The notes below the pieces were generated by a model that saw only the letters and a list, made by a program, of their open reading frames with translations, ran no database searches and had not been told where the DNA came from. From Escherichia phage dhaeg: a DNA stretch of 64,000 nucleotides. This document shows, one piece after another, positions 1 to 64,000 of the stretch. The DNA lies in the sequence record MN850609.1; one strand, given 5' to 3'. Both the position numbers and the translations under genes were made by a program. How positions within the stretch are numbered: the stretch's first letter is position 1; every line of letters starts with the position of its first letter.

Positions 1-30
1 TGCTTCGGCGATCAGTTGTTCTTTAAGCAT
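1..30 (-). CDS. 22: prohead scaffolding core protein gp22, first 10 codons only (gene continues upstream of window)
   Basis: Reverse complement of 1-30 reads ATG CTT AAA GAA CAA CTG ATC GCC GAA GCA = MLKEQLIAEA, the N-terminus I recall for T4 gp22; lies downstream of gene 21 as in T4. Confidence 0.85.
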   Translation of the reverse strand, partial: MLKEQLIAEA

Positions 31-57
31 TTTGTAGTCCTGTTGTTTAGATAATAA

Positions 58-65
58 TATTTATA
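58..65 (-). promoter_or_regulatory. T4-type late promoter TATAAATA upstream of gene 22
   Basis: Plus strand TATTTATA = TATAAATA on minus strand, about 28 nt upstream of the gene 22 ATG. Confidence 0.6.
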
Positions 66-696
66 ACGCTTTTTTCATGGCCTCTGCGAGAGCCATAAAG
101 GCGTCATCGGCACTGGTATCGGTATCTACCGTTTGTGATTCTGTAATTTGTTTAGGAGTTACATAAGCATCAGGAGCAGATGGACCCCATACTGCATCAA
201 CACCGACGGTTAATTTATAACCTTCGTTTACACGCTTATATCCTTTATTGGTTTCAGTTAAAGAACCTAGACCACGAGAACTAACACCAGGCACCCAACC
301 GGCTCTAATATTAGCAGCTAGTTTATCACCAGGACCATGGTCGCCTTCAATAATACGAGCACGTCCATAAACGTCATTACCTTTCCACCACATATCTTCA
401 ATAATAATAGCGGCTTGCATAGGGTCGACGTTAGCACGAGGCGGATGATTTAATTCTCCTAAAGCTTGTTTAGTAGCAACCTGTTCTGCCATATAATCAG
501 CAACAGCTTTTTCCAAAATAGGTTTTGGATAAAGGCGTTTATTACGGTTAACCACTTCGGCTTGCATGAATATGCCTTCTATATAAAGGCCCGGGGCAAG
601 TCCAGAATCTTTTCCATCATGAGATTCCAACATCGGAACCCCATCGATAATTTCACCTGGTTGTCCCCAATGTTCGATGAGCAATTCAGGTTTCAT
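61..696 (-). CDS. 21: prohead core protease gp21
   Basis: 211 aa; LIEHWGQPGEIIDGVPMLESHDGKD...GELNHPPRANVDPMQAA nearly identical to recalled T4 gp21 (212 aa); synteny. Confidence 0.95.
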   Translation of the reverse strand: MKPELLIEHWGQPGEIIDGVPMLESHDGKDSGLAPGLYIEGIFMQAEVVNRNKRLYPKPILEKAVADYMAEQVATKQALGELNHPPRANVDPMQAAIIIEDMWWKGNDVYGRARIIEGDHGPGDKLAANIRAGWVPGVSSRGLGSLTETNKGYKRVNEGYKLTVGVDAVWGPSAPDAYVTPKQITESQTVDTDTSADDAFMALAEAMKKAL

Positions 697-1124
697 TAGT
701 TAAGTCCAAAGGCTTTACGTTTAGAACGAGCTTTCTTACGCTTACGTTCAGCACGTACTTGAGTAGACGGGTTAGCACGTTTGGTTTTAGACGCTTTGCG
801 AGCAATCTGACGGCGTTTTGCTTTAGACAACCCAGTCGTTTGATAAGCGTTGCGTTGACGGGTTTTAATATCTTTAGTACGAGTAAGCTCACCTTTAGAA
901 GAGACGTGCTTAACGATAAATTCGTTAAGAGCCATATTTTCATTCAAAGAGGCAATGGCGATAGCTGTATCGATATCACCATCAGCAATCATGTTCTCTA
1001 CAAGATTATTTATATCGCTTTTCTCGAGGGCTTCAGAAAGAGTAGCAAAACGTCCCTGTGCTTCTGGAATTTTGGCCTCTACGCTTTCTAGAGTTAATTC
1101 GTAATCATCAGGGATAAGGAACAT
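696..1124 (-). CDS. 68: prohead core protein gp68
   Basis: 142 aa, basic C-terminus, ATGA-coupled between 67 and 21 as in T4 (gp68 about 141 aa). Confidence 0.85.
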
Positions 1125-1402
1125 TATTCGTCGTCCTCGTCTTCATCATCATCGCCGTCATCACCTTCATCCGCATCGTCAGATTCTTTTTTGTCTTTCT
1201 TATCTGCTTTATCGGATTTTTCGTCTTTATCTTCGTCTTCGTCATCTTCGTCGGCTTCTTCGCCTTCAATCATAACGGAGCGAGCAATTTCTGCTTTACG
1301 GGCTTCAATCAAAGCGGCTACTCGAGATTCGATAAGCGGGGCTGCTGCTTTACGAACTGCTACGAGGTCGTTTGATTTAATAGCTTCGATTAAATCTTCC
1401 AT
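1124..1402 (-). CDS. 67: prohead core protein gp67 (acidic)
   Basis: 92 aa with a long D/E/K low-complexity tail; position between 20 and 68. Confidence 0.8.
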
Positions 1403-2976
1403 TAGAAATCCTCTTCTTCTTCATCTGGGTTTTGGAAACGAGCCTCTTTAGACTCTTCTTCAATTTGCTTAGCTTCTTGATTAATTTCTTCGTCAGTCAT
1501 CTGAAGGAAATCTTTCATAGCCGTTTGATGTGAAATATACTTACCAATAAATGGTTCAGCCATCGTTAGCATATTGATTCTGCGTTCCATGATTTCCGCA
1601 TCTTTCATTTCACTGAAATAGCTATCACGATTGAACGTAACTTTAATATTATTTATTTCCTTTTCCCACTCATCTTCTGTAATAATCTTTTTAAGAATGA
1701 GGTTTGTTTTTAACGGGTCTAGGAAAATTTCTTCAAATTTGTTTTGTAGCTGGCGAATCCATTTAGCAAATTTCAACTCATCACGAGTGATTGCTGTACC
1801 GGCATCAAACATAACGCCTGAATTAGATTCACTAGGGATACGTGACTCTGGAATACGCAGTGCACGATAAAGTGCTGTGCGGAAATAAAGAACATCATCC
1901 ATATCACTCATACCAGTAGCACCTGGCATTGTATCAACTTCTGTTACCGCTTTACCGTCACGACGTTGCAACCAATAGTCTTCAGTCATAGACATATTAT
2001 GTTGTTGGTTTTTAATTTTACCTGTCGAAGCATCATACACCACACGGTTTTTCATCGTGTTCATGATATGTTGCATTTGTGCTGCAGCCTTACGTGAAGG
2101 CATATTACCTGTATCGATATAAAACACACGACGGTCAGGAGCACGTGTAATACGGTAGATGACCATTGCGTCTTCCATCAATTTAAGCTGGTTTGCAGGC
2201 TTAATAGCACGTTGCAAATAGCCAATGATGTTTTTACCGCAACAATCTAATAATCCGGAATGTGCATAAACTACGGCAGCACGAGGAATTTTAACTTTAG
2301 TCCCGGCTGAATAAATGCGTCCATCAGCGCAATAACTTTCATGGCCTGTGTCGTAAACGAAAAACTCGCGATACCCGTCTACAATTTTAACGCCGTCTTC
2401 CATACGTGTAACGATTTCACGAATATATTGGACTTGGCGCGGGTCTAAGCGTCGAAGCTCTTGTACGCCATCTTTCATTTTTTTAGGGTTTATAATTTTA
2501 TGAAAGAATATTCTCGAGTCTACATACCAACGTTGGAAATGGTCAGTGCCTTTACGTTGGAAATTTAAAAGGTTTAAAACTTCACTAAATTCAGCCAAAA
2601 TTTTATCTTTAATTGATTGACTAAATTCCGTGCCGTCTAAATTCAATGCAACTACTTCTTTATCATCCTCGTAGACAATAGCGTCAGACACAATTTCTTG
2701 AACGGCATTGTCGACTTCATAGTTGTTCATCAAATTACGGTAGGTATCAATGAGTTCCCTGGTGTTTTTAACTTCAGGCTCATTACTACCAAACATTTGT
2801 TGCATAAGAGCATTATAAGGAATATTTTGCTCTTGGGTTTCAATTTCGCGAGCGCCATCATCAAGCTTAGGTGCAGTGACAGACTCTAAATTGTTATTTA
2901 ATTGTTGTTTATATTCTTTTTCGTCTTCATTAGCCCATGGCTTAAGAAAACTTAATATTGTATTAAAGTTTGCCAT
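1402..2976 (-). CDS. 20: portal vertex protein gp20
   Basis: 524 aa (same as T4 gp20); synteny 19-20-67. Confidence 0.95.
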
Positions 2977-2998
2977 TAGAGTCTCCGATGAATGGGAT

Positions 2999-3016
2999 AA
3001 GGAGCCGAAGCTCCTT
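2999..3016 (-). promoter_or_regulatory. stem-loop AAGGAGC-CGAA-GCTCCTT in the 19-20 intergenic / gene 20 leader
   Basis: Perfect 7-bp inverted repeat with a 4-nt loop, no U-run afterwards; sits between the late promoter (3025-3032) and the gene 20 SD. Confidence 0.4.
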
Positions 3017-3024
3017 TATAATTC

Positions 3025-3032
3025 TATTTATA
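3025..3032 (-). promoter_or_regulatory. late promoter TATAAATA upstream of gene 20
   Basis: TATTTATA on plus strand, directly after the gene 19 stop. Confidence 0.6.
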
Positions 3033-3033
3033 C

Positions 3034-3525
3034 TCATTCCCACCAATCGATAGCGAACGTAGATTCGAAAGTTTCTACCTCGTTGTTTGAATCCCAATCC
3101 ATCTGGACTTCACCAACGTTAGTAGGCCATAAGCCATAAATTGTAACTTCTTTAGTCACAGTCTTACCATCACGGTGGAACTGTCGAACAATTGCTTGTT
3201 TCTTATATTCTGCAGGTGCAGCACCGGTAATTTCATTGGTCATACCGTGGCAGAGGTTTTGCCAATCGACAATTGCCTGACGGGTGTCATGGGCATCATC
3301 GTTATAAATGGTAATAGTCCAATCATCAAACGTACGGTCGCCAGCTACGTTAATTTTACGGTTCATGTAGCCAACCGGTACTTTTTCTACAATGCCTGCC
3401 GGCATAGGTGCTGCTTTACATTTAAAGCTAAAGTTTTTACCAAGAAATGGAATTTCCACTTCGAAAAGGTTAGGGCGTGCAAAGTCACCTGACTCAAACG
3501 CACGAGTGATATCTGTCAACTCCAT
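3034..3525 (-). CDS. 19: tail tube protein gp19
   Basis: Second ATG chosen (GAGG SD 7 nt upstream); gives 163 aa as in T4; ...TRAFESGDFARPNLF... matches recalled T4 gp19. Confidence 0.93.
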   Translation of the reverse strand: MELTDITRAFESGDFARPNLFEVEIPFLGKNFSFKCKAAPMPAGIVEKVPVGYMNRKINVAGDRTFDDWTITIYNDDAHDTRQAIVDWQNLCHGMTNEITGAAPAEYKKQAIVRQFHRDGKTVTKEVTIYGLWPTNVGEVQMDWDSNNEVETFESTFAIDWWE

Positions 3526-3543
3526 GGGATGCCTCATAAGTCA

Positions 3544-3564
3544 GTTCCTGGCCACACCAGGAAC
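3544..3564 (-). promoter_or_regulatory. 8-bp hairpin GTTCCTGG-CCACA-CCAGGAAC in the gene 19 leader
   Basis: Perfect inverted repeat between the late promoter at 3578-3585 and the gene 19 start. Confidence 0.4.
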
Positions 3565-3577
3565 GTTCTGATTAATT

Positions 3578-3585
3578 TATTTATA
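3578..3585 (-). promoter_or_regulatory. late promoter TATAAATA upstream of gene 19
   Basis: TATTTATA on plus strand in the 173-bp 18-19 spacer. Confidence 0.6.
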
Positions 3586-3620
3586 ACAGTTGATAAATCA
3601 TATTCCTGATAGTTAATCAA

Positions 3621-3710
3621 TCCCAGGCGCAATTCTACGTGATGTACGCTGTAACCAAACCCATGGTATAATGGTTTTAGGTTCTTTATATTACAGCCTG
3701 GGATAATAGA
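3621..3710 (-). repeat. intercistronic palindromic element, copy A (directly after gene 18 stop)
   Basis: mRNA-sense sequence TAA-TCTATTATCCCAGGC...GCGCCTGGGA; arms 3621-3628 / 3696-3703; same start and core as copy B at 28287-28347. Confidence 0.7.
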
Positions 3711-5693
3711 TTATACTAAAGGTCCAATCAATTCATCAAAATCAGCACCAGTGCTCGTTGCAACGAAGTTCAACGTGATGTAGTTAATAGAACGAGAAGG
3801 TTTTACGTATATATTAGCAATAAACTCGTTACGGTCGATAACCGCAGGGGTGTTCACTGTAGTATCACAAACCACACGTCCTTCATAAATCCCACCAAGT
3901 GCCTTAATACCATCTAAGTACTGAGAAACTTCCATACGGAAGCTTGAACGAGTGAAGTTATCGTTCAATTCAAACAGTTTATATTTAGAGGCATCACCGA
4001 TATTTTTCTTAAGCATGTTGAACAGACGGCGAACGTTAATGTGGTCCATCGGAGATGGAACTTTAGTTGCAGTCTTATCACCAAACAATACGAAACCATC
4101 ACCACCAGCAAAACCAACAACTGGGTTAATAGCTTCCTGGTACATGCGGTCGCGTTGTGCTTGGCGTGGTTCAATTGCCAATTTCAGAACGTTAAGAATC
4201 TGACCACGGTTATAACCAGCAGGAGACATCCAAGGCTGAGACACATCATCAGTACGTGCACACAAACCAGCCATATCAGCAGCCAGTGGTACCCAACGGT
4301 TTACGTCATTATATTTGTCATACTGATATTTATAGTTACCATCAATAGCAGCATAAGTGGTACTGATGTTCATGTTGTTGGCATCGAAATTACCAGCACC
4401 GGTACGCCAGTCAATAAGGTTATCTACTGCACGAGTCAGTGGAACGTTAACCAACAGTCCTTTAGGAGGAGAAATAAATGCTAAGCAATCCTGACGTTCA
4501 TCAGCAATACTCACAACGTGTTTCTGAACAGTAGAAGCCACTTCGTCGCCTTCACCAGCAACAGCACCGGCAATAAGCAGGTTAATATGGAGTGCTTCAC
4601 GATCGGCAAACAAATCCCAACCTTGCATCAAATCGCCTGCAGTAACTTTATCGTTAGCAGAAACACCGCCCATCAGATTAATGATACCGCTGAAGCCTTT
4701 AGGCCAGTTCAAAGAGGTAGCAAAAATATAGTTGGAAGTACCTTTAGCGAAATAGTCGTCAAGATAAATGTTATTACCGTAAACGTCTTTTTCACCTTCT
4801 TTGGTAGAAAGTACGACAGATTCTACGATAGCGCCATCGCGACGAACAATAATTGCGTATTGGTCATCTGTTTGCGGTCCGTAATTAAATACTGCCTTGG
4901 CAATAGAAGCACGGGTACCACCGCCAGGATAAATATCCAGCATTTTAGAAGAACCAGCATCATAAGCGGCTTTGGAAACGATTTCTACTTCCAGAGTAGA
5001 ACCAATTTCACCGGGATAAAGAGCCACTACGCCTGGCATAGCAAATTTCTTAAGAGAAGCTTGGAATTCAAGAGAAGTAATAGCTTCTTCACTATTCTCT
5101 GCTTCAGTCAAAAGAATACCGGAATCCGTAACAATTTTACCTACGGTAATAGTACCAGAAACACCGGAAGATGCAGAAGTAACTTCAGCGGTCCAAGCTG
5201 GGCCAAGGGTAGGATACTGGTTTAAAGAACGTGCATAAGCAATAATTTTTGCTGACGGAATAAACACGGAAAGAATTTTACCGTCTGTATCTACAGAAGT
5301 CACACGACCTTCAGATTCGACTACAGTTTGGTTATATTTAATATTGATTTTATCGCCTACTGCATAGTTGGAACCGGCCGTAGTAATAGTGGTCTCAATG
5401 TTACCAGCGATAGGAGATGCGTTTTTAGCAAATTCGCGACTAACAACACGAACTGTGCGAAGGTCATTACCATACTGGAGGAAGTTCATACCAGACATAA
5501 AGTAATCTGCTACTTCGTTATTAGGACCTCCAAATAAATCAACCAGTTCAACTTCATTAGTAATCTGAGTTACCTGGAAAGCAGGGCCCCACTGGAATTT
5601 ACCTACCAGCGCTGCACGACCCGTTGCGTTACGAACGACAGTACTCTGTACGGACGTTTCTTTGAGCTCAATGCCCGGTGATAATAAAGCCAT
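3711..5693 (-). CDS. 18: tail sheath protein gp18
   Basis: 660 aa (T4 659); MALLSPGIELKETSVQSTVV start; synteny. Confidence 0.95.
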   Translation of the reverse strand: MALLSPGIELKETSVQSTVVRNATGRAALVGKFQWGPAFQVTQITNEVELVDLFGGPNNEVADYFMSGMNFLQYGNDLRTVRVVSREFAKNASPIAGNIETTITTAGSNYAVGDKINIKYNQTVVESEGRVTSVDTDGKILSVFIPSAKIIAYARSLNQYPTLGPAWTAEVTSASSGVSGTITVGKIVTDSGILLTEAENSEEAITSLEFQASLKKFAMPGVVALYPGEIGSTLEVEIVSKAAYDAGSSKMLDIYPGGGTRASIAKAVFNYGPQTDDQYAIIVRRDGAIVESVVLSTKEGEKDVYGNNIYLDDYFAKGTSNYIFATSLNWPKGFSGIINLMGGVSANDKVTAGDLMQGWDLFADREALHINLLIAGAVAGEGDEVASTVQKHVVSIADERQDCLAFISPPKGLLVNVPLTRAVDNLIDWRTGAGNFDANNMNISTTYAAIDGNYKYQYDKYNDVNRWVPLAADMAGLCARTDDVSQPWMSPAGYNRGQILNVLKLAIEPRQAQRDRMYQEAINPVVGFAGGDGFVLFGDKTATKVPSPMDHINVRRLFNMLKKNIGDASKYKLFELNDNFTRSSFRMEVSQYLDGIKALGGIYEGRVVCDTTVNTPAVIDRNEFIANIYVKPSRSINYITLNFVATSTGADFDELIGPLV

Positions 5694-5722
5694 TTTGAAT
5701 CCTCTTGGTTATGCTTTATTGT

Positions 5723-8032
<2,310 letters not shown>

Positions 8033-8036
<4 letters not shown>

Positions 8037-8902
8037 GGGTTTCTCCTTGGTGCTGGAGGCTCTGGTTCAACAGGCACCGGAATATCTTGTGAATACGTTT
8101 GAATGGACTTACCATCCCATTCTTTTTCTTCTACGCCTCTAGGAACTACTTCGCTATCAACCGATTCAAAATTACCTTCAGGAGCGAGTTCTTTAGAGTT
8201 GGCAAAGAAATCAAGATAAATGGTTTTGATTTCGCCTTCCATTTCTTTAACAGGAGGATATAGCCATCCGTTAACCTCAAACATCATAGACCATTCTAAG
8301 CGACGACGTGAAGTGGTATCACCTTCTAATTGTTCGTCCATTGCTATAGATTGGAACACAATACGAATATCACGGTCAAATTTAATTTCGTTTGTATAGA
8401 GTTCGGTAATTGTTGTATTAAAGTGAGGTTGGAAATACGGCATAATTTGTTCCACAATCTGGAACATATCATCTTGAGTTCTAGTGTAAATACCCAGTTC
8501 AAAAATCATTTTTACTGGAGTAGGAGAATATTGGCTGACTCGTTTCCGAGGGTCTCCATTCTCAAATTGAATTTGTGTTCTATTTTGAAGAGCCGTTTTG
8601 TATTGTGAGTTATAAAGCATGTCAACCATTTGGAGGTTCATACGTGGAAGAACAGTTTCCACTTTAGCTTTTTGTTCAGCCCTTTCTTTTGGGGACATAT
8701 TAGGATTTGGGATATTTTGAACTGCGGTCCACTTACCTAAATTAGCCATAAATCTTTCTTTAGAAGCATACGTAATAGGAACCTTAATAAATTTAAGCCC
8801 TGTATCTTCTCTTTGACGTGCTACTTGAACATGGGAAAATAAATCACCCATCAAAACAATATAGCGACGTAGCGAACTATTATACCAATGTCCAAACATC
8901 AA
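8033..8902 (-). CDS. 15: tail sheath stabiliser / tail terminator gp15
   Basis: 289 aa; ...YNSS.RRY..LMGDLFS...VPITYASKE... matches recalled T4 gp15. Confidence 0.92.
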
Positions 8903-8912
8903 ACCTCCTAAA

Positions 8913-8931
8913 ATGGCGCATAGTGCGCCAT
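8913..8931 (-). promoter_or_regulatory. hairpin ATGGCGCA-TAG-TGCGCCAT between genes 14 and 15
   Basis: Perfect 8-bp palindromic stem in the 36-bp spacer. Confidence 0.35.
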
Positions 8932-8938
8932 GTATTAT

Positions 8939-9712
8939 TTAATCATCTAAAAAAGCATCATCAAATGCTGTAGGAGGAGCATCTTCTCCTCTACCATTAA
9001 TCACCACATAAGGATGTACGAATTCCGCTGCTTCAGCATTAATCTCATTAACCTCTTCATATTGGATATCAGAGATATCAGCCAACCCGTCGATATTTTT
9101 AACAGGCATTAAATCAAGCTCACTGAATTCAGGAATATTAATACCTTCATTTCTCTGTAATTCAGGACGAAGTTCTTCACCATTATAAATGAACTTGGTA
9201 GCAGTAATACGACGCTGGACGTTTGTACCAACTTGATAGAACGGGTCGTAAGGTTGAACCCAATTAATTTCAAATAGACTGTTGTCCATAGGGAAATAAA
9301 TCAAGTCACCTGAAACAGGTTCAGTACCATTGCATTGATGTTTAAAAAGGTTAGGGTTAATTGTGATTGTTACTTCATCATTAACCATCATACCGAACTT
9401 ACTGAAATAAGTATTGTCACCGGAATAACCTTCAAAGGAATCTAAATAACCTGCAAACTTCCAGGCTTTAGTAAATTTGTTCTGAAGGTCTTCGCCAAAT
9501 AGCTGGTCTGGTTTAACATATTCACGTGGTATATAATAAAGCTCGATACCACGCATTTGAATAGACTCAGCAACTAAAGCATCAGCCAATGTTTGGGTGT
9601 TCTCATGGCGATAAAAGTTGACGAATGGGTTCATTATTTCAGTTTCGTTCGTGTTAGCATAGCCAGTATTATCTTCTAGCTTAGCGAATAAACTCGAATC
9701 GAAAGTAGCCAT
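8939..9712 (-). CDS. 14: neck protein gp14
   Basis: 257 aa; MAT.D..LFAKLE..TGY.QTNETEI.NP... matches recalled T4 gp14. Confidence 0.93.
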
Positions 9713-9714
9713 AA

Positions 9715-10647
9715 TTATCCAATTAAAATAGGTGTTGGTGGGTCGAGCAAATCTAATTCTTCACGAAGACGTTCTTTTTCTAAACGAGCCTCTTCAATCA
9801 ATCGAATACCATCTACAGTGGTTCCACCTGCAAGTTGCATGCCTTGGTGTTTGGCTAGAATATTGCCATTGACTTCTTTAACCAATGCAGTGGCATAATC
9901 TTTAACCCAACGGTTATTATATGCACCGTCCTGAAGGCCGAGGTCCTCGCCTACGCGCATACCGGAAATACGACGAGATGGGTTATCCCAAATAGCACCT
10001 GGGCTCCATTCGTTTTCACCACAGGCCGAAGCATAACCATAGCCTACGGTATTTCCAACCATAGAATCAACCCCATTAAAAGAACGAGTATAAACTTCGA
10101 TTACAATAAAATCGCCTTTAACAAAGTTACCCATTACCTTCAATTGTTCAGTGGCATCGTTATACCAATAATCTGGTAGTGGAACCAAAAGGTCCTGCAT
10201 CATAGAACGATATTGCATTAGCTGCGTAAAATAACCAAGGTCGGCGCCGAAGGCATTAGGTCCGAAACTGTTACATGAAGACCCAAGCCCACCATTAATA
10301 CCAGCTAAGCCTAATACAAAATCTGTAAACCAGGGATAAGTTGCTTGCCCATCCATAGATGTTAAAGAACCAACGTTAGTTCTCAAAATTTGTGTTACTG
10401 CAAATATATTACGTCCTTTAAGGTCGAATACACCATTACGGAATTTTTCTTCATCGTCGTGGCCGATATAAAAAGCCTGATATCCTTTGTTATACCCGTT
10501 ATAATGGTATTCACCGTAGAGCTCTAGAGCACGCTGGATGCAATCATATACTTGGTCTGTAGTTACTTCAATATTTGTAATCGGTGCACCCAGGCGGCGC
10601 AGAATAGCGTCCTTGAGTTGCTTAGGGTTGAATGATTCGCTTGCCAT
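9715..10647 (-). CDS. 13: neck protein gp13
   Basis: 310 aa (T4 309); synteny wac-13-14. Confidence 0.9.
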
Positions 10648-10668
10648 ATTTTATTCCTCTAATAACCG

Positions 10669-10676
10669 TATTTATA
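10669..10676 (-). promoter_or_regulatory. late promoter TATAAATA upstream of gene 13
   Basis: TATTTATA on plus strand, about 22 nt upstream of the gene 13 ATG. Confidence 0.6.
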
Positions 10677-10680
10677 GCAA

Positions 10681-10701
10681 AAAAGGGCCGAAGCCCTTTT
10701 T
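10681..10701 (-). terminator. rho-independent terminator after wac (symmetrical A/T flanks)
   Basis: AAAAGGGCC-GAA-GCCCTTTTT. Confidence 0.7.
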
Positions 10702-10702
10702 A

Positions 10703-12772
10703 TTATGGTGCTGAGTTTAAAGTCACAAAATCAGACAATAATACCCATGCGTTATCAACCAGAACGTACGGGAGTCCGTCTGCAGCAGGAGCCACCGGCG
10801 GACGTTTAGCTAATTCTGTTTCTAAGGCTGTAATTTTACCTTCGGCGGTGGTTAAACGGGTTCCTAAATCGGCAACTTTATCCGATTCAACCTTAACTGC
10901 GGCTAAATCGGACTGAAGGGTAGTTATTTTACCTTCAGCTGTTGTTACACGAGTTGTTAAAGGAGCTATTTTAGCGGTATCTAATTTAATATCAGTAATT
11001 TCGCCTTCATTAGCTGCTACTCGCCCGGTTAAAGTAACGATATCACCTTTATTCTTGGTTATATCGGCTTTAATAGGGGTTAATTGTGATTCTATAGAAC
11101 TCACATCTAAAGCCAAAGCCGTAACATCAGAATCGGTTGTATCCGTCTTGGTTTCCAATGCGGTTATTTTGCCATTAATAGTTACGTCACTTTCTTCCAA
11201 AGCAGTAATACGATTATCTTGCTCAGTGTCTTTGGATTTTAACAAAACAACATCGGCTTTAATTTCTCCTACTGAAGTGTTTAAAGCACCAGTTCTGGTA
11301 TCAAGAGAAGAAATGGAGGCGTCATTAGTATCGACTCTAGCCGTTAAGGCTGATACCTTACCATCAGTAACCAATAAAGAAGCTTTTACTGCATCGATTT
11401 CTGTAGTACCATCAAGGATTTCCGTCCATGCCGAATCCTTACGTCCATACAATTTACCATCAGTAGGTGCTTCACCCAATTTAGTAGGCATCTGAGCTTC
11501 AAGGCCTTTAACCGAGTTTATTAATCCTCGTTCTTCTACGGTACTACCGTTAGGGTTGGTTCCTTCAATTTGGTTGGTGATTTTAAGAATAGAACCTTTG
11601 ATGCCTGTTTGGTTATTACCAATTTCGGCCTGCAAATCCTGAATAGTAGAGGCTGAAGTATTGCCTTGAGTTGTAAGGTCGTTCAAACGTTTATTGATTG
11701 TTCCTGCTGCCGGACTCACATCCGCACCGATTTTACGGTCTATATCAGAAACCTGGAAACGAAGCCCTTCAGATGAACTAGCACCAACTATGGTTTTTAA
11801 CTCATTAACATCAGTACGCAAGCCGCCCAATCTGCCGTTAATAGACGTAGGGGTATCGGCAGTACCGATGGCAGTTTCTACTGCAGTAACCCTAGGGACC
11901 AATCCATTATTAACAGTGTTTTCTAAAGTAGACGTTTTAGTTTCTAATGTAGTTACTCTGGTATCAATAGAGCCCTTATTAAAGCCTATACTGGTTTTGA
12001 TAGAATCTATCGATTCATTAAAGTTTACGGCTGCCGTTTCGAGAGCTGAAATTCTAGTATAAGCAGGTTGTTTACCTACCGTATCAATATGTGGACCAAG
12101 TTCTTCACGAATTTCGTTAAGTTTAAGCCCAAGTTGACCTACATCAGAATCTTCATAATTCTTTTCAAGGGTATCTATACGTTGCGAATGGTCGACAATA
12201 GCACTGGTATTATCCATAATACGACGTTTCATACCGGTGGCTTCAGAAGTTTCACCGGGAGGAAGCGGCTGGCTGTTTATATCTTGGTTTGCATAATGGC
12301 CAATTTCTGATTTAAGAAGATTTATATTTTCTCTAACAGTGAGATACGGGCCATCTAAAGACGGGTCATAATAACCGACATCTTCTTCTAAAAAATTAAA
12401 ATTAACTGTTAAGTCGCCTAAGTCCTTTTTAGTCTCGGAAGCCTTTTCATCTACAGCCAATATATCGACACGGTTCTTTTCAATTTGCTGAATAACAGCC
12501 GTATCAGTAGAAATATCAAGGGCTTCATTAATCAAATTAACGTTATCCACAAGCTCGTTAATTTTGTCTTTAGAAGCTATGCTGTTTTCTTCTAATCTAA
12601 CTACGTTAGTTTGTACTCCTAAAGCAGGGGCATTCAAATTACCGTCGTGACCGTATTTAGTCGTGGCTCCTTCAATACATTCGCCATTGCGTATCCAACG
12701 GATACGCTCTTGGGATGCATCAGGTACACCATCGACAAACGGAAGTTCTTTAATACTCAGTTTGTCAATCAT
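10703..12772 (-). CDS. wac: fibritin (whisker antigen control), extended form with two foldon-like modules
   Basis: 689 aa (T4 487); N-terminus ...LPFVDG.P....RI.WI.NGE..., mid-part ...EIGNN..GIKG......GTNPNGSTVEERGL.NS... as recalled for T4; C-terminus DGLPYVLVDNAWVLLSDF resembles the foldon. Confidence 0.92.
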   Translation of the reverse strand: MIDKLSIKELPFVDGVPDASQERIRWIRNGECIEGATTKYGHDGNLNAPALGVQTNVVRLEENSIASKDKINELVDNVNLINEALDISTDTAVIQQIEKNRVDILAVDEKASETKKDLGDLTVNFNFLEEDVGYYDPSLDGPYLTVRENINLLKSEIGHYANQDINSQPLPPGETSEATGMKRRIMDNTSAIVDHSQRIDTLEKNYEDSDVGQLGLKLNEIREELGPHIDTVGKQPAYTRISALETAAVNFNESIDSIKTSIGFNKGSIDTRVTTLETKTSTLENTVNNGLVPRVTAVETAIGTADTPTSINGRLGGLRTDVNELKTIVGASSSEGLRFQVSDIDRKIGADVSPAAGTINKRLNDLTTQGNTSASTIQDLQAEIGNNQTGIKGSILKITNQIEGTNPNGSTVEERGLINSVKGLEAQMPTKLGEAPTDGKLYGRKDSAWTEILDGTTEIDAVKASLLVTDGKVSALTARVDTNDASISSLDTRTGALNTSVGEIKADVVLLKSKDTEQDNRITALEESDVTINGKITALETKTDTTDSDVTALALDVSSIESQLTPIKADITKNKGDIVTLTGRVAANEGEITDIKLDTAKIAPLTTRVTTAEGKITTLQSDLAAVKVESDKVADLGTRLTTAEGKITALETELAKRPPVAPAADGLPYVLVDNAWVLLSDFVTLNSAP

Positions 12773-12781
12773 TTTATTTCC

Positions 12782-14314
12782 TTAAGCAACTTTAATAATG
12801 AATAGGATGGACATAGTCCAAGGACGGTTTTCGTTACCAATTAACCCTTCACTGTTTAGGGTAGTTCTTGAATCTCGTGAACCGGAACCGTCAATTTCGT
12901 ATCCTTCGTTTGTAAAGTAAGAACGGTTATCCCAGTCTAATCCTTTACGAGTACCGGCAAAGTTGGAACGAACAGTGTTACCAAAAGCACCTGCGTTATC
13001 ATGTTCACCAAAACCACCTGCATGTTTATGGAACCGAAGTTGTTGAGCTTGTACTGTACCGTGTCCATATGAACCACAACCTACACCTAATTTTGGTTTG
13101 CCTTTGGCGTCGTTACCTTTGGCGTCTCTAATTCTAACGTTGGCGTCCCATTCTTTTAATCCACCGTCATTAGTTTGGTTTGCACCTCTAGGATATAATC
13201 CACGGAAGTCAGGACGAGCACCAGTTGAGCCCCATTTACTACCAACTACGTTTCGGAATCCTTGCTCACCAGAGTTACCACCATCACAAACGGCCCAACC
13301 TGCAGGGATATTGTTAATTTGGCCTCCCCACATAACGATAGTACCAATAGGAACAGAATCTTTTAATTGGTCGACAGTAACAACATCACGCCCATTACGA
13401 CGTAAAGTACCATTAACGTTTAAAGTACCATTAATAGTACCACCGGTGGTAGAAATAACGTTAGCATTATATGCCAATGCTGTACTTCCATCGCCAGAAC
13501 CCACGGTAGTTGTGGTTTTAAGAAGGCCTATTCTACCGGTATTACCCGTTCTTGACAAAAGGGTTTGAGGCGTAATAGCTTTATTTGCATCAATTCCGGC
13601 CGAAACTTCAGCTCCAGTGGCTAATTGAACCAGTCCACGTCGAGAAGTATTAGAAGTTAAAGAAATAAGCCCTGATGGAGAAATTGCGACGCCATTAGTC
13701 AATGTGCCATTTGCCACTTCGGCATTTGTCGCGATTCTAACAATACCTTCAGTAGTTTGTGTTGCACTTGCATAAGTTGGTAAGGCCGATGTAGCGGCTC
13801 CAATTGCCTGTGCGGTTTTAAGAGGCGTCATAGCCGTAGTATCATCTGTACCCGCTAAAGCCGCTGGCAAGGTTGAAATCTTGAGTACACCTGTAGTGTT
13901 CTCTGTGGCTAAACGATTGGTGAATGTATAATCTATAGTAGCCTTCAAAGATGATGCTACGATTGCAGCCTGGGTCTCTGTCCCAGCGATGGCCTCATCA
14001 TTAGTAGCATAACGTGTGATACCTACATAGGTTTCAGTTGCTTGAGTAGGAATGTCCAAGCGGCCTTTTAAAGTAGCCGGGGTCACAGCAGAGAAAGTAT
14101 CAGTGCCATCAATAACTTCTTGTTGGGTGGCTAATCTAATAATACCCTGTTCTGTTTCGGATGCGGCCGGAATATTACCTGTAACACCTATAGCAGAAAT
14201 GGATGATAAGGCGTCTTGGACGTTGGTAATACTAGGGTCAAAATTCGACCCGGTAGGGTCGAATGTTTTAAATTCCGATTTATCACTTATATGTTTTAGT
14301 GTATTTGTAGACAT
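12782..14314 (-). CDS. 12: short tail fibre gp12
   Basis: 510 aa; ...HKHAGGFGE.D..GAFGNT.RSNF.GTRKGLDWDNRSYFTN.GYEID... matches recalled T4 gp12. Confidence 0.95.
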   Translation of the reverse strand: MSTNTLKHISDKSEFKTFDPTGSNFDPSITNVQDALSSISAIGVTGNIPAASETEQGIIRLATQQEVIDGTDTFSAVTPATLKGRLDIPTQATETYVGITRYATNDEAIAGTETQAAIVASSLKATIDYTFTNRLATENTTGVLKISTLPAALAGTDDTTAMTPLKTAQAIGAATSALPTYASATQTTEGIVRIATNAEVANGTLTNGVAISPSGLISLTSNTSRRGLVQLATGAEVSAGIDANKAITPQTLLSRTGNTGRIGLLKTTTTVGSGDGSTALAYNANVISTTGGTINGTLNVNGTLRRNGRDVVTVDQLKDSVPIGTIVMWGGQINNIPAGWAVCDGGNSGEQGFRNVVGSKWGSTGARPDFRGLYPRGANQTNDGGLKEWDANVRIRDAKGNDAKGKPKLGVGCGSYGHGTVQAQQLRFHKHAGGFGEHDNAGAFGNTVRSNFAGTRKGLDWDNRSYFTNEGYEIDGSGSRDSRTTLNSEGLIGNENRPWTMSILFIIKVA

Positions 14315-14979
14315 TAACTTACTCGCTTATAGTGATATAAAGTTGTAGTTCCATTTATAGTTCCACCGGTCATAGATTCTGTAGTAGAACCTAAATATTC
14401 CCAGTATCCATAACCTGCACGAGGCTCTTGGACTATAGTTTGGGAAATGGTACATCCAGCCTGTTTAAATGGCTCAAAAATATGGTTTTGGTAGTCGTTA
14501 TATTTAATGTTTAAAGTAGATTGGTCCAGAGGGTCGATAGAGGTTTCTGCTAAAATATAACTATTAGCAATAGCGCTTATAAAAACATCGTTAACTTTAG
14601 AAGCAACCAGAACCGAAGAATCACCCACAATAACTTCAACAGGCAAACCAAATACCTTAATTATAACCGTATCGCCTAATTCGCCACCAGAAGAAATGGA
14701 GCCAGAGAAAGTTAATTTATCAGATTGTTGGATAAAGCCAGGCGCTCTGTTTTCGGTAGTAGTTACCACCGCATTAACAGGAAGTTCTGCGCGGAAAGCA
14801 ATATCATCAATAGCACTTTGGACTGTAGGGTAATAAACGCCTTTTCGGGTTTGGTTTGCCGATGGACCACCAATAGGGCGTTGACCTGCCACTGCGGCAG
14901 GTTGATTAGTTGTAAAAGAAAATTCTAAAAAGTCGGCAAGGCGGGATTTTAACCCGCTTTTCATTTCTGTTAAAGTCAT
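14314..14979 (-). CDS. 11: baseplate wedge / short-fibre attachment protein gp11
   Basis: 221 aa (T4 219); synteny 10-11-12; ATGA-type coupling. Confidence 0.88.
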   Translation of the reverse strand: MTLTEMKSGLKSRLADFLEFSFTTNQPAAVAGQRPIGGPSANQTRKGVYYPTVQSAIDDIAFRAELPVNAVVTTTENRAPGFIQQSDKLTFSGSISSGGELGDTVIIKVFGLPVEVIVGDSSVLVASKVNDVFISAIANSYILAETSIDPLDQSTLNIKYNDYQNHIFEPFKQAGCTISQTIVQEPRAGYGYWEYLGSTTESMTGGTINGTTTLYHYKRVS

Positions 14980-16790
14980 TACGCAATCCTCACCCAGCGA
15001 TAAACGGTTGTATATGGAGGCAATGTATTAATTGGAATAGGCGTTGTAGATTGCTGCTTGTTTATTGTAGCTTTATCTTCACGATATTTGGTATAAGCAG
15101 GACCTTGTGCATCCGGGTCTACCAAACATCCACCGATAACAATAGGGCCATTATCATCAGCAACTAATACCTTGTCATCTGTATTAAGTTCAGGAACATT
15201 TTCATATTTAATCGAAATATTATGAGAACCACCTGTTCCACCTGCGGTAGATTTAGGAATACCAGAAGAATCCAAATCGTTATTGTTCGCATTGAACAAT
15301 GAATCTGCATCCGGCGACCAACCTACAAGGAAACTATCAGATAAACGTTTCCAACTACCCATACCCATATAAGTTGCAGGGTTATTAGGGTTCACCGTGT
15401 TCTCGTAAATTGTCCCTATTGGATGGAACAAATCGAACATCACTGCAGCCGTATTAATAGAAACTTCGGATTCTGCAACAGGTTCAAAGTTAGGAGAAAA
15501 TGGATTATCCACATCAGTAATACGAACCTGGCCGGTTAAAGACACCGAAGGACCTTGAGAAATGTAGATATCATTTGTAGTATCCAAAATCTCATCAATA
15601 GTCATGGTAGTACCAATATCATTATTATACCAAATTACGGTAAGGATATCACCATGTTCTAATTTACGTCCAAATTCGAATGATTCGATTTTATCGTCAT
15701 CTGCAATATTCAAAATATAATCAGATTTAGATTGTGTCCATACACCACCCGAATCAGCACAAAGAGCTGCATCATCAGTATCAACACCTTCACAATAGAA
15801 AGCAGGGAACCCTGCAGTACCAGCTTGGTGCAATAAAGTACTGTTAAGCATTACCTGGCAAGCATTAGGGTTAATAGGGCTTGTAGGAGAAACATTTAAT
15901 TCCACCGCGGTAATAGTCTGTATGGTAGAAAGGTCTAATACTACTTTAGAACCGTTAACTGTGGTTTCATGGGTAAGGGTTTTATCTAAAATAGTAATAT
16001 CACGACGATTATAAGAACTACGCCATTGGGCCAATCCATCGTTATAGGATTTAATGATTACTGTATCACCGGCTTCACATGGATATTTCAAACGGATATC
16101 TTTACCGTTCAATTCAACCAATTCGCCTGGGTTAGCGCCTGGGCTACCGAACTCTGAAGTGGCTTCATCAAATATATCATCTACACCATAAAACAAGGTG
16201 TTACCACGTTGAATTACGCTAAGACTAGAAATATTATAGGTTAATCCTGGGAAAATATCCAAGAAATCGGTTTGGCCTTCAGTAGCAATAAACTGTTTGG
16301 TTGCTACAGTAGCGAGGTCGTTATTTGGAATACGGTTAACTTGCTTGTTCTCAACATATTCCCAGCGACCCGGAGCACAATAGACAAGTTCAAGGTCAGC
16401 AAAGTTACGGGCTATTTCAACCTGTACAGCAGAGCCTTTAATCGTATCACCTGGAGCAGGTATAATTGTTACAGGGTTAGCTTGCCAAGAAGAATAAACG
16501 TCACGCAAACGAATTACAAAGTTATATTCTGAAGGGGTACCTTTAGGAAGTTGAACGTTAATCCTTCCACCCTGGGTATTCAACGTATAGCTATGACCCA
16601 TAACAGCATTAAGTAAAGGACCATCTGCAGTAGAATATTGTTTCCAGGCACCAGCAGCGTGAGGATTATCTCCATCACCTAATTGATAGTATAACTCGTT
16701 AAAGTTATTATTGATTTTTAGACCACCTGCGCGCAGGTAATCTCCGGAGCCATCATCAACGGCCTGGCCTATTTTTAATTCTTGTTTCAT
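14979..16790 (-). CDS. 10: baseplate wedge protein gp10
   Basis: 603 aa (T4 602); MKQ...G..VDDG.GDYLR.GG.KIN.NF.ELYY.LGDGD and C-terminal ...PY.TVYRW.RIA match recalled T4 gp10. Confidence 0.95.
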   Translation of the reverse strand: MKQELKIGQAVDDGSGDYLRAGGLKINNNFNELYYQLGDGDNPHAAGAWKQYSTADGPLLNAVMGHSYTLNTQGGRINVQLPKGTPSEYNFVIRLRDVYSSWQANPVTIIPAPGDTIKGSAVQVEIARNFADLELVYCAPGRWEYVENKQVNRIPNNDLATVATKQFIATEGQTDFLDIFPGLTYNISSLSVIQRGNTLFYGVDDIFDEATSEFGSPGANPGELVELNGKDIRLKYPCEAGDTVIIKSYNDGLAQWRSSYNRRDITILDKTLTHETTVNGSKVVLDLSTIQTITAVELNVSPTSPINPNACQVMLNSTLLHQAGTAGFPAFYCEGVDTDDAALCADSGGVWTQSKSDYILNIADDDKIESFEFGRKLEHGDILTVIWYNNDIGTTMTIDEILDTTNDIYISQGPSVSLTGQVRITDVDNPFSPNFEPVAESEVSINTAAVMFDLFHPIGTIYENTVNPNNPATYMGMGSWKRLSDSFLVGWSPDADSLFNANNNDLDSSGIPKSTAGGTGGSHNISIKYENVPELNTDDKVLVADDNGPIVIGGCLVDPDAQGPAYTKYREDKATINKQQSTTPIPINTLPPYTTVYRWVRIA

Positions 16791-17650
16791 TATAATGGAA
16801 CTCCAATAGTTTGGGTATCTACGACTTTAATTGCTAATCTCATAGGGGTTTCAGATGATGCCGTAGCCACTATATAGTTAGAGGTATCAAATTTAAAATC
16901 GAGTTTGTAAATTTCGTCTTCATCAGTGGTCTGTCCACGACGGATAACAGCATATTCGGTGGAATATATTTTTTTAGCTTGGTTATCCATAAACAAAAGA
17001 TATTCAGAAGCTTTATAAATGGTTTCATTAGCATTTACTGCGGTAACTAAAAGCTTGACCAAAGAATATTGACCTGAAAAAACCACCGGTATATCTCTAG
17101 GTACGTTAGAAATGTTATATGTTCTATTTAACGGCACTCGTTTATCACCAAACATGCTCTCAATAGAATAATCCCATACAGCTATACCGTTGATGTCACT
17201 TACACACCATAATAGAACTCTAGTATAAGGAGTTACTATTCTTAGGGTTGATGTAGGATGGTTTAAAAACGAATCCAATATACGGATTTCAAGATAGTTG
17301 GTAGCTGAAATACTTCCATTAGAGTTAATTATTTCAATACCTTCACCTACGGCTCCTTTTACCGTGGTTAACACTATAGAACCTGTAGAAGCATCAATAT
17401 CAACCAAAGAACCAAGGTCAACAGAACTTGCTTGGTCGGTATCGCCAAATTTTTGATAGTATCCAGTGGCATGTAATTTCTGACCGGTAGTTTCGCCTGT
17501 AAGAGCGGTTTTACGTTGGTCACCAAAGGTATTATAGATGTTGTTTAAGTCGGTGTTTAGTTTAACACCACCGTCATAAAGAATGTCGCCGGTGCTAGCA
17601 TTACCAATTTCACCAACGTCAATTAGTAATTTACCAGTTTGCTTAATCAT
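16790..17650 (-). CDS. 9: baseplate wedge / long-tail-fibre socket protein gp9
   Basis: 286 aa (T4 288); ...GEIGNASTGDIL.DGG.K.N.D.N.IYN.FGDQRK... matches recalled T4 gp9. Confidence 0.93.
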   Translation of the reverse strand: MIKQTGKLLIDVGEIGNASTGDILYDGGVKLNTDLNNIYNTFGDQRKTALTGETTGQKLHATGYYQKFGDTDQASSVDLGSLVDIDASTGSIVLTTVKGAVGEGIEIINSNGSISATNYLEIRILDSFLNHPTSTLRIVTPYTRVLLWCVSDINGIAVWDYSIESMFGDKRVPLNRTYNISNVPRDIPVVFSGQYSLVKLLVTAVNANETIYKASEYLLFMDNQAKKIYSTEYAVIRRGQTTDEDEIYKLDFKFDTSNYIVATASSETPMRLAIKVVDTQTIGVPL

Positions 17651-17676
17651 AGGTATGCCTCATTATTGATATAATG

Positions 17677-17684
17677 TATTTATA
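17677..17684 (-). promoter_or_regulatory. late promoter TATAAATA upstream of gene 9
   Basis: TATTTATA on plus strand in the 8-9 spacer. Confidence 0.6.
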
Positions 17685-17690
17685 CCCCCG

Positions 17691-17710
17691 AAAGGGCCTT
17701 GCGGCCCTTT
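17691..17710 (-). terminator. terminator hairpin after gene 8
   Basis: AAAGGGCC-TTGC-GGCCCTTT directly after the gene 8 stop. Confidence 0.65.
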
Positions 17711-17711
17711 A

Positions 17712-18719
17712 TTAGAATTCGAAGATAATGTTAATTTCTTCGGTTTGGTCCATGGAACGAATAACCGGAGGACGGTTTTCCATATAAATCATTTCACCGG
17801 AGTGGCGGGAGAGGTCTATAACGTCATAGTACTCTTTTTCGGCTTTAATGATCGGGTCTGATGGGTGGGCTTTAGCTTCCAATGGGTTGGAAATTATTGA
17901 AAGTTGTCTAAATCCTTTATTCCCTGGCAAACTAAATTCAGGGAAATAAACTGAATCTAAGAATGCTTTAAAACGAATAGTATTGCCTTTAATACGATAA
18001 ATCAATCCGTAATCGTCTTGTTGCCAAGTGAGGTTATTCTCGTATCCCCAACGTTCAGGGTCTTCAGCAATTTCTTCCGGCCATGGAACTACAATATATT
18101 CATTGGTACAACGGTTGATACTTACATCAGGTGGAATCTCATAAAGATATTCCCAAAGATACCCATCGCCGGTATCAACCATACCTTCGGTATCGCCTTG
18201 TCCTGCTGGAGCTTTAACTGAAGGGACGTTTGCGGTCCATTTACCACCAAGTTTAATACACTCGGTTTTATTATCAAGAGATAAAATAGAGCATGCTCCG
18301 GATTCAGGAACATCCACACAACGATAAACCATCCAACCTGCACCAACATCAGTACGGTTTTGCGGCTGGCTATTCGCCACTACAATTTCACCAATCTGGA
18401 ATGTGAAAGGATTAGGATAAGAGGTATCGCCCCAGTCTTTGCGAGGAACAACACAATCCAACATACTCTTATAAACCTTAACACAACCCATCATGTTTGT
18501 CCAGACGTCCTCTACGCCCTCAGAATCATCTACAGGATACGGTGGAGCAAAGCCTGGGTCGTTTTCGTTAGGAGCCCATGGTTGGGCTCTCCCGAAAGAT
18601 ACATACATCGTGTTCTGGTCTTCACCATCACCGATTGTTCTGTAAAAGTTGTACATCTTTTCCGTTCTAAATTTAGAAGTAACAATAGAACGATATATTA
18701 CTGTTGAATTAATCATCAA
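17712..18719 (-). CDS. 8: baseplate wedge protein gp8
   Basis: 335 aa (T4 334); ...VIYR.IVTSKFRTEKM.NFY... and ...HSGEMIYMENRPP... match recalled T4 gp8. Confidence 0.95.
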   Translation of the reverse strand: MMINSTVIYRSIVTSKFRTEKMYNFYRTIGDGEDQNTMYVSFGRAQPWAPNENDPGFAPPYPVDDSEGVEDVWTNMMGCVKVYKSMLDCVVPRKDWGDTSYPNPFTFQIGEIVVANSQPQNRTDVGAGWMVYRCVDVPESGACSILSLDNKTECIKLGGKWTANVPSVKAPAGQGDTEGMVDTGDGYLWEYLYEIPPDVSINRCTNEYIVVPWPEEIAEDPERWGYENNLTWQQDDYGLIYRIKGNTIRFKAFLDSVYFPEFSLPGNKGFRQLSIISNPLEAKAHPSDPIIKAEKEYYDVIDLSRHSGEMIYMENRPPVIRSMDQTEEINIIFEF

Positions 18720-21700
18720 TTTTTACCTGAGTTGGGTCTTGCGGGTCTCTAGGGTTTCCTATATCAGCTTTAAGTCTGTCATCAACTAAAGCACGCCATT
18801 TTGAAAATGTTACTGCACTTTGGTCAAATAAAGGACTATGCTTTTTAATACGTTCATGAGGTAATTGGCCTTGGAATACAGAGAAATCATTTTCTGCGTC
18901 ATAATCAGCAGGAATATCAAACGGTTCACCTGCTTTAGGTCCAACGTTATAAACCGGGAGCCCTGTTCTAGGGTCTCGTTCTATATTACCATCAAATCCG
19001 ATTACAGCAACTCTATCATACCATTCAGATGGAAGACCTGAGTCCCACTTATAGTTCTTAAGTATATTAATAATGGTTTCCGTGTGCTTTAATGTCAAAC
19101 CGACGTTAACAAACATAGAAAGCAACGTAATCCCTATAAAACCAAATCCTACAGGGTGGACAAATCTCAATACATCATTACGATATCGAGAAGTAGGGAG
19201 GTTGGATTTAATAGTCATAACATAATAAGAACGGTTGCGGTTAATATAATCGATATTGTTACTTAACAATTCTTTACCGCGTACACCCTGCACTATCATA
19301 CCTTTAAATGATGTGCGTTCAGATTTAATCTCTTGACCCACTATAAAACGACCTAAAAGATTATGAATGGTTAAACGCCATTGCAATTTACCATCTTTAT
19401 AATTTCGTTCTATATAAGTAACATTACTTCTTCCTGTAGGGGTATAAATTGTTTGGCCGACAATATCTTCACTGATGTTATCGGATTCTACAATGATATC
19501 ATATTCAATAGAGTTCTTAGACTCTATATCAATTTCGACATCTTCGTTATAAAGCAATTTAAACAGGAACTTATAAGAAGCCTCGGTACCTTTTGTAGAC
19601 CAGAAATCCGATTGACGAGCCTGGAAGAAACGAACCACTTCGTCGCGCTTTTCTTTAGACAGGTAGATATTACGTTTATAGATTTCGGACCACAAATATT
19701 CCCACGAGTCTTCTTCACGAGGATATTGGTTACGAATAAGATTTAATAGGTTATTATAATGAGTGCCAGAGCCATCACTAATAAACTGAAGATAATATTC
19801 GCAGAATTTTTCAAAGTTAGAATCTTGAAGCAAATAACTATCAGGGACCATTTTAACCAATAAAGGACGCAAATCAGGGTCTTGTTCACCTGTTTCTTCT
19901 TTAGGGGTCCATGGGATTTCATGCTCTTGGTTTTGGAGCTCTGCGGTAAACATTATTTCTTTAGGCTTCCAAATTATTCTAACTTCATCTCGAACTCGAT
20001 AATCGAACTCGAAATATCCTACCAATTCACCTGATGATTTGTGAATCATAATACCTGAAGAATATTTTTTAAATCCGCTGAATTCAATGTTAGGGCATGT
20101 TACGGTACAAAAGCCTTTATCCCAAATTTCACGGATAATACGCTCTGGAGAAGAACCACTGTTTAAATCAATAATTTTCTGATATAATGCATCGTTATAA
20201 ACTACCATCGCATGATTACTTGTGGTAATCCAAGAGCGGGTTCCATCGCGTCTAGACCAACTAAAGAATGGTTCGGCGTAATAAGCCATTCGGCCAGGTT
20301 TGAATTCTTTAAAATCTGATTTACTGTTGGCTCTAAAGCTCATCATCAGATAATGTTTATCATGAATCCACTGCTCATCCTTAACGTATTTTACGGCAGA
20401 AGCCACGATAGGGTATTCTAAAGGCAATTCGTTGTCAACTTCCACCTCGTATTTGAAGTTACTTGAGCTAAAGAATATTTCTTCACCGTCTGTAGACATG
20501 CTGGTATAACCATGCTCAATACGACGTCTCTCTTCTTCAGTATTACCAAATACTCTGGTCCATGTATCAGTTTCAGCATCCAACCAATAAACGCCTTTAG
20601 ATTCAGAATCAACCACGTTTTCTTCTTTAGTAGGGTCCATTCTTTCTTCTTTAACTTCACCCGTAATTAAGGCAAAAGTATTTCCTTGAATAGAGTCCAA
20701 TTTATAACAAACTGCTTTAGGGTTGCCGGTTATGGTCGAATATCCACTTTCAAATATTTTTTCACCATAAGTAGGAGAACCTGGGTCGGTATCAATAGGC
20801 GCATCGGTGGTTTTTGCTTTATAAACTCTGTCTCTAGCAGCCACGTAAATAAAATCATCCGAAGCACACATTGCCTCTGCTATAGTAGAAATAGCTAATG
20901 GTAAACGGGCATAAGAACCAAAAATTTCAATTTCAAAATCAAGGTCGATATCACTACCAATTTTAGCAAATGTCACGTCTTGTGAGCTAAAACGTACATC
21001 GTCAGCAGACCATCTGATATCGCTCGATTTACGTCCGTAAAATATACGGTCATAACCTAAAACATAAGTTGTGGTGTCCGTTTGGTAATGGGCCGTACGT
21101 GAAACCGGGTTACCTACTCGGTCATTAAACAAACGAATATAGTGCCAGTTTTGAGCTTTGTCATTAGATACCTTAGCAGTGTTCTGAAATCTTTCTAAAA
21201 GATAAAGTACACCACCAAGCTCCATTAAAATGGAACGATTAGGGTCCTTACATACGGCTTGAATACTTCCTTGAATCTCATGAAAGCGGTCAGCCTTTAA
21301 TACATAATTAGAAATTGAAGAAAGGTGAGAATACGATGGAGTCCAAGTAAAATCCTCTGTCATCATAGAAGCCATAATGGCATCACTATTAAAATCCACG
21401 TAATTCTGGTTATTTTTGGTAAATTTTTCTTCAATGAATTTATTGGATAAAGTGAATTCTCGCATATGCTCGAAGGTATATGCGTTGGTAGAAAATGTCT
21501 CGAATTCTTCTGTATAAACCCATTCAGATTGTTCAAATCCTTGAGCAGCTACAGCGACACGCATTTTATAAAACGAATTAGGAGAAATAAATCTTTCTTC
21601 GAACCAGTTATTGTTCGGGGTGTAACCTAAATTTCTCCAAAATAACTTATCATCGGGTATAGATTCACCCGCATCCTTGGTTTGGGCCAGTTCTACGAAA

Positions 21701-21801
21701 TAATAGAAATTGGCGCCTACGTCATCCCAAAGAATACTTACATGGTTAGCCGAGAGTTTATCAATTCTCAAACTAGTAACGGAAGGCGCTTGCACAGACA
21801 T
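18709..21801 (-). CDS. 7: baseplate wedge protein gp7
   Basis: 1030 aa (T4 1032); synteny 6-7-8. Confidence 0.9.
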   Translation of the reverse strand: MSVQAPSVTSLRIDKLSANHVSILWDDVGANFYYFVELAQTKDAGESIPDDKLFWRNLGYTPNNNWFEERFISPNSFYKMRVAVAAQGFEQSEWVYTEEFETFSTNAYTFEHMREFTLSNKFIEEKFTKNNQNYVDFNSDAIMASMMTEDFTWTPSYSHLSSISNYVLKADRFHEIQGSIQAVCKDPNRSILMELGGVLYLLERFQNTAKVSNDKAQNWHYIRLFNDRVGNPVSRTAHYQTDTTTYVLGYDRIFYGRKSSDIRWSADDVRFSSQDVTFAKIGSDIDLDFEIEIFGSYARLPLAISTIAEAMCASDDFIYVAARDRVYKAKTTDAPIDTDPGSPTYGEKIFESGYSTITGNPKAVCYKLDSIQGNTFALITGEVKEERMDPTKEENVVDSESKGVYWLDAETDTWTRVFGNTEEERRRIEHGYTSMSTDGEEIFFSSSNFKYEVEVDNELPLEYPIVASAVKYVKDEQWIHDKHYLMMSFRANSKSDFKEFKPGRMAYYAEPFFSWSRRDGTRSWITTSNHAMVVYNDALYQKIIDLNSGSSPERIIREIWDKGFCTVTCPNIEFSGFKKYSSGIMIHKSSGELVGYFEFDYRVRDEVRIIWKPKEIMFTAELQNQEHEIPWTPKEETGEQDPDLRPLLVKMVPDSYLLQDSNFEKFCEYYLQFISDGSGTHYNNLLNLIRNQYPREEDSWEYLWSEIYKRNIYLSKEKRDEVVRFFQARQSDFWSTKGTEASYKFLFKLLYNEDVEIDIESKNSIEYDIIVESDNISEDIVGQTIYTPTGRSNVTYIERNYKDGKLQWRLTIHNLLGRFIVGQEIKSERTSFKGMIVQGVRGKELLSNNIDYINRNRSYYVMTIKSNLPTSRYRNDVLRFVHPVGFGFIGITLLSMFVNVGLTLKHTETIINILKNYKWDSGLPSEWYDRVAVIGFDGNIERDPRTGLPVYNVGPKAGEPFDIPADYDAENDFSVFQGQLPHERIKKHSPLFDQSAVTFSKWRALVDDRLKADIGNPRDPQDPTQVKIDD

Positions 21802-21813
21802 TAAATCTCCTCA

Positions 21814-21831
21814 AAGCCTCCTAAGAGGCTT
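21814..21831 (-). promoter_or_regulatory. hairpin AAGCCTC-CTAA-GAGGCTT between genes 6 and 7
   Basis: 7-bp inverted repeat overlapping the gene 6 stop. Confidence 0.35.
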
Positions 21832-23788
21832 ATATTGTAATAGGTTCTAATTCAATGGTCGTGTATTGAGGGCGGAGGTCATCTTCAAATACGATTAATG
21901 AACCATCTTTTGTAAAGATGTTATCTTGGTCAGGTCCCGCATAAAGTTCTATAGATTGAACTTCAAAACGGTCGGACGTTAAACCAATAGCCGCGATGTC
22001 CCAGAAAATGAAATCTGAATAATAATCGATTTCACCTATAACGTAATAAACGGATTGGTCTGCAGGAGCAGGCATTTTATCAAAGTCATTTCCTGTATAT
22101 GGTTTAATATATTGGTTTTCAATTACATCTCCTGGACGGAAAGGCCCAATAACCATTTTACCATCACCACGTTCGTCTTTATCTGTAGCGGCAATTCGTA
22201 CATTATATGCCGGGTGGTCTTCAGAAACGTTAGTAGGGACAAACTCAAATTCACTAGAAACCACAGAACGGTTAGTGTATTGATTATAGTATTTAATACC
22301 TGACTCAGGAGTTTTGAAAAAGTTCAATACCTCACGAACCATTGTTATGGTAGCAGAGGAGCCTAAAATACTATGGTCAGCATTATCAATATAAGTCAGC
22401 ATTTTTGACTTAGCGAATCCGTGGTTAAAAATTTCTACTTCGTTAATATAATAACGGTCTATCTGAGAAAGAATTTGGGCCGATAACCACTGTTCAGATT
22501 CCTGTAATTTATTCAAGGCATACGATACCTTAATTTTATGCTTTAAGAACAAATAATCGGGAGAAATAACAGAAGCGGTAATAGGGGCTAAGTTAAATTC
22601 TTTTAGATAGTCTTGGATATCTTCACGTTGGACCGCGGTCAAATATAGCCCTGATTTAGGTTTAATGGTGACAAAAGCATAACCGGGTTTATTTGGGTCT
22701 GTAAAGGTTTGTACTGCTTGCACGATAGAACCAAAACGTTCGGATACGAATGTATCGTAGTCGGTTCCTGTTACAGCACGCATCTGGGCTTCACGCTTAA
22801 CTACAGCCAATTCACGGATTCGTTCAATATCTTCAGGGTCGCCACCACCATCAGCACCCACATAATCAGGGTCGTCGTTATAGTTTTCAGTAATTTTTTC
22901 TACAGTAATATAAGCCAAGGAGTCAGCATAACTGAAGTCCACCGCACCGTTAGCAACTTCACCATCTGTACGAAGATATTCGATGACGATAGTAGAATCT
23001 TTAACAGGTTTTAGGCCGCCGATATAATTAGCTTCCAATACTCCACCCGCAACAGATTTCTCGGCTTCACCCTCACCAAAGAAGAATTCTGTATTACCAT
23101 CTACGGTTTCACGCATATAATAAATTGTTGAAGTACTGCCAGCGTGGACCATTGATTTATTGGTCCAGTTAATCCATTCTGAGCCATCAACGTAAAGTCT
23201 AACTTCTTGTCTATCAATATCAGGGTCACGAATAAGAATAGGAGTTTTAGGGTCATATTTAAGTTCAGTACGAATAATACGTCCCTGGGCCAAAGAAACA
23301 ATAGGCCAATACTGATTATTAACGTCTCGCACTGCGATAACGTTATCAGTTGTCACAAAAGAATATGGGTCTGCTGATGTATCACGTGCATAAGCCAAGA
23401 ATTTGGTACCTCTAGGGATACGAATATTCTTTTCATTAAGGGCTTGCGTGCATGTGAGCATTACCGTAGTTTTAGCTGCAGACTTAGAACTAGGGAGATA
23501 TCCATTGTCTTGTGCAGCTTGGACAACAGAAGAACGAAGGTTTGCTGTTCCTATAAAAGATTCGTATAAAGCTGTGTTAGCAAATTGCTGCATATAAAGG
23601 GTATTATAAGCAAGCATATCAATAAGGATATTCATTCGAGAACCAACGAAATCATAATCCTTAAATTCGTCCTGGCTGGAAAGCCAGTCTATAATATTCT
23701 TTTTAATTTCTTCAAACGTAGCTCCCACAAATACTTTTGGGATAGCGTTAACGGTTCTTGTTAATTGGTAATTCGTAGGAGTAGCCAT
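21830..23788 (-). CDS. 6: baseplate wedge protein gp6
   Basis: 652 aa (T4 660); synteny. Confidence 0.9.
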   Translation of the reverse strand: MATPTNYQLTRTVNAIPKVFVGATFEEIKKNIIDWLSSQDEFKDYDFVGSRMNILIDMLAYNTLYMQQFANTALYESFIGTANLRSSVVQAAQDNGYLPSSKSAAKTTVMLTCTQALNEKNIRIPRGTKFLAYARDTSADPYSFVTTDNVIAVRDVNNQYWPIVSLAQGRIIRTELKYDPKTPILIRDPDIDRQEVRLYVDGSEWINWTNKSMVHAGSTSTIYYMRETVDGNTEFFFGEGEAEKSVAGGVLEANYIGGLKPVKDSTIVIEYLRTDGEVANGAVDFSYADSLAYITVEKITENYNDDPDYVGADGGGDPEDIERIRELAVVKREAQMRAVTGTDYDTFVSERFGSIVQAVQTFTDPNKPGYAFVTIKPKSGLYLTAVQREDIQDYLKEFNLAPITASVISPDYLFLKHKIKVSYALNKLQESEQWLSAQILSQIDRYYINEVEIFNHGFAKSKMLTYIDNADHSILGSSATITMVREVLNFFKTPESGIKYYNQYTNRSVVSSEFEFVPTNVSEDHPAYNVRIAATDKDERGDGKMVIGPFRPGDVIENQYIKPYTGNDFDKMPAPADQSVYYVIGEIDYYSDFIFWDIAAIGLTSDRFEVQSIELYAGPDQDNIFTKDGSLIVFEDDLRPQYTTIELEPITI

Positions 23789-23796
23789 TTTAATTC

Positions 23797-24090
23797 CTAT
23801 TTTATGAATACTTTAGATGAGGCTTGTGCGACTGTATCACCGCACGAAATAGGGTCTGCCATCTGGACAGCCTTTTTGCCTGTAACATATACCTTTGATG
23901 TTCTAGGTTGGGTTACCCCACCGTGGGTTTCATATGGTTTTTTAATTTCTGTATGAGGAGTTATTGGGTCCCCATCGACTAATACAGGAATGCCGCCTGT
24001 AAATACTTTACCCTGGGTGGCATTTATTACTGTAGGAGGCCATGCTTCATGACCTGCGGTTACGCATTGGTTATAACTTAAGCCCGACAT
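23797..24090 (-). CDS. 5.4: PAAR-type spike-tip protein gp5.4
   Basis: 97 aa; [90 protein letters not shown], near-identical to recalled T4 gp5.4. Confidence 0.95.
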
Positions 24091-24611
24091 TATGGCCTCG
24101 CATATACATATTCTCTGAGTTGATTAGCCCATTTGCTCCAATTACCCACTATAACCTTGGTATAAACCTTAGTAAGGGTTTTTCTTACTGGTGCTGGAGG
24201 AGGGTCGGTTTCGCTACCGGCTCTAGAATTACTTCCTCCTGAGCTCCCTGTATCACCTCCTGATGACTCTTCCTGAAAGTCATAGATTAATGTGACAGTA
24301 TAGGAAAAAGTCTTCTGAAGATTACCAGGGGCTTTCCAGAGGTATAATTGAGTGCTCTTGTCCTCTGGTAAATCTTTCCATGAACCTGCTGTTTTAAATT
24401 CATCACCTAATCGATATTTTAACGCATCTTCAGAGAATCCAAATACCGATTCATAGGTTCCGTATAAACGAGCCCCATCGACAATAATGCCTTCTGTTGG
24501 CTCATATTCTGTTATATTTATTTCAACTAATGTTTCGTTTGTTTCTAATTGAGCGGTAAACGTAACATCGATTGAGGCTCCTTCCATGGAGTCTCCTAAA
24601 TCAGTGCTCAT
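24090..24611 (-). CDS. 5.1: gp5.1-position protein (function unknown)
   Basis: I start at the internal ATG (MSTDLGD...), which avoids overlapping the gene 5 coding end. S/G-rich and proline-rich stretch near the C-terminus. Position between 5 and 5.4. Confidence 0.6.
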
Positions 24612-24621
24612 AGGTAAAATA

Positions 24622-26364
24622 TTAGCCAATGTCAATCCTCGAACCATCAATAGTATATTGACCGGATGCAATAGAACTCATAGTCGACATAGTTTCAGAC
24701 CAATTACCAGCAACGGTCATATCAACGTTTCCGTTTACCGACCATTTAACGTTTCCATTTACTGTATAATCATGGTTGCCTTCAACTAATGTTTTTGCAT
24801 CACCTTTAACAGTTATATCAGCATTGCCTTCAACAATAACCGTAACATTTCCTTTAACAATAAGGGTTCCGTCGCCTTCTACCGTTTTGGTTTCGTTACC
24901 ACGAATATGGATGCTTTCAGAACCGTCAGTTTGACGTCGAACGTTTGCCATATTATAATAGGTTTCATCACCACCTATATTGACTTTATTATTACCGCCA
25001 ACATAAGTATTAGAATCGCCTTGGGTCATATAATATCCGTCGGCTACGGTCTTAGAAGTTTTACGTCCATCAGGAGCAACTTCTTCATAACTACCTGTAG
25101 GGTGAATTAATCGGTAACGTTCTTGCCCTGGTGTGTTATCGAATTCTTGGATATGCCCACCTTCAGTTTGCATGGTTTGGACATATGGATATTCGCCTTT
25201 ATAACTGGAATCCGGCTCTTTAAAAAGAATCCTTGTATCTTCTGGAGTCCATGGGTCGGCTGGGTCTGAATTTGTAGGGGCTGCAAAGGTTTGAATCATC
25301 CTATAAGAACGGCCATTAAATTCTCTTTCTTTAGGGGCCATAATACCGTATGATTCCATATTACCGGTAAGGATAATCATTGATACCCTTGAGGCACGTC
25401 CCTTAGTTTGGTTAAACCATACTGAATTACGAGCTTCCTCAAATGCCTTTTTATAATCGCCTATTAACATAGCACTGAGCATACCACGGAATTTAGCAAG
25501 TCCACCTAAACCCATTTGGAAAGCCATGTTTTCAAGAGCCATTTGTCTTGAACGGTTTTCTTTATTGTAAACCGGACCTACAACACTATGCCTACCTATA
25601 TCGTTTTGAACTTTTTTAAGGTCTTCCTGGAATAACTTAGAAGCCTCGTCCATTGATATTGCACCTGGATTACCTTTAACTTCTCGACCTATTTGATTAG
25701 ATAATATTTTGTTTATCTGGGTCATATCTCTAATAGGTTGTGGAGTAATAAGGTGGCCTATACCAATAGTAGGGTATCCTTCGGTGTCCCAATATACCTT
25801 CAGTCTAAGCCCTTCATCACGATGAAGCATGTTTTCTATTGTGAAATTAGGATTATCATCAGGCTTAACTTGGCTTAAATCCAAACCGTCAGGATTAATA
25901 CCTACATCAGTGTTTGCATCTTGTATTACGTTAGAAGTGGCATCATATCCAACTTCACCACCTCGGTTTAGTGCAGCGGCATCATTACCTAAATAAAGCG
26001 GATACTGCCCTGTAGGGTCACTAAAACCTTCGTTTGGATTTGCCTTTTGTTTTGATGCTGAACCGTACGTACCAAGGACAAGCCCGTTTAATTTCCACTT
26101 ATCAAGAAAATGGCCATAAACTTGTGTACCAGGGACCATACCAGTCATAGCGGTTTGGATACCGGAAACAGAGGCAGAAGATGTAGGCATTAATACCGAC
26201 ATCCATGGTAAATCTTCCGTACGAAGGCCTTTTACAGGGCCCTGTACTTTTTCATACGGGTGCATACCCCATACGCGTACGCGTACACGACCTTGTTGGA
26301 GTGGGTCCATTCGGTCTTCAACTACACCGACGAACCAACTTACGTTATCAGACATGTTAATCAT
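24622..26364 (-). CDS. 5: baseplate hub / cell-puncturing spike with lysozyme domain gp5
   Basis: 580 aa (T4 575); OB-fold N-terminus, lysozyme block MLHRDEGLRLKVYWDTEGYPTIGIGHLI, C-terminal VxGxxxxx beta-helix repeats. Confidence 0.96.
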   Translation of the reverse strand: MINMSDNVSWFVGVVEDRMDPLQQGRVRVRVWGMHPYEKVQGPVKGLRTEDLPWMSVLMPTSSASVSGIQTAMTGMVPGTQVYGHFLDKWKLNGLVLGTYGSASKQKANPNEGFSDPTGQYPLYLGNDAAALNRGGEVGYDATSNVIQDANTDVGINPDGLDLSQVKPDDNPNFTIENMLHRDEGLRLKVYWDTEGYPTIGIGHLITPQPIRDMTQINKILSNQIGREVKGNPGAISMDEASKLFQEDLKKVQNDIGRHSVVGPVYNKENRSRQMALENMAFQMGLGGLAKFRGMLSAMLIGDYKKAFEEARNSVWFNQTKGRASRVSMIILTGNMESYGIMAPKEREFNGRSYRMIQTFAAPTNSDPADPWTPEDTRILFKEPDSSYKGEYPYVQTMQTEGGHIQEFDNTPGQERYRLIHPTGSYEEVAPDGRKTSKTVADGYYMTQGDSNTYVGGNNKVNIGGDETYYNMANVRRQTDGSESIHIRGNETKTVEGDGTLIVKGNVTVIVEGNADITVKGDAKTLVEGNHDYTVNGNVKWSVNGNVDMTVAGNWSETMSTMSSIASGQYTIDGSRIDIG

Positions 26365-26966
26365 TAGAGGGCTTTCTCCATTTCACGAATAAGGGCAGAA
26401 ATAAAAGACTCAATATCATTAGGGTCAATAATCTTTATTTCGCGCTTATATTCATTTTTACGAATGGCATCCTCGTAAATATCTACTGCGGCTAATGGAC
26501 CTTCGTATTGAGGATAACGTTTTTCTGTATCGCCTTTATCATACCAAGTATACGGATTTTCCGGTGTGTTGACAAGATTCCAGAATTTCTCACCTTTTTC
26601 GTTTACATGGTAAAGGACCTGGTTTCCGCCGTCGGTAGAATATCTTTGGATTGCCGCTTGATATGCTGCTTCTTGCCCGGTAATCCATCCATAATAAGGG
26701 TCATATATATTGTTGCACATAAGTAGAACCCAATATAATTGGACATTGCCATAAAGAAGATGGGCCAATTCTTCTGGACGAGGGGCCCCATTGATATAAT
26801 AAGTCTTTAGTGTATAATTTTTAGCCACTTTATCAAAATATTCTTTATAATTTCTAAATATATCAGTCATCGGCACGCTCAATACATCGGCATTTGTTAA
26901 TGAGCCCGAATCCGGCTTGACTGTTTTTGATTCGTAATCGATAGGATCGAAAAATGAGAAGAGCAT
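26364..26966 (-). CDS. 53: baseplate wedge protein gp53
   Basis: 200 aa; MLF.FFDPI.Y..KTV...PMTDIFRNYK.YF... matches recalled T4 gp53. Confidence 0.93.
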   Translation of the reverse strand: MLFSFFDPIDYESKTVKPDSGSLTNADVLSVPMTDIFRNYKEYFDKVAKNYTLKTYYINGAPRPEELAHLLYGNVQLYWVLLMCNNIYDPYYGWITGQEAAYQAAIQRYSTDGGNQVLYHVNEKGEKFWNLVNTPENPYTWYDKGDTEKRYPQYEGPLAAVDIYEDAIRKNEYKREIKIIDPNDIESFISALIREMEKAL

Positions 26967-26978
26967 AGGGCCTCCGAG

Positions 26979-26986
26979 TATAAATA
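26979..26986 (+). promoter_or_regulatory. late promoter TATAAATA for gene 4
   Basis: Exact TATAAATA 27 nt upstream of the gene 4 ATG; AAGGAGG SD follows. Confidence 0.7.
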
Positions 26987-26993
26987 ATATTAA

Positions 26994-27001
26994 TATTTAT
27001 A
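26994..27001 (-). promoter_or_regulatory. late promoter TATAAATA for gene 53 (divergent, back-to-back with the gene 4 promoter)
   Basis: TATTTATA on plus strand, 28 nt upstream of the gene 53 ATG. Confidence 0.7.
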
Positions 27002-27012
27002 AGGAGGCAACT

Positions 27013-27462
27013 ATGGCTTACTCAGGGAAATTTAAACCTACAAACTTACAAAAATATAAAGGTGACTGGAAGAAAATCCAATATCGTTCCTCTTGGGAAG
27101 CATGGCTAATGAGATGGCTTGATAATCATCCTAATGTAGTCCAATGGAATTCAGAAGAGGTTGTGATTCCATATTTTTGTAATGCTGAAGGAAAGAAACG
27201 TCGATATTATATGGACTTCTGGGTTAAGTTTGATAATGGTCAACAATTCTTTTTTGAAGTCAAACCTTTTAAAGAGACCCACCCTCCAGCGATTCCGGTA
27301 AAAATGACCACTGCCGCTAAAAAGAGATATATTAACGAACATTATACTTGGTCTGTGAATAGTGACAAGTGGAAAGCCGCTAAAGCTACCGCAGATAAAA
27401 TGGGTATCAACTTTAGATTGATTACCGAACATTCACTGAAAAAATTAGGATGGAAAGGATGA
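27013..27462 (+). CDS. 4: head completion protein gp4
   Basis: 149 aa; MAYSGK..P.N..KY.GD.KKI.YRS.WE...[15 protein letters not shown]... matches recalled T4 gp4. Confidence 0.95.
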
Positions 27463-28286
27463 GTATATTTTCCTACATCAATGAGGCCACTGAAACCACA
27501 AAAGGTTCTAAGCCTACTCGTTCAGAGCAACAATGGATAGCTTTAGGTGTTGAATATGCCAAAGCTAAGGCCAAAGGTGTCTCGTCTAAGAAATTCGCTG
27601 AAGATAAAGGCATTAAGTATTCTAGCTTTACATCTGCGATGTCTCGATACTCGAGTCGAATTAAAACTGCCGTACAGGTCGAAAAACTTCAGAAGAAACC
27701 TGGCAATAAATTGACCAAAGCCGAACGTCAATTAATTTTGGTGAATAGTTTTAGAAAGAGTATTCGTGATAAGATTGCTAACGAAGGCGCTGCTGTAAAC
27801 AATAAATCAGCTAAATGGTTTACAGAAACATTAAAGAAAGGAATTCGTGGACACCAGGTATCTAAACCATCTCCTGGTAAGCTTTATGCTTATATCTATG
27901 ATGCTAAACACAAGGACACATTACCCTACTGGGACAAATATCCTTTAATCATTTATCTTGGGCTCGGTAAGCATAATCTGATGTATGGGTTGAACTTACA
28001 CTATATTCCGCCTAAAGCACGCCAACAATTTCTAGAAGAATTGCTGAAGCAATACGCGAGTACGCCTACCATTACGAACTCGACCAAATTAAAAATTGAT
28101 TGGAGTAAGGTAAAAGGATTTGCTGGTGCTGACGCGATGATTAAGGCTTATATCCCTGGAAATATCAAGGGACCTTTAGTAGAGATAAAACCTTCTGATT
28201 GGGCTAATGTCGTAATGATGCCTCTCCAGCAGTTCATGTCTAAAGGTAAGCGTTACTCAGCTCAGAAAGTATGGAAGAACGCATAA
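27459..28286 (+). CDS. 2: DNA end-protector protein gp2
   Basis: ATGA overlap with the gene 4 stop; 275 aa (T4 274); synteny 4-2-3. The track ORF starts 9 nt earlier at 27450. Confidence 0.88.
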
Positions 28287-28347
28287 TCTATTATCCCAGC
28301 CAGTTATTGAATGGAACAGACCTAGGACCATTATACACTGTCTGGGA
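28287..28347 (+). repeat. intercistronic palindromic element, copy B (directly after gene 2 stop)
   Basis: TAA-TCTATTATCCCAGCCAG...CTGTCTGGGA; arms 28295-28303 / 28338-28346 (9 bp, 1 mismatch); core ACCTAGGACCATTATAC shared with copy A. Confidence 0.7.
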
Positions 28348-28368
28348 CTTAAGCAATATAGGAATCCT

Positions 28369-28959
28369 ATGAACGGTTTATTTAACCAAACTAACACTAC
28401 CAACTTTATCTTAGAGGTTAGTGACTCAGGAATGACGCAGTCATTCAAATTGAACGTACAAGATGTAACACTACCGGGTATCCATATTCCTATCTCAGAC
28501 GTCCCCGGATCGACCCAGGGCATACATCGTGCTAAGCTGCCAGGTTCTACAGTAGAATTCGATCCCTTGATTGTAAACTTTCTTGTAGACCGTGAGTTGA
28601 AATCATGGATGGACGTTTATAAATGGATGCTATCATTAAACAACTATGTAACACATGAATCCGAAGCCTGGCATCCTAAAGGCTTGCCTGAAGCGATTAC
28701 CCTCCATATCCTTGATAACAACAAACAGAAAATCGTAATGAGCATTCATTACTACGGCGGTTGGCCATCCGACTTATCGGAAATCCAATACTCGTATAAA
28801 GAAGATTCTGACCCTGCTATAATCGCTACGGCAACATTCAACTTCAAGTCGTTTGCTGTAGAAATAGATGGTACAATAGTTACAGGTCGTCCACAAATTG
28901 ATTCGTATGCCGAACAACGTGTGGCTCGTATGTCTATGCATCCATCTATGAGAAAATAA
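28369..28959 (+). CDS. 3: tail completion / tube terminator protein gp3 (by position)
   Basis: 196 aa ORF between genes 2 and 1, as gene 3 is in T4 (176 aa); I cannot recall the sequence well enough to confirm. Confidence 0.7.
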   Translation: MNGLFNQTNTTNFILEVSDSGMTQSFKLNVQDVTLPGIHIPISDVPGSTQGIHRAKLPGSTVEFDPLIVNFLVDRELKSWMDVYKWMLSLNNYVTHESEAWHPKGLPEAITLHILDNNKQKIVMSIHYYGGWPSDLSEIQYSYKEDSDPAIIATATFNFKSFAVEIDGTIVTGRPQIDSYAEQRVARMSMHPSMRK

Positions 28960-29712
28960 TGAAACTAATATCAATTGTAGGAATCAAACGTAGCGGTAAG
29001 GATACCGTTGCTAACTATGTAATTGAGAATACGGATTCCGTAAAATTCCAACTCGCTGGTCCTATTAAAAAGTATCTGGCTGAAGCTTATGAATACATAT
29101 CTGATGACCCTGTATTTGACCGTAGCTATATGCCTAAATTAGATTTTAATTGTTTTGAAGGTATCGGTTATGACCGTGAAGAAATAATTCCTTTAAAACC
29201 GTATGATGTGGTTGATATTTTTGAACATGCTATTGTTAAGCTGAATAATATCCTTCCTATTCCAGGAATTGATGTTCGTATCGCATATCATTATGGTCTT
29301 ACCCCGGTCCAGTATCTGTCTGAAGAAACAAAAGACCAGCTATTTGAAGTAATAAATAAAAATAACAATTGGTCAGTACGTCGTCTCATGCAGACCCTTG
29401 GGACTGATATTATTGTTAACCAATTTGATAAGATGTATTGGGTTAAGTTGTTCGCTTTAGACTATTTTGATAAAATATACTCTGATGCGAAATACTATGT
29501 CGTACCTGATGTTCGTCAAACACACGAAATTGATTCACTCAGAGCGATGGGTGCTACGATTATTCATGTAGTTCGCGCTGAAACCGGTCAAGTACAAGAC
29601 TCGCACATCACTGAAGCGGGTCTACCAATTTTACCTGGTGACGTTGTTATTGAAAATAACGGCACTCTTTCTGAACTATACACTACTATTGATAAATTAT
29701 TAGGAAATAAAA

Positions 29713-29720
<8 letters not shown>
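28959..29720 (+). CDS. 1: deoxynucleoside monophosphate kinase gp1
   Basis: 253 aa; MKLI...G.KRSGKDT.A...QLAGPIK...WSVRRLMQ.LGTD.IVN.FD.MYWVKLFALDY.DK... matches recalled T4 gp1. Confidence 0.95.
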
Positions 29721-30604
<884 letters not shown>

Positions 30605-30613
30605 TTTAAAAAT

Positions 30614-30644
30614 GTTTTACAAAGGGCTTTAGTGATGATACTAT
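30614..30644 (+). promoter_or_regulatory. T4-type early promoter cassette (GTTTTACA ... TGATGATACTAT)
   Basis: -35-like and extended -10 elements followed by AGGCCTATCAAAAAC leader. Confidence 0.7.
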
Positions 30645-30682
30645 AGGCCTATCAAAAACAAACTAACCAAATGGAAATCAAA

Positions 30683-30961
30683 ATGAAAACTTATCAAGAA
30701 TTTAGTAAATCCCAAAAAGTGGCTCCTATCACTGAAGCCAGTGTTATGAGTGAAGTTATAGCCCTAAACAAAGGCCGTGAAGGTAAACCGGTTATCGGTC
30801 TTAATGGTGATGAACTTAAAGGTACTGTTTATCTGGGCGACGGTTACCATGCTAAAAAAGACGGTGGGAGCATTGTTATTTCCCCGGCTCAAGAATCTTC
30901 TGTAATGAAAACCGTTTACATCGCCACCAAGCACTTTGATATTTTGAAAAAAGCACTTTAA
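30683..30961 (+). CDS. internal-protein-like protein (capsid-targeting prefix MKTYQEF)
   Basis: 92 aa from the second ATG; starts MKTYQEFSKSQKVAPITE-A; occupies the ipI locus position of T4. Confidence 0.65.
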   Translation: MKTYQEFSKSQKVAPITEASVMSEVIALNKGREGKPVIGLNGDELKGTVYLGDGYHAKKDGGSIVISPAQESSVMKTVYIATKHFDILKKAL

Positions 30962-30965
30962 AGTT

Positions 30966-30995
30966 ATTTACAACGGGCTCTAGTGATGATACTAT
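30966..30995 (+). promoter_or_regulatory. T4-type early promoter cassette
   Basis: ATTTACAACGGGCTCTAGTGATGATACTAT, near-identical to 30614-30644. Confidence 0.7.
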
Positions 30996-31031
30996 AGCCC
31001 TATCAAAACAAATGAGTGATTGGAGAATAAA

Positions 31032-31217
31032 ATGAAACGTTGTGAATTAATTAGAAATGTTACTGCACTGGCCGCCGTTACTGCTTTTGGCTTTAGTATG
31101 TTTGCAGGATTCATGTTGGATTTGCTTACAACTTCCGAGAATATAATCTCTTTAGTAGTGGCATTCTTAATTGGTTCAATCTCTTTCGTTATGGATAAAA
31201 TCTCTAAAGGTGAGTAA
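31032..31217 (+). CDS. small membrane protein (2 predicted TM helices)
   Basis: 61 aa from the ATG preceded by GGAGAATAAA; hydrophobic stretches ALAAVTAFGFSMFAGFML and LVVAFLIGSISFV. Confidence 0.6.
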   Translation: MKRCELIRNVTALAAVTAFGFSMFAGFMLDLLTTSENIISLVVAFLIGSISFVMDKISKGE

Positions 31218-31218
31218 A

Positions 31219-31599
31219 ATGTATAAAGTGTATGCGGATTATCAAGCAAATCCATCTGAAAAACCAGATTGCCAAATTGGGTGGGCGCATGACACCCTGC
31301 TTGAAGCGGTAAATGAAGCACAGAAATTAGGATATAGTTATGTAGATATTGTTCAACCGGGTGGAACAGTTATTACTCTTGAAGAATTCAAGAATATCAA
31401 AACAAACTTTTTGCTCTTTGCCGGTGATAACTATTATCCTCGTGGCGGTTATGCTGACTTAATCGCAAAGGCCGCGACTGAAGATGAACTGCGCGATATC
31501 ATTAAAGAAAACGAGAATAAGCCTTGTTACGGTTCCAATCGTTTTGACTGGTGGCAGATTGTCAATGCCAATACCCACACTATTGTAGACGAGGGTTAA
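31219..31599 (+). CDS. hypothetical protein
   Basis: 126 aa from the ATG (GGTGAG SD) just after the upstream stop; no motif recognised. Confidence 0.55.
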   Translation: MYKVYADYQANPSEKPDCQIGWAHDTLLEAVNEAQKLGYSYVDIVQPGGTVITLEEFKNIKTNFLLFAGDNYYPRGGYADLIAKAATEDELRDIIKENENKPCYGSNRFDWWQIVNANTHTIVDEG

Positions 31600-31884
31600 A
31601 TGTTATACGTTAAGGTTACTAATCCAGAGAATGGCTATAAATCCGATCAGGTTGCAGCCGAGTTGTTGATTCGAAATTACGGCAAAGATGCCGTGCTTGA
31701 TGTTCAACAGGTTAATATTGGCCGTAGTTCAAGCGATGTTAAACTCAAAGTTAACAGCCATCGCTATAATTCTGTTAACTTTACTTTTTATACCGCAACT
31801 GAAAATGGATTGGTCGAATACGACATCTTTAAAAACCCTTTGAAGATTGCTTCTATTAAACTTGACTATATTAATATGCTTTAA
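31600..31884 (+). CDS. hypothetical protein
   Basis: 94 aa, TAAATG junction with the upstream ORF. Confidence 0.55.
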   Translation: MLYVKVTNPENGYKSDQVAAELLIRNYGKDAVLDVQQVNIGRSSSDVKLKVNSHRYNSVNFTFYTATENGLVEYDIFKNPLKIASIKLDYINML

Positions 31885-31901
31885 GAATTATGTGATATTA
31901 T
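31877..31901 (+). promoter_or_regulatory. candidate MotA-dependent middle promoter for the tRNA cluster
   Basis: TGCTTTA (MotA-box consensus) - 12 bp - TATTAT, 70 nt upstream of the first tRNA. Confidence 0.55.
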
Positions 31902-31969
31902 TACTCTATCATTAATACCCTCTATTACCAAAGGTTCTTCCCTCAAAGAGCCTTTCATAATAGAATTAA

Positions 31970-32043
31970 GGCCCTGTAGCTGGACGGTCAAGCGAGCGAC
32001 TCATAATCGCTGGATGGTGGTTCGATTCCACCCAGGGCCACCA
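31970..32043 (+). tRNA. tRNA with CAU anticodon (Met, or Ile if C34 is modified)
   Basis: Cloverleaf by hand: acceptor GGCCCTG/CAGGGCC, anticodon stem AGCGA/TCGCT, loop CTCATAA, T-arm GGTGG-TTCGATT-CCACC, encoded CCA. Confidence 0.9.
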
Positions 32044-32047
32044 ATTT

Positions 32048-32122
32048 GGATGTGTAGCTCAGTGGTAGAGCAGTTGACTGTTAATCAATTGGTCCATGGT
32101 TCGAATCCATGCATGTCCGCCA
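32048..32122 (+). tRNA. tRNA-Asn (GUU)
   Basis: Acceptor GGATGTG/CATGTCC (two G-U pairs), D-arm GCTC..GAGC, loop CTGTTAA, T-arm CATGG-TTCGAAT-CCATG, encoded CCA. Confidence 0.9.
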
Positions 32123-32126
32123 AATA

Positions 32127-32202
32127 CGAGGCATAGCTCAGAAGGAAGAGCAAGGACCTTCTAAGTCCTGGGTCGTAGGTTCGATCCCTACTGTCTCGAC
32201 CA
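32127..32202 (+). tRNA. tRNA-Arg (UCU)
   Basis: Acceptor CGAGGCA/TGTCTCG, D-arm GCTC..GAGC, anticodon stem AGGAC/GTCCT, loop CTTCTAA, T-arm GTAGG-TTCGATC-CCTAC, encoded CCA. Confidence 0.9.
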
Positions 32203-32371
32203 AACAAGAAACCGGGTCGCTACCGGTAAGTCGTCGGACTGAAGTTCCCTGAATAAGACCCGACTTTAAGGCGTACATGAGTTCCTCTTAAAGTCCCTTA
32301 TCTCACAGCTGAAACGGCGCACCGAACACTTGCCTAGCAGGTGGAACCCCGACAAGGTTACCCTAGGTTAA
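32203..32371 (+). ncRNA. ORF-free structured RNA downstream of the tRNAs (candidate equivalent of T4 stable RNAs C/D)
   Basis: About 170 nt without an ORF, relatively GC-rich, several local hairpins (ACCGG-GTCGCT-ACCGGT at 32210-32226; CTTTAAGG...CCTCTTAAAG), co-transcribed with the tRNAs and closed by a terminator. Confidence 0.5.
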
Positions 32372-32401
32372 AGGCCCTTCCGAAAGGTTGGGCCTTTTTT
32401 G
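32372..32401 (+). terminator. rho-independent terminator
   Basis: AGGCCC-TTCCGAAAGGTT-GGGCCT followed by TTTTTT. Confidence 0.8.
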
Positions 32402-32409
32402 TATAAATA
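32402..32409 (+). promoter_or_regulatory. late promoter TATAAATA upstream of the 207-aa internal-protein-like gene
   Basis: Exact TATAAATA 29 nt upstream of the ATG at 32438. Confidence 0.65.
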
Positions 32410-32437
32410 GATAAGTTAATTAACACAGGAAACAATA

Positions 32438-33061
32438 ATGAAAACTTACAATGAATTTTTGAACGAAAGCGTTCTGACTGAAGCCAGCGTGCGCATGACT
32501 AAAGATATGTGGCAAGCTGCTTATGATAAAATTTCCGGGACTAAAACCACTACCGAGTTCTTTAAAAACGTTTATGATATGTATGGTTTTGATACTAGTA
32601 ACCAGAAAGAATATTACAAAGCTTCCAAAGCTTTTAAAGATATCGTAGCCGGTGGCGCTACTAAACCTGCTAAACCAGCTAAAGCTCCTGTTGCTAAACC
32701 TGCAGCCCCAACCAAAGTTGCACCACCTAAACCTGCGGCAGCACCTAAAGCAGAGCCTGTAAAAGAAGCTCCTAAACCTAAAATCAAGTTCGACACCAGC
32801 ACTATTGTTAAAAAATATAACCAACTGGCTTCTTTGGTTTCTGAAATAGAATCCGAAACTAAACACCTTGTTCGTGAATTCAATGTTCTTCGTAACGGTC
32901 AACACATTAACAACCTGGACACACCAGACCTTTATCGTCTCTATCTGACGGTTGAAGGCCTTAAGTACACCCAGCCTATGCGCGAAGAAATTGACAACAA
33001 ACTTCGTCAAGCACGCCGACTGGCCGGTGACGCAGCTCAGTTCGAAAAGACTCGTAAATAA
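32438..33061 (+). CDS. internal-protein-like protein with K/P/A-rich low-complexity core
   Basis: 207 aa; starts MKTYNEFLNE-S (capsid-targeting prefix); KPAKPAKAPVAKPAAPTKVAPPKPAAAPKAEPVKEAPKPK tract; own late promoter. Confidence 0.7.
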   Translation: MKTYNEFLNESVLTEASVRMTKDMWQAAYDKISGTKTTTEFFKNVYDMYGFDTSNQKEYYKASKAFKDIVAGGATKPAKPAKAPVAKPAAPTKVAPPKPAAAPKAEPVKEAPKPKIKFDTSTIVKKYNQLASLVSEIESETKHLVREFNVLRNGQHINNLDTPDLYRLYLTVEGLKYTQPMREEIDNKLRQARRLAGDAAQFEKTRK

Positions 33062-33065
33062 TGAA

Positions 33066-33086
33066 AGGAGACTTCGGTCTCCTTTT
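33066..33086 (+). terminator. rho-independent terminator (UUCG loop)
   Basis: AGGAGAC-TTCG-GTCTCCT-TTT. Confidence 0.8.
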
Positions 33087-33120
33087 AGGGGGTTTAAACT
33101 AAAAATAATTTCACAAAGTT

Positions 33121-33149
33121 GTTTACACCTCCTTTAAACGTGATACTAT
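33121..33149 (+). promoter_or_regulatory. T4-type early promoter cassette
   Basis: GTTTAC-17 bp-TACTAT, then AGACCTATCAAAACAACAGAGTGAAGGAGAG leader. Confidence 0.75.
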
Positions 33150-33184
33150 AGACCTATCAAAACAACAGAGTGAAGGAGAGTAAA

Positions 33185-33448
33185 ATGGATAATTATGGTG
33201 AATTGTTTAATTTCTTTATGAAATGCGTTCCTGAAGAATTTGGTGCTACTGTTAACGATATTAAGGTTATAGGTGATGACCATCCCATATTTGAAACCTA
33301 CGCAGTAATGGGTAATGACGATGGACAGTGGTATACCGTAAAGGTTGTGGTTAATATGTTTGCTGCCGAAGGGTACGTCAAATTGTCTACCAAAGTTTAT
33401 CACGATAACGATTTTGATGCGGAAGATTATTTCAATAATATGAAATAA
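33185..33448 (+). CDS. hypothetical protein
   Basis: 87 aa from the ATG after the AAGGAGAG SD. Confidence 0.6.
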   Translation: MDNYGELFNFFMKCVPEEFGATVNDIKVIGDDHPIFETYAVMGNDDGQWYTVKVVVNMFAAEGYVKLSTKVYHDNDFDAEDYFNNMK

Positions 33449-33450
33449 TT

Positions 33451-33480
33451 GTTTACACGGGCTCATGATTGAGATATTAT
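33451..33480 (+). promoter_or_regulatory. early promoter with stem-loop (GTTTAC ... TATTAT)
   Basis: Inverted repeat CGGGCTCAT (33458-33466) / ATGAGCCCG (33479-33487) spans the spacer and the -10. Confidence 0.65.
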
Positions 33481-33505
33481 GAGCCCGTAATTTGAGGAGA
33501 GCATA

Positions 33506-33904
33506 ATGAATATCGAAGATAAAGAAATGCAAGAGTTGTATAATTCATTAACGCCTGAACAACAAAAAGCTGCCAAAGAATTAGAGAAAGCTCTTACTTT
33601 CAGCTTGGCAAAAACTGATTGGGCCGCCATGTATGAAGAAAAAAGGAGATCGGAAATTGAAGCTGTCGAGAGAAATGAATGGATTGTAGAAACCAAGATT
33701 TCTGATGGTGGTTGCTCTGTTGAGGTGTCAGCTGTGGTTAAAGGTACTCATGGTGAAAAATCACTAGGTTGGCATAATGAGGCAAACAAATATATTGTTC
33801 TCTCAACGTCAAAAACTTATGGTCAAAGGGTTCCTGTATCCAAAGCTATTATTAAGCAAGCTCAATGGGAAGCCAATGAAATTTGCCTAGCAAAAATGAA
33901 ATAA
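33506..33904 (+). CDS. hypothetical protein
   Basis: 132 aa, GAGGAGAG SD; no motif recognised. Confidence 0.6.
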
Positions 33905-33907
33905 AAT

Positions 33908-33937
33908 GTTTACAACCCTCAGAGGACAGGGTATAAT
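33908..33937 (+). promoter_or_regulatory. early promoter with stem-loop (GTTTAC-18-TATAAT)
   Basis: GAGGACA (33922-33928) / TGTCCTC (33937-33943) bracket the -10. Confidence 0.65.
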
Positions 33938-33980
33938 GTCCTCATGGATTACAAAATATCAACCGACTGAAGGAAATACT

Positions 33981-34574
33981 ATGAACACTTTAAAGAAAAT
34001 CGTTGAATTCATCCGTTCTAAACTGGGTACCGCAATGACTCAGAACCTGTCAATCGAAGACCAGTATACTAAAGCTGCTTCTACCCTGATTGATAAAATT
34101 ACTGAACTCCAGACTGCTCATGTTAAGTCTGTGAATGAAGAAAAACGTATTCGCGAGTTAGCGAATGAAAAAGACCAACTCGCCGCTTCAAAAGAGCGTG
34201 AAATTCGTAAACTGATTAAAGAAGGCGCCGATGTCCAGGTGCATGCTAAACTTGGCCTCCTTTATCGTCGTACAGCTAATCAACTTCGTAAGAAAGCAGA
34301 CGATTATATCGAAATGCGTAATGAAATTAAACTGAAGGTCAAGGAACTTGATGACTCTCGTCAAGAACTGGCTGTTAAGCTCGAGTACATCCGTGAAACT
34401 CGTAATATGGCTGCCCTTGGTATTGCTACTGCCGATGATGTGGTTGAAATCGCTGCACTGACTAAGATTGATATTGAAGATACCCTGCTGCGTGTAGAAA
34501 CGTTTAAAGGCCCACAAGTTGGAATGGATACGACTTCAGCCGATATCGAAGACTACATTAATTCACTTAAGTAA
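33981..34574 (+). CDS. long coiled-coil protein, possibly PspA/IM30-like
   Basis: 197 aa from the ATG after the AAGGAAA SD (the track ORF start at 33906 would run through the promoter). N-terminal amphipathic helix [15 protein letters not shown], then an uninterrupted charged heptad-like sequence. Confidence 0.55.
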
Positions 34575-34581
34575 TATTACC

Positions 34582-34604
34582 GGGAGACTTCGGTCTCCCT
34601 ATTT
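34582..34604 (+). terminator. rho-independent terminator (UUCG loop)
   Basis: GGGAGAC-TTCG-GTCTCCC-TATTT. Confidence 0.7.
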
Positions 34605-34622
34605 GGAGGAGAGGAGAATATT

Positions 34623-35177
34623 ATGAGTTTATATGATAACCTTATATCAAATATTGATTGGTTTAAAAATAGTGGTCTTTCCCATGAAACCAATTCAGTT
34701 CTTTATAGAATTCGCCAAGACCTAGGCTATTCAAACGATTTCTTAAGCAGAACATCTAGCCGTGGCGATACTACCAAATTACCTTTTATTTTTGCTTTAG
34801 CTGAAGACCTTTCTTTTGAAGATGCTTTGGAAATTATTGACGTAAATCTGGCTATTCAACGAGTGGAATTCGCTGGACTACGTTATTCAGTATATTCTTT
34901 AAATGAGAGCAATGATTGCGTGCTTCTTAATATGGCAGACGATGATTACCATTTAGTATGCTATGTGGCTTTAGAAAATGGTGATGTATTTGGAATGGTC
35001 GACCGCCGCCCAACTTATACTGATATTAAAAATTATGATAAAGATGAGCTTCTTGATTTGGCGGCTGAGTACACATTAGAGAGTCGTAAACGGAAACGTA
35101 AGCTTAATCGTTTTATTGCTGAATGTCGTGAATATGCTAAAGGGGTTCAAAATGCGAACGTTATATCTGCCAAGTAA
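34623..35177 (+). CDS. hypothetical protein
   Basis: 184 aa, GGAGGAGAGGAG SD. Confidence 0.6.
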   Translation: MSLYDNLISNIDWFKNSGLSHETNSVLYRIRQDLGYSNDFLSRTSSRGDTTKLPFIFALAEDLSFEDALEIIDVNLAIQRVEFAGLRYSVYSLNESNDCVLLNMADDDYHLVCYVALENGDVFGMVDRRPTYTDIKNYDKDELLDLAAEYTLESRKRKRKLNRFIAECREYAKGVQNANVISAK

Positions 35178-35511
35178 ACCAGAAAAATTTGTATACGCAG
35201 ACAAGATTGATAAAGACCTTATGCCTCCATTTGGGGCTCTGTCCATGTGCATCGTTGGAATTATAATGATGGTTGTTTGTGGAGATATGAATATCATCAG
35301 TGTTGGAGTCGCCTGGACGCTAGTAATTACAGCTCCTTTTATTACAGTCCTGTGTATGGTATTGATAAATGTGTGGCATCAAAATCATATGAATAAAGGA
35401 TATCGTGGGCGAGTTAAAGAGTGGGAACAAAAATGTGTTTCCCTACAAGAAGAGCACAAAATTAAATGTGCCGAAGAATTTATTAAGGAGGTTCGTAATG
35501 GAACGGCCTAA
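35152..35511 (+). CDS. 2-TM membrane protein ending ...EEFIKEVRNGTA
   Basis: 119 aa from the ATG after AAGGGG; hydrophobic helices ALSMCIVGIIMMVVCG and VAWTLVITAPFITVLCMVLI. Confidence 0.55.
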   Translation: MRTLYLPSKPEKFVYADKIDKDLMPPFGALSMCIVGIIMMVVCGDMNIISVGVAWTLVITAPFITVLCMVLINVWHQNHMNKGYRGRVKEWEQKCVSLQEEHKIKCAEEFIKEVRNGTA

Positions 35512-35851
35512 TCTTGCATCACATGTTTATCAATTGGCTGAATATGATATTGGTGCCAATTTATTATTAGGGATTGCCACCGGTATGCTTGGCGGCTTGG
35601 TTGGTCTGGTAATGACCACGGTTATGGCTGCAATCGAGGGAGTCATGCCCATTGAGATGGGTTTCTATATGATAATCGCTCCGGCTGTCGTGGCTTATTT
35701 TATCCCTCTAGTGTATGATATTTGCCATACAAATGCTTTGAATGCTCCCATCCGTAAGAGATATGCTTTAGAGATGGCTAATTATAATGAGTATGTAAAA
35801 CAAACCAAACGTAATGACCTTGAAACCTTTATTAAGGAATGTAAATCATGA
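35498..35851 (+). CDS. 2-TM membrane protein ending ...LETFIKECKS
   Basis: 117 aa from the ATG after AAGGAGG; helices LLLGIATGMLGGLVGLVMTTVMAAI and FYMIIAPAVVAYFIPLV. Confidence 0.6.
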   Translation: MERPNLASHVYQLAEYDIGANLLLGIATGMLGGLVGLVMTTVMAAIEGVMPIEMGFYMIIAPAVVAYFIPLVYDICHTNALNAPIRKRYALEMANYNEYVKQTKRNDLETFIKECKS

Positions 35852-36138
35852 ATAAAATTGAAATTGAAATCCCTGAATACAACGACGAGAAATCTGCAGA
35901 AAAAGCTATCTATGCTCTTCTGAATAAAGTAGATATCATCGAATCCAAATGTGAAGCTATTGCCGATAAGTACGGTATTCAATTCGGAACAGGTGATTAT
36001 GGCTCAGGACGTACATACTATCCGGTCGGTTATGAATGCTCCCAGTGGTTTAAAGATGAAATTGAAAACAATGGCGGTGAAGTTGAAAATGGCGTCGTTA
36101 CAGTTGGTGCCTGGGTCTCCTCTTCGGCAATGTGCTAA
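35848..36138 (+). CDS. W-x-SSS-x-x-C family small protein, paralog 1
   Basis: 96 aa, ATGA-coupled to the upstream gene; ends GAWVSSSAMC-stop. Confidence 0.7.
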   Translation: MNKIEIEIPEYNDEKSAEKAIYALLNKVDIIESKCEAIADKYGIQFGTGDYGSGRTYYPVGYECSQWFKDEIENNGGEVENGVVTVGAWVSSSAMC

Positions 36139-36147
36139 GGAAAAGCT

Positions 36148-36429
36148 ATGATGAATGATAATCATAACCATCCAGAGCTTCTGGCCGCAGTAAAAGAAAT
36201 TCATGAAGCTATTCGTCGTGCCGAGGAAATTGCAGATAAATATGAGACTCATTTTAATATATACCCTGCTCGCGGTATGGGCGGTGACTATTATTCTCCT
36301 GGCGCCTTGAAAGCTGACCTTGCCCATTGGGAAGAAGATGGTCATCCTGAATGGGCTATTGTTAATACTCATGACTATACAACTGACCTCGCAACTGGCG
36401 GTTGGGTGTCCTCTTCTTCTGAATGTTAA
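36148..36429 (+). CDS. W-x-SSS-x-x-C family small protein, paralog 2
   Basis: 93 aa; ends GGWVSSSSEC-stop; TAAGGA SD fused to the upstream stop. Confidence 0.7.
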   Translation: MMNDNHNHPELLAAVKEIHEAIRRAEEIADKYETHFNIYPARGMGGDYYSPGALKADLAHWEEDGHPEWAIVNTHDYTTDLATGGWVSSSSEC

Positions 36430-36438
36430 GGAAATATT

Positions 36439-36636
36439 ATGTCTCGTGAATTAGATTGTGCAATCCGAACTGCCGCGGCGGCAATTGAAAACGTTATTCA
36501 AATTTGTAAAGAAGAACGCGAAGAAGCTGATATCTATATTGATGGTGCTCGTGACTTAGAACGACATATAACGCTTTATAACGGTTGTATTACTATTAGT
36601 GGTACCTCTTGGGTGTCCTCTTCTTACGAATGCTAA
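36439..36636 (+). CDS. W-x-SSS-x-x-C family small protein, paralog 3
   Basis: 65 aa; ends TSWVSSSYEC-stop. Confidence 0.7.
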   Translation: MSRELDCAIRTAAAAIENVIQICKEEREEADIYIDGARDLERHITLYNGCITISGTSWVSSSYEC

Positions 36637-36645
36637 GGTAATAAA

Positions 36646-36858
36646 ATGACTATTGATGAAATTGAAAAACAAATCCGTGAATTAGTACGTAAAGGCCAGT
36701 CCGTGGCTGATGAAACAGGTGAAGAATTTTATGTTTCTGGACGCGGTCAATACATTTCTCCAAAGAATCCAGAATATGATGATTACGAATGGGTCCGTGA
36801 TGACTACGGTATCCCAGAAGGTGAAGGTTTCTGGTTTAGCTCCTCTATGTCTTGCTAA
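36646..36858 (+). CDS. W-x-SSS-x-x-C family small protein, paralog 4
   Basis: 70 aa; ends GFWFSSSMSC-stop. Confidence 0.7.
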   Translation: MTIDEIEKQIRELVRKGQSVADETGEEFYVSGRGQYISPKNPEYDDYEWVRDDYGIPEGEGFWFSSSMSC

Positions 36859-36868
36859 GGAATAAAAA

Positions 36869-37093
36869 ATGTCTAATATTAATGAATTGGAAAAAGCAGC
36901 TCTTGAACTGGCTGCGCTGTATAAGAAAGTAAAAGATATGGCTTCTGCCCAGGATTTTGGTGTTGAGCTAGATGATTACGACGGTGAAGTTCGTCTTGAA
37001 GATTGGCTGAATAGCTCTTGTTATGGTGAAGAAGCTGGTCGTACCTTCGTTGCTCGCTCCGATGGTAAAATCTGGTACCCGAGCTCATGCTAA
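36869..37093 (+). CDS. W-x-SSS-x-x-C family small protein, paralog 5 (shortened motif)
   Basis: 74 aa; ends KIWYPSSC-stop and has an internal DWLNSSC. Confidence 0.65.
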   Translation: MSNINELEKAALELAALYKKVKDMASAQDFGVELDDYDGEVRLEDWLNSSCYGEEAGRTFVARSDGKIWYPSSC

Positions 37094-37314
37094 AATTAAA
37101 GAAAAGATACATTCGTAAAATAAATGGTCTTCGCGATTATGCCAAAGGTTGGCCGTTAAGTATTATTATGGCTGATAGACACCCACGTTATAATACCGAG
37201 TTGACCTATTATAAAAAGTATGATTCATATTGTCGGTCTAAAGCCGGTCGTTTAGATGGTTCTTATGAAGAATACTTTGGTAAAAAACCTACTCGTATTT
37301 CGTTAGGAAAATAA
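37087..37314 (+). CDS. small basic protein
   Basis: 75 aa, K/R/Y-rich, 7-nt overlap with the upstream gene. Confidence 0.5.
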   Translation: MLKLKKRYIRKINGLRDYAKGWPLSIIMADRHPRYNTELTYYKKYDSYCRSKAGRLDGSYEEYFGKKPTRISLGK

Positions 37315-37344
37315 TTTAGCCACACGGATGTGGTAGGAGGACTT

Positions 37345-37674
37345 ATGCACAAAGATTCAGTATTCAAATATCTTTTGAAAACAGATAAAGAATTCTATAT
37401 GAATGGGCAAGCTTTCTTGTTCGTCCGTGGTAAACGTGAGATGTTTTATAAATGCGACCTCTCAATGCACCATCATATGTATCATACCCACGGCGAGCCT
37501 ATACTAGGGTTCTCTGGTGACGAGACTAGACACATAGCTATGTACTATGACCATTTTAAGCTCAATGATTGTGGTGACAACGCTTTGGTCTGGAACCCAT
37601 CTTGGAGACGTTGGGATACAGTAGACAGCGATAAATTATTTTTAGAATATTGCAGAAGTGATGTACAACTCTAA
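37345..37674 (+). CDS. hypothetical His-rich protein
   Basis: 109 aa from the ATG after AGGAGG; HHHMYHTHGEP cluster. Confidence 0.55.
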   Translation: MHKDSVFKYLLKTDKEFYMNGQAFLFVRGKREMFYKCDLSMHHHMYHTHGEPILGFSGDETRHIAMYYDHFKLNDCGDNALVWNPSWRRWDTVDSDKLFLEYCRSDVQL

Positions 37675-37690
37675 AAACTTGTGTTACTAT
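37662..37690 (+). promoter_or_regulatory. degenerate early promoter cassette (TGTACA-17-TACTAT)
   Basis: Resembles the 39134-39161 promoter; leader ACACAAACATGAGGGGAACATTATG resembles the 60288 leader. Confidence 0.45.
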
Positions 37691-37718
37691 TACCTTACAC
37701 AAACATGAGGGGAACATT

Positions 37719-37958
37719 ATGTGGTATTATTCTCCACTGTCTGATAAGTCTGATGAGCCGGTACGCATTAGTCGTGCCAAGTTTAAAAAGATTTATGGCT
37801 TTGCCTATAAGAAGTCTGATTACGGTGTTCGTTTTGAAGATGCCCACTGTATCAACGACCCTTATGCAGAAGAAATCTCTAATGAGATAATTCCTATCAT
37901 TAAGAATAATTCTGATGATATGTGGGAATTGCATAACGATTACGTTGCTGAAATTTAA
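37719..37958 (+). CDS. hypothetical protein
   Basis: 79 aa, GAGGGG SD. Confidence 0.55.
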   Translation: MWYYSPLSDKSDEPVRISRAKFKKIYGFAYKKSDYGVRFEDAHCINDPYAEEISNEIIPIIKNNSDDMWELHNDYVAEI

Positions 37959-37979
37959 GTTTACTCTGAGGAAAATATT

Positions 37980-38147
37980 ATGTATAATGTTCTTATTGTT
38001 TTTGTTACTCACCCACAAGGTGGCGTAAGGCAGAATACTTCCCAAGTGGTCCAATTTTCTTCACTAGAGGCTGCTAATCTAGCCGCAACGCGTATTGAAG
38101 CAAAAAAATCTGAACTGGGTAAATATGAAGTAACTCGTCTTTATTAA
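37980..38147 (+). CDS. small hypothetical protein (below the ORF-track cut-off)
   Basis: 55 aa MYNVLIVFVTHPQGG...; preceded by the recurrent TIR TGAGGAAAATATTATG. Confidence 0.5.
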   Translation: MYNVLIVFVTHPQGGVRQNTSQVVQFSSLEAANLAATRIEAKKSELGKYEVTRLY

Positions 38148-38160
38148 TGAGGAAAATATT

Positions 38161-39120
38161 ATGATGCTAGTTATTGGTTCTCGTGCACTGCACCACGCTG
38201 GTCTGATTGAAAGTAAGTATATCGAAAATTCTGATTGGGATTTTATTGCCGACCAGGGGTCATGGAATAATTTTAAAGCACAGATGTTTGGCGCCCATGT
38301 ACACGTAGACAACCCTGACGTCCAGGCTTTTAAATGCATGCACAACGGTAAAGAAACCTATTTTGAAGCTTATATCGTCCGCGCCTTGACTAACGTACGT
38401 GAAATTACCGGCGAACTCCAAGATGAGGATTTCACCTCAAGCTACCGCCTTCTGAATTATGCTAAAACACATATTAAGAAAGATCGGATGACGGGTTTCT
38501 ATTGGGCCACGCCTGATATCTGTCTGGCCATCAAAATGAGCCATCGTTATTTGAAGAACAACCCTTTCTTTTTGAAGACGATGTCCCACATCAAATACCT
38601 TCGTAATAAAGGTGTAACCTTGAATGAAGAGCTCCAAGAAATCATGCTGCAACGTCAGAAAGAAACGTTGAGCTATTCTCATCCTAAATTAGATGTAAAC
38701 AAATCATCGTTCTTTAATGATACCATCTATACATTAGACCACGACTCTATTCATGAAGCTGTGGCATTAGCCGGACGCCCAGCGTATACCTTTTATATGA
38801 AAGATGGTTCTGAAGTCATGACCTCTCGTGAGAAGTTTGAAGCTTTGCCTGAAGCTATTAAACTGGCAGGGGTTTATGAAGAAGCATGTGTACTTGCTCT
38901 AGAGCGTTCGCAGGTTCCTAATGACTTTAATATCCCAGCAGCCACAAGTTTCTATATGGCTCTTGAGAAAGTGTGCACCTCAATCACTTCAGGTTGGTTC
39001 CGTGAGTATGCCTGGGAAAACTACCAAGCTGTAGTGAATATGTATAGGACCCTAGGTGAAAGTGACTACATCAACCGGTTTAAGCGTAATCAACATTTAA
39101 TTCGTCCTTTCGAAAAATAA
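38161..39120 (+). CDS. hypothetical protein with a possible minimal nucleotidyltransferase-fold N-terminus
   Basis: 319 aa; VIGSRAL-x17-SDWDFI fits a loose hG[GS]...D.D NTase pattern; helical C-terminal two-thirds. Confidence 0.6.
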   Translation: MMLVIGSRALHHAGLIESKYIENSDWDFIADQGSWNNFKAQMFGAHVHVDNPDVQAFKCMHNGKETYFEAYIVRALTNVREITGELQDEDFTSSYRLLNYAKTHIKKDRMTGFYWATPDICLAIKMSHRYLKNNPFFLKTMSHIKYLRNKGVTLNEELQEIMLQRQKETLSYSHPKLDVNKSSFFNDTIYTLDHDSIHEAVALAGRPAYTFYMKDGSEVMTSREKFEALPEAIKLAGVYEEACVLALERSQVPNDFNIPAATSFYMALEKVCTSITSGWFREYAWENYQAVVNMYRTLGESDYINRFKRNQHLIRPFEK

Positions 39121-39133
39121 TTGCATAAAACAG

Positions 39134-39161
39134 TGTACAAGGTCTATAGGTGTGATACTAT
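39134..39161 (+). promoter_or_regulatory. early promoter cassette with stem-loop (GTGTAC ... TACTAT)
   Basis: Perfect 9-bp inverted repeat GGTCTATAG (39141-39149) / CTATAGACC (39158-39166) around the -10. Confidence 0.65.
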
Positions 39162-39198
39162 AGACCTATCAAAACAACAGAGTGAAATGGAGAATAAA

Positions 39199-39411
39199 AT
39201 GAAACTTTCTAACCAAGCAATCAACATGTTAAACGAAGTTCGTGCAGCTGGTGCTAAATGTCTGATGGTTAACACTCGTGACGGTGACCTTCGTCAAGCA
39301 TTTGGTGAATTGAAATCTGCTGACCTGGTTAAATGTTCGGTTGGTATCGGTAATGCACTTCGTGTATCCTTATCCCCTAAAGGTAAAATGTACTTTTTCA
39401 ACAAAAAGTAA
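39199..39411 (+). CDS. small hypothetical protein
   Basis: 70 aa from the ATG after GGAGAATAAA. Confidence 0.6.
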   Translation: MKLSNQAINMLNEVRAAGAKCLMVNTRDGDLRQAFGELKSADLVKCSVGIGNALRVSLSPKGKMYFFNKK

Positions 39412-39439
39412 TATACATTCTCGTAAGATATGTTATTAT
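39411..39439 (+). promoter_or_regulatory. early promoter cassette (weak -35 ATATAC, -10 TATTAT)
   Basis: TGTTATTATAGACCTATCAAAACAAATGAGTGAATTGGAGAATAAAATG matches the other cassettes. Confidence 0.5.
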
Positions 39440-39476
39440 AGACCTATCAAAACAAATGAGTGAATTGGAGAATAAA

Positions 39477-39707
39477 ATGAAAGCCATCATGAGTGTTTTA
39501 GCCCTGAGCTTGGTTGCTTTAGCTGCAGTTCCTTTTATTGTTGATGTTGGAGACGAAACACAAGTTGAATCCTCAATCGTTGTCAGTAAAGATGGTACAT
39601 CGGTTAAGATCGGTAATAATCTCCATATGAATCCTAATGGTACTTTAGGTGTTCAGCTCGGTAACACATGTGTAAGCACAACTGGTAAAGTTAATACTTG
39701 CTTCTGA
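39477..39707 (+). CDS. small secreted/periplasmic protein (signal peptide)
   Basis: 76 aa; MKAIMSVLALSLVALAAVPF hydrophobic N-terminus. Confidence 0.6.
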   Translation: MKAIMSVLALSLVALAAVPFIVDVGDETQVESSIVVSKDGTSVKIGNNLHMNPNGTLGVQLGNTCVSTTGKVNTCF

Positions 39708-39717
39708 GGAAAATATT

Positions 39718-40404
39718 ATGAACAGCCCAAAAACTTTTAATTCTCAAGCTCGTGCAGTAGGCGGTTTCGCTGGTAAAATTTCTAACGATAAAATCAAAAA
39801 CGAAACTATGTTCTTCAACAGCTCATTGGCTTTCGCTTTTGATAATGGTGGCCCTATTACTCGTAGCTTTATAATGAGTCTGCCGGATGATTGGAACACC
39901 GACCAGGTTGTATTTGATTCTCGGGTTCATATGCTGATGCCTGGTTGGTATCCTGCTATCCCAGGTTATCACCATGATGATGTACCACGCCCGGATATTC
40001 CGGTTGGTCAACACTTTATTACTGCAGGGCAACCTGATTATGATAACCCTCGATACCATTCTGAACATATTCTTGGTCTTGTTAACGCTGATGTGTGTCC
40101 TACTTATTTTGCAACCGGAACTGCACAATTTAGCCAGATTCCTGATGGCGAACTTATCTATCGCCAGTGGCATAAAGAAGTTCTGGAAAAAATTGAGTCT
40201 AATGAATTAACCAAGTGGGATGCTCCTGACCGTACATTGCTCCAGTTTGATTGGCAGACATGGCATACAGGTTCCCGTGCAGTAAGTAACGGATGGCGCT
40301 GGTTTGGTCGTGTGTCTCGTAATACCGACCGTGTTAAAAAGATTACAAATGAAATCCGCGTTAATGCTCAAGTATATCTGGAATTCCCTATGGAGGGCTG
40401 GTAA
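39718..40404 (+). CDS. hypothetical protein, possible double-stranded beta-helix (2OG-Fe(II) oxygenase-like) fold
   Basis: 228 aa; candidate H-x-D (GYHHDD) ... H (WHTG) ... R-x-S (GRVS) spacing; weak, motif-level only. Confidence 0.55.
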   Translation: MNSPKTFNSQARAVGGFAGKISNDKIKNETMFFNSSLAFAFDNGGPITRSFIMSLPDDWNTDQVVFDSRVHMLMPGWYPAIPGYHHDDVPRPDIPVGQHFITAGQPDYDNPRYHSEHILGLVNADVCPTYFATGTAQFSQIPDGELIYRQWHKEVLEKIESNELTKWDAPDRTLLQFDWQTWHTGSRAVSNGWRWFGRVSRNTDRVKKITNEIRVNAQVYLEFPMEGW

Positions 40405-40991
40405 TGGCCCTTTATGAACCTGGTTGCATGGGTGTTGATGTAAACTTCATCCGTCGGTCTGAAAATGCCGGAATCATTATCCCAAATGGTGAGAATATGA
40501 TTATTAAAAAGTCCTGGCGAAATATTGATGATGCTGATGAAGGAATTTCAGCCAGTACAGTAGATTGGTCAGGATGTACTGCTGAAATGAAACAACTTTT
40601 AATTGAGGAATATAAAATGGGCTATATCGTAAATGGTTGGCAACCGGAACCCCATAAAGAACAGACGCCAGACCCATTGATTTGTTATAGCAAAAAATAC
40701 GGCTTCCGTACATGGAGTGATGAATACGACAAATTGGTGAGTTCTAGGTTCTATGTTTGGATGGGGATATTATTTTTCCCACTCCTAGGGTTTTTCCTGA
40801 CAACGGATAATGACCTGCCTATTACGCTATTTGCTTCAGCGATGTCTGCGGCTATCTTAGGACTTATCGCATCATTTTTATGGACTGCAGTTATTGAAGT
40901 ACCTTTTCGTATTTCTAAAGTTAAAAAGGTATATGACGATATCACTAAGAAAAATACATTAAACTCTTTTATTGAGGAATGCCGTAAATGA
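40404..40991 (+). CDS. protein with soluble N-domain and C-terminal 2-TM module ending ...LNSFIEECRK
   Basis: 195 aa; helices FYVWMGILFFPLLGFFL and ASAMSAAILGLIASFLWTAVI; tail similar to those of 35152 and 35498. Confidence 0.6.
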   Translation: MALYEPGCMGVDVNFIRRSENAGIIIPNGENMIIKKSWRNIDDADEGISASTVDWSGCTAEMKQLLIEEYKMGYIVNGWQPEPHKEQTPDPLICYSKKYGFRTWSDEYDKLVSSRFYVWMGILFFPLLGFFLTTDNDLPITLFASAMSAAILGLIASFLWTAVIEVPFRISKVKKVYDDITKKNTLNSFIEECRK

Positions 40992-41224
40992 GTATTGCGA
41001 TTTATATTAAATCTGAGTCATGCGATTCTTATCTGTATTCCTATGACACTGGAACATCAGAAGAGAAAATCAAAGAAGATTTAGAAAGCGACTTGGATAT
41101 GTTCCGACCTATTTCTGATTATATGGTCCAAATATCTGATAGTGAAAGTCCGTCATTAGAAAATAGACTTGAAATTTTAATGAGCGACATTTTTAACCAA
41201 TCATGGAAACGAGACGATGAGTAA
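40988..41224 (+). CDS. small acidic protein
   Basis: 78 aa, ATGA-coupled. Confidence 0.55.
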   Translation: MSIAIYIKSESCDSYLYSYDTGTSEEKIKEDLESDLDMFRPISDYMVQISDSESPSLENRLEILMSDIFNQSWKRDDE

Positions 41225-41666
41225 AAAAGTTAAAGAACTATCCGCCGGTATTTTGTTTATGACCGCCGATAAAGAATTGGTTATGGGTCGTGTAACAGGT
41301 TCTCGTAATCCAGAGAATATGCGTCATAAATGGGACATCCCTAAAGGTCATGTCGAACCGGGTGAAGAGCCTATTCAAGCAGCAATGCGTGAAACTGAAG
41401 AAGAGATTGGATTCACTGCATACGATCCTGCGTTCCTGAAAGACCTAGGTGAGTTCAAATATTCTAGCAATAAGAATCTACACCTGTTCTTATATACTGT
41501 GCCTGTCGAACACGAGCAGTTCAAGAATTGCAAATGTACAGCTTACCACACGTTCCCTGATGGTCGTACGATTCCTGAATTTGATGCCTTCGCCTTGATT
41601 AAACGCCCGCAATGGGAATACGTCATGGGCCCGTCGATGTTTAAGGTTTTAGATTCGCTCTTTTGA
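41217..41666 (+). CDS. nudE: Nudix hydrolase NudE (e.1)
   Basis: 149 aa; Nudix box GHVEPGEEPIQAAMRETEEEIGF; immediately upstream of e as in T4. Confidence 0.9.
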   Translation: MSKKVKELSAGILFMTADKELVMGRVTGSRNPENMRHKWDIPKGHVEPGEEPIQAAMRETEEEIGFTAYDPAFLKDLGEFKYSSNKNLHLFLYTVPVEHEQFKNCKCTAYHTFPDGRTIPEFDAFALIKRPQWEYVMGPSMFKVLDSLF

Positions 41667-41696
41667 TATAAATACCTCCTATAATCAGGAGGTATT
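41667..41696 (+). promoter_or_regulatory. late promoter TATAAATA plus SD-sequestering hairpin of gene e
   Basis: TATAAATA 41667-41674; perfect 10-bp stem AATACCTCCT (41671-41680) / AGGAGGTATT (41687-41696) ending at the ATG. Confidence 0.8.
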
Positions 41697-42185
41697 ATGG
41701 ATATTTTTGATATGTTACGTCAAGACGAAGGTCTTGATTTAAATCTTTATAAAGACACCGAAGGTTATTGGACTATTGGTATAGGCCAATTGATTACTAA
41801 GAACCCATCTAAAGATGTTGCTCGCGCTGAACTTGATAAGCTTATGGGTCGAGTTTGTAATGGTCGTATTACTATGGCTGAAGCCGAACAACTCTTTAAT
41901 CGTTCAGTAGAAAATGCCCGTAGAGCTATAACGCGCAATCCTAAATTGAAACCGGTTTATGATGTGCTAGACGAAGTTCGTCGTTGCGCATTGATTAATA
42001 TGGTCTTCCAAATGGGTGAAGCTGGTGTAGCGGGATTTACCAACTCTCTGCGTATGCTCCAACAAAAACGTTGGGATGACGCCGCAGTTAACCTGGCGCA
42101 GTCTCGTTGGTACAAGCAAACCCCTAATCGTGCCAAGCGTGTTATCGCCACCTTTAAAACAGGTACTTGGGCCGCTTATAGATAA
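41697..42185 (+). CDS. e: endolysin (T4 lysozyme)
   Basis: 162 aa; [28 protein letters not shown]...[52 protein letters not shown]. Confidence 0.97.
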
Positions 42186-42190
42186 AAGCA

Positions 42191-42219
42191 GTTTACATCT
42201 CCGGTAGGCATGATACTAT
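42191..42219 (+). promoter_or_regulatory. T4-type early promoter cassette (denV)
   Basis: GTTTAC-17-TACTAT; part of the 63-bp repeat 42185-42247. Confidence 0.75.
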
Positions 42220-42245
42220 AGACCTATCAACTACAGGAGATTAAA

Positions 42246-42662
42246 ATGACTCGTATCAACCTTACCTTAGTATCTGAATTGGCTGACCAACACTTAATGG
42301 CTGAATATCGTGAATTGCCACGTGTTTTCGGTGCAGTTCGAAAGCATGTTGCTAACGGTAAACGTGTTCGTGATTTTAAAATCAGCCCTACTTTTATCCT
42401 TGGTACAGGCCATGTCACATTCTTTTATGATAAGCTTGAATTTTTACGTAAGCGTCAAATCGAGCTTATAGCCGAATGTTTAAAACGTGGCTTTAATATC
42501 AAGGATACTACGGTCCAGGACATTAGTGATATTCCTCAGGAATTCCGTGGTGATTATGTTCTTCACGAAGCTTCTATCGCTATTTCACAAGCCCGTTTGG
42601 ATGAAAAAATTGCACAACGTCCTACCTGGTACAAACATTATGGTAAGGCGATTTATGCATAA
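42246..42662 (+). CDS. denV: endonuclease V (pyrimidine-dimer DNA glycosylase)
   Basis: 138 aa; [33 protein letters not shown] matches recalled T4 DenV (138 aa). Confidence 0.96.
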
Positions 42663-42800
42663 GGGAGCAACCTGGACCTCACAATTCTGTGAGGGACTCC
42701 CGCCAACCTGTAATAAGGTCGAGCCCAAGTGCGGTAATGGGTAAATGCAGAAAGGGACGAATTAATGTGCCAAGGAACGGCCCACAACTAAGAGACAACT

Positions 42801-43328
42801 ATGAAATTTTTAACCCCCATTTATCTAACCTTAATGCACGCCTTCGCTGAACGCGCCATTGAACGTTTAGACTCAGACCAATATACCTGGTATGAACCTA
42901 CTTCAAGAATGCAAGAGTTTGGTACTCTTCGACTTGACGGTGGGCGTCAAACAGGTAAAACAAGTGCCATTGCCCAGTTCGCAGCTGATTGGGTTTCCAA
43001 GGGTAATGATGTGATTGTTATGTCAAGTTCTTCGCACCGGTCACGCGAAATTTGTAATGTAATAAAAAGGGTTTCTAAGGCCCAACCACACCTTCAAGTA
43101 GAAGGTCCTGGGTTTGTTGTATATGATACCGTACGTTCATTTTTAGACGAAGATAACTTCCATAAGTATCGTGGTCTATCAGTTACTCGATTATTGATTA
43201 TTATCGAAGAGCCAATGCGCCTTCCAGCGATGGATAAGTTCTATGAAGCTTACCAGGTAATGATGAATAAATTTATGTGCCAGGGTTCTAAACCTCTGCC
43301 GCTGTTCTTTGTGATAGGAATGCAATGA
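42801..43328 (+). CDS. hypothetical small P-loop-like protein
   Basis: 175 aa; GGRQTGKTS (Walker-A-like) and LLIIIEEP (Walker-B-like). Confidence 0.55.
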   Translation: MKFLTPIYLTLMHAFAERAIERLDSDQYTWYEPTSRMQEFGTLRLDGGRQTGKTSAIAQFAADWVSKGNDVIVMSSSSHRSREICNVIKRVSKAQPHLQVEGPGFVVYDTVRSFLDEDNFHKYRGLSVTRLLIIIEEPMRLPAMDKFYEAYQVMMNKFMCQGSKPLPLFFVIGMQ

Positions 43329-43621
43329 TGACTGATGAAGAGCTTTTTGAGTTCTGTTATTTCTCACGTAAGGTTCGAAGAGAGGACCTTACTACAAATT
43401 TCGAATATGCTTATTTCTATCCATTAGAATATGTATTCATGTCAGGGCCCTTTAAGGGCTCTCGTTTTAGATGTCATGCCCCAAGCATCCGATTAATGAA
43501 ACAGGTTCCTTACTTCACTCTCGAGTTCATCTCTGGGCCGTGTAAGGGTATTATTACTCGCAGTCTCTTGACGTATGACCAAGAGATTCATATGATTTCT
43601 GACTGGAAAAAATATGTCTAA
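43325..43621 (+). CDS. hypothetical protein
   Basis: 98 aa, ATGA-coupled. Confidence 0.55.
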   Translation: MMTDEELFEFCYFSRKVRREDLTTNFEYAYFYPLEYVFMSGPFKGSRFRCHAPSIRLMKQVPYFTLEFISGPCKGIITRSLLTYDQEIHMISDWKKYV

Positions 43622-43832
43622 ATTGACAATTGAAGGCTCTGATGAAGCTCTGAAGAGATTTGTTGAATGGTTTAATGGGCCGGGTGAACAAGACTTTCTG
43701 GAAGTCTGGGACGGCGGCCAATGGAATGGTAAAGAAATTGTTTACCCAACTACTTATATCTCCGTGCAAGGTTGGACTGAAGGCCTTCGTTTGGTGGAAT
43801 ATGATATCGCAACTGGCGAGGAAGTGAAATGA
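43614..43832 (+). CDS. hypothetical protein
   Basis: 72 aa, overlapping starts/stops. Confidence 0.55.
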   Translation: MSKLTIEGSDEALKRFVEWFNGPGEQDFLEVWDGGQWNGKEIVYPTTYISVQGWTEGLRLVEYDIATGEEVK

Positions 43833-44107
43833 TTGAAGACATCAAAGGTTACAAGCCACATACCGACGATAAAATAGGTAAAGTGAATGCCATTAAAGAT
43901 GCTGAAGTTCGATTGGGCTTAATCTTTAAAGCATTAGAAGAAGAATATGTTGAAGCCTTTACATGCTCCGGTGTTGATAAAATGAGTGATGAAGAATTCG
44001 ACCTTACTCATGAACGCCTCGCCCAGATTCGTACGGCAATCGAACGCTTGAAAGAAGCATCCATGTGGGCCTGTCGTTCCGTTTTCCAACCGGAAGAGAA
44101 ATACTAA
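43829..44107 (+). CDS. candidate Acb2 (T4 Vs.4-like cyclic-oligonucleotide sponge)
   Basis: 92 aa, located two ORFs upstream of regB, where vs.4 lies in T4. Tyr8 and Lys23 are 15 residues apart, like the ligand-binding Y11/K26 I recall for Acb2. From recall only. Confidence 0.45.
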   Translation: MIEDIKGYKPHTDDKIGKVNAIKDAEVRLGLIFKALEEEYVEAFTCSGVDKMSDEEFDLTHERLAQIRTAIERLKEASMWACRSVFQPEEKY

Positions 44108-44316
44108 TGAAAATCGAAAGTTTGCAAGAATTCCAACGTATCATCAGTGAAGCCTGTACTGGCTACCACAAATACTTGCTTGACGACCAAATGGCTTGTA
44201 TTGAAGAAGGTGAATTGCAGTACGCAGCCCAGCGCCTTGAACAGGTGAAAGAGTTTTATCCGGTGCTGGTAGAAATTTGTTCTGCTGTCGGAAAACTTAC
44301 CCCATTCCAAGAATAA
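44107..44316 (+). CDS. hypothetical protein
   Basis: 69 aa from the TAATG junction. Confidence 0.5.
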   Translation: MKIESLQEFQRIISEACTGYHKYLLDDQMACIEEGELQYAAQRLEQVKEFYPVLVEICSAVGKLTPFQE

Positions 44317-44320
44317 AGCA

Positions 44321-44349
44321 GTTTACATCTCCTGTAGACGTGGTACTAT
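44321..44349 (+). promoter_or_regulatory. T4-type early promoter cassette (regB)
   Basis: GTTTAC-17-TACTAT. Spacer ATCTCCTGTAG (44327-44337) is perfectly complementary to CTACAGGAGAT (44361-44371), which contains the regB SD. Confidence 0.75.
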
Positions 44350-44377
44350 AGACCTATCAACTACAGGAGATTACAAA

Positions 44378-44836
44378 ATGTCAGAAATTAATTCAGAAGT
44401 ATTCATCCGCCGCAACAAATTACGTCGTCAGTTCGAAACCGAATTTCGTGAACTTAACGCGTCCATCAAAAAAGCCGCCATTAAGAGCGGTGTCCCAGCT
44501 TTCTTTATTAAGTACTCTAATCACTTGTTGGACCGTGCTATCCAACGTGAAATTGACGAAAAATATGTTTTCTCTTTGTTCAAGAAGCTCCATAATCATG
44601 TTAAAGAAATCCATGAATTTTTAATCCAGGAGCCTCTTCCTGACATAGAATCTGAAATTGTCCCAGGTAAAGTGTATCGTCCACTGCGTCTCGAGATTAC
44701 CGATAAAACCTTATGGTTGGGTATGACCGTAGATCGTAAACATCCTGATAAAGGATATTCATTAAAATGTCGTATGGCATTTGTTAATTCTAAACGTTTA
44801 GAAGGTAAAACCAGCACGAAAGTAATCTATCTTTAA
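44378..44836 (+). CDS. regB: RegB site-specific endoribonuclease
   Basis: 152 aa; ...EVFIRRNKLRR.FE.EFR...HLLDRAIQREIDE.YVF.LF... matches recalled T4 RegB (153 aa). Confidence 0.93.
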   Translation: MSEINSEVFIRRNKLRRQFETEFRELNASIKKAAIKSGVPAFFIKYSNHLLDRAIQREIDEKYVFSLFKKLHNHVKEIHEFLIQEPLPDIESEIVPGKVYRPLRLEITDKTLWLGMTVDRKHPDKGYSLKCRMAFVNSKRLEGKTSTKVIYL

Positions 44837-44848
44837 TAATGAGGTCTC

Positions 44849-45388
44849 ATGAAAAAAGTATTAGCCACTTTACTATTGACAGTTAGTATGTCTGCCTATA
44901 GCGTAGAGCCTACTTTCAGTAATGAACAACTCGATAATTTACATTATGCGTATGCTTTCGGTGAACAATACCAAAAGTCGGGAAAGTTCAAAGAAAACCC
45001 TAATCAAAAAGGATTAGGATATATAATGGCCGGATTATTATGGCAGGAATCATCTGCTGGAATTAATCAAGGTTTAAATAAAGATAAGCACCATGCTTAT
45101 GGCATGTTCCAAAATTACTTGCCTACGTTAAGAAGTCGTGTTCAACAGGTAGGTTGGAAGATGTCAGACAAAGAAATAATTCGCATGGTCCAAAAACGAC
45201 AGAACAGTGCCTCTTGGGCCTACATTGAGCTGTCTTATTGGATTGATGTTCACAAAGGTGACCTGAGAAAAGCGATTGCTTCTTATAATGCGGGCTGGAA
45301 TGTCAAAGCAGGCAGTAAATATGCTTCCGAAGTTCTAGAAAAGGCCAATTACCTAAAATCTAAAAAGATGTTTGAGGCGGTATATTAA
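44849..45388 (+). CDS. vs.1: secreted lytic transglycosylase (SLT family), Vs.1 position
   Basis: 179 aa; signal peptide; SLT motifs LWQESSAG, YGMFQ, SYNAG. Confidence 0.8.
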   Translation: MKKVLATLLLTVSMSAYSVEPTFSNEQLDNLHYAYAFGEQYQKSGKFKENPNQKGLGYIMAGLLWQESSAGINQGLNKDKHHAYGMFQNYLPTLRSRVQQVGWKMSDKEIIRMVQKRQNSASWAYIELSYWIDVHKGDLRKAIASYNAGWNVKAGSKYASEVLEKANYLKSKKMFEAVY

Positions 45389-45745
45389 ATGATTAAACAG
45401 ATGACTATAGCGCTTATGTTGATTGCTCCGGGAGTATTAGCATCACAGGTTGATGATACAAATAATTCAATTGTCGAGTATGCCACCCGTACAGCAAAAG
45501 ATTATTGTCATCCGAGTAATACTGAATGTGTTATTGAATTCAGTTCAAAAATAACAGCTGCTTTTAAAGATGGACAGAACGACGTCGAGCATCGCCGAAT
45601 GAAAGAGAAAACTCTTTCTAAAAGATACGAGCAACGTCTAAACGTTACTGAATGTGTTCCGTCTGATAAAAAGTACAAAGAAATGTGCGCGTCTATGGTA
45701 GACAGACTCGTTGACTCTTACAACCGAGGGCTAAACTCTAAATGA
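45389..45745 (+). CDS. signal-peptide protein at the position of T4 vs
   Basis: 118 aa; MIKQMTIALMLIAPGVLAS; positional inference only. Confidence 0.5.
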   Translation: MIKQMTIALMLIAPGVLASQVDDTNNSIVEYATRTAKDYCHPSNTECVIEFSSKITAAFKDGQNDVEHRRMKEKTLSKRYEQRLNVTECVPSDKKYKEMCASMVDRLVDSYNRGLNSK

Positions 45746-46221
45746 TTATTGATTATATTAAGGGCGATATCGTCGCCCTGTTTCTTCAAGGTAATATTAT
45801 TGCACACGGGTGCAACTGTTTTCATACTATGGGTTCAGGTGTGGCTGGTCAATTAGCAAAGGCCTATCCTAAAATATTAGAAATTGATAAGACCACTACT
45901 GAATATGGTTCTCGTGATAAATTGGGTGATATGTCTATTGTTTTTAAACATAAGCCTAATGGATTTGCAATGTGCTATAATTTATACACCCAATACGAAC
46001 CAGGCCCTAATCTTGATTACGGTGCTTTAGTAAACTGTATGATAGAATTAAATCTACAAGCAAATGACCTTTTGTTTAAACCAAGAATTTATATTCCTCG
46101 CATTGGTTGTGGTATTGCTGGTGGTGATTGGGACAAGGTTTCTAAATTAATCGACATGTTTACTCCTGATATTGATTTAATAGTGGTGGATTATGAAAGC
46201 ACATTACCCACATCCGTTTGA
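45742..46221 (+). CDS. macrodomain protein (TARG1/DarG-like ADP-ribose hydrolase fold), tk.4 position
   Basis: 159 aa; GDI...IAHGCNCFHTMGSGVAGQLAKAYP and IPRIGCGIAGGDW match macrodomain signature blocks. Confidence 0.65.
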   Translation: MIIDYIKGDIVALFLQGNIIAHGCNCFHTMGSGVAGQLAKAYPKILEIDKTTTEYGSRDKLGDMSIVFKHKPNGFAMCYNLYTQYEPGPNLDYGALVNCMIELNLQANDLLFKPRIYIPRIGCGIAGGDWDKVSKLIDMFTPDIDLIVVDYESTLPTSV

Positions 46222-46405
46222 CCCTAAAAATAAAGCTGAAATTATTCGGCGCTGGACTGAAACTCGAGTAACCAAATGCCCTATAAAAAGTCAGCATAAC
46301 ACCGATAAATGGTATATTGGTGAATATGTTGAATATACTTTTATAGATAAAAATAAACGTAAACAGCATGTAGAAGAATATTGCTTAAAGGTACAATGGT
46401 TATGA
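46193..46405 (+). CDS. hypothetical protein
   Basis: 70 aa, 29-nt overlap with the upstream gene. Confidence 0.45.
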   Translation: MKAHYPHPFDPKNKAEIIRRWTETRVTKCPIKSQHNTDKWYIGEYVEYTFIDKNKRKQHVEEYCLKVQWL

Positions 46406-46608
46406 GCCAAGCCCGAATTCTTAAAACAGCCAAATGTGAAAAATGCGAATGGCCGGTAATCGCAGCTTTATGCAACGATGAAATGAATTGCGAATATGAT
46501 TACTGGTGGTACTGTTCTAATAAAGGATGTTCTAATCATAAAGGTGAAGGTTTTCATTCTGGTTATTGCGAACATCCTAAATTTGTGCGATATGGTGAAC
46601 CTAAATGA
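46402..46608 (+). CDS. small Cys-rich (putative Zn-binding) protein
   Basis: 68 aa from the ATGA junction; CEKCEW...CNDEMNC...CSNKGCSNH...C. Confidence 0.55.
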   Translation: MSQARILKTAKCEKCEWPVIAALCNDEMNCEYDYWWYCSNKGCSNHKGEGFHSGYCEHPKFVRYGEPK

Positions 46609-46790
46609 GTTTGAGTAAAGAACAGAAAGACAAATTGTTTGAGCTTATCCATGAGCTTTTGGATGAACATGCCGAAGCAAACGCTTTTTACGATGAATAT
46701 GGCCCGATAGATGCCGACCATCAGGAAGAATTTGCTAATCGATTTGATGAGAAAGAAAACGAATTAATTGCTTATGTGAATAGTCTTTAA
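46605..46790 (+). CDS. small acidic protein
   Basis: 61 aa, ATGA-coupled. Confidence 0.55.
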   Translation: MSLSKEQKDKLFELIHELLDEHAEANAFYDEYGPIDADHQEEFANRFDEKENELIAYVNSL

Positions 46791-46799
46791 GAAGGTAAT

Positions 46800-47372
46800 A
46801 TGGCTCAACTTTATTTTCACTATGCGGCAATGAACTCAGGTAAGACAGCTTCATTGCTAACGGCGGCTCATAACTACAAAGAACGTGGTATGGGCGTGCT
46901 CCTTTTAAAGCCTGCGATAGACAATAGAGAATCAAGCCATACCATTTCGTCTCGTATAGGGATTAGTCAAGAGGCTAATGCAGTGACTCCGGATATGGAC
47001 CTATACGAGTTCTATCGTTGGGCTGAATCTCAAAAAGATATCCACTGTGTGTTTGTGGATGAAGCACAGTTCTTAGAACCTGCACAGATAAAACAACTGG
47101 CAAAGATAGTAGACAATTATAATGTTCCAGTTATGTGTTATGGACTAAGAACTGATTTTCAGGGTAAACTGTTTCCTGGTTCTGCCGAATTACTCGCTAC
47201 GGCAGATAAACTCGTTGAGTACAAAGGTGTGTGCCATTGTGGCCGTAAAGCTACTATGACTGCTAGGGTCCAAGATGGTATCGCAATTAAGGACGGAGCC
47301 CAAGTTTCTATAGGTGGCAACGATTCTTACGTGTCATTGTGCAGGAAGCACTGGATAGAAATAACGAGTTGA
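46800..47372 (+). CDS. tk: thymidine kinase
   Basis: 190 aa; ...YAAMN.GK.ASLL.AAHNYKERGM.VL.LKPAIDNR...HCVFVDEAQF...VCHCG.KA.MTAR...SLCRKHW. Confidence 0.96.
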   Translation: MAQLYFHYAAMNSGKTASLLTAAHNYKERGMGVLLLKPAIDNRESSHTISSRIGISQEANAVTPDMDLYEFYRWAESQKDIHCVFVDEAQFLEPAQIKQLAKIVDNYNVPVMCYGLRTDFQGKLFPGSAELLATADKLVEYKGVCHCGRKATMTARVQDGIAIKDGAQVSIGGNDSYVSLCRKHWIEITS

Positions 47373-47379
47373 GGGTACT

Positions 47380-47658
47380 ATGGACCTAAATTCAAAGATT
47401 TTAATTCTAGCGTTCGCTGTGGCCATCTCTTATATTGTTCTTTCGCCCATCATGGATGATGTGGCTTACAAAAGAGAGATAGAAGTTGTAGCAGCGACGT
47501 ATAATGCTAATAATAAAGAATGTCCTAATAAAAATGGAATGGATTTAATTAAAGCGCATTATATGCTTTCCATTACCTCGCCTATACAGAGGAATTGGGT
47601 TGAATATAATTTTAACGACGTGTTCTATTCTTATTGTCGTAAGCTTAAAAAGCTATAA
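47380..47658 (+). CDS. small membrane-anchored protein
   Basis: 92 aa; N-terminal TM ILILAFAVAISYIVLSPIM. Confidence 0.55.
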   Translation: MDLNSKILILAFAVAISYIVLSPIMDDVAYKREIEVVAATYNANNKECPNKNGMDLIKAHYMLSITSPIQRNWVEYNFNDVFYSYCRKLKKL

Positions 47659-47751
47659 ATAGTAATACTAACCGTAGAGCTTTAGCTTTTGGTAATCGCT
47701 ATCGGTTAAGGCCGAAAGGCAAATTCGTATAAAATAACAAAGGACTTTTGT

Positions 47752-48045
47752 ATGGGTATTTTCCGTACAGTGGCTTGTATCCTTATGATTGGATGTTTAA
47801 GCCCGACATCTTCACTAGCAAACAAATCCGACCCTAAATTGATGGATGCCTTTGCTAGTAGTGCGATGCCAGTTTATGCGCAAATGAGTAAACCTAGTGT
47901 AAAGGCTTCCGAAGACTACTGGGCTTATGTAACTGCTTCTTGGAAAATTTCAAATTGCAATACAATAGAGTCTTGCTCGATTGAAGGTCGGGCTATCGGA
48001 GAACGATACGCTAAACTAATGAAGGTAGATGATGAAATTCAATGA
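47752..48045 (+). CDS. rI: lysis-inhibition regulator RI (antiholin)
   Basis: 97 aa (same as T4); signal-anchor N-terminus; C-terminal C.IEGRA.GERYAKLMKV resembles T4 CIERGAEMAQSYARIMNI; adjacent to tk. Confidence 0.8.
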   Translation: MGIFRTVACILMIGCLSPTSSLANKSDPKLMDAFASSAMPVYAQMSKPSVKASEDYWAYVTASWKISNCNTIESCSIEGRAIGERYAKLMKVDDEIQ

Positions 48046-48415
48046 TTTCGTACTTAGTCGAGGGACTGAAGTAGATTCTTATATTGGCTGGCTGTTGGTT
48101 TCTTTAGCCTATTTTAAGTCAGCCCATTTGGAAACCAAAAGCTATGCAAGACACAAAGCATATGACTTCTATTATACAGAAGTTCAAGGACCACTAGACC
48201 AGTTCAGTGAACAGTATTTAGGATTTAGTGGCAAAGAATATAAAGCATCACTACCGTCTGCTTCAGAACTGCCTAAAGACCCCATAGATTTTCTTGATGA
48301 ACTTATTAAAGCGTCTGATAAAATCTACAAAAATCTTCCTAAGGCCATCCAATCGACTTTGGACGACATCACTGGTGTCTTTTACCAGACTAAGTATTTG
48401 TTAACGTTAGAATAA
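48029..48415 (+). CDS. hypothetical protein
   Basis: 128 aa, overlaps the rI end. Confidence 0.55.
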   Translation: MMKFNDFVLSRGTEVDSYIGWLLVSLAYFKSAHLETKSYARHKAYDFYYTEVQGPLDQFSEQYLGFSGKEYKASLPSASELPKDPIDFLDELIKASDKIYKNLPKAIQSTLDDITGVFYQTKYLLTLE

Positions 48416-48420
48416 TCAAA

Positions 48421-48446
48421 GGTCTCACTTCGGTGGGACCTTTTTT
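48421..48446 (+). terminator. rho-independent terminator (UUCG loop)
   Basis: GGTCTCA-CTTCGG-TGGGACC-TTTTTT. Confidence 0.8.
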
Positions 48447-48455
48447 CGTTTTAGT

Positions 48456-48484
48456 GTTTACATCCTCTAGGAACGTGATACTAT
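48456..48484 (+). promoter_or_regulatory. T4-type early promoter cassette
   Basis: GTTTAC-17-TACTAT + AGACCTATCAACTAATGAGGAGAATAAAATG. Confidence 0.75.
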
Positions 48485-48512
48485 AGACCTATCAACTAAT
48501 GAGGAGAATAAA

Positions 48513-48743
48513 ATGAAAACCATCACCAACCTGAAAGTTATCGATATCGCTAAAGCTTCTAAAGCACTTAAAGTTAAAGCTGAAGATTTTGAAAACGCTA
48601 CCTTTGCTATTATCGAACAAAACGGTAAAGTAACTGGTTTAGAAGTTTATGAAGCTACTAAGTTCCAATCACAGCCTAAAATGGTTATTGGTACTAAATC
48701 TGTAGCTATCGAAAAAGCTTTGGCATTATTCGAAAAAATTTAA
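48513..48743 (+). CDS. hypothetical protein
   Basis: 76 aa. Confidence 0.6.
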   Translation: MKTITNLKVIDIAKASKALKVKAEDFENATFAIIEQNGKVTGLEVYEATKFQSQPKMVIGTKSVAIEKALALFEKI

Positions 48744-48756
48744 TGAGGAAAATATT

Positions 48757-48939
48757 ATGTTAACTACCGAACAGATTGAGAAAATTATCAAACTCGCCCA
48801 GCACATTGAAAACGCATCCAATGACCTGGCTGTTGAATATTGTGAAGGTTATTCGTATTCCGGAATAGAGCAGTGTAAACGAGATTTGGCTAACTCTAAA
48901 GCAGCCTTGGTTGAGTATCTTAATGGGTTGAAAGCATAG
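48757..48939 (+). CDS. hypothetical protein
   Basis: 60 aa; TGAGGAAAATATTATG TIR. Confidence 0.55.
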   Translation: MLTTEQIEKIIKLAQHIENASNDLAVEYCEGYSYSGIEQCKRDLANSKAALVEYLNGLKA

Positions 48940-49196
48940 TGGCCGTTGGATTTGCTAAGGACGGGGCCGAACAGCTCGAAATGGAAGCGGTCGTACAGGC
49001 CGCTATAGTACACGCCCGTAAGCAAGTAGCAGTTGAACGTGAATCGGCTAAATATTGTTTTGATTGTGATGAAGAGATTCCTGAAGCACGACGTCAAGCT
49101 ATTAAGGGTGTGATATACTGTGTAGGTTGTCAGTCAATGCATGATGAAATTTTTAAACGTGAGCCACGTAACTGTTGGCATAGGAGCATGAGATGA
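48939..49196 (+). CDS. TraR/DksA-family C4 zinc-finger protein (GTG start)
   Basis: 85 aa; CFDCDEEIPEARRQAIKGVIYCVGC = C-x2-C-x17-C-x2-C with the family's typical IPEARR segment. Confidence 0.7.
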   Translation: MAVGFAKDGAEQLEMEAVVQAAIVHARKQVAVERESAKYCFDCDEEIPEARRQAIKGVIYCVGCQSMHDEIFKREPRNCWHRSMR

Positions 49197-49288
49197 TTTA
49201 CTATCTTGAACCTTGGGCTTGGCTTACAATGCTTATTGGTCCAGTTTTAATAGGTTTATTCTTTTCACGGTTAGCGAGGAAACTGTAA
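49193..49288 (+). CDS. 31-aa hydrophobic micro-protein
   Basis: MIYYLEPWAWLTMLIGPVLIGLFFSRLARKL; ATGA and TAATG coupling on both sides. Confidence 0.45.
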   Translation: MIYYLEPWAWLTMLIGPVLIGLFFSRLARKL

Positions 49289-49497
49289 TGTTATACGACC
49301 CGAGTGGTAATTCTGAAGATGGTGTTATTGTTTTGAAACCTGAAACATTAGCAGGTTCAGGTGATGATATGACTGTTGAAGTGGTAGAGTGGAATCTTAT
49401 TAAAGGCGGAATTGTCCTGGAACAAGATGACGAGGTCATTTATCTGGATGCAAGCCAAGTCGAAGAGCTTTATAGTATTTTAAAACATAACCGGTGA
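49288..49497 (+). CDS. hypothetical protein
   Basis: 69 aa from the coupled ATG. Confidence 0.5.
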   Translation: MLYDPSGNSEDGVIVLKPETLAGSGDDMTVEVVEWNLIKGGIVLEQDDEVIYLDASQVEELYSILKHNR

Positions 49498-49500
49498 TTT

Positions 49501-49683
49501 ATGAAAACCAAAGAAAAGCACTTAAAGCTTGAAGAGCTTATCGAGGCCTATGCTGGTACAGTTGCCAGATTCGAAACAGCATTTTGTCACCATTACTCGG
49601 TTGATGATTGTACTAGGCTTTCTAAAGAAGAAGATAAAGCCCTTAAAGAATTGCTAAATTTTATTAAACAAAATGTGAAATGA
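49501..49683 (+). CDS. hypothetical protein
   Basis: 60 aa. Confidence 0.5.
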   Translation: MKTKEKHLKLEELIEAYAGTVARFETAFCHHYSVDDCTRLSKEEDKALKELLNFIKQNVK

Positions 49684-49693
49684 GGAACGGAAA

Positions 49694-50254
49694 ATGATTA
49701 TTGAAACATCTGGGCTGTTTGGTGACCTGACTGCTGAAGTAGTTGATAATGCAATTGTGCTTTCACAAGAAGACGATAAAATCGTACTGACTATCCAAGA
49801 TATCAAGCCGCTTTATGATTTAAAGGTTTTGGACAAACACGAATATCTTAATGGCAGATTTAGAGGTGTATTTGATATTAATGATGGTTTATGGGCCCAG
49901 ATTTATAACCATGACAAAGGGTTTAATTTGGAAACAGACGGAGAATGTCTGAGCATTAGCGATTCTAGTAATTTCTTTAAATGTATTTTTAAACTGTTCC
50001 AGGAAGAATGCAAGCCGGAAGTTGAATGGAAAGTCCCTGGTCAAGATGCCGTAATTCGTTCTAGTGAAACATTTGAAGGTGATGAAGAAGAAATGGATTA
50101 TGATACCGAACTAACCGTGTATCAACACCAGGGCCGTGATTTGCTATCCTTGGTCCAAAGACACGACGGTGAAAATGAAGTTGTATTTACGAAGGACGAG
50201 CTAAAAGTTTTAGTATCTTATCTGAACTCTGTTATCCCAACTATGAACTCTTAA
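49694..50254 (+). CDS. hypothetical protein
   Basis: 186 aa, GAGGAA SD. Confidence 0.6.
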   Translation: MIIETSGLFGDLTAEVVDNAIVLSQEDDKIVLTIQDIKPLYDLKVLDKHEYLNGRFRGVFDINDGLWAQIYNHDKGFNLETDGECLSISDSSNFFKCIFKLFQEECKPEVEWKVPGQDAVIRSSETFEGDEEEMDYDTELTVYQHQGRDLLSLVQRHDGENEVVFTKDELKVLVSYLNSVIPTMNS

Positions 50255-50263
50255 GGAAATATT

Positions 50264-50716
50264 ATGATTATCAATGAAAACTCTTGGCATGTTAAATTAC
50301 ATGACCGCTTTTATGCCAGTTATTCGCGTCCGCGATCATTATGCGCATACTTCTGGAAAATGGTTTGGGTGTGCTTTATGTGTTCTGTGCTTGCAGGTAG
50401 TACTATTTTCGGCTTAACTGTTGCAGGTGCCGGTATATTGGAGCAGTTCTTTGTATTGAGTACTCCTGTTGGTTTAAGTTTAGGTTTTATTTTAGGACTG
50501 ATTATAATAGCCCTTATTCTAGCGGTAGCTTTTGGTTTGGTGTATGGTCTAATGAATTTATGGGCCCGGTACGATTTACGTAAAGAAGAAAAAGAATGGG
50601 AACGCATTAAAGCTAAACGTGAAGGAAAGGAAATTAAAGAAAATGTTTTCATTCAATATATTAAAGCTCGTAAATCTAAGATGTGTCCGGTAATCCATTT
50701 TGAGGCTAAGAAATGA
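50264..50716 (+). CDS. membrane protein (3 hydrophobic helices, basic C-tail)
   Basis: 150 aa; FWKMVWVCFMCSVLAGSTIFGLTVAGAGIL, PVGLSLGFILGLIIIALILAVAFGLVYGLM. Confidence 0.6.
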   Translation: MIINENSWHVKLHDRFYASYSRPRSLCAYFWKMVWVCFMCSVLAGSTIFGLTVAGAGILEQFFVLSTPVGLSLGFILGLIIIALILAVAFGLVYGLMNLWARYDLRKEEKEWERIKAKREGKEIKENVFIQYIKARKSKMCPVIHFEAKK

Positions 50717-51723
50717 GAACAGTTATGAAAGGCTACTTCGGTAGCCACCTTTATGGAACAAGTACTCCGGAATCTGATGTCGATTTTAAAGAAATCTTTG
50801 TTCCACATCCGCGTGATATTCTGTTAGGTACGGCAATGAACCATACCAACCTGAACACGAATAACACTGCTTCCAAAAACACTAAAGATGATGTTGACCA
50901 TGAGCTTTACAGTCTGAAATATTTCTTTAAACTAGCTGCTGAAGGCGAAACCGTTGCTCTGGATATGCTCCACACTCCGCCTGAAATGGTGGTTAAATCT
51001 GATTTACCTGATGTATGGAAATTTATCCAAGATAACCGTTCGCGTTTCTATACAACCAACATGAAAGCCTATTTAGGGTACGTCCGTAAGCAAGCTTCTA
51101 AATATGGTGTTAAGGGTTCTCGACTGGCTGCTTTACGTGGTGTACTGGCAATTGTTAACCAGATTCCTGAACAGTGGGTTGATTATCAAGAAGATGGTTC
51201 TACTAAGCAACGACGTACTAAGGTAGAAGATATTAAGCACCGGCTCCCTGAAAATGAGTTCTGTGAATGGGTATTTCATAACCACGAGAAAACAGGTCCT
51301 CAAACGTTCTATACCGTCCTCGGTCGTAAATACCAAACTACTTTGTCATTAATCGAGCTCAAGCAATCTCTGAATAAACTTGATGCCGAATATGGTGAAC
51401 GTGCTCGTAAGGCCGAAGCCAATGAAGGTATTGACTGGAAAGCTCTGAGCCACGCTTATCGTGCTGGATATCAGTTGAAGGAAATCTATCAAACAGGCGA
51501 TTTGGTTTATCCACTTAAAAATGCTTCTATTATTAAAGCAATAAAAGCAGGTGATATGCCTTTTAAAGTGGTCCAAGGGCTGCTAGAAAACATTGTTGAT
51601 GAAGTTGAAGTCCTGGCTGTACAAGCTCATAAGAACGGTATACCTGAGAAGGTGGACATGAAGTTCTGGGACAAGTTCGTCGAAGAGGTGTATCTTGACA
51701 ACCACAACTCTTATTACCGCTAA
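50713..51723 (+). CDS. Pol-beta-superfamily nucleotidyltransferase (RlaP/COG3541-like)
   Basis: 336 aa; N-terminal GSHLYGTSTPESDVDF = G-S-x-x-Y-G ... D-x-D NTase signature. Confidence 0.7.
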   Translation: MRTVMKGYFGSHLYGTSTPESDVDFKEIFVPHPRDILLGTAMNHTNLNTNNTASKNTKDDVDHELYSLKYFFKLAAEGETVALDMLHTPPEMVVKSDLPDVWKFIQDNRSRFYTTNMKAYLGYVRKQASKYGVKGSRLAALRGVLAIVNQIPEQWVDYQEDGSTKQRRTKVEDIKHRLPENEFCEWVFHNHEKTGPQTFYTVLGRKYQTTLSLIELKQSLNKLDAEYGERARKAEANEGIDWKALSHAYRAGYQLKEIYQTGDLVYPLKNASIIKAIKAGDMPFKVVQGLLENIVDEVEVLAVQAHKNGIPEKVDMKFWDKFVEEVYLDNHNSYYR

Positions 51724-51919
51724 AGAAGAAATCAAGGTTTTCCTGTCATATGGAAGACCTCATAAAACCTGTCGTTGGTATCTTGAAGTAGTTTGTAGAG
51801 AAACCGGTAGACGAATCAATTTCAAGTACGTATGCAAGCCTACGTCTAAGCAGATAAGACGGTGTATTAACTGGGCTATCAATAATATCCGCTTCCATAA
51901 TTATTGGAGCGCAATTTAG
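51695..51919 (+). CDS. possible small basic protein (non-ATG start, uncertain)
   Basis: 74-aa frame that fills the 196 nt up to the terminator but has only a TTG start and no clear SD. Confidence 0.3.
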   Translation: MTTTTLITAKEEIKVFLSYGRPHKTCRWYLEVVCRETGRRINFKYVCKPTSKQIRRCINWAINNIRFHNYWSAI

Positions 51920-51941
51920 GAACCTTCGGGTTCCTTTTTTT
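51919..51941 (+). terminator. rho-independent terminator (UUCG loop)
   Basis: GGAACC-TTCG-GGTTCC-TTTTTTT. Confidence 0.85.
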
Positions 51942-51960
51942 GGGTTCAGCACAAAAAAGT

Positions 51961-51989
51961 GTTTACAACCTAGTAGAGCATGTTATTAT
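51961..51989 (+). promoter_or_regulatory. T4-type early promoter cassette
   Basis: GTTTAC-17-TATTAT + GGACCTATCAAATCTACTGAGTGAAACGGAGAATATAATG. Confidence 0.7.
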
Positions 51990-52026
51990 GGACCTATCAA
52001 ATCTACTGAGTGAAACGGAGAATATA

Positions 52027-53007
52027 ATGTTAACTATCAAAATCAACAAAGGTATCTATCGAGGTAATGAAATCTCTGGTACGTTCATGAGTTCAGGTAA
52101 AACCTGGTTCCCTAATAAAATTCATGAATCCGAAGCTCACCTCGGTGACGGCAAGGTATTTGTACAGATTGATGGTGTTGAACGTGGTGTGTGGGTGTTC
52201 AAATGTGACATCGAAATGGAAGGTGCTGAAGCTCCTGCAATGGTCACCGAATCCGCTGAAGAAATGAAACACCGCATCAACAAACGTTTTAAAGTAATGA
52301 ACATGATGACTAACGGAATCATCGATGGTAAAATTCGTTCCCTTATCATCTCTGGTGCCGCAGGTATTGGTAAAACATACTCTTTGGATAAAGCATTACA
52401 AAATGCCCATGAAAATGAAACTATCGAATATAAATCAATCAACGGAAAGATTAGTGGAATCGGTCTTTACGAGCAGCTTTGGAATAACCGCGGCCCTAAT
52501 AGTGTTCTTCTTATTGATGATGTTGATGTATTCTCTGACATGGATATCCTGAACCTTCTGAAAGCCGCATTGGATACTGGTGAAAAACGTAAGGTGTGTT
52601 GGAGCACTTCAAGTTCTTACCTCGACGATAAAAATATCGATAAAGAATTCGAATACGAAGGCACCATCGTGTTCATCACCAACGTTGATATTGACCGTGA
52701 ATTAGAGCGTGGAACTAAACTTGCTCCACACCTCCAGGCTTTAGTATCTCGTTCCGTTTATCTCGACTTGGGTGTTCACTCAAACGAAGAGATTATGGTT
52801 CGGGTTGAAGACGTTATCCTGTCCACTGATATGATGCAAAACCGAGGTCTGACCGATGCCGAGACTTATCAAGCTTTAGCATGGATGAAGGCTAATGTAT
52901 CTCGTCTTCGTAACGTATCATTACGTACAGCTCTTTATCTGGCGGACTTCATTGCCACCGATAAAAATGACTGGAGCGAAATCGCTGAAGTTACACTTCT
53001 GAAATAA
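52027..53007 (+). CDS. AAA+ ATPase
   Basis: 326 aa from the ATG after GGAGAATATA; Walker A GAAGIGKTY, Walker B VLLIDDVD, sensor-like VFITN. Confidence 0.75.
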   Translation: MLTIKINKGIYRGNEISGTFMSSGKTWFPNKIHESEAHLGDGKVFVQIDGVERGVWVFKCDIEMEGAEAPAMVTESAEEMKHRINKRFKVMNMMTNGIIDGKIRSLIISGAAGIGKTYSLDKALQNAHENETIEYKSINGKISGIGLYEQLWNNRGPNSVLLIDDVDVFSDMDILNLLKAALDTGEKRKVCWSTSSSYLDDKNIDKEFEYEGTIVFITNVDIDRELERGTKLAPHLQALVSRSVYLDLGVHSNEEIMVRVEDVILSTDMMQNRGLTDAETYQALAWMKANVSRLRNVSLRTALYLADFIATDKNDWSEIAEVTLLK

Positions 53008-53017
53008 AGGTGAAATT

Positions 53018-53359
53018 ATGTTCGAACAATTTAGTTATGACCTTATAAAAACAGAGTTGAAATACTCTAATGCCATGAAACAGTCTATTGAAGACTATGA
53101 TAATGAATTTAAACACCAATTCGCCGAGAAGGTTTACAAAACCGATTGTGAAGAAGGAGACTACAAGAGACTGGCCTTGGCCGCGAAGACCCAAGCCTTA
53201 ATAAATCTAGACCGTAAGCAGGTTAAGTTGGCAGGCGACTTCAGAGATGAACTCTGCGCCATCAGGAACGAATACCTTATTCGTATTAAACACCAACGGA
53301 AAGAGAACACCCAATCCGCATGGTTTAGTGGGCAAGCCGGTGAAAAAAGTTTTTATTAG
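53018..53359 (+). CDS. hypothetical protein
   Basis: 113 aa. Confidence 0.55.
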   Translation: MFEQFSYDLIKTELKYSNAMKQSIEDYDNEFKHQFAEKVYKTDCEEGDYKRLALAAKTQALINLDRKQVKLAGDFRDELCAIRNEYLIRIKHQRKENTQSAWFSGQAGEKSFY

Positions 53360-53361
53360 TT

Positions 53362-53390
53362 GTTTACATCTCCAGTAGAAATGATACTAT
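53362..53390 (+). promoter_or_regulatory. T4-type early promoter cassette
   Basis: GTTTAC-17-TACTAT + AGACCTATCAACTAATGGAGG. Confidence 0.75.
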
Positions 53391-53416
53391 AGACCTATCA
53401 ACTAATGGAGGTTATC

Positions 53417-53941
53417 ATGAACGCTAAAGATATTTTTTCACTGATTAATTTTAACAATGGTAATTTCAAATCTGAAAAACAAAGCAAGTTCTTTAACGAC
53501 GTTGCTTGTGGTAATGAGATTACCGTATCTGGAGGAGAGATTTACAAAAGCCGTTGGAACTGGATTGTTATCATCGATTCAGTTGGTATTGTAGAGCTCT
53601 ATAAAAACACTAACAAAAAACGTACTCTTCACTGGAGTCGTGAAACCAATCAAGCTTATCAAGCCGAGCGTAATAAACGTTTAATGCCTACTGAATCTGA
53701 CCTGGCAAACGTTAAATCAGATATCGCTTATTTTGATAACTTGATTGCCGAACAACAAGCGGTTATTGATAAGTTTGACGAAATCAAAGCTTGTAAAGAG
53801 ATTCCTGAATTTATGCGGGAATCAGTAAACGAACAGTATGCCCTCACTTCAGGTCGTATCGAGCAGTACAAATCACAACGAGCTGAACGCCAAGCTCTGC
53901 TTCAGAAATTTGAAGAGCGTTTAAAGACGGTTCTCGCATAA
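53417..53941 (+). CDS. variable-head / C-terminal coiled-coil protein 1
   Basis: 174 aa; C-terminal IAYFDNLIAEQQAVIDKFDEI...QRAERQALLQKFEERL. Confidence 0.6.
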   Translation: MNAKDIFSLINFNNGNFKSEKQSKFFNDVACGNEITVSGGEIYKSRWNWIVIIDSVGIVELYKNTNKKRTLHWSRETNQAYQAERNKRLMPTESDLANVKSDIAYFDNLIAEQQAVIDKFDEIKACKEIPEFMRESVNEQYALTSGRIEQYKSQRAERQALLQKFEERLKTVLA

Positions 53942-53942
53942 A

Positions 53943-53967
53943 CGCTTTATACCAAGGATGGTATAAT
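53943..53967 (+). promoter_or_regulatory. candidate middle promoter (MotA-box-like CGCTTTA-12 bp-TATAAT)
   Basis: Spacing fits T4 middle promoters; core GGTATAATGGTTCTAGGTTCTT also occurs at 3664-3686. Confidence 0.5.
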
Positions 53968-54004
53968 GGTTCTAGGTTCTTAATTACTTACTGAGGAAAT
54001 TATT

Positions 54005-54850
54005 ATGTCACAAGCAATTAATCAAATTCGTTCTGAAGTTAAAAAAGTTGTTAAATTTGGTCGTATTCCTAGTTCTAAAGAAGTGGTTGAAAAGGTCCTA
54101 TATATGATGTGGGACAAGTTCAATGTTTGTACTGTTAAAGATGACTTTATTAAAATCTTTGACAAGACTAAAGGTTCGTTTACGTTAGAAGACCGGGTCA
54201 TGAAAACTCTTCGTAAAACAGGTATGTTGTCTCGTGCTAATGCCAAAATTATTCTTAAAAATTATAACAAAGGCTACGACCTTTATGGTCGTTTAATCCC
54301 GGCGATGTCATTTGGTGAAGTTGTTCAAGACCTTCATGCCAACCAACGACGTTTACTGGCTCTTGGCGCTCGACTTGCAAAAGGTCTTGATAAACAAATG
54401 ACATTTAAGACTAACGGTTCAGGTGATTGGATTATCTTTAATATTGTTAACCACCCTGGAAATGAAAATGAGTATACCATTTCGACTTTTAGTGGTTGTC
54501 AATACGACAACTGGAAGTTCCATCTGCGCTTGGCCCTGTCTGAATTAGAACAACACGGTGTTCTTAGTTTTGGTGATGCTGAAACTGGAGTAGGTCAGCG
54601 TATTAAACTTTATAAAATTAAAGACCTGGCTGAAGAGCATTCAGAACAAGCTCCTAAAATGGAACCTGTACCAGTGCGCAGCAATGAGAAACATCAGGCC
54701 CAGATTGAGTATTTTAGCAATTTGCTTACTTGCTTGAATGTTACAATCCAACAACAAGATGATGAGATTTTCCGACTCTCTGGTCTTAATGCCAAAGCTA
54801 AGGCTGAACGCCAGAAATATATCGATATCCTAAATCTTCTTAAGGATTAA
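54005..54850 (+). CDS. variable-head / C-terminal coiled-coil protein 2
   Basis: 281 aa; C-terminal IEYFSNLLTCLNVTIQQQDDEI...AKAERQKYIDILNLL. Confidence 0.6.
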   Translation: MSQAINQIRSEVKKVVKFGRIPSSKEVVEKVLYMMWDKFNVCTVKDDFIKIFDKTKGSFTLEDRVMKTLRKTGMLSRANAKIILKNYNKGYDLYGRLIPAMSFGEVVQDLHANQRRLLALGARLAKGLDKQMTFKTNGSGDWIIFNIVNHPGNENEYTISTFSGCQYDNWKFHLRLALSELEQHGVLSFGDAETGVGQRIKLYKIKDLAEEHSEQAPKMEPVPVRSNEKHQAQIEYFSNLLTCLNVTIQQQDDEIFRLSGLNAKAKAERQKYIDILNLLKD

Positions 54851-54852
54851 TT

Positions 54853-54933
54853 ATGGAATGGCTCGCTGTTCTTGGTTATGTAATCGTAGCCACGGGTGTT
54901 CTGTGGCTAATTTTCTCAAACATTATAGGTTAA
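54853..54933 (+). CDS. 26-aa hydrophobic micro-protein
   Basis: MEWLAVLGYVIVATGVLWLIFSNIIG; AAGGA SD. Confidence 0.4.
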   Translation: MEWLAVLGYVIVATGVLWLIFSNIIG

Positions 54934-54934
54934 T

Positions 54935-55150
54935 ATGGAAATCTTAGGTTTTATTCTCCTTTACTTTGTGCTAGGATTTATGACGACCTTTATCATTCAT
55001 AAATCAGGTGATTGGAATCCGATCGAAATTGAATCAAGCTATGATGCAGTATTCATTACACTAGTATGGCCCCTACTTTGGGTTGTTTTGGTCATTATGA
55101 TGGTGTTTTGGCCTATCGCTAAATTCTATGAAAAATTATTTGGACTTTAA
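54935..55150 (+). CDS. small 2-TM membrane protein
   Basis: 71 aa; ILGFILLYFVLGFMTTFII and VFITLVWPLLWVVLVIMMVFWPI. Confidence 0.55.
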   Translation: MEILGFILLYFVLGFMTTFIIHKSGDWNPIEIESSYDAVFITLVWPLLWVVLVIMMVFWPIAKFYEKLFGL

Positions 55151-55151
55151 T

Positions 55152-56021
55152 ATGAACATTAAAACACGTAAAGAATACTCTATATACGACCATGACACAA
55201 CTCGTCGTATCGCTATTGACAGGTTAGCCGACTTTGGTCATATTTGTAATGGTAATTATACTTATGGCGTAGGTCGTAAAGGAACTTATATTTCTTCTTT
55301 GAACGATTATTGCCGTCGCCCAGCCCACCTGTTTGGTGCAACATTACGAGCTAATATCAAAGACCTCTTGGCTACTGCAGGACGTATTTCTACGGTTCCT
55401 GTTAATATCAAGAATATTAATTTTACGGCCCGTAACCTAGTCATTAATATTCTGTCTGACGGTATTCAAGTTCGTTTTCGCCCCACCTCAAAAGGTAATA
55501 AGGCCCTTCGTGAAGCATTCGAAACCTTATTCAGAGAAGCAATGACTCGTATTAAGGCCGTAGAATCATATAAAGTTACAACCGATGAATATGCTGATTG
55601 TTCCGGGCAAGCCGATGCAGTGTATATCAGAGTTAAACTAACTAGCGAATATCTTTTATCTTATGCCCCTTATCAACCCCAACAAAAGGACCCACAAATG
55701 GAACGTCGTATCTCTGCAGTATCATGTGACAGCGTAGGCCAGTATGCAGCCTATGACAAATTCAAAACCACCGCTGTGCCTAGTCCATTCAATTCCGAAC
55801 CGTATCATTGGAAAATTAAACCTGATAATTCTTTGGTTGTTACTAACCCTACGATGAAACCTATTGAGACCTATTATGCAGATAGCATTCAGGAATCAAT
55901 CCATCGTTTAAATGGTCAGATTGAAGATGAGAAAAAGAGCATTCAAGACGTTCTTAATCGCATCAAGAATATGGAAAACCAGCGTGACAAGCTTCGCGCG
56001 GCACTATTAGCTCTAAAATAA
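55152..56021 (+). CDS. variable-head / C-terminal coiled-coil protein 3
   Basis: 289 aa from the ATG just after the upstream stop (the track start at 55128 is an alternative); C-terminal IHRLNGQIEDEKKSIQDVLNRIKNMENQRDKLRAALLALK. Confidence 0.55.
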   Translation: MNIKTRKEYSIYDHDTTRRIAIDRLADFGHICNGNYTYGVGRKGTYISSLNDYCRRPAHLFGATLRANIKDLLATAGRISTVPVNIKNINFTARNLVINILSDGIQVRFRPTSKGNKALREAFETLFREAMTRIKAVESYKVTTDEYADCSGQADAVYIRVKLTSEYLLSYAPYQPQQKDPQMERRISAVSCDSVGQYAAYDKFKTTAVPSPFNSEPYHWKIKPDNSLVVTNPTMKPIETYYADSIQESIHRLNGQIEDEKKSIQDVLNRIKNMENQRDKLRAALLALK

Positions 56022-56022
56022 T

Positions 56023-56052
56023 GTTTACATCCAAGGACGGATGGAGTATAAT
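56023..56052 (+). promoter_or_regulatory. early promoter (GTTTAC-18-TATAAT)
   Basis: Followed by the leader ATCAACTACTGAGGAGAATATCATG. Confidence 0.7.
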
Positions 56053-56080
56053 CCTTTTATCAACTACTGAGGAGAATATC

Positions 56081-57091
56081 ATGACCCGTACTGAATACAT
56101 CAATGCCTTTACTACGTATATCACTGACAATACCCCTCCATTAACCCCATATGAGGTGATAGTTTCCAATATCAATAAATGGGTAGACCAAATTGATGAA
56201 GATTTGTCGCTGTATTTTAAATCTGAAATAGAAAAGATTGCAGGGCGTTTGTTTATCCCTGATATCATAGATACATTTAAAGGTTCTCGACTTCTTTCGC
56301 GGCTGGTTAATAAGGATATCCTTTCAGAGTTTGGCAAAGAGAAACACCCAGGTTCCAGCCACGTTGTTAGCTACCAATGGTTTGGTGATGTTTTAAAAAG
56401 CTATATCAAAATGAAAGGTATGGATCCTAGTGGTCTATTTCCACAGCGTTGGACTAGTGAATTTAAGGCTAACTCTGCATTAATTCTCAAAGCGGCCTCT
56501 AAAACCATAGTTTCTGGTGATTCCCGTACTATTCACCCTATGGCTAATTGCATGATTAAAACAAATAGTTATAAAGGAAAAGCAATTATTTCTGTTATTT
56601 GGTCACCTAATAGGAAACCTAAAGATGACGCGGAAGTTGTAAAGTATCAAGATATTGCTTACGACACCTTGAATATTATCGAACAAGCCTTAGCTTTTAT
56701 GGATACAGTAGAGAAATATGAGACTCAAGAAGTAAAACATTTCTATGGCTGGAAAGGATACGAGGTCTTAGTAAAAGTTCGCGAAATCAAATGCCATGTT
56801 CCAAAAACTGACGCTGAAATTTACCAAGAAAAATGTGAGGAAATTGTGAACACTGATAAAGAGCCTGCTACATTAGAAGACTTGATTAACGACTTGAATA
56901 GCCCTATCATGGCTCCTACACCAATTACTAAATCCAAGTTACCGGAAATCGTTGCCTTAGAAAAAGCGTATAAAGATGCCCTTGCTATTAACAAAAAACT
57001 GACTGGCCAATATACCGCTGCCAAGAAACTTTGGGAAGAGTCTACCAATCGTTTAGACCGTCTTGAACAAGCTCTGGAGCTGTTGAAATGA
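56081..57091 (+). CDS. variable-head / C-terminal coiled-coil protein 4
   Basis: 336 aa from the ATG after GAGGAG; C-terminal [44 protein letters not shown]. Confidence 0.6.
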   Translation: MTRTEYINAFTTYITDNTPPLTPYEVIVSNINKWVDQIDEDLSLYFKSEIEKIAGRLFIPDIIDTFKGSRLLSRLVNKDILSEFGKEKHPGSSHVVSYQWFGDVLKSYIKMKGMDPSGLFPQRWTSEFKANSALILKAASKTIVSGDSRTIHPMANCMIKTNSYKGKAIISVIWSPNRKPKDDAEVVKYQDIAYDTLNIIEQALAFMDTVEKYETQEVKHFYGWKGYEVLVKVREIKCHVPKTDAEIYQEKCEEIVNTDKEPATLEDLINDLNSPIMAPTPITKSKLPEIVALEKAYKDALAINKKLTGQYTAAKKLWEESTNRLDRLEQALELLK

Positions 57092-57309
57092 AATATCAAT
57101 TAGCCGATGATATCGACCAAACTATTCCTGATTGGAATCAAATTATTAAAATTGTCGAACGTCGTGAAAAAGCTTCTAAGAACGTTCCTAACTGTCCTGA
57201 GTGCGGAACTGAACAAGTCCAGTTGACTCAATGGCGTCATAATCCGCTTCAGTATAAATGCCGTCATTGTAAACACCGATTTGAGCGAGATGAAAATGGC
57301 AAAGCGTAA
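57088..57309 (+). CDS. zinc-ribbon protein
   Basis: 73 aa; CPECG-x19-CRHCKH. Confidence 0.6.
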
Positions 57310-57532
57310 AGAATATGTAGAGGCCGCTGATAAGGCGGTCCGTGAACTTACTTTGGCTTATTATAAAGAGCACGGTAAATTTCCGGACAGTTATTCAGTA
57401 TTGAAATCTGCTTTAACTCGTTCGTATAATAATATACTATCTGATGTATATGATTTAAAATACGAACACCTCGAAAAATACGGAACAGAACTTGACCGTT
57501 CTGAAGCATTCAAACAAGTATTAGGAATTTAA
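57290..57532 (+). CDS. hypothetical protein
   Basis: About 80 aa; start ambiguous (57290 or 57296). Confidence 0.5.
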
Positions 57533-57533
57533 A

Positions 57534-57797
57534 ATGTTTAAAGTTTATGGTTACGATTCAAATATTCACCGTTGTGTTTTCTGTGATAATGCCAAACGTC
57601 TACTTGATGTTAAGAAACAACCTTACGAATTCATTAACGTGATGCCGGAAAAAGGTGTATTTGATGATAAGAAGATTGCTGAACTCTTGGCTGCTCTTGG
57701 TCGTGAATCTCAAGTAGGTTTGACCATGCCTCAGGTATTTGCTCCTGACGGAACTTCTATTGGTGGCTTTGACCAACTGCGAGCATATTTCAAATGA
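57534..57797 (+). CDS. nrdC: phage glutaredoxin/thioredoxin NrdC
   Basis: 87 aa; MFKVYGYDSNIH.CV.CDNAKRLL.VKKQP.EFIN.MPEKGVFDD.KIAELL..LGR..Q.GLTMPQVFAPDG..IGGFDQLR.YF, near-identical to recalled T4 NrdC. Confidence 0.96.
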   Translation: MFKVYGYDSNIHRCVFCDNAKRLLDVKKQPYEFINVMPEKGVFDDKKIAELLAALGRESQVGLTMPQVFAPDGTSIGGFDQLRAYFK

Positions 57798-57961
57798 TTG
57801 AATTATTGTTGGGTATTTTGTATCTTATCATCGGTATTGGTTATGCTAAGACCCTAGCTAAATTAGATGATTTCGGTGCAGGTGACTTTTGTTGGTGGCT
57901 GACGTCTATGATTTGTTGGCCTTTATTTCTGGTTGGTGCTTCATTCTGGAACTTTAAATGA
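57794..57961 (+). CDS. 55-aa 2-TM micro-protein
   Basis: MIELLLGILYLIIGIGYAK...WWLTSMICWPLFLVGASFWNFK; ATGA coupling on both sides. Confidence 0.5.
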   Translation: MIELLLGILYLIIGIGYAKTLAKLDDFGAGDFCWWLTSMICWPLFLVGASFWNFK

Positions 57962-58266
57962 TTGGATTAAATGAACAGACCATTTTTCTAGGTGATGGTA
58001 CTGAAGACGACCTAGAATATAAACTATACGAATATATGGTTTGGTTGGCTAAAGCAGAAGGTATTGATTTTGTTGTGGCTAACCCGTATGGCGAGAATAC
58101 TGTTGTAATCGGTGGCACTGCTTATGAAGTCCAATGGCAATACGTTGGGCTAGAATCTGAAGAATTTGAAGAAGATGAGCATGGTGATTGGCATCCGGTT
58201 GGCCCTTGGTATTGGGAAAACGGCGAGCCTGATTTTGAAGTAAGTAGTTGGTGGTGTGACCGTTAA
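57958..58266 (+). CDS. acidic hypothetical protein
   Basis: 102 aa. Confidence 0.55.
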   Translation: MIGLNEQTIFLGDGTEDDLEYKLYEYMVWLAKAEGIDFVVANPYGENTVVIGGTAYEVQWQYVGLESEEFEEDEHGDWHPVGPWYWENGEPDFEVSSWWCDR

Positions 58267-58312
58267 GCCATGGTATGTCGCTCGGTGGGAAACTACCGAG
58301 CCAGAGGAACCG

Positions 58313-58342
58313 GTTTACAACGATTCCGAAATAGAGTATAAT
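58313..58342 (+). promoter_or_regulatory. early promoter (GTTTAC-18-TATAAT)
   Basis: Preceded by hairpin GCTCGGT-GGGAAACT-ACCGAGC at 58279-58300. Confidence 0.65.
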
Positions 58343-58382
58343 GAACCTTCAAACAATGATTTAATCGATATGGAGTTTGGAT

Positions 58383-58556
58383 ATGAGTACCAAAATTGAA
58401 GTTGGCCGTCACAAAGGCCGTCTGATTGAGCATTCGCTTTACGAGTTGTCGGATTCGGGTTCTTTACCTGACCTAGAATCCGATTTGATTAAAGCTGCTG
58501 CTGACTATATCCATTGGCTTGAAGCTCAACTTCGCTTTGCTGATAAGGCGTTCTGA
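58383..58556 (+). CDS. small hypothetical protein
   Basis: 57 aa, GGAG SD. Confidence 0.5.
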   Translation: MSTKIEVGRHKGRLIEHSLYELSDSGSLPDLESDLIKAAADYIHWLEAQLRFADKAF

Positions 58557-58636
58557 TGAAAACTTCTACTGTAATCTTGTGCTTATGGGGAATTTTTAAT
58601 TTGGGTATGCTTGTTTACTTGGTGGGTCAATTATGA
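58556..58636 (+). CDS. 26-aa hydrophobic micro-protein
   Basis: MKTSTVILCLWGIFNLGMLVYLVGQL; TGATG and ATGA coupling. Confidence 0.4.
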   Translation: MKTSTVILCLWGIFNLGMLVYLVGQL

Positions 58637-58809
58637 AAACTAAATTAGTCTATACTGAAAAGTTAAATGGTGACAAGGTCTGGAAACTTCTTATCAAAGG
58701 AAGTCCTACCGACCAGTTTATGGCCACCTGTATAGGGTTGTATACCCGTCCTACCAAAAAGATGATTCGTCAATTTAAACGGTTGCATCGCTCATTTTAT
58801 AATGTTTAA
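58633..58809 (+). CDS. small basic protein
   Basis: 58 aa. Confidence 0.5.
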   Translation: MKTKLVYTEKLNGDKVWKLLIKGSPTDQFMATCIGLYTRPTKKMIRQFKRLHRSFYNV

Positions 58810-58844
58810 TAAATACCCTTATCTAATAATGGTAAGGGTTTATT

Positions 58845-59318
58845 ATGTTGCTGACTGGCAAATTATACAAAGAAGAAAAACAAAATCTTTATGATGCACA
58901 ACATGGTAAGTGTTTGATTTGTAAACGTGAATTAAACCCTGATGTTCAAAGTAACCACCTTGACCACGACCATGAATTGAATGGGCCAAAAGCCGGTAAG
59001 GTTCGTGGTTTACTATGTAATCTGTGCAATGCTGCAGAAGGACAAATGAAGCATAAGTTCAACCGTTCTGGTTTGAAAGGTCAAAACGTTGACTACCTCG
59101 AATGGTTAGAGAATTTGCTGGTCTATCTGAAAGCTGATTATACCGAAAATAATATCCATCCTAATTTCGTTCCTGATAAAACCAAAGAGTTCAGTAGATT
59201 AGGTAAGGAAGAAATGATTGCTGAAATGCTTTCACATGGAATGACTTATAATGAATCTGACACAAAGAAACAAATGGTCGATTCATTTAAAAAACAACTG
59301 AGGAAATCGCTTAAATGA
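58845..59318 (+). CDS. 49: recombination endonuclease VII (Holliday junction resolvase)
   Basis: 157 aa; MLLTGKLYKEEKQ..YDAQ.GKCLIC.RELNPDVQ.NHLDHDHELNGPKAGKVRGLLCNLCNAAEGQMKHKF, near-identical to recalled T4 gp49. Confidence 0.97.
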   Translation: MLLTGKLYKEEKQNLYDAQHGKCLICKRELNPDVQSNHLDHDHELNGPKAGKVRGLLCNLCNAAEGQMKHKFNRSGLKGQNVDYLEWLENLLVYLKADYTENNIHPNFVPDKTKEFSRLGKEEMIAEMLSHGMTYNESDTKKQMVDSFKKQLRKSLK

Positions 59319-59440
59319 TTAATTTTTATGGCTACACATTCTATGCTTTAGCCGAATCAGTGAATGATGCTGTACGTCTTATGGGTGTTGAGTATCCTGC
59401 TCAATGGTTATTTGTTGTAACTAACATGTGGGTTCTTTAA
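59315..59440 (+). CDS. 41-aa small protein
   Basis: ATGA-coupled to the gene 49 stop. Confidence 0.4.
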   Translation: MINFYGYTFYALAESVNDAVRLMGVEYPAQWLFVVTNMWVL

Positions 59441-59655
59441 TGAATAAATTTCGTAATGCAGTTTCTGATATCTTGGCCAATATTACATTTGTCTTGTTTA
59501 TTGTGTGCCTTTTAATCCTAGTCATCCCATTTGGATTGCTGTTCGTTATTATTGGTGCGCTGAGTACTGAAAAGGGTCTCGAAGAGTCTGAGTTCGAAAA
59601 ACGAATCCAGTCTGTCCATAGTGTTATTTCTAAAATGATGAAGGTGAAAGAATGA
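59440..59655 (+). CDS. small membrane protein
   Basis: 71 aa from the TAATG junction; ITFVLFIVCLLILVIPFGLLFVIIGAL. Confidence 0.55.
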   Translation: MNKFRNAVSDILANITFVLFIVCLLILVIPFGLLFVIIGALSTEKGLEESEFEKRIQSVHSVISKMMKVKE

Positions 59656-59948
59656 AACGTTTTGAAGAATATGTAGCTACTGATTGGGGTGCCTGGGACA
59701 AGTTCGGTCAAGAATGGTATTTCCATGATTGCGACCTTAACCCGGAATTCTTTAAAGATAAGGAAGATGACCTCAAGGACATCTATGCTCTATCAGAGAT
59801 TCACGGTATTAAACCTACTGTCTACTTCTCTTTTGATGATATGGGATTCCTTATCCAGATTTACGTCCCGTATGGAACTAATGAAGACGAAGTTATCAAA
59901 ACTTGGGACTACCAAGGAGTTATTTCCTGTGGACCAAAAGTTAACTAA
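59652..59948 (+). CDS. hypothetical protein
   Basis: 98 aa. Confidence 0.55.
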   Translation: MKRFEEYVATDWGAWDKFGQEWYFHDCDLNPEFFKDKEDDLKDIYALSEIHGIKPTVYFSFDDMGFLIQIYVPYGTNEDEVIKTWDYQGVISCGPKVN

Positions 59949-60246
59949 AATTGAGATTTACGGTATCCCTGAGACAGTCATGCGCTGTCCAGGGTGCATT
60001 GCAGTTCTATCGCTCCTAAATTCCCTTTCTATCCCACATACTTTCTATCCTGTGATTAACCAGACGCCGTCAGGCGCAGTATATGACAAGCCTCTTATAG
60101 TATCATTGGCCAAACGCGCCGGCTTCAAGAGCTTAGCTATACGCTATCCTGTCATCTTTGTTGATAATAAGAAAATAGAAAATATTCCTGCTTTTAAAGC
60201 ACTTTTGATTGAACTTGGTTATGACCGAGATTTAATTGAAGATTAG
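59929..60246 (+). CDS. nrdH: glutaredoxin-like protein (NrdH-like), probable GTG start
   Basis: About 105 aa if started at GTG 59929; IEIYG...CPGC redox motif. The longer track ORF (from 59689) overlaps the upstream gene out of frame. Confidence 0.65.
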   Translation: MDQKLTKIEIYGIPETVMRCPGCIAVLSLLNSLSIPHTFYPVINQTPSGAVYDKPLIVSLAKRAGFKSLAIRYPVIFVDNKKIENIPAFKALLIELGYDRDLIED

Positions 60247-60247
60247 T

Positions 60248-60276
60248 GTTTACTTCCTCTCCTCACGTGTTATAGT
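60248..60276 (+). promoter_or_regulatory. early promoter cassette (GTTTAC-17-TATAGT)
   Basis: Spacer CTCCTCACGTGT (60259-60270) is complementary to ACACATGAGGAG (60288-60299, contains the SD), with 1 mismatch. Confidence 0.7.
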
Positions 60277-60305
60277 CTATCCTATCAACACATGAGGAGA
60301 ACATT

Positions 60306-60482
60306 ATGACTATCCAAGATAAAGAAATTAAAGTCCACCAGTATTATTCAATCAACGGCAAAGCTGTTCTAGTAACTGAAATATCTAGCCTGGACGTGTG
60401 GTATACCATAATTGACCTTAATATTAAAATGATTTGTGACCGTGGTGTATTTTGTTCGATAGCTAAGGAAATTAAATTATGA
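60306..60482 (+). CDS. small hypothetical protein
   Basis: 58 aa after the GAGGAGAACATT SD. Confidence 0.5.
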   Translation: MTIQDKEIKVHQYYSINGKAVLVTEISSLDVWYTIIDLNIKMICDRGVFCSIAKEIKL

Positions 60483-60733
60483 GCCTGAAATTACATTCAA
60501 TGAAAAATGTCATCACCCTTAATCTGGATGATGAGCGCCTAATTTTTCTCACCGTCACTGATAAGAATATTGAAATTGCAAATGGTCCTAAGACTTATTG
60601 CTGCCCAGTGAAGAATTGGAAGCATGTAACCTTTTTGACCCTGGCCGACCGTCTGAAAGACCTTAAGTTGGATTTGGATATCAAAGATATCCAGTACATT
60701 AAAAATCTTATTGGATACAAACTGTTGAGGTAA
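60479..60733 (+). CDS. hypothetical protein
   Basis: 84 aa, ATGA-coupled. Confidence 0.55.
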   Translation: MSLKLHSMKNVITLNLDDERLIFLTVTDKNIEIANGPKTYCCPVKNWKHVTFLTLADRLKDLKLDLDIKDIQYIKNLIGYKLLR

Positions 60734-60735
60734 CT

Positions 60736-61029
60736 ATGGGTAAAACTATCCGTCGTAAAGAATTGCCTGTAAAAGATTTTTATTATTCCGGACGCCGTAA
60801 AGCACCATACGGCGTAAGTCAGGAAAGAGTTGAAGAAAATATCTTCCGTTCTGACAAGTGGAAACGTATGCGTGGCGTTGATTCTGAAGTTAAGAATGAA
60901 ATGAACCGCCAACTTCGTAAAGAAGTAAGAAAACTGAAAAAAGATGTTTACAGCGACGATGAACCTGATTACAATACTTCTCATCGAGTTGCAAAACGTA
61001 AATCAAACGAATGCTATCGTTACAGCTGA
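60736..61029 (+). CDS. basic hypothetical protein
   Basis: 97 aa, K/R-rich. Confidence 0.55.
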   Translation: MGKTIRRKELPVKDFYYSGRRKAPYGVSQERVEENIFRSDKWKRMRGVDSEVKNEMNRQLRKEVRKLKKDVYSDDEPDYNTSHRVAKRKSNECYRYS

Positions 61030-61036
61030 GGAAAAT

Positions 61037-61168
61037 ATGAATATCAAACGTATGCTTTTTAAACAAGGATTATACACTTTAAATGTTGCTCCAAAAGGCG
61101 ATACGACTAAGTGGTCAGTAAATGACTGGATTGAATTTATTGATGAAAACGGTAACTGGAAAATTTAA
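61037..61168 (+). CDS. 43-aa small protein
   Basis: ATG after TGAGGAAAAT. Confidence 0.45.
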   Translation: MNIKRMLFKQGLYTLNVAPKGDTTKWSVNDWIEFIDENGNWKI

Positions 61169-61369
61169 ATGAATCCTGAATCTAAATTATCACAACGAAT
61201 TGCTGAAGCCCGTCGTCAGTTCTTTGAAAATATGATAGCCCAAGGTATTGATGACGAAGTTTTTCTAAACTGGTTTTGGAATAACAAATATTCAAAATGC
61301 TCAGGAGCAATATTGATATCAGCCGCGATGATGTATGAAGGCTGGAAAGGCGCCAAAGCACAAAAATAG
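61169..61369 (+). CDS. hypothetical protein
   Basis: 66 aa, TAAATG junction. Confidence 0.5.
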   Translation: MNPESKLSQRIAEARRQFFENMIAQGIDDEVFLNWFWNNKYSKCSGAILISAAMMYEGWKGAKAQK

Positions 61370-61398
61370 TTTACAAACTCTTGGGACCAGAGTATAAT
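61369..61398 (+). promoter_or_regulatory. early promoter with stem-loop (GTTTAC-18-TATAAT)
   Basis: TGGGACC (61382-61388) / GGTCCCA (61399-61405) bracket the -10. Confidence 0.65.
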
Positions 61399-61437
61399 GG
61401 TCCCACGGATTATAAATTTTAAACTGAGGAAATTATT

Positions 61438-61767
61438 ATGTCACAAGCTATTAAAAACGTACTGAACTCTTTCGCTTTCGATAAAGTTAACGAACTGATG
61501 AAAACCGGCTTTGTAACTCCTCAGGTTCTTGACCAATGGGTTGCTGAACTGTTACCAATCATGCACTCTAAAGACCAAAAAATTGGTAAGAACGGTATTC
61601 GTGAAATCCTGGTTCAATATATTCTCGACGAGTTTGATGTGGCCGCCTTTGGTGTCGAATCTAAAGCTTGGCAGCCGGGTGAAATCACAGACAAAACCAT
61701 CCGTCGTATGAAGAATCAACGTAAGAAAAAATTCGTTGACCTGAAAATTGTTAAGGCTGCTAAATGA
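61438..61767 (+). CDS. hypothetical protein
   Basis: 109 aa; the TIR ACTGAGGAAATTATTATG is identical to that of 54005. Confidence 0.6.
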   Translation: MSQAIKNVLNSFAFDKVNELMKTGFVTPQVLDQWVAELLPIMHSKDQKIGKNGIREILVQYILDEFDVAAFGVESKAWQPGEITDKTIRRMKNQRKKKFVDLKIVKAAK

Positions 61768-62012
61768 GTAATTTGCCTGAAGATGTATCGGTTATAATAG
61801 TCCTTAAAGCTTTAGCCGGTTTCCAACGTACCCCTATGATGAATAATAGCGAAACTATTATAAAAGCGGCTAATATGTTAAGTGGAAGTCATCGCGATTT
61901 CAGGATATTTCCTATAAGCTCTAAGACCACTTATATGAAAATGCCCGATCCTAAAATAGCTTGGGACGAAGGCATGACATTAAATGAATTTGAGGATTAT
62001 TTAAATGATTAA
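61764..62012 (+). CDS. hypothetical protein
   Basis: 82 aa. Confidence 0.5.
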   Translation: MSNLPEDVSVIIVLKALAGFQRTPMMNNSETIIKAANMLSGSHRDFRIFPISSKTTYMKMPDPKIAWDEGMTLNEFEDYLND

Positions 62013-62271
62013 AATAAAACTCTCTAATTACGATAAAAACTTGGAAATGATTGCTATGAAAGAAGAACTCCTGAATGATGTCCGCTTTACTGGTTATGCA
62101 GTTCAATTTAATAGTGATGGGGTTCTCCAGATTGAGGGTGACCACTTTATTATTGAATATGAATTTAAACAGTACTGGCTATACGCTAAAGATGAGGTCG
62201 GCGGTATTGATTACGTTGATGAGTTTGATAATCTTGATGATGCACTAGAAGGAGCCCGATTCCTACAATGA
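62005..62271 (+). CDS. hypothetical protein
   Basis: 88 aa. Confidence 0.5.
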   Translation: MIKIKLSNYDKNLEMIAMKEELLNDVRFTGYAVQFNSDGVLQIEGDHFIIEYEFKQYWLYAKDEVGGIDYVDEFDNLDDALEGARFLQ

Positions 62272-62531
62272 CGCCTGTATCCATAACATTAGCTTATGAA
62301 GGCTTAGGATTTTTCTTAATAGATAACTATATGAATGTTGAGTTTATTTGCGGAGAGACTTCTGAAGTGTGGAAGTCTCATATTTCCAAATACAACCAAT
62401 CCGAATATTTAGTCCTTTACCAACAATTCTGCCTTTATATTCAAAGCCAAGGATTTGAAGGAGCCCCTTCCTTCGAAGAGTTCAAAAAAATTCTTGAAAC
62501 AGTATTTCAGGCTTATTGCTTACTCCGTTGA
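62268..62531 (+). CDS. hypothetical protein
   Basis: 87 aa. Confidence 0.5.
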   Translation: MTPVSITLAYEGLGFFLIDNYMNVEFICGETSEVWKSHISKYNQSEYLVLYQQFCLYIQSQGFEGAPSFEEFKKILETVFQAYCLLR

Positions 62532-62566
62532 TGCTTTAAACGGGTCTTCAAATACTATGATATAAT
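62532..62566 (+). promoter_or_regulatory. promoter region of gene 55 (MotA-box TGCTTTA plus cassette-type -10 TATAAT)
   Basis: TGCTTTA 62532-62538; 12 bp later AATACT; cassette-like TGATATAATAGACCTATGA with TATAAT at 62561-66. Which -10 is used cannot be decided from sequence. Confidence 0.5.
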
Positions 62567-62597
62567 AGACCTATGATTTGAGTTATCTGAGGTAACA

Positions 62598-63155
62598 ATG
62601 ACCGAAATTAAACTGACTAAAAATAACTATGTAAATAATAAGGAGCTTCTGAAAGCCATTACCCAGTGGAAAACAGAGCTCCGAGAAAATACCGATCCTA
62701 ATAAAATAGTTCGTCAGAACGATGTTATCGGCTTGGCTATTATGCTCATTGCTGAAGGCCTTTCTAAGCGTTTCAACTTCTCCGGGTATACCCAATCTTG
62801 GAAGCAAGAAATGATTGCTGATGGAATCGAAGCTTCTATTAAAGGCCTTCACAACTTCGACGAAACAAAATACGACAACCCACATGCATATATCACTATG
62901 GCTTGTTTTAATGCCTTTGTTCAGCGTATCAAGAAAGAACGTAAAGAAATGGCAAAGAAATACAGCTACTTCGTCCATAACGTTTATGACGCTAATGACG
63001 ACGACATGGTAGGTATCGCAGATGAAACTTTTATCCAGGATATTTACGACAAAATGACTCAGTATGAAACCTCTTTAGTTAAAGCGCCAGGGTCTGATAA
63101 GAGCGCCGAATCTAAAGTTGGTGAGCTGGATTTTTTATATGGAACTCAAGATTAA
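62598..63155 (+). CDS. 55: late-transcription sigma factor gp55
   Basis: 185 aa; ...[15 protein letters not shown]...[85 protein letters not shown], near-identical to recalled T4 gp55. Confidence 0.97.
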
Positions 63156-63366
63156 CCTGGTAGGCCTTTTAGAAGAAGTAGATGGAGAGTATTCGGCAAT
63201 TCCTTATGTTCTTAAAATGTATCTTAAGGATATTGCCAAGCTTCCTATTGTAATAGACCCAAAACACCCTGATTCGGTAGAAATTAAAGCTGAAAAAGGA
63301 ACATTAACTTATAACTATCACGTTACCGACGAAGATTTTTATATAAAACTGAATTACAAGGATTAA
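63139..63366 (+). CDS. hypothetical protein
   Basis: 75 aa from an ATG inside the gene 55 3' end. Confidence 0.5.
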
Positions 63367-63367
63367 T

Positions 63368-63679
63368 ATGCAAAGCACCGACATTTCTCAATTGACCGAA
63401 GAGCAAATTGAAGAAGCCCAGAAGCGTTTAGAAGAGAATAATGCTAAAGAAGCCGCTTCTCAAGCTGCCAAAATTCTTAAAAAGAATGCCCGTGAAATTA
63501 AGCGTCTTAATACACATGCTCAGGGCGCTGTTCTCGAAAACAATTTCGAAGCTTACAAATATGCTATAATTAAATTACGTGGTATTTACCGTCAACCAAC
63601 TACTGACGAAATCGTTAGAGTTATGTGGGAAACTACGCGTAAACAGATTTGGGAAATTATCAATGGCGCTAGTAAATAA
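63368..63679 (+). CDS. hypothetical protein
   Basis: 103 aa. Confidence 0.55.
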   Translation: MQSTDISQLTEEQIEEAQKRLEENNAKEAASQAAKILKKNAREIKRLNTHAQGAVLENNFEAYKYAIIKLRGIYRQPTTDEIVRVMWETTRKQIWEIINGASK

Positions 63680-63866
63680 ACCCTTTAAACGGCTTCTTAT
63701 TGGAGCCGCCTTCAGACTTCGCTCATACGGTAATATTTGTATTAAGCAGACTGAAACCGAATATAAAATGGTTGGGCAATATTCCGATGAAATTTTTCGG
63801 ATTGAGCCTGTAGCCAAGGTTTGGGTGGATTCTCATCAACTTAAGAAATGGTGGAAACGATGGTAG
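63663..63866 (+). CDS. hypothetical basic protein
   Basis: 67 aa from the ATG at 63663. Confidence 0.45.
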   Translation: MALVNKPFKRLLIGAAFRLRSYGNICIKQTETEYKMVGQYSDEIFRIEPVAKVWVDSHQLKKWWKRW

Positions 63867-63956
63867 GATTTTATGAAAGCGGATGTAACGAAGACGAACA
63901 TCCGGATTTTTAAGCTTATGAATGACGAATACGAAAAAGTTTAAGAGGTCGTATGA

Positions 63957-64000
63957 ATGACGAATTCGATGGATTTTGATAAGATTAAATCTGACAAAAA
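63957..64000 (+). CDS. 5' end of an ORF running off the window
   Basis: ATG ACG AAT TCG ATG GAT TTT GAT AAG ... open to the window end. Confidence 0.3.
   Translation, partial: MTNSMDFDKIKSDK

Follow-up and report, generated by a model that had tools for sequence, protein, structure and literature searches.

Two related elements behind late genes 18 and 2

We analyzed a 64,000-nucleotide stretch of Escherichia phage dhaeg (MN850609.1), referred to here as the window. The window is Dhakavirus DNA, from a JS98-like T4-type phage, and is approximately 99.8% identical to Escherichia phage dhabil, whose alignment covers the whole window in reverse orientation; the 3-kb stretch around the element described here is 99.9% identical to dhabil. 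The loci of interest are the junctions between genes 18 and 19 (tail sheath and tail tube) and between genes 2 and 3, which belong to late operons on opposite strands. MotA and AsiA are annotated in dhabil as dhabil_48 (activator of middle transcription) and dhabil_42 (anti-sigma factor), both at positions outside the window. Genes 3 and 19, each of which lies downstream of one copy of the element, belong to a weakly paralogous tail-tube family (gp3 versus gp19, E = 0.001), which may or may not be relevant to the element.

An initial annotation of this DNA had described a palindromic element, present in two copies, immediately behind the stop codons of gene 18 (copy A) and gene 2 (copy B). The relationship between the copies was borne out. 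Read in the mRNA sense, both spacers open with TAA-TCTATTATCCCAG (copy A, 3698-3713, minus strand; copy B, 28284-28299), and both contain the core ACCTA(A/G)(A/G)ACCATTATAC. Local alignment of the two spacers gave a score of 43, compared to 15.5 ± 2.4 for 2000 shuffles (maximum 28; z = 11). Within the 64-kb window the best non-self match of copy B is copy A, and the two are best partners reciprocally. The copies have 16 nt in common (TAATCTATTATCCCAG), and an exact 13-mer occurs at these two sites only, in the window as in the genome. Likewise, GATAATAGA, the reverse complement of the 9-nt box that follows each stop codon, is found at only these two sites in the 165.6-kb genome of dhabil. No further late junction bears the element, and each copy is bound to the direction of its own late operon, both as originally proposed. 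The extent given for copy B needed revision: its functional part reaches 28355, past the earlier end at 28347. Some details are specific to a lineage and yet common to both copies within one genome, namely ATCCCAG in Dhakavirus and ATCG and TAGAACC in VR20. The features of both junctions are listed in Table 1.

Table 1. Genes and sequence features at the two junctions, with a related promoter elsewhere in the window
Feature	Position	Strand	Details
Gene 19 (tail tube)	3034-3525 or 3034-3537	-	
Second hairpin GTTCCTGGTGTGGCCAGGAAC	3544-3564	-	Just upstream of the gene 19 ribosome-binding site
Late-promoter consensus TATAAATA for gene 19	3578-3585	-	In the spacer between genes 18 and 19, downstream of copy A
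Copy A hairpin	3620-3704	-	Outer arms ATCCCAGGC (3696-3704) and GCCTGGGAT (3620-3628); inner pair is an alternative
Copy A putative middle-type promoter	3647-3679	+	MotA-like box CGCTGTA, 3647-3653; would read gene 18 antisense
Copy A promoter parts		+	13-nt spacer; TGn, 3664-3666; TATAAT, 3667-3672; predicted start A, 3679
Copy A stop codon and post-stop box TCTATTATC	3702-3713	-	Gene 18 stop codon, 3711-3713; box, 3702-3710
Gene 18 (tail sheath)	3711-5693	-	
Gene 2	27450-28286	+	
Copy B stop codon and post-stop box TCTATTATC	28284-28295	+	Gene 2 stop codon, 28284-28286; box, 28287-28295
Copy B hairpin	28295-28346	+	Arms CCCAGCCAGT (28295-28304) and ACTGTCTGGG (28337-28346)
Copy B putative middle-type promoter	28323-28355	-	MotA box TGCTTAA, 28349-28355; would read gene 2 antisense
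Copy B promoter parts		-	13-nt spacer, which is the hairpin 3' arm; TATAAT, 28330-28335; predicted start A, 28323
Gene 3	28369-28959	+	
Sense intergenic middle-type promoter ATGGTATAATGGTTCTAGGTTCTT	53943-53976	+	Upstream of an nrdC.6-like gene; copy A core with one base different

A probable middle promoter on the opposite strand of the core

The shared core had been taken for an RNA element. The core itself is real; what had been missed is that its opposite strand holds a -10 hexamer, a discriminator and a start region, with a MotA box 13 nt upstream. On that strand ACCATTATAC becomes GTATAATGG, a perfect σ70 -10. Middle promoters have been defined by a MotA box, (a/t)(a/t)(a/t)TGCTTtA, located 12 ± 1 bp from TAtaaT (PMC2988021), and we searched for the box as (a/t)(a/t)(a/t)TGCTT(t/c)A with its center at about -30. 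Read antisense, copy B is TATTGCTTAA-13-TATAATGG and copy A is ACGCTGTAA-13-(TGG)TATAATGG, where 13 is the number of nucleotides between box and -10, within the 12 ± 1 rule in both cases. The box core matches at 6 of 7 positions in copy B and at all 7 in the T4 and VR20 homologues. The match is weak in copy A (5 of 7), where the center is GCTG rather than GCTT. Both copies have TATAAT as the -10; copy A additionally carries the extended -10 motif TGn, which may compensate for its weak box. The start sites in Table 1 are predicted by analogy with mapped T4 starts.

Sequences of this form are more frequent than expected in this genome. The pattern TGCTTNA-N11-13-TANNNT has 11 matches in the window, compared to 3.6 expected, and dhabil contains 45 candidates with a box, spacer and TAnnnT, compared to 17 in shuffled sequences. 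Of these candidates, 34 point in the same direction as genes, and the other 11, which are antisense, include the homologue of T4 P34i and both elements described here. On the sense strand, the spacers yielded only weak σ70-like matches that overlap the gene 18 stop codon, and none in copy B, so we rejected a sense-strand promoter. A terminator scan downstream of both predicted antisense starts found none, and a conserved small open reading frame (ORF) after the antisense start was also rejected (14 codons in copy B, none in copy A). Consequently, neither feature delimits an antisense product.

We compared the elements with T4 sequences taken at the mapped start sites in Hinton's table. The T4 counterpart of copy B, at the junction of genes 2 and 3, reads AATGCTTTATAACTGTTGGTGGTATAATGGGTCT-A-AGTCC in antisense, and the mapped T4 promoter PuvsY (oriF) reads AATGCTTCACGTTAAAACGTGGTATAATGAATCT-A-AGTCC; the two are identical at 20 of 22 positions from -16 to +6. 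The mapped T4 promoter P34i (oriG) has the form TTTGCTTCA..AGTGTATAATGGTCCC-A (also given as TTTGCTTCAAGAATATTAAGTGTATAATGGTCCC-A). Within dhabil, the promoter upstream of uvsY agrees with copy B at every position from -15 to +2. The same core, (G)TATAATGG(T/G)(T/C)C.., is present in all of the dhabil homologues of PuvsY, P34i, PrnlB and the nrdC.6 promoter, that is, ahead of uvsY, rnlB and nrdC.6 and, in antisense orientation, within gene 34; these four sites are homologues of known T4 middle promoters. In phage LHE83, the sense middle promoter of nrdC.6 and the copy A core are identical over 24 of 24 nt. A second place in LHE83, considered as a third copy of the element, turned out to be this 24-nt identity to a sense middle promoter, and as such it supports the promoter reading.

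The T4 counterpart at genes 2 and 3 (predicted start at about 76,000, plus strand) is a perfect match to the middle-promoter consensus. It is missing from the published list of 58 T4 middle promoters, in which the nearest entry is P1 at 75,393, facing in the opposite direction. This absence may mean that the strand was never examined, or that the site was tried and was silent.

Conservation among T4-like phages

The module at genes 2 and 3 is carried by T4 and its close relatives, Dhakavirus, Gaprivervirus VR20, Kanagawavirus (for which we used PEi20, a CIP9-like phage, Kosakonia phage 305 and KLB31), PM2 and two more distant contigs. In T4, Dhakavirus, VR20, Kanagawavirus and PM2, this junction has a MotA box matching at 5 or more of 7 positions, a spacer of exactly 13 nt and TATAAT, while the sequence of the 13-nt spacer varies freely between lineages. 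The divergent contig L196 keeps the box and the 13-nt spacer and has TACAAT as its -10. The box is present in all carriers, as is TATAAT apart from the one TACAAT; the distance is ambiguous in one distant contig and is kept in nearly all carriers. The post-stop box follows gene 2 in T4, Gaprivervirus, Kanagawavirus and PM2 as well.

Twelve sequences of this junction were aligned. The invariant columns comprise the stop codon and box (TAATCTAT.A.C), CTA at the predicted start, ACCATTATA at the -10, AAGC in the core of the MotA box and the GG of the gene 3 Shine-Dalgarno sequence. No sense-RNA motif accounts for these columns as well as the promoter reading does. Lineages with a very short spacer between genes 2 and 3 do not have the module, which is thus dispensable there.

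At the junction of genes 18 and 19, the backward-facing arrangement is found in Dhakavirus, Gaprivervirus and F48-like Klebsiella phages. It is absent from the corresponding T4 spacer, which contains two plain hairpins with a late promoter after each. Polymorphisms of copy A within Dhakavirus spare the post-stop box, the -10 and the MotA-like box.

Together, these comparisons favor a T4-type middle promoter as the best reading of the conserved core; it would lie opposite the late genes, within a hairpin, and aim back at the late gene. The sequences themselves show the grammar of such a promoter, retained across genera and nearly identical to T4 promoters mapped by experiment; activity of the sites in vivo, their start positions and the effects of the antisense RNA are predictions. 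Promoter function does not explain the 16-nt identity between the copies or the constant company of a hairpin.

The hairpin and a possible role in late mRNA

The hairpins described in the initial annotation can be drawn in both copies. The arms of copy A form a perfect 9-bp stem, and the alternative inner pairing of GCTGTAA (3691-3697) with TTACAGC (3648-3654) is also present. In copy B the arms are 10 bp long, with one C·T mismatch. Copy A folds with a minimum free energy of -28.6 kcal/mol (z = -3.1); the value for copy B is -19 kcal/mol, which at z = -1.4 is unexceptional for that copy alone.

Among the Dhakavirus and Kanagawavirus copies at genes 2 and 3, the stem pair A15-U63 covaries (AU in 4, GC in 3 and GU in 2), and the given structure outscores both shuffled sequences and slid controls. 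The stems of VR20, PM2 and T4 are made of other sequences, and that of T4 leaves the -10 unenclosed. For every lineage, folding predicts a stable stem that places the -10 within its loop or next to it (z between -1.8 and -5.5). Counts of G·U versus A·C, as an indication of the strand that folds, ended in a tie (128 versus 128 paired cells). Since an antisense RNA begun in the loop would hold only one arm, any role of the stem at the RNA level would have to lie in the sense transcript. A function in late mRNA had been proposed for the element as a whole. In part this holds: compensatory change, together with the rebuilding of the stem from different sequences in other genera, makes a stem-loop role in late mRNA possible. 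The core, however, is better explained as a promoter.

These observations bear on a pure late-mRNA element, in which the AU-rich box and the stem-loop would act in the sense transcript and the promoter-like sequence on the opposite strand would be unused. Such an element could be an RNase E entry site with a 3'-protective hairpin, a barrier to decay, or a translational uncoupler between genes 18 and 19 and between genes 2 and 3. It would fit the hairpin in all lineages with its one clearly covarying pair, the presence of both arms in the sense transcript only, and a box that abuts the stop codon in both copies and also that of an inserted homing endonuclease (see below). The location of both copies just upstream of the paralogous tail-tube genes 3 and 19, and the lack of an entry here in the mapped T4 middle-promoter list, are likewise in its favor. 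However, what is invariant is the MotA box, the fixed 13-nt gap and TATAAT, whereas the sequences and positions of the stems vary by genus and the T4 stem does not enclose the core. Nor would a late-mRNA element predict the 20/22 identity to PuvsY or the 24/24 identity to a sense promoter elsewhere. A Rho-independent terminator was rejected, as the scan called neither element and there is no T-run after either stem on either strand, so that the transcript would lack a U-tract. No match to either element was found in Rfam at the gathering threshold (the only hits were three tRNAs elsewhere; a scan at a relaxed E value added one chance hit). We consider a pure late-mRNA element improbable.

Homing endonucleases insert beside the element

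Compared to the window, dhabil has an insertion of 639 bp that consists of an HNH homing-endonuclease ORF (phrog_655). This ORF lies exactly between the gene 2 TAA and TCTATTATC; the box in turn directly follows the TAA of the ORF itself. An HNH ORF occupies the same point between genes 2 and 3 in dhabil, QL01, C6, a Gaprivervirus and Kosakonia phage 305. Between genes 18 and 19, phrog_5104 ORFs are located just 5' of the element in UP19 and QL01, and just before gene 19 in vB_EcoM_005 and five other genera.

This pattern raised the alternative that the element is a small mobile element or scar, either a MITE-like insertion, as the initial annotation had suggested, or the flank or homing site of homing-endonuclease genes. 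The terminal inverted arms, the two copies with an identical 16-mer, the HNH or phrog_5104 ORFs at the 5' edge (dhabil, QL01, C6, UP19, the Gaprivervirus and Kosakonia phage 305) and small TAATCT duplications at that edge in some relatives are what it would predict. However, at least five genera, that of T4 among them, include genomes that have the element at the same junction and carry no endonuclease gene there. Moreover, between the window, which is endonuclease free, and dhabil, the element differs at one base, while gene 2 has 15 mismatches within 28208-28271 (64 nt), after 4.2 kb with none. With carriers that lack the endonuclease gene, and with the endonuclease-linked divergence upstream of the element, in gene 2, we rejected a homing-endonuclease cassette: the element is not part of it, and it is probably not the endonuclease target. 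At the stop-codon boundary, and only there, inserted DNA would damage neither the gene nor the module.

The MITE alternative was not upheld. There are only two copies per genome and no target-site duplication, and from genus to genus the arms vary while the interior is conserved, the reverse of MITEs. The identity of the spacer between genes 2 and 3 to that of Kanagawavirus is similar to that of the flanking coding DNA, and there is thus no sign of recent horizontal transfer or co-conversion of this spacer between genera. An IMG/VR scan with the 14-mer ATCTATTATCCCAG returned 120 loci, nearly all due to chance; the full element was confined to known Dhakavirus isolates, giving no evidence of spread. 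An origin of the element as mobile DNA or as its scar is therefore very unlikely in our judgment.

Comparison with replication origins and other known systems

The closest sequence kin of the elements are the promoters of two known R-loop origins, PuvsY/oriF and P34i/oriG. P34i is also of MotA type, lies in the late region and is antisense to a late gene (RefSeq note), and its core, AGTGTATAATGGTCCC-A, is nearly the same as AGTGTATAATGGTCCT-A of copy B. An oriF/oriG-type function would have the middle-promoter transcript persist as an R-loop that primes leading-strand synthesis or opens the DNA close to late genes. The kinship itself speaks for such a function, as do the antisense position of P34i inside a late gene (PMC3016281) and the distance of about 2 kb between the T4 copy at genes 2 and 3 and oriE, a region reportedly without a nearby middle promoter (PMC3016281). 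The middle-mode promoter of such an origin is predicted at both elements. In contrast, the A+T-rich unwinding element that such an origin requires is not evident at either: the G+C content from +1 to +80 is 36% for copy A and 41% for copy B (26th and 59th percentiles), against 39.4% for the window, whereas P34i has an unwinding element and proven origin activity. P34i further differs in lying inside a coding sequence with no post-stop box, while the element here is located in a post-stop spacer. PuvsY is in the sense orientation and drives uvsY; the elements described here face away from the next gene and have no ORF. The core is not specific to origins, since the ordinary middle promoters of rnlB and nrdC.6 have it too, and no origin has been mapped in T4 at genes 2 and 3 or 18 and 19 (PMC3016281). 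We regard an origin function as quite unlikely.

Three other systems of T4-like phages share some properties with the element. PeSL cassettes (PMC2839356, PMC4122927) are likewise short composites of a stem-loop and a promoter that recur in T4-like genomes; however, their promoter is early (GTTTAC -35 type), they are co-oriented with the genes they flank and they reside in hyperplastic early regions. We rejected membership of the element in this family, as it has no GTTTAC -35, carries a MotA-type promoter in reversed orientation and is present in only two copies in conserved late-gene clusters. The window does contain a PeSL-type family, at 30.6-53.4 kb. In late intercistronic punctuation, as seen between genes 18 and 19 in T4 and most relatives, a post-stop hairpin is followed by TATAAATA, an order that is also present downstream of copy A. 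These punctuation hairpins differ in having short G+C-rich stems with no conserved loop, antisense promoter or post-stop box. The sites of free-standing homing endonucleases in T4-like phages (PMC2988022) resemble both junctions in that insertion is intergenic and beside regulatory signals, but the element here is older than the endonuclease genes and does not depend on them.

Proposed function and significance

We propose, with moderate confidence, that each copy is a module made up of a 9-nt post-stop box, a stem-loop and a middle promoter on the opposite strand that points back into gene 18 or gene 2. In the prereplicative phase, host σ70 RNA polymerase remodeled by AsiA and MotA would start at about 3679 (plus strand) and 28323 (minus strand), and the product would be antisense RNA covering the 3' end of gene 18 and that of genes 2 to 4. 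Conversion of the polymerase to its late form would then silence both promoters. Late in infection the same DNA would be read in the sense direction, so that both arms would be transcribed and could fold as a post-stop hairpin. The antisense RNA would likely silence or interfere with premature sense transcripts, or be a source of “anti-late” RNA.

Middle promoters are already well known, one that is antisense inside a late gene among them. A literature search that covered “anti-late RNA” and any antisense or middle promoter located at the two junctions found no description, and an earlier mention is possible. A broader proposal is that these are conserved, unlisted modules of “reverse punctuation” at the 3' ends of certain late genes, in which a MotA-dependent promoter built into the post-stop hairpin would provide antisense gating (of genes 2/4, gene 18 and any inserted endonuclease gene) up to the late transcription switch, or would seed R-loops; in the latter variant they would be extra unmapped sites of replication or clamp loading beside the tail genes. 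We put forward both variants jointly and tentatively, and think it unlikely that this broader proposal is correct.

If it were, the T4 copy at about 76,000 would be a missing middle promoter near oriE. The timing of phage transcription has its reference system in T4, and a predicted backward promoter with a perfect consensus at genes 2 and 3, retained from T4 to Kanagawavirus and nearly identical to that of oriF, is absent from its standard table. “Anti-late” RNA has long been known from the classical literature, and the promoter at genes 2 and 3, if active, would be a defined source of it. The landing of homing endonucleases at the stop-codon boundary would also be explained, as the only spot that spares both gene and module. 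For annotation, these spacers should not be taken for simple terminators or MITEs; if the promoters are active, they would offer a test case for antisense control or R-loop formation at late genes.

Inserted ORFs at the gene 2|3 and 18|19 junctions

We compared the junction between genes 2 and 3 with that of dhabil, a near-identical Dhakavirus relative. The two phages are about 99.8% identical. A 639-bp HNH homing-endonuclease ORF, dhabil_208 (phrog_655), is present between genes 2 and 3 of dhabil and absent from the window. The insertion is ORF-precise. On one side, the start overlaps as TAATG; on the other, the TAA of the ORF itself is fused to TCTATTATC. In the 3' end of gene 2, the two sequences differ at 15 of 64 nt (window positions 28208 to 28271), and this patch is preceded by 4.2 kb devoid of any mismatch. 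The mismatches change VVMM to VTLL in the protein and include a serine codon swap (TCA to AGT). The patch is probably either a target or immunity patch of the endonuclease or a co-conversion tract.

Several relatives carry small tandem duplications exactly at the boundary between the gene 2 stop codon and the 9-nt post-stop box. These take the form of TAATCT-TAATCT, of TAATAAT, or of two full copies of TAATCTTCT followed by a partial third copy, TAATCT. Such duplications may have been left behind when an endonuclease was gained or lost, or when breaks were repaired repeatedly.

Across many T4-like genera, ORFs of another family, phrog_5104 (approximately 190 to 230 aa), have inserted at the 18|19 junction, which is a hot spot for them. 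These ORFs share the C-terminal motif AYQLDH..S..YGF.N...P.EIIG...NL...PWE.N, and none of those at this junction had a Pfam match. They likely represent an uncharacterised HNH-like mobile endonuclease family. The UP19 and QL01 cassette comes with a hairpin and with an early promoter of its own, of the GTTTAC type.

Features at the two junctions and elsewhere in the window and its relatives
Feature	Sequence and position	Strand	Remarks
dhabil_208 insertion	dhabil MN850621.1, 110259-110897		Empty site in window, 28286/28287
Boundary duplications	L127/L179 (VR5), L126/L128, L186 (CIP9-like)		First nt after gene 2 stop
phrog_5104 ORF	L005 (phage UP19), 1234-1903		18|19 junction
phrog_5104 ORF	L138 (QL01), 1649-2305		18|19 junction
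phrog_5104 ORFs	L141, L143, L150, L158, L162, L168		Directly upstream of gene 19
Late-promoter consensus TATAAATA	Window 3578-3585	-	18|19 spacer, followed by hairpin
9-bp hairpin GTTCCTGG..CCAGGAAC	Window 3544-3564	-	Gene 19 leader, after late promoter
tRNA genes	Window 31970-32199	+	3, in tandem
Early-promoter cassettes, repeat families D1-D4	Window 30598-53426	+	At least 10 copies, 60-85 nt each
48-nt leader, repeat family D6	Window 36111-36656	+	3 copies
Perfect-consensus middle-type promoter TTTTTTGCTTTA-12-TATAAT	dhabil MN850621.1, ~49750-49785	+	Outside window

Gene 19 leader and kinship of gp3 and gp19

Gene 19 has two in-frame ATGs, at 3525 and 3537. Since relatives align from residue 5 and the shorter form is annotated in dhabil, the true start is probably at 3525; GAGG sits 8 nt upstream of this ATG. 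Late transcripts that begin at the consensus TATAAATA would include the hairpin downstream of it, in the gene 19 leader. The products of the genes directly downstream of copies A and B, gp19 (3037 to 3525) and gp3 (28369 to 28956), are tail-tube family members and weak paralogues (BLASTP E value of 0.001) with the common motif YG.WP..[LV].E[IV]Q.

Other repeats, promoters, and tRNAs

The tRNA cluster has a homologue in dhabil, annotated as tRNA-Met, tRNA-Asn, and tRNA-Arg. A further middle-type promoter in dhabil lies within the dhabil_77/dhabil_78 spacer and is oriented against the surrounding early genes. Each D6 copy, laid out as TTGGGTGTCCTCTTC...AAGGAAAT..ATG, precedes one of a series of consecutive small ORFs; the leader could serve them as a shared operator of translation or form a hairpin. 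The D1 to D4 cassettes, with the layout GTTTACA..N17..GATACTATAGACCTATCAA, are likewise placed upstream of small ORFs; they are PeSL-like (promoter-early stem-loop) repeats, typical for hyperplastic early regions.

Follow-up and report, generated by a model that had tools for sequence, protein, structure and literature searches.

The closest described counterparts of the elements analyzed here are the PeSL cassettes, in which a promoter and a stem-loop lie within about 100 bp, several related copies occur per genome, and signs of copying and recombination are found. The stem-loop sits upstream of, between or overlapping the promoter boxes (Arbiol 2010), and a variant carrying a Mot box, the PmSL, was described in phage nt-1 (Arbiol 2010; Comeau 2014). 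PeSLs end in a Shine-Dalgarno sequence and a start codon and follow the direction of local transcription. They are concentrated in hyperplastic early regions, in association with insertions, deletions or replacements, and structural regions reportedly contain few of them. The MotA/AsiA-type middle promoters of phage T4, which work by sigma appropriation, consist of a near-perfect −10 element, often preceded by TGn, and a MotA box of consensus (a/t)(a/t)(a/t)TGCTTtA located 12 ± 1 bp upstream of it, near −30; they have no −35 element and start at +7 from the −10. Prereplicative RNA complementary to T4 late genes has been known since the 1970s; this 'anti-late RNA' was defined by hybridisation, to our knowledge no promoters or role have been assigned to it, and a literature search for the term retrieved no text. 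The T4 origins oriF (oriuvsY) and oriG combine a middle promoter, whose transcript forms an R-loop primer, with an A+T-rich unwinding element located within about 50-100 bp downstream. In oriG, also named ori34, a MotA promoter within late gene 34 produces RNA opposite to the late transcript, and origins of this type are switched off with the change to late transcription (Kreuzer & Brister 2010).

The window analyzed here, 64,000 nucleotides of Escherichia phage dhaeg (MN850609.1), holds three copies, hereafter A, B and C, of a promoter-like element. A 3-kb probe (window positions 3000-6000) was 99.9% identical to the reverse complement of Escherichia phage dhabil (MN850621), and the phage belongs to the JS98 group of Dhakavirus. 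The gene motA was found in dhabil (MN850621 31589-32224), and MotA orthologs are present in Dhakavirus and in members of most lineages carrying copy B, the Dhakavirus protein being only about 50% identical to that of T4. The early promoters of dhabil are themselves PeSL-like. Prereplicative genes occupy the plus strand of the window from about 30 kb onward, and the late genes faced by copies A (gene 18) and B (gene 2) were assigned as follows, an annotation check agreeing with the identities that the original prediction had given to both:

3711-5693, minus strand: gene 18 (sheath)
3034-3525, minus strand: gene 19 (tube)
27013-29720, plus strand: genes 4, 2, 3 and 1
27450-28286, plus strand: gene 2
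28369-28959, plus strand: gene 3

All three copies resemble T4 middle promoters in the −10, the distance to the box, the frequent TGn, the missing −35 and the expected start. Unlike those promoters, neither A nor B is followed by a gene, and each is directed back toward the 3′ end of a late gene. Of the kinds described so far, the PeSL/PmSL cassette comes nearest: like it, A and B combine a promoter with a stem-loop inside about 100 bp, exist as several related copies in the genome and carry signs of copying and recombination; they depart from it by being antisense to local transcription, by their orphan state and by lying in conserved late operons, behind stop codons, instead of in a hyperplastic region. 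Copy C does end in the Shine-Dalgarno sequence and start codon of its downstream gene, as PeSLs and PmSLs do.

Copy C lies between an nrdC.8 homolog (53405-53941) and a 281-aa gene with its ATG at 54005, and comprises:

53943-53949, plus strand: MotA box CGCTTTA, with a 12-nt spacer to the −10
53959-53967, plus strand: extended −10 TGgTATAAT, with TATAAT at 53962-53967
53974, plus strand: predicted start, by homology to PnrdC.7 of T4

Comparison of a 70-nt query with T4 showed that its first 40 bases (53935-53974) were identical at 39 of 40 positions to the nrdC.8/nrdC.7 spacer, the flanking coding DNA being less conserved than this 40-base core. Among the 58 MotA-dependent middle promoters that have been identified by experiment is PnrdC.7, which starts at 53325 (Hinton 2010, Table 1); this T4 position is an A seven bases past TATAAT. 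Judged by orthology, copy C is a genuine middle promoter, as had been proposed when the sequence at 53943 was read as driving the gene at 54005. Because it is orthologous to an experimentally mapped MotA-dependent promoter, the core common to A, B and C represents a proven −10/start region.

The relationship of A and B to this promoter was evident from shared sequence. The window contains the 24-mer ATGGTATAATGGTTYTAGGTTCTT at exactly two places, 3663-3686 and 53958-53981, with 23 of 24 bases matching, and zero occurrences were expected from 100 dinucleotide-preserving shuffles; GTATAATGGTYYTAGGT is found in exactly three copies (A, B and C) in each sequenced Dhakavirus genome in IMG/VR. TATAAT is perfect in all three copies, TGn additionally being present in A and C, and the string TATAATGGTYY(T/C)A is common to A, B, C, PnrdC.7 and P34i, a GG discriminator following the −10 in A (3673-3674) and B. 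These matches upheld the proposed homology of A and B, antisense to genes 18 and 2, to the sequence at 53943. The sequences quoted for A and C in the original prediction are present, with end coordinates that were each one base too high: the 43-nt sequence spans 3647-3689 and the 42-nt sequence 53943-53984.

Copy A is placed within a stem-loop behind gene 18, with the following features:

3620-3704, minus strand: element A, a branched stem-loop of the late (gene 18/19) strand that begins 7 nt past the gene 18 stop
3690-3704 paired with 3620-3633, minus strand: outer stem, from RNA folding
3671-3683 paired with 3653-3664, minus strand: inner hairpin, from RNA folding
3647-3653, plus strand: MotA-box-like CGCTGTA, with a 13-nt spacer to the −10, matching 4 of the 6 specified positions of TGCTTnA
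3664-3672, plus strand: extended −10 TGgTATAAT (TG at 3664-3665, TATAAT at 3667-3672)
3673-3679, plus strand: GG discriminator and predicted start at 3679, with T at −1 and G at +2
3663-3686, plus strand: core shared with copy C, 23 of 24 bases identical
3690-3714, plus strand: stop-proximal block shared with copy B, 22 of 25 bases identical
3585..3578, minus strand: gene 19 late promoter TATAAATA, which on the late strand comes just after element A; context, outside the element

The gene 18/19 spacer folds with −47 kcal/mol (z = −3.76), a value that none of 200 shuffles equalled, and the TATAAT of copy A spans the loop and the 3′ side of the inner hairpin. An Rfam search of positions 3300-3900 returned no family. 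An intrinsic terminator was ruled out for A and for B: neither was flagged by the terminator scan, and element A has no U-tract, the late strand 3′ of its hairpin reading GGGAUUGAUUAAC.

Sequence similarity to copy C continues more weakly upstream of the core of A, to about 3632 (p ~0.02, shuffles). At the other end, the score of the block shared with copy B was reached by none of 2000 shuffles; this block includes an exact 16-mer, CTGGGATAATAGATTA, present in two copies, whose complement TAATCTATTATCCCAG consists of the stop codon and 13 nt. From these similarities, copy A appears to be chimeric: its core and upstream part are C-like, and the block next to the stop is B-like. Two other origins for parts of the element were considered and rejected. 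The stop-proximal block GGGATAATAGATTA might have been the relic ribosome-binding site and start codon of an antisense gene, but its alignment with the 5′UTR of copy C was not significant (p ~0.08) and no ORF is conserved; and a leftover of a homing-endonuclease cassette disagrees with the ORFs inserted elsewhere in the gene 18/19 spacer, which have the sense (late) orientation. The restriction of A to one lineage and the insertion of endonuclease genes into this spacer in other lineages are a partial echo of the plasticity of PeSLs.

Copy B occupies the spacer between genes 2 and 3:

28294-28347, plus strand: stem-loop of element B on the sense strand, starting 8 nt past the gene 2 stop
28355..28349, minus strand: consensus MotA box TGCTTAA, not part of the hairpin and separated by 13 nt from the −10 downstream of it
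28335..28330, minus strand: −10 TATAAT, followed by GG and a predicted start at an A (28323), antisense into gene 2 and then gene 4

Element B folds with −22.2 kcal/mol (z = −2.15). On the minus strand the copy reads tatTGCTTAA, 13 nt and TATAATGG, and in a strict scan only one other site of the window likewise combined a perfect MotA box with a perfect −10. The original prediction had located the TATAAT correctly, antisense into gene 2, and had missed the box.

To rank these sites against promoters of known function, a weight matrix made of two blocks (the box, and the −10/start region) was trained on the 58 mapped T4 middle promoters. Applied to the T4 genome, assembled from four loci, it placed known promoters at 33 of the top 40 sites out of 35,296 candidates, with PuvsY in the first position. 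In the window, copies C, B and A ranked first, third and fourth, respectively; when the most similar T4 promoters (PnrdC.7, P34i, PuvsY, P24.3 and PnrdD) were removed from training, they ranked first, third and fifth of 127,920 positions. Copy B scored 21.0 bits, and copy A 19.2 bits with the full matrix and 17.8 bits with the held-out one, versus a median of 16.2 bits for the training set. The score of A was unevenly distributed between the blocks. Its −10 region, with 13.8 bits, exceeded most mapped T4 middle promoters, whereas its box reached 5.5 bits compared with 9-11 for good boxes. B and C fit the T4 consensus box; the CGCTGTA of A has two mismatches, the central T included, and fails the strict consensus scan, and its bases could also serve as an arm of an alternative stem, GCTGTAA/TTACAGC. 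The MotA box tolerates most single changes (Hinton 2010). Scans for sigma70 −35/−10 promoters around A and B gave nothing above the level of shuffled sequence, which ruled out a canonical −35 promoter for either.

In 47 of the 58 mapped T4 middle promoters, transcription starts 7 nt past the −10, and this rule reproduces the published starts of PnrdC.7 (53325), PuvsY (115371), P1 (75393) and P34i (153011). Applied to the three copies, it gives predicted starts at 3679 (plus strand) for A, 28323 (minus strand) for B and 53974 (plus strand) for C, those of A and B being exactly the positions that had been proposed.

Conservation of copy A was assessed within and beyond the genus. In seven Dhakavirus genomes, CGCTGTA and TGgTATAAT are invariant, and none of the seven variable sites of the element falls in the box, TGn, −10 or start region. 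Since the same bases form both promoter and hairpin, this conservation does not separate one from the other. BLAST with the A element found Dhakavirus only (50 records), with no conservation at the DNA level beyond the genus, and analogs in other genera were found only by direct reading of the gene 18/19 spacers of 79 T4-like loci. The Gaprivervirus analog consists of ATGCTTTTA, 13 nt and TATAATGG within a CCGTAGAACC/GGTTCTACGG stem, and that of Marfavirus of TTGCTAAA, 13 nt and TGgTATAAT within a CCTGAAG/CTTCAGG stem; in both, the stems are unlike that of copy A and the boxes are better. Among the 79 loci, those of T4 and of most other genera show nothing but a plain GC hairpin after gene 18, and the antisense strand of the T4 spacer scores only 7.9 bits with the matrix. 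Being absent from most genera, the A-type promoter is dispensable.

The arrangement of copy B has a much wider distribution, being found also in T4, RB69/JS09, Gaprivervirus, Winklervirus, Karamvirus, Gelderlandvirus, the Enterobacter CIP9 group and Pectobacterium PM2. The T4 ortholog is located as follows:

T4 75968-75974, plus strand: MotA box, with the −10 at 75988-75993 and the predicted +1 at 76,000

All orthologs have a perfect TATAAT with G after it and, 12-13 nt before it, GCT(T/A); the discriminator is GG in all of them except Gelderlandvirus. When the orthologs were aligned on TATAAT without gaps, information content was highest at the GCTT box, at TATAAT, at the next GG and at the T/A start, the last two peaks matching the discriminator and start-site preferences of E. 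coli RNA polymerase. The GCTTAA is fixed between Dhakavirus and the CIP9 group, with both flanks diverged. The hairpin, by contrast, changes place: the −10 falls inside it in Dhakavirus, CIP9 and PM2 and overlaps it in Gaprivervirus, whereas it lies wholly downstream in T4, RB69, Karamvirus and Gelderlandvirus, and encloses the entire promoter in Winklervirus. Such variable placement of the stem matches the PeSL subclasses (Arbiol 2010). Covariation in the B hairpin was limited to one compensated pair (A-U, G-U and G-C across relatives), a result reached by 69 of 500 shuffles and hence not significant. The original prediction had named, as a sign that the similarity reflected RNA structure only, a promoter core that is lost where the hairpin arms are conserved; what was found in the gene 2/3 spacer is a box, −10 and start region kept across genera despite differing sequence and position of the arms, an outcome in favour of the prediction.

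Based on this pattern, copy B is predicted to be a conserved antisense promoter. For RB69, the site appears independently on the plus strand as Pm:79256 in the supplementary table of predicted promoters of Nolan et al. 2006, with no comment. Krischvirus is absent from the listed MotA hits, and its gene 2/3 spacer holds a 44-aa antisense ORF with a sigma70-type promoter. No conserved ORF was found downstream of A or B, a 14-codon ORF at copy B not being conserved. Some matches to the consensus in T4 reportedly yield no transcript. The list of 58 experimentally identified middle promoters includes none of the T4 site at 76,000, A and B (Hinton 2010).

In T4, matrix ranks two and three, just behind PuvsY, correspond to unassigned sites, both on the plus strand: the B ortholog at 76,000 and a site at 11,897, where the same module lies directly behind the early gene modA and antisense to it. 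Both share GGTATAATGRRTCTAAGTCC with the PuvsY/oriF promoter; the two strongest unassigned MotA-type sites of T4 are near-copies of the oriF promoter that point against the surrounding genes. Taking all sites together, the module follows gene 2 in at least nine lineages (T4 among them, at 76,000), gene 18 in three genera and modA in T4. From the sequences compared, a common layout of tail-end antisense promoter modules can be proposed, pointing toward the stop of the faced gene: a MotA box (or TGn-extended −10), a perfect TATAAT, GG, a T/A start followed by G, and a stem-loop. Copy A would be a member of this family of backward-facing promoter modules of T4-like phages.

On balance, we lean toward reading copy A as an inverted, grafted middle promoter of the PnrdC.7 type, set within the late-strand stem-loop behind gene 18 and active in the antisense direction before replication. 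Activity of copy B is held with higher confidence than that of A. The sequences show homology, promoter quality, the pattern of conservation and the presence of motA; from these we infer that antisense RNA would be initiated at A and B, and how it would be timed, disposed of and used. Prereplicative sigma70 RNA polymerase, remodelled by AsiA and MotA, would open promoter A with the help of TGn and, from 3679, transcribe the plus strand antisense into the 3′ end of gene 18; at B, minus-strand transcription from 28323 would run antisense into genes 2 and 4. Because each start lies within the 3′ arm of the hairpin, the A and B transcripts themselves could not form it, while transcripts of either strand that cross the element from outside could do so. 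Conversion of the polymerase to its late (gp55) form would silence both promoters, the stem-loop acting from then on upon late mRNA only. As for the use of the antisense transcription, the RNA or the head-on polymerase might curb premature or read-through expression; the early repEA/repEB transcripts of T4, as judged from annotation, would run leftward toward genes 4, 2 and 3. Alternatively, the antisense transcript might serve as the primer of an R-loop origin. Downstream composition does not decide between these two options.

A rather unlikely alternative is that copy A is a silent relic of recombination between cassettes of the PeSL/PmSL type, in which a fragment of a PnrdC.7-like promoter was copied into a B-like stem-loop, and that it is retained only as a stem-loop of late mRNA with a role in stability, processing or attenuation, yielding no antisense RNA of consequence. 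It would account for the chimeric make-up of A, for the degraded MotA box, for the unusual stability of the late-strand fold and for the fact that nearly all T4-like genera keep some hairpin at this place, most of them without a promoter. Substitutions in copy A of IME341 and copy B of EcoM005 also fit it, since they give G-U pairs on the late-sense RNA and A-C mismatches on the antisense RNA, and T4-like genomes are known to contain degraded 'half' PeSLs (Comeau 2014). However, one substitution in copy B of IME281, JS98 and VR5 favours pairing on the opposite strand. A hairpin also has no need for TGnTATAAT, GG and a T/A-G start in register, yet in copy A none of these varies, and its score exceeds the median for real promoters; Gaprivervirus and Marfavirus hold a full MotA box and −10 within different stems, and for B it is the promoter, not the hairpin, that is conserved across genera.

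Improbable, and more so than a relic, is that the antisense promoters are active not in gene silencing but as minor or cryptic origins of the oriF/oriG type, in which an R-loop formed in A+T-rich DNA immediately downstream primes the leading strand; the T4 site at 76,000 would then fire toward genes 4-53-5, in the oriE region. The promoter of oriG is likewise a MotA promoter, reads against a late gene, has a similar −10/start sequence and shares GTGTATAATGGTCC with copy B; the T4 sites at 76,000 and 11,897, as stated above, resemble the promoter of oriF. The region downstream of 76,000 contains 46% A and 29% G+C (T4 mean 0.35) and shares AACAACAGAA with that downstream of oriG. An R-loop needs only a promoter and an unwinding element, active origins lie near strand-switch points, and no middle promoter was known near oriE (Kreuzer & Brister 2010). 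In the window, however, G+C from +1 to +70 is 0.40 for B and a mildly low 0.33 for A against a mean of 0.39, a composition that is not distinctive. Also counted against an origin function is that oriF and oriG are reportedly the only T4 origins to have emerged from the classical plasmid screens. Furthermore, the shared core is not specific to origins, since PnrdC.7, an ordinary gene promoter, carries the same one.

A chance likeness of AT-rich spacers to the promoter consensus, to which the 12 copies of TGNTATAAT alone in the window (5.2 ± 2.3 expected) and the shuffle-level sigma70 scans might point, is effectively refuted by the 23/24 match with none expected, the three copies in every Dhakavirus genome, ranks 1, 3 and 5 of 127,920 and the cross-genus orthologs.

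With antisense activity of A and B as the favoured reading, the timing and strand of classical anti-late RNA are as expected of their predicted transcripts. It is tentatively proposed, as a rather doubtful extension, that a conserved class of orphan, backward-facing MotA-type modules behind stop codons may constitute the long-missing anti-late promoters, working as head-on silencers or R-loop origins, with 76,000 contributing to oriE. The module is not specific to late genes, and the anti-late purpose given to A and B in the original prediction is too narrow a label because the T4 copy behind modA opposes an early gene; the known precedent of an antisense middle promoter in a late gene is oriG. 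If active, the modules would give the best-studied developmental programme of any phage a further, antisense layer or additional origins, and would extend the PeSL/PmSL mobile-cassette idea to conserved structural operons.

Exact predicted starts are available for comparison with transcript data: 3679 (plus strand) and 28323 (minus strand) here, and 76,000 and 11,897, both on the plus strand, in T4, for which directional RNA-seq sets exist, including stranded data at 5 min for wild type versus a motA-amber mutant (Patterson-West et al. 2018). By default, featureCounts counts reads in an unstranded manner. Active modules would lead such counting to mislabel late genes as early or middle. A T4 time course (0-20 min) was built from directional libraries counted with featureCounts defaults (Wolfram-Schauerte et al. 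2022). In its RNA classes, with counts taken as unstranded, gene 2 is 'middle' and the flanking genes 3 and 4 are 'late' (Wolfram-Schauerte et al. 2022, Table S2). The class of gene 2 hints at an active antisense promoter at 76,000, as it matches what this would predict; a sense promoter inside gene 4 could be an alternative cause. Gene 18 of T4, where there is no A-type promoter, is classed as 'late', and genes 34, 35 and 37 are classed as 'middle' (Wolfram-Schauerte et al. 2022, Table S2), gene 34 being the one that holds the antisense promoter P34i (oriG).

When sites in T4 were ranked with a weight matrix built from its mapped middle promoters, the two best-scoring unassigned MotA-type sites were the 76,000 site (predicted +1, plus strand), which is the counterpart of the antisense promoter in the gene 2/3 spacer of the window, and a copy behind modA, the third near-copy of PuvsY, the oriF promoter, in this genome:

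AF158101, 11,851-11,910, plus strand: near-copy of the PuvsY/oriF promoter (loci L163 and L161 of the T4-like phages)

Both sites are absent from the list of 58 mapped T4 middle promoters (Hinton 2010). The copy, which reads AAATGCTTTA...TGGTATAATGAATCTAAGTCC, lies just behind the stop codon of modA and is directed antisense into this early gene.

The default settings of featureCounts, when used on a directional T4 library, are taken here to be unstranded. Counting with default settings was applied to a directional RNA-seq library by Wolfram-Schauerte et al. (2022; PMC9697503, Methods 2.8), who called 215 T4 genes 'early' and whose Table S2 places late genes 2, 11, 34, 35, 37, wac, 54 and 38 in early/middle RNA classes. 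Unstranded counting may explain both the number of 'early' genes and the classes given to these late genes.

In the gene 18/19 spacer of Gaprivervirus (loci L091 and L093), the sense-strand late-promoter consensus TATAAATA lies within the hairpin loop, between the antisense MotA box and its -10, so that late and middle promoters overlap back to back. The same spacer carries insertions of ca. 650 bp in other T4-like phages (loci L080, L085, L100, L104 and L111), encoding ORFs of 200-243 amino acids in the late (sense) orientation; among the carriers is Dhakavirus vB_EcoM_005, with the insertion placed between the promoter-bearing stem-loop behind gene 18 and gene 19. Going by their CxxC motifs only, our guess is that these ORFs encode putative HNH-type homing endonucleases.

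The gene 2/3 spacer of Krischvirus FL20 (locus L072; 473 bp) contains an antisense 44-aa ORF with a -10 of the form TACTAT. It also has a GC hairpin bearing runs of T/A, which adjoins the gene 2 stop and resembles a bidirectional terminator. In Tulanevirus Aes508, the corresponding spacer holds an antisense 16-codon ORF behind GTTATAAT.

Further promoter-like sites were found in the window:

17651-17711, plus strand: TGaTATAAT, in the spacer between ORFs 17712-18719 and 16790-17650 (both minus strand)
28884, plus strand: high-scoring, sense-oriented middle-promoter candidate in the 3' end of gene 3
31908, plus strand: high-scoring, sense-oriented middle-promoter candidate, rank 2 in the window

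The candidate at 28884 probably corresponds, as an ortholog, to P1 of T4. The TGaTATAAT at 17651-17711, which lies beside the GC-rich hairpin AAAGGGCCTTGCGGCCCTTT, shares bases with the complement of a late promoter (TATAAATA); this TGaTATAAT lacks a correctly spaced MotA box and may be a chance occurrence.

Early promoters form a family of at least ten members (30598-53426) with the layout GTTTACA, 17 nt, TACTAT, then AGACCTATCAA. Examples are:

44321-44380: early promoter
42191-42250: early promoter
48456-48515: early promoter
53362-53421: early promoter

In several of them the -10 is flanked by an inverted repeat whose downstream arm holds the following gene's Shine-Dalgarno sequence (CTCCTGTAG ... 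CTACAGGAG). This arrangement resembles promoter-early stem-loop (PeSL) cassettes, and it also brings to mind the T4 design in which the ribosome site is sequestered in read-through transcripts.

Two plus-strand genes, starting within 53977-54021 and 61410-61454, share 84% identity over these 45 nt, including the ribosome site and first codons (ACTGAGGAAATTATTATGTCACAAGC), and are probably paralogous. Upstream of the latter gene, TATAAATT is found instead of a middle promoter.

Follow-up and report, generated by a model that had tools for sequence, protein, structure and literature searches.

The wac gene of Escherichia phage dhaeg very probably encodes a JS98-type fibritin (gpwac), i.e., a trimeric collar/whisker fibre of Dhakavirus in which two foldon-like modules are separated by a long coiled-coil spacer. 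This judgement refers to the whole explanation given below, including the JS98-type identity, the architecture and the proposed mechanism. The “JS98-type fibritin” was defined as one with two T4-like foldon motifs whose coiled-coil spacer varies in length (Letarov & Krisch 2013, PMC3797505); the passage of that paper concerning this type cites Latypov 2007. The two-foldon fibritin architecture is already known from these reports of 2007 and 2013. Both features are found in the dhaeg protein: two T4-like foldon motifs occur in one chain (18.3 and 10.6 bits), and the spacer has a coiled-coil periodicity (z=7.7) and, in close relatives, lengths between 32 and about 316 aa. Throughout the text, the window is the whole analysed stretch of 64,000 nt (record MN850609.1).

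The gene occupies positions 10703..12772 on the minus strand (689 aa and the stop codon), as follows from the list of open reading frames. Its product matches PHROG 1056 “fibritin neck whisker” (E 6.9e-196, aa 1-604 covered) as well as T4 fibritin (PDB 2bsg), and is identical to QHR70643.1, the fibritin of Escherichia phage dhaeg. The window has a nucleotide identity of 99.4-99.5% to dhabil and CLB_P2, both Dhakavirus phages. The gene is flanked on the same strand by gp12 (12782-14314) and gp13 (9715-10647), where the names are taken from the annotations of relatives, so that its neighbours are the genes of the short tail fibre (gene 12) and of the neck protein (gene 13), as expected for a fibritin; the order gp12-wac-gp13-gp14 in the window is likewise annotated around wac in CLB_P2, IME08, dhabil and SP18. 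In CLB_P2 this gene is annotated as “hypothetical protein” and in ESCO10 as “phospholipase”, and the start codon annotated for IME08 wac is 69 nt too far upstream.

A second in-frame TAA (10700-10702) directly follows the stop codon of wac. The hairpin AAAAAGGGC-UUCG-GCCCUUUUU followed by U's is read from the sequence right after the stop (10679..10701, minus strand); RNA folding gives -12 kcal/mol (z -2.4), and the hairpin is likely an intrinsic terminator, although a consensus terminator scan did not flag it. Upstream of gene 13 (10669..10676, minus strand), a pattern search found the late-promoter consensus of the T4 type, TATAAATA; considering what is known of T4 late promoters, it may serve as a late promoter. 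The list of open reading frames contains no additional frame between wac and gene 13. Two antisense frames overlapping wac (10632-10916 and 11055-11495, both on the plus strand) were considered and rejected as genes; they are mechanical frames opposite a well-supported gene.

The claim of the earlier note that the protein follows T4 fibritin up to about aa 430 holds: residues 5-432 of 2bsg align to residues 6-430 of the dhaeg protein with E 5.6e-74. The N-terminal 50 or so residues (12623..12772, minus strand), which are covered by this alignment from T4 residue 5 onwards, form the conserved domain responsible for neck attachment in fibritins (PMC3797505); its invariant columns in 41 fibritins include P17, Q21, R23, W26, T38, G41, G44 and N47. 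The shaft (aa 48-431; 11480..12631, minus strand) is collinear with that of T4. In the single-chain AF2 model it consists of helices broken by loops, and such loops are known to interrupt fibritin shafts (PMC3797505). Taken together, the AF2 helices, the heptad periodicity and the homology to the solved T4 shaft suggest a segmented parallel triple coiled coil, of which a single chain was modelled.

The shaft includes the helix of aa 359-385 (11618..11698, minus strand), which, according to the AF2 model and the T4 alignment, is equivalent to the T4 whisker helix alpha11 (fibritin 361-386). The offset relative to T4 is -2, so that T4 Q380 and Q383 correspond to Q378 and Q381, both invariant in the 41 fibritins. 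A preprint describes the T4 docking site at about 7 A resolution and reports that the kneecap of the long tail fibre, gp35, is docked by alpha11, a helix upstream of the foldon (bioRxiv 10.64898/2026.03.06.709160). We presume, by analogy, that the helix of aa 359-385 would dock the kneecap in dhaeg too. Since this helix is conserved and lies upstream of both foldons, the C-terminal extension need not change the geometry of long-tail-fibre retraction.

The foldons were scored with an HMM trained on the terminal foldons of 18 single-foldon fibritins, the background being 2000 shuffles of the protein. The internal module GEAPTDGKLYGRKDSAWTEIL (aa 433-453; 11414..11476, minus strand), located exactly where the earlier note had put it, scored 18.3 bits, the terminal module PVAPAADGLPYVLVDNAWVLLSDF (aa 659-682; 10727..10798, minus strand) scored 10.6 bits, and the best of the shuffles 5.4 bits. 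At the level of sequence comparison, both modules are foldon-like with scores far above chance. In a six-frame translation of the entire 64 kb, the motif DG..Y.{5,7}W has only two occurrences, and wac contains both.

The terminal module follows the pattern AP..DG..YV..D..WVLLSDF, after which 7 residues remain to the chain end. It keeps the WVLLSxF tail of the foldon with the following exceptions in the rest of the signature: the equivalent of T4 Glu461 is Val/Ala, that of Arg471 is Leu671, i.e., the Glu-Arg pair of T4 is missing, and one residue is inserted before DG. Single-chain AF2 predicts a hairpin (669-672/675-678) and then a short helix (679-681); the block-mean pLDDT is about 54-70 over the blocks holding the two hairpins of the protein, and the pTM of the single chain is 0.22. 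The proposal that the chain ends in a second foldon was correct, while the coordinates given for it, 10730-10798, correspond to aa 659-681 and are a few codons off; the segment PAADGLPYVLVDNAWVLLSDF is aa 662-682, or nt 10727-10789.

It had also been proposed that the internal module sits where the T4 foldon ends the protein. This is not so, as T4 has an extra coiled-coil segment (aa 433-456) before its foldon. It is the terminal and not the internal cassette that is collinear with the T4 C-terminus: the former aligns with the last 64 aa of T4 fibritin at 34% identity (BLASTP, E 4e-10), and the orthology of the internal module to the T4 foldon, which would need a gap of 26 aa, was rejected. 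In position, the internal module corresponds to the foldon at the chain end of fibritins of 455-459 aa, a foldon that starts at aa 431-437. Among 67 homologues, a foldon-like module is found at aa 430-437 in most fibritins outside the T4 type and the class of 477-482 aa; the latter has its single foldon at aa 455-461. The two cassettes of dhaeg show a weak paralogy, with 32% identity over 38 aa and a pairwise E of 4e-4. The suggested origin of the extension by duplication of a C-terminal cassette is plausible on these alignments, as is one by deletion of such a cassette; the JS98 and T4 types were described as interconvertible by one deletion or duplication (Letarov & Krisch 2013, PMC3797505).

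The spacer between the foldons (aa 454-657; 10802..11413, minus strand) is 204 aa long, in agreement with the coiled-coil extension of about 205 aa reported initially. AF2 predicts spacer helices 459-592 and 599-654 with a block-mean pLDDT of up to 90. The power of ILVMF at period 3.5 has z=7.7, and the a/d occupancy is 4.39 of 6 vs 2.78+-0.14 in shuffles (z=11.7). With Ala counted as hydrophobic the signal is weak (z 1.1-1.9), because Ala in the spacer is mostly at surface positions. Pfam coiled-coil families matched the spacer below threshold. The trimeric coiled coil of the P22-like tail needle gp26 (4lin) matched aa 498-628 with E 1.6e-7; kinship was rejected, considering that the match involves the heptad sequence only and is perhaps compositional, and that neither a terminal domain nor a genomic context is common to the two.

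The near-duplicate pair described in the spacer is indeed present: TRVTTAEGKITTLQSDLAAVK (aa 607-627) and TRLTTAEGKITALETELAKR (aa 638-657) are identical at 13 of 20 positions and span nt 10802-10954, so that the end originally given, 10957, is 3 nt too far. It is not a duplication private to this phage: the parsing of repeat units across relatives shows the pair to be the minimal allele of a variable-copy array with a unit of 31 aa (93 nt). Dhaeg has the single full unit TRVTTAEGKITTLQSDLAAVKVESDKVADLG (aa 607-637; 10862..10954, minus strand), followed by the truncated last unit TRLTTAEGKITALETELAKR (10802..10861, minus strand), which BLASTP shows to be the final coiled-coil segment, homologous to the last segment of T4. 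Relatives have 2-5 full units, and the array of dhaeg is the smallest among the long forms. Dhabil differs from dhaeg by an exact in-frame indel of 93 nt, and the remaining 370 aligned nt contain 2 mismatches; the junction of the extra 93 nt of dhabil is at about nt 10883 (aa 630/631). Tandem Repeats Finder detected the 93-nt arrays in IME08 and reported no repeat in wac of the window, because only about 1.6 units are present there and the copies have diverged; the array is visible in relatives only. Phages with near-identical shafts carry wac alleles of 515, 689, 720, 772 and 799 aa; the alleles of 515 aa retain both foldons, and the deletion junctions differ between JS98-C3 and Bp7.

We propose the following mechanism. 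As in T4, trimerisation would be nucleated by the terminal foldon, which would also fix the coiled-coil register from the C-terminus, and the internal module would be a second beta-hairpin trimer node with three chains passing through it. The JS98 fibritin trimerises unaided, without a dedicated chaperone, according to a biochemical report (PMC3797505). With the docking helix upstream of both foldons and spacers of 32 to about 316 aa, the rod would most likely be a distal appendage of about 28 nm, and its length would not be tightly constrained, a reading drawn solely from the length polymorphism and from an assumed transfer of the T4 docking site. Changes in rod length could come from unequal recombination among 93-nt units as well as from larger deletions that join similar heptad segments.

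A stronger proposal is that the internal module is one of widespread “in-line foldon” nodes, not a relic, and that the rod is a length-tunable element with its own function in sensing or retraction. We advance it tentatively and consider it rather doubtful. At a threshold of E<=1e-3, a profile of the internal module matched 7,202 cluster representatives, a single protein containing as many as 16 matched stretches; this abundance of in-line modules also speaks for the main explanation. If the proposal is true, a trimeric fibre passes through a beta-hairpin clamp, and the JS98-type whisker is the simplest natural example with two nodes.

It is also tempting to regard the distal rod and the second foldon as an adaptively tuned functional module with the repeat copy number under selection, which might make contact with the capsid, the surface of the host or the distal half-fibre, or might adjust the retraction threshold. 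Such tuning is suggested by the sequence of the terminal foldon, which hardly varies across Dhakavirus and Gaprivervirus in spite of different spacers, by spacer cassettes common to lineages with diverged N-terminal shafts, which point to exchange, and by the collar fibritins of T4, which additionally clamp gp37 (bioRxiv 10.64898/2026.03.06.709160). However, spacers of 32 to about 316 aa on near-identical shafts argue against a fixed reach, and we consider the tuned module unlikely.

One more explanation of the internal segment is that it is an ordinary loop interrupting the coiled coil, its likeness to a foldon being coincidental or vestigial. Fibritin shafts do contain many loops, both in the AF2 model and according to PMC3797505; the blocks with the internal hairpin reach a block-mean pLDDT of only about 54-67; and the fibritins P0035 and P0046 have long extensions without an internal foldon, so an internal node is not required for a long distal coiled coil. 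Against this explanation stands, besides the HMM score on a model trained on single foldons, the complete foldon signature in aa 433-453: E434, A435, P436, D438, G439, Y442, R444 and W449, corresponding to T4 Glu461, Ala462, Pro463, Asp465, Gly466, Tyr469, Arg471 and Trp476. The counterparts of both members of the Glu461-Arg471 pair, E434 and R444, are thus present. The roles of the signature residues in the T4 foldon are said to have been described by Tao et al. in 1997 and Guthe et al. in 2004.

The module is moreover conserved: A435, P436, D438, Y442, R444 and W449 are each conserved in at least 90% of 41 fibritins that are 37-96% identical overall, and all JS98-type sequences surveyed retain it. 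Pfam Fibritin_C matches aa 373-452 with E 2.9e-22. In the PDB, a profile built from 22 internal-type modules picks up 1RFO, the T4 foldon, with E 1.9e-9, and through this profile the signature residues align to 1RFO; the 60 best matches of this search are all the T4 foldon or engineered fusions, with no natural in-line foldon among them. The single-chain AF2 model, despite its low pLDDT here, predicts that the internal module forms a foldon-type beta-hairpin (strands 442-445 and 448-451, with the turn D446-S447 at the Asp-Gly equivalent) in the foldon register, YGRK/AWTE vs YVRK/EWVL in T4. In view of these data an ordinary loop is very improbable, and we keep to the foldon-like module.

Finally, it is scarcely credible that the length of 689 aa or the whole extension is an artefact of a collapsed 93-nt repeat or of a fusion of, or read-through between, two genes: exactly one unit, at a repeat boundary, separates the window from the 99.4%-identical dhabil, which is a signature of collapse, but the reading frame is uninterrupted up to the double stop, which is followed by the hairpin and the late promoter, the identical 689-aa protein is deposited for dhaeg (possibly in the very record of the window), an equally long extension is present in PSD2002 at 84% identity, more than 50 phage records have a two-foldon C-terminus, and both foldons persist in the 515-aa alleles.

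We believe that the finding is real but ordinary, considering that the architecture has been published and the exact protein is in GenBank as fibritin. It nonetheless has a practical side. Short-read assemblies of Dhakavirus can collapse at the 93-nt array, so that a draft assembly should not be used to deduce whisker length. The natural alleles of 515, 689 and 799 aa are a ready series for relating whisker length to long-tail-fibre retraction. Natural foldons that tolerate continuation of the chain, or that do without the Glu-Arg pair (YVLVDNAWVLLS), could be alternative trimerisation tags.

A search of the literature on “foldon-like” together with bacteriophage, and on PF07921/Fibritin_C, returned nothing on in-line or tandem foldons beyond PMC3797505. 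Relative to the other JS98-type proteins (wac of JS98, JS98-C3, JS10, IME08 and dhabil) there is no difference in kind: the N-terminal domain, the shaft and the gene position are the same, and the array of dhaeg is smaller than in the other long forms. T4 fibritin (gpwac; 2bsg, 1aa0, 1avy; foldon 1rfo) is collinear with dhaeg over aa 6-430 and matches it in the C-terminus and the docking helix; however, it has a single foldon (aa 457-483) and no internal module, and between the residues matching T4 aa 432 and 433, dhaeg has about 225 aa more, i.e., the internal foldon and the spacer. The T4 foldon also stands at the chain end with the hydrophobic tail LLSTFL, whereas the internal module of dhaeg has neither: 236 aa follow it, and its Trp is followed by TEILDG, not VLLSTF.

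The short fibritins of 455-459 aa (Pectobacterium phage PM2 P0033; also P0028 and P0030-32) have their foldon at the position of the internal module of dhaeg, where the TNPNG..VEERG loop and a single short helix immediately precede it; their chain ends there with a tail of the WVLLS(T/D)F type, while that of dhaeg goes on. The chain also continues past a first foldon-like unit at aa 435 in Escherichia phage EcS1 (P0037, six units) and Serratia phage CHI14 (P0042, five units). In these two proteins the units follow every 26-32 aa through Pro-rich linkers and without a coiled-coil rod, whereas in dhaeg the two foldons are separated by such a rod.

The whole feature lies in a single ORF, wac (fibritin, 689 aa; 10703..12772, minus strand), flanked by a gp12-like short-tail-fibre gene (12782-14314) and, on the other side, by the neck genes gp13 (9715-10647) and gp14 (8939-9712). 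This order (gp12-like, wac, gp13, gp14) is that of T4, and the relatives are annotated in the same way. The window DNA is 99.4-99.5% identical to that of the Dhakavirus phages CLB_P2 and dhabil, and the identical protein is in the public record (QHR70643.1, “fibritin [Escherichia phage dhaeg]”). PHROG 1056 (fibritin neck whisker) matches the protein at E 6.9e-196; residues 5-432 of T4 fibritin (PDB 2bsg) align to residues 6-430 (E 5.6e-74), which bears out the earlier note that T4 fibritin is followed to about aa 430. The coordinates proposed there are correct or off by a few codons.

Wac ends in two stop codons; a UUCG-tetraloop hairpin with a U-run (-12 kcal/mol) comes next, and then the late-promoter consensus TATAAATA, which precedes the gene 13 start codon (ATG) by 22 nt. 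Hairpin and consensus together span 10669-10701 (minus strand). The hairpin is absent from the output of the consensus terminator scan; it was found by sequence reading and RNA folding. Considering the double stop, the hairpin and the gene 13 late-promoter consensus, the long C-terminus is therefore part of an intact gene.

Antisense ORFs of 94-146 aa within wac (10632-10916, 11055-11495 and 11694-12062, all plus strand) are mechanical and have no supporting evidence. In public records wac is labelled “hypothetical protein” in CLB_P2 (locus L002, 1501-3819) and “phospholipase” in ESCO10 (OM386655.1, 75173-77335); the IME08 CDS (locus L003, 1432-3900) starts 69 nt upstream, overlapping gene 12 and giving 822 aa instead of 799. 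In Shigella phage SP18 (locus L005, 3628-4263) genes 13 and 14 are separated by a segC-like homing endonuclease gene; the window is free of it, and gene 14 directly follows gene 13.

The two foldon-like modules, internal GEAPTDGKLYGRKDSAWTEIL (aa 433-453, nt 11414-11476, minus strand) and terminal PAADGLPYVLVDNAWVLLSDF (aa 662-682, nt 10727-10789, minus strand), are both well above chance. A 21-position HMM trained only on single-foldon fibritins scores them at 18.3 and 10.6 bits, respectively, against a maximum of 5.4 bits in 2000 shuffles, and the loose motif DG..Y.{5,7}W has only these two sites when all 64 kb of the window are translated in six frames. Pfam Fibritin_C covers aa 373-452 (E 2.9e-22); a profile of 22 internal-type modules recovers the T4 foldon 1RFO (E 1.9e-9). 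A single-chain AlphaFold2 model (41-sequence alignment; mean pLDDT 73, pTM 0.22) predicts a hairpin in the internal module (442-445/448-451) and in the terminal one (669-672/675-678, then a short helix 679-681), both with only moderate confidence. Read from the sequence, the modules differ in which T4 foldon features they retain: the internal one has equivalents of T4 Glu461 and Arg471 (E434 and R444), and the terminal one has the WVLLSxF tail, with Leu671 in place of Arg471 and a one-residue insertion. The roles of T4 residues such as Glu461 and Arg471 were reportedly worked out by Tao et al. in 1997 and Guthe et al. in 2004. In the 41-sequence alignment, conservation reaches 90% or more at A435, P436, D438, Y442, R444 and W449.

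The spacer is a repeat-bearing coiled coil, as had been proposed. In the AlphaFold2 model it forms a pair of long helices, at 459-592 and 599-654, where block means of pLDDT rise to 90; heptad periodicity, counting ILVMF only, is strong (z 7.7 at period 3.5), and a/d occupancy is 4.39/6 versus 2.78+-0.14 in shuffles. The near-duplicate pair of the earlier note is real (aa 607-627 and 638-657, nt 10802-10954, minus strand); its description needs refinement, as the pair is the minimal state of an array of a 31-aa/93-nt unit (consensus TRLGTAEGKITTLETGLAAVKVESDKVAGIN), variable in copy number among relatives. The window has one full and a truncated terminal unit. Full units number two in dhabil and three in JS98, and IME08 and JS10 reach five with a half unit counted in; the CLB_P2 array is also longer than the window's, with internal rearrangements. 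Tandem Repeats Finder detected 93-nt arrays in IME08 and reported none in the window. Relative to dhabil, the window shows a single in-frame indel of exactly 93 nt, placed on a unit boundary (aa 630, nt ~10883), with only 2 mismatches in the remaining 370 aligned nt. JS98-C3/AnYang (514-515 aa) and Bp7 (529 aa) show larger deletions that keep both foldons, merely 32-46 aa apart; these arose independently, because their junctions differ. The two-foldon C-terminus is found in at least 54 phage records (coverage at least 80%), and also in Gaprivervirus (SP18 wac, 525 aa).

Foldon-like modules commonly sit within the chain and in several copies. Escherichia phage EcS1 (homologue P0037, aa 435-605) has six tandem units and Serratia phage CHI14 (P0042, aa 435-579) five, 26-32 aa apart with Pro-rich linkers, in place of the coiled-coil spacer; P0039 is of the same C-terminal type, which is unnamed in the accessible text of Letarov & Krisch 2013 (PMC3797505). 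The fibritins P0044 (Yersinia phage MHG19), P0045, P0063 and P0066 have a foldon-like module at aa 428-436 and, after it, a C-terminal tail of another 128-135 aa that Pfam does not match. Of 1.84 billion representatives searched with the internal-module profile, 7,202 reach E<=1e-3 and 152 reach E<=1e-30 (P0068-P0216 among them; e.g., P0069 aa 40-460, P0073, P0090). Some chains have as many as 16 matched stretches, and in some of the proteins phage tail-tip domains, collagen repeats or N-termini like T4 gp9/10 occur as well. At the sequence level, therefore, chains commonly run on past a foldon-like unit. The best 60 PDB matches are all the T4 foldon or engineered fusions, with no natural solved structure of a chain continuing after a foldon among them. 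The engineered spike glycoprotein constructs 8wtj and 8wro have two tandem T4 foldons (residues ~1209-1230 and ~1242-1262), so an artificial chain with a foldon and then more sequence is buildable.

In T4, the C-terminal foldon starts trimerisation and sets the coiled-coil register, according to PMC3797505, and the T4 literature has the retracted long tail fibres held by the whisker. In a 2026 preprint (bioRxiv 10.64898/2026.03.06.709160) the contact is placed at whisker helix alpha11 (fibritin 361-386; N377, Q380, N381, Q383), docked in the CBM-like domain of kneecap gp35. The counterpart of this helix here is the AlphaFold2 helix aa 359-385 (offset -2 versus T4); Q378 and Q381 show no variation across 41 fibritins. 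We presume that the docking site precedes both foldons in the chain, at a distance from the neck equal to T4's, so that the distal rod, perhaps ~28 nm long (190 helical residues x ~0.15 nm), would project past the knee. Spacer length ranges from 32 to ~316 aa among phages whose shafts are nearly identical, which argues against the rod having to contact any fixed partner. On this view the terminal foldon would nucleate folding of the rod, with the internal module as a second trimer node. Weighing against this are the moderate confidence of the two hairpins and the long extensions of homologues P0035 and P0046, which have no internal node. Longer whiskers or host sensing remain putative consequences of the extension. 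The residual value of the observation is in annotation fixes for wac in related phages, in the variable-copy 93-nt repeat as an assembly hazard, and in the length alleles as a natural series for whisker-function tests.

The two-foldon architecture is already known: Letarov & Krisch 2013 (PMC3797505) define the JS98-type fibritin, whose two T4-like foldon motifs flank a coiled-coil spacer of varying length, regard the JS98 and T4 types as interconvertible through one deletion or duplication, and state that small foldon motifs alone suffice for trimerisation of JS98 fibritin, as of T4 fibritin (citing Latypov et al. 2007, on wac of JS98-C3). The observation thus correctly rediscovers a published layout. 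The architecture described in the earlier note holds, as does a duplication/deletion origin; the positional equivalence with T4 requires correction. T4 fibritin has one extra coiled-coil segment (aa 433-456) ahead of its foldon, and its last 64 residues are collinear with the terminal cassette, made up of the final repeat segment and the foldon (34% identity, E 4e-10), and not with the internal module, whose alignment as the counterpart of the T4 foldon needs a 26-residue gap. Between the internal and terminal cassettes identity is 32% over 38 aa (pairwise E 4e-4), a weak paralogy that fits an old duplication. Among the 67 homologues surveyed, most fibritins outside the T4 type and the 477-482-aa class (single foldon at aa 455-461) have a foldon-like module that starts at aa 430-437; in the 455-459-aa class the chain ends with it. 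The internal module thus occupies a foldon position that is widely conserved, the distal rod and second foldon being the addition. Put the other way, T4 fibritin is the form without the internal module, as in the deletion scenario already published.

Follow-up and report, generated by a model that had tools for sequence, protein, structure and literature searches.

Early-promoter spacers complementary to their own downstream sequence in a Dhakavirus, and the hairpins they may form in read-through RNA

The -35/-10 spacers of the early promoters of Escherichia phage dhaeg (MN850609.1) are complementary to the downstream sequence of their own cassette and not to that of other cassettes. The arms of these stems exist, are partner-specific, covary and favour folding of the sense strand. 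We consider it fairly probable (about 0.6 for the reading as a whole) that they form a spacer-leader hairpin in read-through RNA, in two regimes, one masking the SD (regime A) and the other bracketing the -10 element (regime B).

The window, i.e. the whole stretch of 64,000 nucleotides analysed, comes from a Dhakavirus, a JS98/JS10-like relative of T4. From 30.6 to 61.4 kb its + strand has 17 early-promoter cassettes. In each, a strong sigma-70 early promoter as known from T-even-type phages is followed by a short leader, an SD that also serves as a RegB/S1 site, and a start codon. The T4 early consensus of Liebig and Rueger (1989) reportedly has an extended UP/-35/TGn/-10 form, GTTTAC...TAnnnT. 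The motif GTTTAC-N16-19-TANNNT has 15 matches in the window against 3.4 expected, 14 of them on the + strand at 33-61 kb. A stricter finder, which needs a -35, -10, SD and ATG followed by an ORF, yields the 17 cassettes; their -35 hexamers lie at 30616, 30967, 33122, 33452, 33909, 37662, 39134, 39412 and 42192 (cassettes 1-9) and 44322, 48457, 51962, 53363, 56024, 58314, 60249 and 61370 (cassettes 10-17). Low-scoring matches aside, neither the - strand nor the first 30 kb of the window has a full cassette. The same finder also returns one dubious intragenic site at 60947.

The sequence-only reading had counted at least 16 copies and listed 18, and 17 of these are retained. The site at 62532 was rejected as an early cassette; it has TGCTT (a MotA box; consensus from PMC2988021), lacks a -35 and lies ahead of gene 55, and is therefore a middle-type promoter outside the set. 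The block AGACCTATCAA, said to occur in at least 12 copies, is exact in 7 cassettes and present with at most one mismatch in 10, the core TATCAA alone reaching at least 12. Nor would it be mainly an initial transcribed block as had been supposed, since transcription would start 7 nt after the -10, making most of it (AGACCT) untranscribed discriminator between -10 and +1. The features are as follows.

30615-30685, + strand: early cassette at the ipI position; -35 TTTACA, -10 TACTAT, leader and ATG at 30683, then an ORF; weak stem around the -10 (9 bp including 2 mismatches).
30966-31034, + strand: early cassette ahead of trna.4; -10-bracketing stem 30975-30984 GGGCTCTAGT / 30991-31000 ACTATAGCCC; leader terminating in GGAGAATAAAATG, the RegB/S1 consensus (PMC1702504).
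33121-33187, + strand: SD-masking early cassette; spacer 33129-33134 CTCCTT / 33173-33178 AAGGAG; predicted SD accessibility 0.00 in read-through RNA vs 0.91 in the local transcript.
33451-33508, + strand: -10-bracketing early cassette; stem 33458-33466 / 33479-33487, reaching 12 Watson-Crick pairs and one G·T when extended; -21.5 kcal/mol, z -5; the T4 counterpart, ahead of e.7, has ATAGGCT../..AGCCTAT, a double compensatory change.
33908-33983, + strand: -10-bracketing early cassette ahead of e.6; stem 33922-33928 GAGGACA / 33937-33943 TGTCCTC.
37661-37721, + strand: early cassette with -35 TGTACA; 6-bp stem only, no excess folding energy (z +0.3).
39133-39201, + strand: -10-bracketing early cassette; stem 39140-39149 AGGTCTATAG / 39158-39167 CTATAGACCT (10/10).
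39411-39479, + strand: early cassette with weak SD masking; spacer 39417-39422 ATTCTC / 39468-39473 GAGAAT.
42191-42248, + strand: denV early cassette, SD-masking; stem 42197-42207 ATCTCCGGTAG / 42231-42241 CTACAGGAGAT (10/11).
44321-44380, + strand: regB early cassette, SD-masking; stem 44327-44337 ATCTCCTGTAG / 44361-44371 CTACAGGAGAT (11/11); read-through segment -18.3 kcal/mol, z -3.3, local transcript only -1.4.
48456-48515, + strand: early cassette with weak SD pairing TCCTC/GAGGA; canonical intrinsic terminator (48418-48443) immediately 5'.
51961-52029, + strand: nrdC.10 early cassette; weak 6-bp stem AGTAGA/TCTACT from spacer to leader, stopping short of the SD; terminator upstream at 51918-51935.
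53362-53419, + strand: nrdC.8 early cassette, SD-masking; stem 53368-53378 ATCTCCAGTAG / 53402-53412 CTAATGGAGGT; predicted SD accessibility 0.01 vs 0.67; T4 nrdC.8 has a different masking stem, of 13 bp.
56023-56083, + strand: nrdC.4 early cassette; 5-bp TCCTT/GAGGA only, joining -10/discriminator to SD.
58313-58385, + strand: early cassette at the pin position; no stem, z +1.4.
60248-60308, + strand: 55.6 early cassette, SD-masking; stem 60258-60271 TCTCCTCACGTGTT / 60287-60300 AACACATGAGGAGA (13/14); -21.6 kcal/mol, z -5.4.
61369-61440, + strand: 55.2 early cassette, -10-bracketing; stem 61382-61389 TGGGACCA / 61398-61405 TGGTCCCA.
62532-62600, + strand: MotA-box middle-type promoter of gene 55, not a member of the set; followed by the remnant TATAATAGACCTAT.

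Six of these stems had been quoted before, and manual inspection of the sequence confirmed their coordinates and complementarity. Read-through segments of the 17 cassettes have a mean MFE z-score of -1.5. Native 5' and 3' halves fold at -13.05 kcal/mol as against -9.66 for swapped partners, and the native value is reached by 0/20000 permutations; the corresponding energies in T4 are -14.16 and -8.96 kcal/mol (0/20000), RB69 likewise gives 0/20000, and 76 pooled non-redundant cassettes give a partner specificity of z = -14. Folding favours the sense over the antisense RNA by 1.28 kcal/mol (p = 0.001), as compared to 0.02 in shuffles, and the mismatches inside stems are G·T in 10 cases vs A·C in 4. 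Local leaders are nearly unstructured (0 to -2.3 kcal/mol), and whole read-through segments with masking stems fold at -18 and -22 kcal/mol. In length these masking stems equal or exceed the hairpins of gene e (10-bp stem) and gene 49 (9-bp stem) that the window itself carries. A stem of 6 bp or more is missing from 3/17 cassettes, those with -35 at 37662 and 51962 have a 6-bp stem only, and cassettes without a convincing stem number 3-4. As a pyrimidine-rich spacer start (TCTCC) is common among the cassettes, part of the SD complementarity could be compositional; the inner, non-SD portions of the stems covary.

It had been claimed that the spacer of every cassette is complementary to the SD or brackets the -10, which is true of 5-7 and 6 of the 17, respectively, but not of the remainder. 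Regime A comprises 33121, 42191 (denV), 44321 (regB), 53362 (nrdC.8) and 60248 (55.6), and weakly 39411 and 48456. In regime B (30615, 30966, 33451, 33908, 39133 and 61369) the stem ends at +1 and leaves the SD open. Folding of read-through and local RNAs in silico, as the sequence-only reading had advised, put the SD accessibility of the SD-masking cassettes at a predicted 0.00-0.25 for read-through RNA vs 0.49-0.91 for the local transcript; once the flanks were lengthened to 120 nt on the upstream side and 45 nt of the coding region, the values were 0.00-0.17 vs 0.14-0.44, a smaller contrast since the local SDs are then partly paired too. When own and foreign spacers were compared in 62 cassettes, the SD was far less open with its own spacer in 9 (p = 0.004) and far more open in 11 (p = 0.0002), with about 3.1 expected per tail. 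Averaged over all cassettes, the SD was not less accessible with its own than with a foreign spacer (0.46 vs 0.42), so masking is a property of a subset. The suggestion that the read-through arm hides the SD thus stands, as predicted accessibility, for about a third of the cassettes and not for the family as a whole; in the -10-bracketing cassettes the SD is more open with the native hairpin than with foreign spacers, and there the inference fails.

The regB promoter was followed through 32 distinct sequences (45 IMG/VR loci plus T4, RB69 and the window), of which 24 have a masked SD, with at least 10 different arm sequences. For 17 representatives, the MFE was -17.9 vs -10.7 for chimeras (0/100000) and SD accessibility 0.14 vs 0.28 (1/100000). 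In a fixed register anchored at the -35 and GGAG, the covariation score was 0.306, as compared to 0.159 for shuffles (0/500) and 0.08-0.20 for slid registers, with 37 double-change cells vs 17.5. Covariation of the arms among relatives, named earlier as a check on the hairpins, is thus present at regB above both controls. The regB lineages come from seven genera, and masking was found in six of these, Marfavirus having a -10-bracketing stem instead. The denV SD is masked in the window, T4 and RB69, and the arms differ.

GGAG, the RegB target, is present in 13/17 SDs, in agreement with the remark that most SDs contain it, and the common leader end GGAGAATAAAATG matches the T4 RegB/S1 consensus GGAGAAUAAAA (PMC1702504). 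Five leaders end in GGAGAAT followed by an A-rich stretch, four of them being the exact consensus GGAGAATAAAA. In T4, the SD of regB is itself a RegB target (PMC1702504). RegB is inhibited by secondary structure (PMC3014915, PMC1702504), and according to Durand et al. it may cleave nascent RNA ahead of structure formation (PMC1702504).

These features suggest how the cassettes may work. The -35/-10 spacer, being largely free to vary, may have been shaped into the complement of sequence further downstream in its own cassette. With just three canonical terminators on the + strand of the 34 kb, read-through is to be expected. A transcript from an upstream promoter would hold both arms and fold, and one begun at the local promoter would remain open, since the 5' arm lies inside the spacer and is absent from it. 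In regime A the 3' arm is the leader and SD, so that at that gene read-through RNA would escape both translation and RegB cleavage, and synthesis of the promoter-proximal protein would be tied to the short period in which the gene's own early promoter is active; more speculatively, the untranslated RNA may also be prone to Rho-dependent polarity. In regime B the 3' arm is the -10/discriminator/+1 segment, the hairpin stopping at the start of the local transcript with the SD free. Translation control does not account for regime B, which is most likely a PeSL-type attenuator/insulator or a 3' stabiliser of the upstream message. The start sites, folding in vivo and the effects on translation, RegB cleavage and termination are our inference.

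An alternative that we regard as unlikely is that the stems act purely as PeSL do (Arbiol 2010), as terminators or attenuators of upstream transcription and as recombination linkers, SD involvement being incidental. In phi1, one PeSL stem-loop placed ahead of lacZ in a transcriptional fusion reduced its expression to the same extent as rrnB T1 did (PMC2839356), and regime B stems do not reach the SD. Compared with JS10, the window has an additional unit of cassette and ORF (39412-39705), which fits precisely between a stop codon and the SD after it, and lacks a 1.1-kb stretch with ipIII, the denV -35/arm segment GTTTACATCTCC being the junction. Whether cassettes flank indels had been put forward as a check; these two indels involve cassettes directly and 8/14 touch one, but with about 41% expected from gene boundaries (a rough estimate) the association is not clearly above them. 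Against this explanation, no cassette stem is followed by a U-run or was picked up by a terminator scan that does detect the canonical terminators just 5' of two cassettes; the masking at regB, partner-specific in its accessibility, is hard to see as incidental; and RB49, the original PeSL genome, masks the SD in 0/12 cassettes, so the T-even masking stems are something additional. That the inverted repeats act at the DNA level, as cruciforms or single-strand hairpins serving recombination, replication or promoter-DNA modulation independently of RNA, is improbable. Inverted repeats are inherently symmetric in DNA, some indel junctions coincide with cassettes, and PeSL mini-circles arise by recombination between such elements (PMC2839356); the indel count, however, carries the same caveat here, the sense-strand bias and the excess of G·T over A·C are at odds with a pure DNA palindrome, which should be strand-symmetric, and the arms differ among cassettes, leaving no common protein operator. 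The loops of regime A are 18-25 nt long, and stems with such loops extrude poorly as cruciforms.

Translational coupling, in which a ribosome ending the upstream ORF would open the hairpin so that the downstream gene is translated in step and not silenced, appears quite improbable. In 13/17 cassettes the end of the upstream stop and the -35 are no more than about 14 nt apart (the stop ends between 14 nt into the cassette and 12 nt ahead of it; the exceptions are 33122, 48457, 51962 and 58314), and the masking arms begin 10-11 nt past the stop. In toeprints the leading edge of a terminating ribosome lies about 9-10 nt after the stop codon; the arms would thus be just beyond its footprint, and stems of 11-15 bp would stay unmelted from there. 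That the complementarity has no function and simply follows from base composition and the recurring promoter consensus is very improbable and is already disfavoured by the permutation and covariation tests: the region has no more generic sigma-70-like matches than shuffles do and several cassettes have common arms through paralogy, but partner permutation preserves consensus and composition and regB covariation exceeds its controls.

In comparison with known systems, T4-type early promoters have the same GTTTAC(A/T) -35, TG-extended -10, conserved +1 region (ATCAA) and position directly 5' of early genes (PMC2988021). The T4 denV cassette is almost identical to that of the window, whose set is the Dhakavirus version (TACTATAGACCTATCAA) and otherwise differs in nothing essential. 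The accessible T4 early-promoter reviews speak of 'additional regions of consensus' and leave spacer/leader complementarity unmentioned. The known RegB/S1 targets GGAGAAUAAAA (PMC1702504) correspond to the GGAG-bearing SDs of the window, and the RegB/S1 papers do not make the link proposed here, that GGAG would be open in local and paired in read-through transcripts. As T-even early promoters, the cassettes belong to the published PeSL type, a resemblance rightly pointed out in the sequence-only reading (PMC2839356, PMC4122927). The PeSL of phi1/RB49, PST/T4 and nt-1/KVP40 likewise have a strong early promoter, stem-loop, SD and ATG, lie between genes of hyperplastic regions and have copies at indel junctions, and those with stems between -35 and -10 or over the -10 are like regime B. 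The PST/T4 stems, unlike those of the window, are described immediately 5' of the promoter, whereas those of regime A run across the -10 and +1, end in the SD and fall outside the five published PeSL positions; neither paper mentions translation or SD masking.

A mechanistic parallel is that of T4 e, soc, 49, I-TevI, segB and mobE, where a long transcript conceals the SD, as proposed here, and a proximal promoter inside the hairpin gives a transcript without the 5' arm, as in regime A; this logic, cited earlier as established for e and 49, is confirmed by reviews (PMC3014915, PMC2988022). Known cases of such sequestration 'are all late genes' (PMC2988022), and in the accessible literature SD masking with an internal promoter is described for late promoters only; we found no experimental report of it at T4 early promoters. 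In regime A the internal promoter is an early sigma-70 one whose -35/-10 spacer supplies the 5' arm, and the predicted timing is reversed, with expression limited to the earliest minutes and not delayed until late. SD masking by an early-promoter spacer would thus be the e/49/I-TevI logic placed at an early promoter, probably a new form of this known mechanism.

Sequence comparison matched the 30-64 kb part of the window to Dhakavirus phages (dhabil, 98.5%; IME08, 91%; also JS10), and synteny with JS10, an annotated relative, gave the gene order gene 57B, tRNA cluster, e, denV, regB, tk, nrdC.x genes, 49 and gene 55. In a T4-like genome this is the early, hyperplastic region, which here lies on the + strand. 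The motif GTTTAC-N16-19-TANNNT was matched 15 times against 3.4 expected, 14 of the matches being on the + strand at 33-61 kb, and a stricter finder that demanded -35, -10, Shine-Dalgarno (SD) sequence, ATG and ORF together yielded 17 cassettes, named here by start coordinate, and one dubious intragenic site; by these criteria the - strand held no comparable cassettes. A generic sigma-70 scan gave no enrichment over shuffles, the T-even-specific consensus alone being enriched, and an Rfam scan of the window returned three tRNAs only and no family at the cassettes. The cassettes occupy the region from the tRNA cluster to gene 55, which holds many hypothetical ORFs; they are intergenic, and the SD and ATG at their 3' end belong to a small ORF. 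Thirteen of the 17 have an upstream stop codon whose end is ~14 nt or less from the -35 (between 14 nt inside the cassette and 12 nt ahead of it); at 33122, 48457, 51962 and 58314 it lies farther away.

The cassettes are the sigma-70 early promoters of T-even phages, with a -35 GTTTAC(A/T), a 16-17 bp spacer often with TG, a -10 TAnnnT and placement on the early-gene strand, and their alignment shows no variation at T, A and C in the -35 or at TA...T in the -10. The sequence-only reading had described a conserved initial transcribed block in at least 12 copies; this holds for the core TATCAA, found 3' of the -10 in 12 cassettes, but not for the full block AGACCTATCAA, which is exact in 7 and has no more than one mismatch in 10. 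The 7th position after the -10 is a conserved A (ATCAA), which fits an early start ~7 nt past the -10; given such a start, the transcripts are predicted to begin at this A, and the block would then be mostly discriminator rather than transcribed sequence. The six stems quoted in that reading were all recovered on the sequence, in position and in complementarity, and its copy at 62532 was dropped from the set, as it has no -35, carries a TGCTT MotA box (consensus from PMC2988021) ~30 nt upstream of TACTAT, precedes gene 55 and so is a middle-type promoter. The features of the window are these:

30615, 30966, 33451, 33908, 39133 and 61369, + strand: cassettes with a -10-bracketing stem, the spacer pairing with the -10, discriminator and +1
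33121, 42191 (denV), 44321 (regB), 53362 (nrdC.8) and 60248 (55.6), + strand: cassettes with an SD-masking stem, the spacer pairing with leader and SD
39411 and 48456, + strand: cassettes with weak SD masking
51961, + strand: cassette with a weak stem only
37661, 56023 and 58313, + strand: cassettes with nothing convincing
31970-32202: three-tRNA cluster (Met, Asn, Arg), likewise in JS10
37960-37988: good early-promoter match (GTTTACT...TATAAT), a candidate promoter whose spacer holds the SD and ATG of a 55-codon ORF (37980-38147)
41668-41700: start region of e (lysozyme), with late promoter TATAAATA followed directly by ACCTCC...GGAGGT, and a 10-bp stem that hides the SD as in the T4 design
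48418-48443, 51918-51935 and 54887-54909, + strand: canonical intrinsic terminators
58800-58850: start region of gene 49, with a 9-bp stem (58815-58839, ACCCTTATC.../...GGTAAGGGT) covering the SD as in the T4 gene 49 design, and a late-promoter-like TAATAAATA just upstream
62532-62600: promoter before gene 55, in which a MotA box replaces the -35, yet TATAATAGACCTAT is present and resembles a remnant early-promoter core

RNA starting at the -35 and reaching slightly beyond the ATG folded better than dinucleotide shuffles (mean z -1.5 over the 17 cassettes), with single values of -5 for 33451 and 60248 and -3 for regB, and a Watson-Crick-seeded stem of at least 6 bp was present in 12 of the 17; the predicted local leaders are nearly unstructured (0 to -2.3 kcal/mol). 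In a partner-swap test the cassettes were cut at the start of the -10 and their 5' and 3' halves recombined, which preserves consensus and composition. Native cassettes of the window averaged -13.05 kcal/mol, a value reached by none of 20000 permutations, and swapped ones -9.66; the corresponding values in T4 were -14.16 and -8.96 kcal/mol (0/20000), RB69 likewise gave 0/20000, and 76 pooled non-redundant cassettes gave z = -14. By these permutations, the complementarity between spacer and downstream sequence is real and cassette-specific, and T-even phages in general have it, T4 included.

The -35/-10 spacer houses the 5' arm, so that any plausible start lies 20 nt or more downstream of it; a local transcript begun at the cassette promoter lacks this arm, and both arms are present only in read-through RNA from an upstream promoter. 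The inference of the sequence-only reading, that the 5' arm hides the SD in read-through transcripts, stands for about one third of the cassettes, strongly for regB and denV, and its title generalises too far. The SD is paired in predicted read-through RNA for 5-7 cassettes (accessibility 0.00-0.25) and not in the other 10-12, and at the masking cassettes its predicted accessibility is 0.00-0.31 in read-through RNA against 0.30-0.91 in the local transcript. With 120 nt upstream and 45 nt of coding sequence added, masked SDs remained masked (0.00-0.17), and the SD of the local transcript was less open (0.14-0.44), so the predicted contrast becomes smaller. The -10-bracketing stems end a few nucleotides from the predicted start site and leave the SD free. 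When own and foreign spacers were compared in 62 cassettes of several phages, the SD was far less open with its own spacer in 9 (p = 0.004) and far more open in 11 (p = 0.0002), with ~3.1 expected per tail, and the mean over all cassettes did not differ (own 0.46, foreign 0.42). This mean rules out SD masking as a universal cassette property and makes it that of a subset. In RB69 (L021, reverse-strand 3204, 3557, 10762, 12057 and 22327) five early promoters carry a near-identical -10-bracketing stem, GATAGGACTA / TAGTCCTATC, and the whole promoter-plus-stem module is therefore repeated in that genome.

Covariation of the arms across relatives, on which the earlier proposal had been staked beforehand, was found at regB. 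The promoters of 45 IMG/VR loci, T4, RB69 and the window gave 32 distinct sequences, and the SD was masked in 24 of these through many different arms: ATCTCCTGTAG/CTACAGGAGAT in Dhakavirus, TTTTCCTCTTGACTG/CAGTTAAGAGGAGAA in T4, TTCTCCTCTAGTTG/CAACTAGAGGAGAA in RB69, TTTCTCCTCTTTATG/CATAAAGAGGAGAAA in STML-198, and further ATCTCCTTTTAGT/ACTAAAAGGAGAT and ATCCTCATTTG/CAAATGAGGAT. CC31 and KPV15 have both an outer SD stem and an inner -10 stem, the latter with a compensatory change of its own (AGGGCTAT/ATAGCCCT vs GGGCCAT/ATGGCCC). The lineages cover Dhaka-, Tequatro-, Mosig-, Karam-, Gelderland-, Jiaoda- and Marfavirus, the last with a -10-bracketing stem in place of SD masking. For 17 representatives, native sequences had a minimum free energy of -17.9 against -10.7 for chimeras (0/100000) and a predicted SD accessibility of 0.14 against 0.28 (1/100000). 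MAFFT with RNAalifold on full-length regB and denV cassettes gave a weak consensus (-4.1 kcal/mol) owing to register shifts, and partner swapping and a fixed-register alignment were used instead, the latter ungapped and anchored on the -35 and last GGAG only, so that its register is independent of pairing. In this alignment 65% of cells were paired (55% in shuffles), both sides had changed in 37 cells (17.5 in shuffles), and the covariation score was 0.306 against 0.159 in shuffles (0/500) and 0.08-0.20 in slid registers. The denV SD is masked in the window, T4 and RB69 by arms that differ. RB49 regB has no promoter at all, just a 4-nt gap to the upstream gene.

The same arms might serve as a DNA site, a terminator or a coupling device. 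A palindromic operator shared by the cassettes for a repressor or other protein is ruled out, as the arms vary in sequence among cassettes. The evidence leans, though not decisively, towards selection acting on the sense-strand RNA: its folding is 1.28 kcal/mol stronger than that of the antisense strand (Wilcoxon p = 0.001; shuffles differ by 0.02), and the single internal mismatches in Watson-Crick-seeded stems include 10 G·T against 4 A·C. No U-run stands behind any cassette stem and a terminator scan of the window detected none of the stems. The three canonical terminators are the only ones on the + strand in 34 kb, and read-through into most cassettes is therefore expected; in T4, downstream genes are reached via extension of early transcripts (PMC2988021). 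Two of the three terminators lie directly upstream of cassettes with weak stems only. That stems are weaker behind true terminators holds for these two cases, and 76 cassettes showed no trend (4 with a terminator, p = 0.5). The masking arm starts 10-11 nt past the upstream stop codon; a ribosome terminating there would fall just short of the arm, and simple translational coupling with the upstream ORF is thus less likely.

The arms exist, are specific to their partners, covary and favour the sense strand, and a mechanism may be proposed for them in which RNA from upstream promoters would fold. At the masking cassettes this fold would keep both the 30S subunit and RegB from the promoter-proximal gene, with Rho polarity as a possible consequence, while a -10-bracketing stem would act as insulator, attenuator or 3' stabiliser with the SD kept free. 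Secondary structure inhibits RegB, and the common leader end GGAGAATAAAATG is identical to the RegB/S1 consensus, GGAGAAUAAAA (PMC1702504, PMC3014915), so the choice of transcripts that RegB cuts should depend on the stems as well. In its broadest form, to which we give a probability of roughly 0.4, the early-promoter spacer across Tevenvirinae, T4 included, would be a second code layer that sets translation and RegB cutting on RNA from upstream, both being forbidden at regB and denV and the SD being kept free by -10-bracketing stems elsewhere. If true, each early gene would have a promoter-of-origin switch, with a testable rule for confining proteins such as RNase RegB to the first minutes of infection; it would explain dosage insulation along very strong promoter arrays and the sparing of longer transcripts by RegB, and could be part of the reason why identical GGAG sites are sensitive to RegB in early and resistant in middle transcripts. 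Overall, the original observation is confirmed with corrections and its interpretation is partly supported, and strongly so at regB and denV. The early gene expression of T4 has been under study for sixty years. A promoter spacer, commonly regarded as unconstrained, can carry information at the RNA level. The masking model is directly testable in T4.

The likeness to the promoter-early stem-loop (PeSL) cassettes, pointed out in the sequence-only reading, was borne out, as promoter, stem-loop, SD, ATG and location in hyperplastic regions all match (PMC2839356, PMC4122927). In evolution too they may behave like PeSL cassettes, some window cassettes lying at indels relative to JS10. A cassette with a 76-codon ORF (39412-39705), spanning exactly from the preceding ORF's stop codon to the next gene's SD, is present in the window and not in JS10, and a 1.1-kb ipIII segment of JS10 (18887-20001; ipIII and a neighbouring ORF, between e and denV) is missing from the window. 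Its junction (42190-42202) falls inside GTTTACATCTCC of the denV cassette, common to two promoter cassettes, and the loss looks like a cassette-to-cassette deletion. The proposed flanking of indels is clear at these two sites; of all 14 indels that separate the window from JS10, 8 touch a cassette, not clearly more than the ~41% that we roughly estimate from gene boundaries alone. Annotation gains ~17 promoters and leaders marked amid unnamed ORFs, and cassette-mediated indels. In the PeSL papers the stems are taken to terminate or attenuate transcription, and translation goes unmentioned (PMC2839356, PMC4122927), and the published termination test covers one phi1 stem only (PMC2839356). In RB49, the original PeSL genome, the SD is masked in 0 of 12 cassettes, unlike the masking subset of the window; its stems (L022, 1-33000, reverse strand) are mostly GGGG...CCCC hairpins entirely within the spacer.

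The accessible literature yielded neither a map of T4 transcription starts or termination sites nor an earlier mention of spacer/SD pairing, though a prior description may exist, and in accessible reviews hairpins hiding the ribosome-binding site are described for late genes only (PMC3014915, PMC2988022). In T4 e, soc, 49, I-TevI and others the SD is hidden in long transcripts and the proximal promoter lies inside the hairpin (PMC3014915), and the known cases 'are all late genes' according to one review (PMC2988022); the window's own e and 49 hairpins served as internal controls. Those cases pair a late promoter (TATAAATA, gp55) with a late gene, whereas the masking cassettes have sigma-70 early promoters and early genes (regB, denV, nrdC.8, 55.6) and are for this reason a variant of the type, not strict members. 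The logic is that of e and 49, but the early-promoter spacer provides the 5' arm and the timing is expected to be opposite, expression being limited to the period in which the local early promoter fires.
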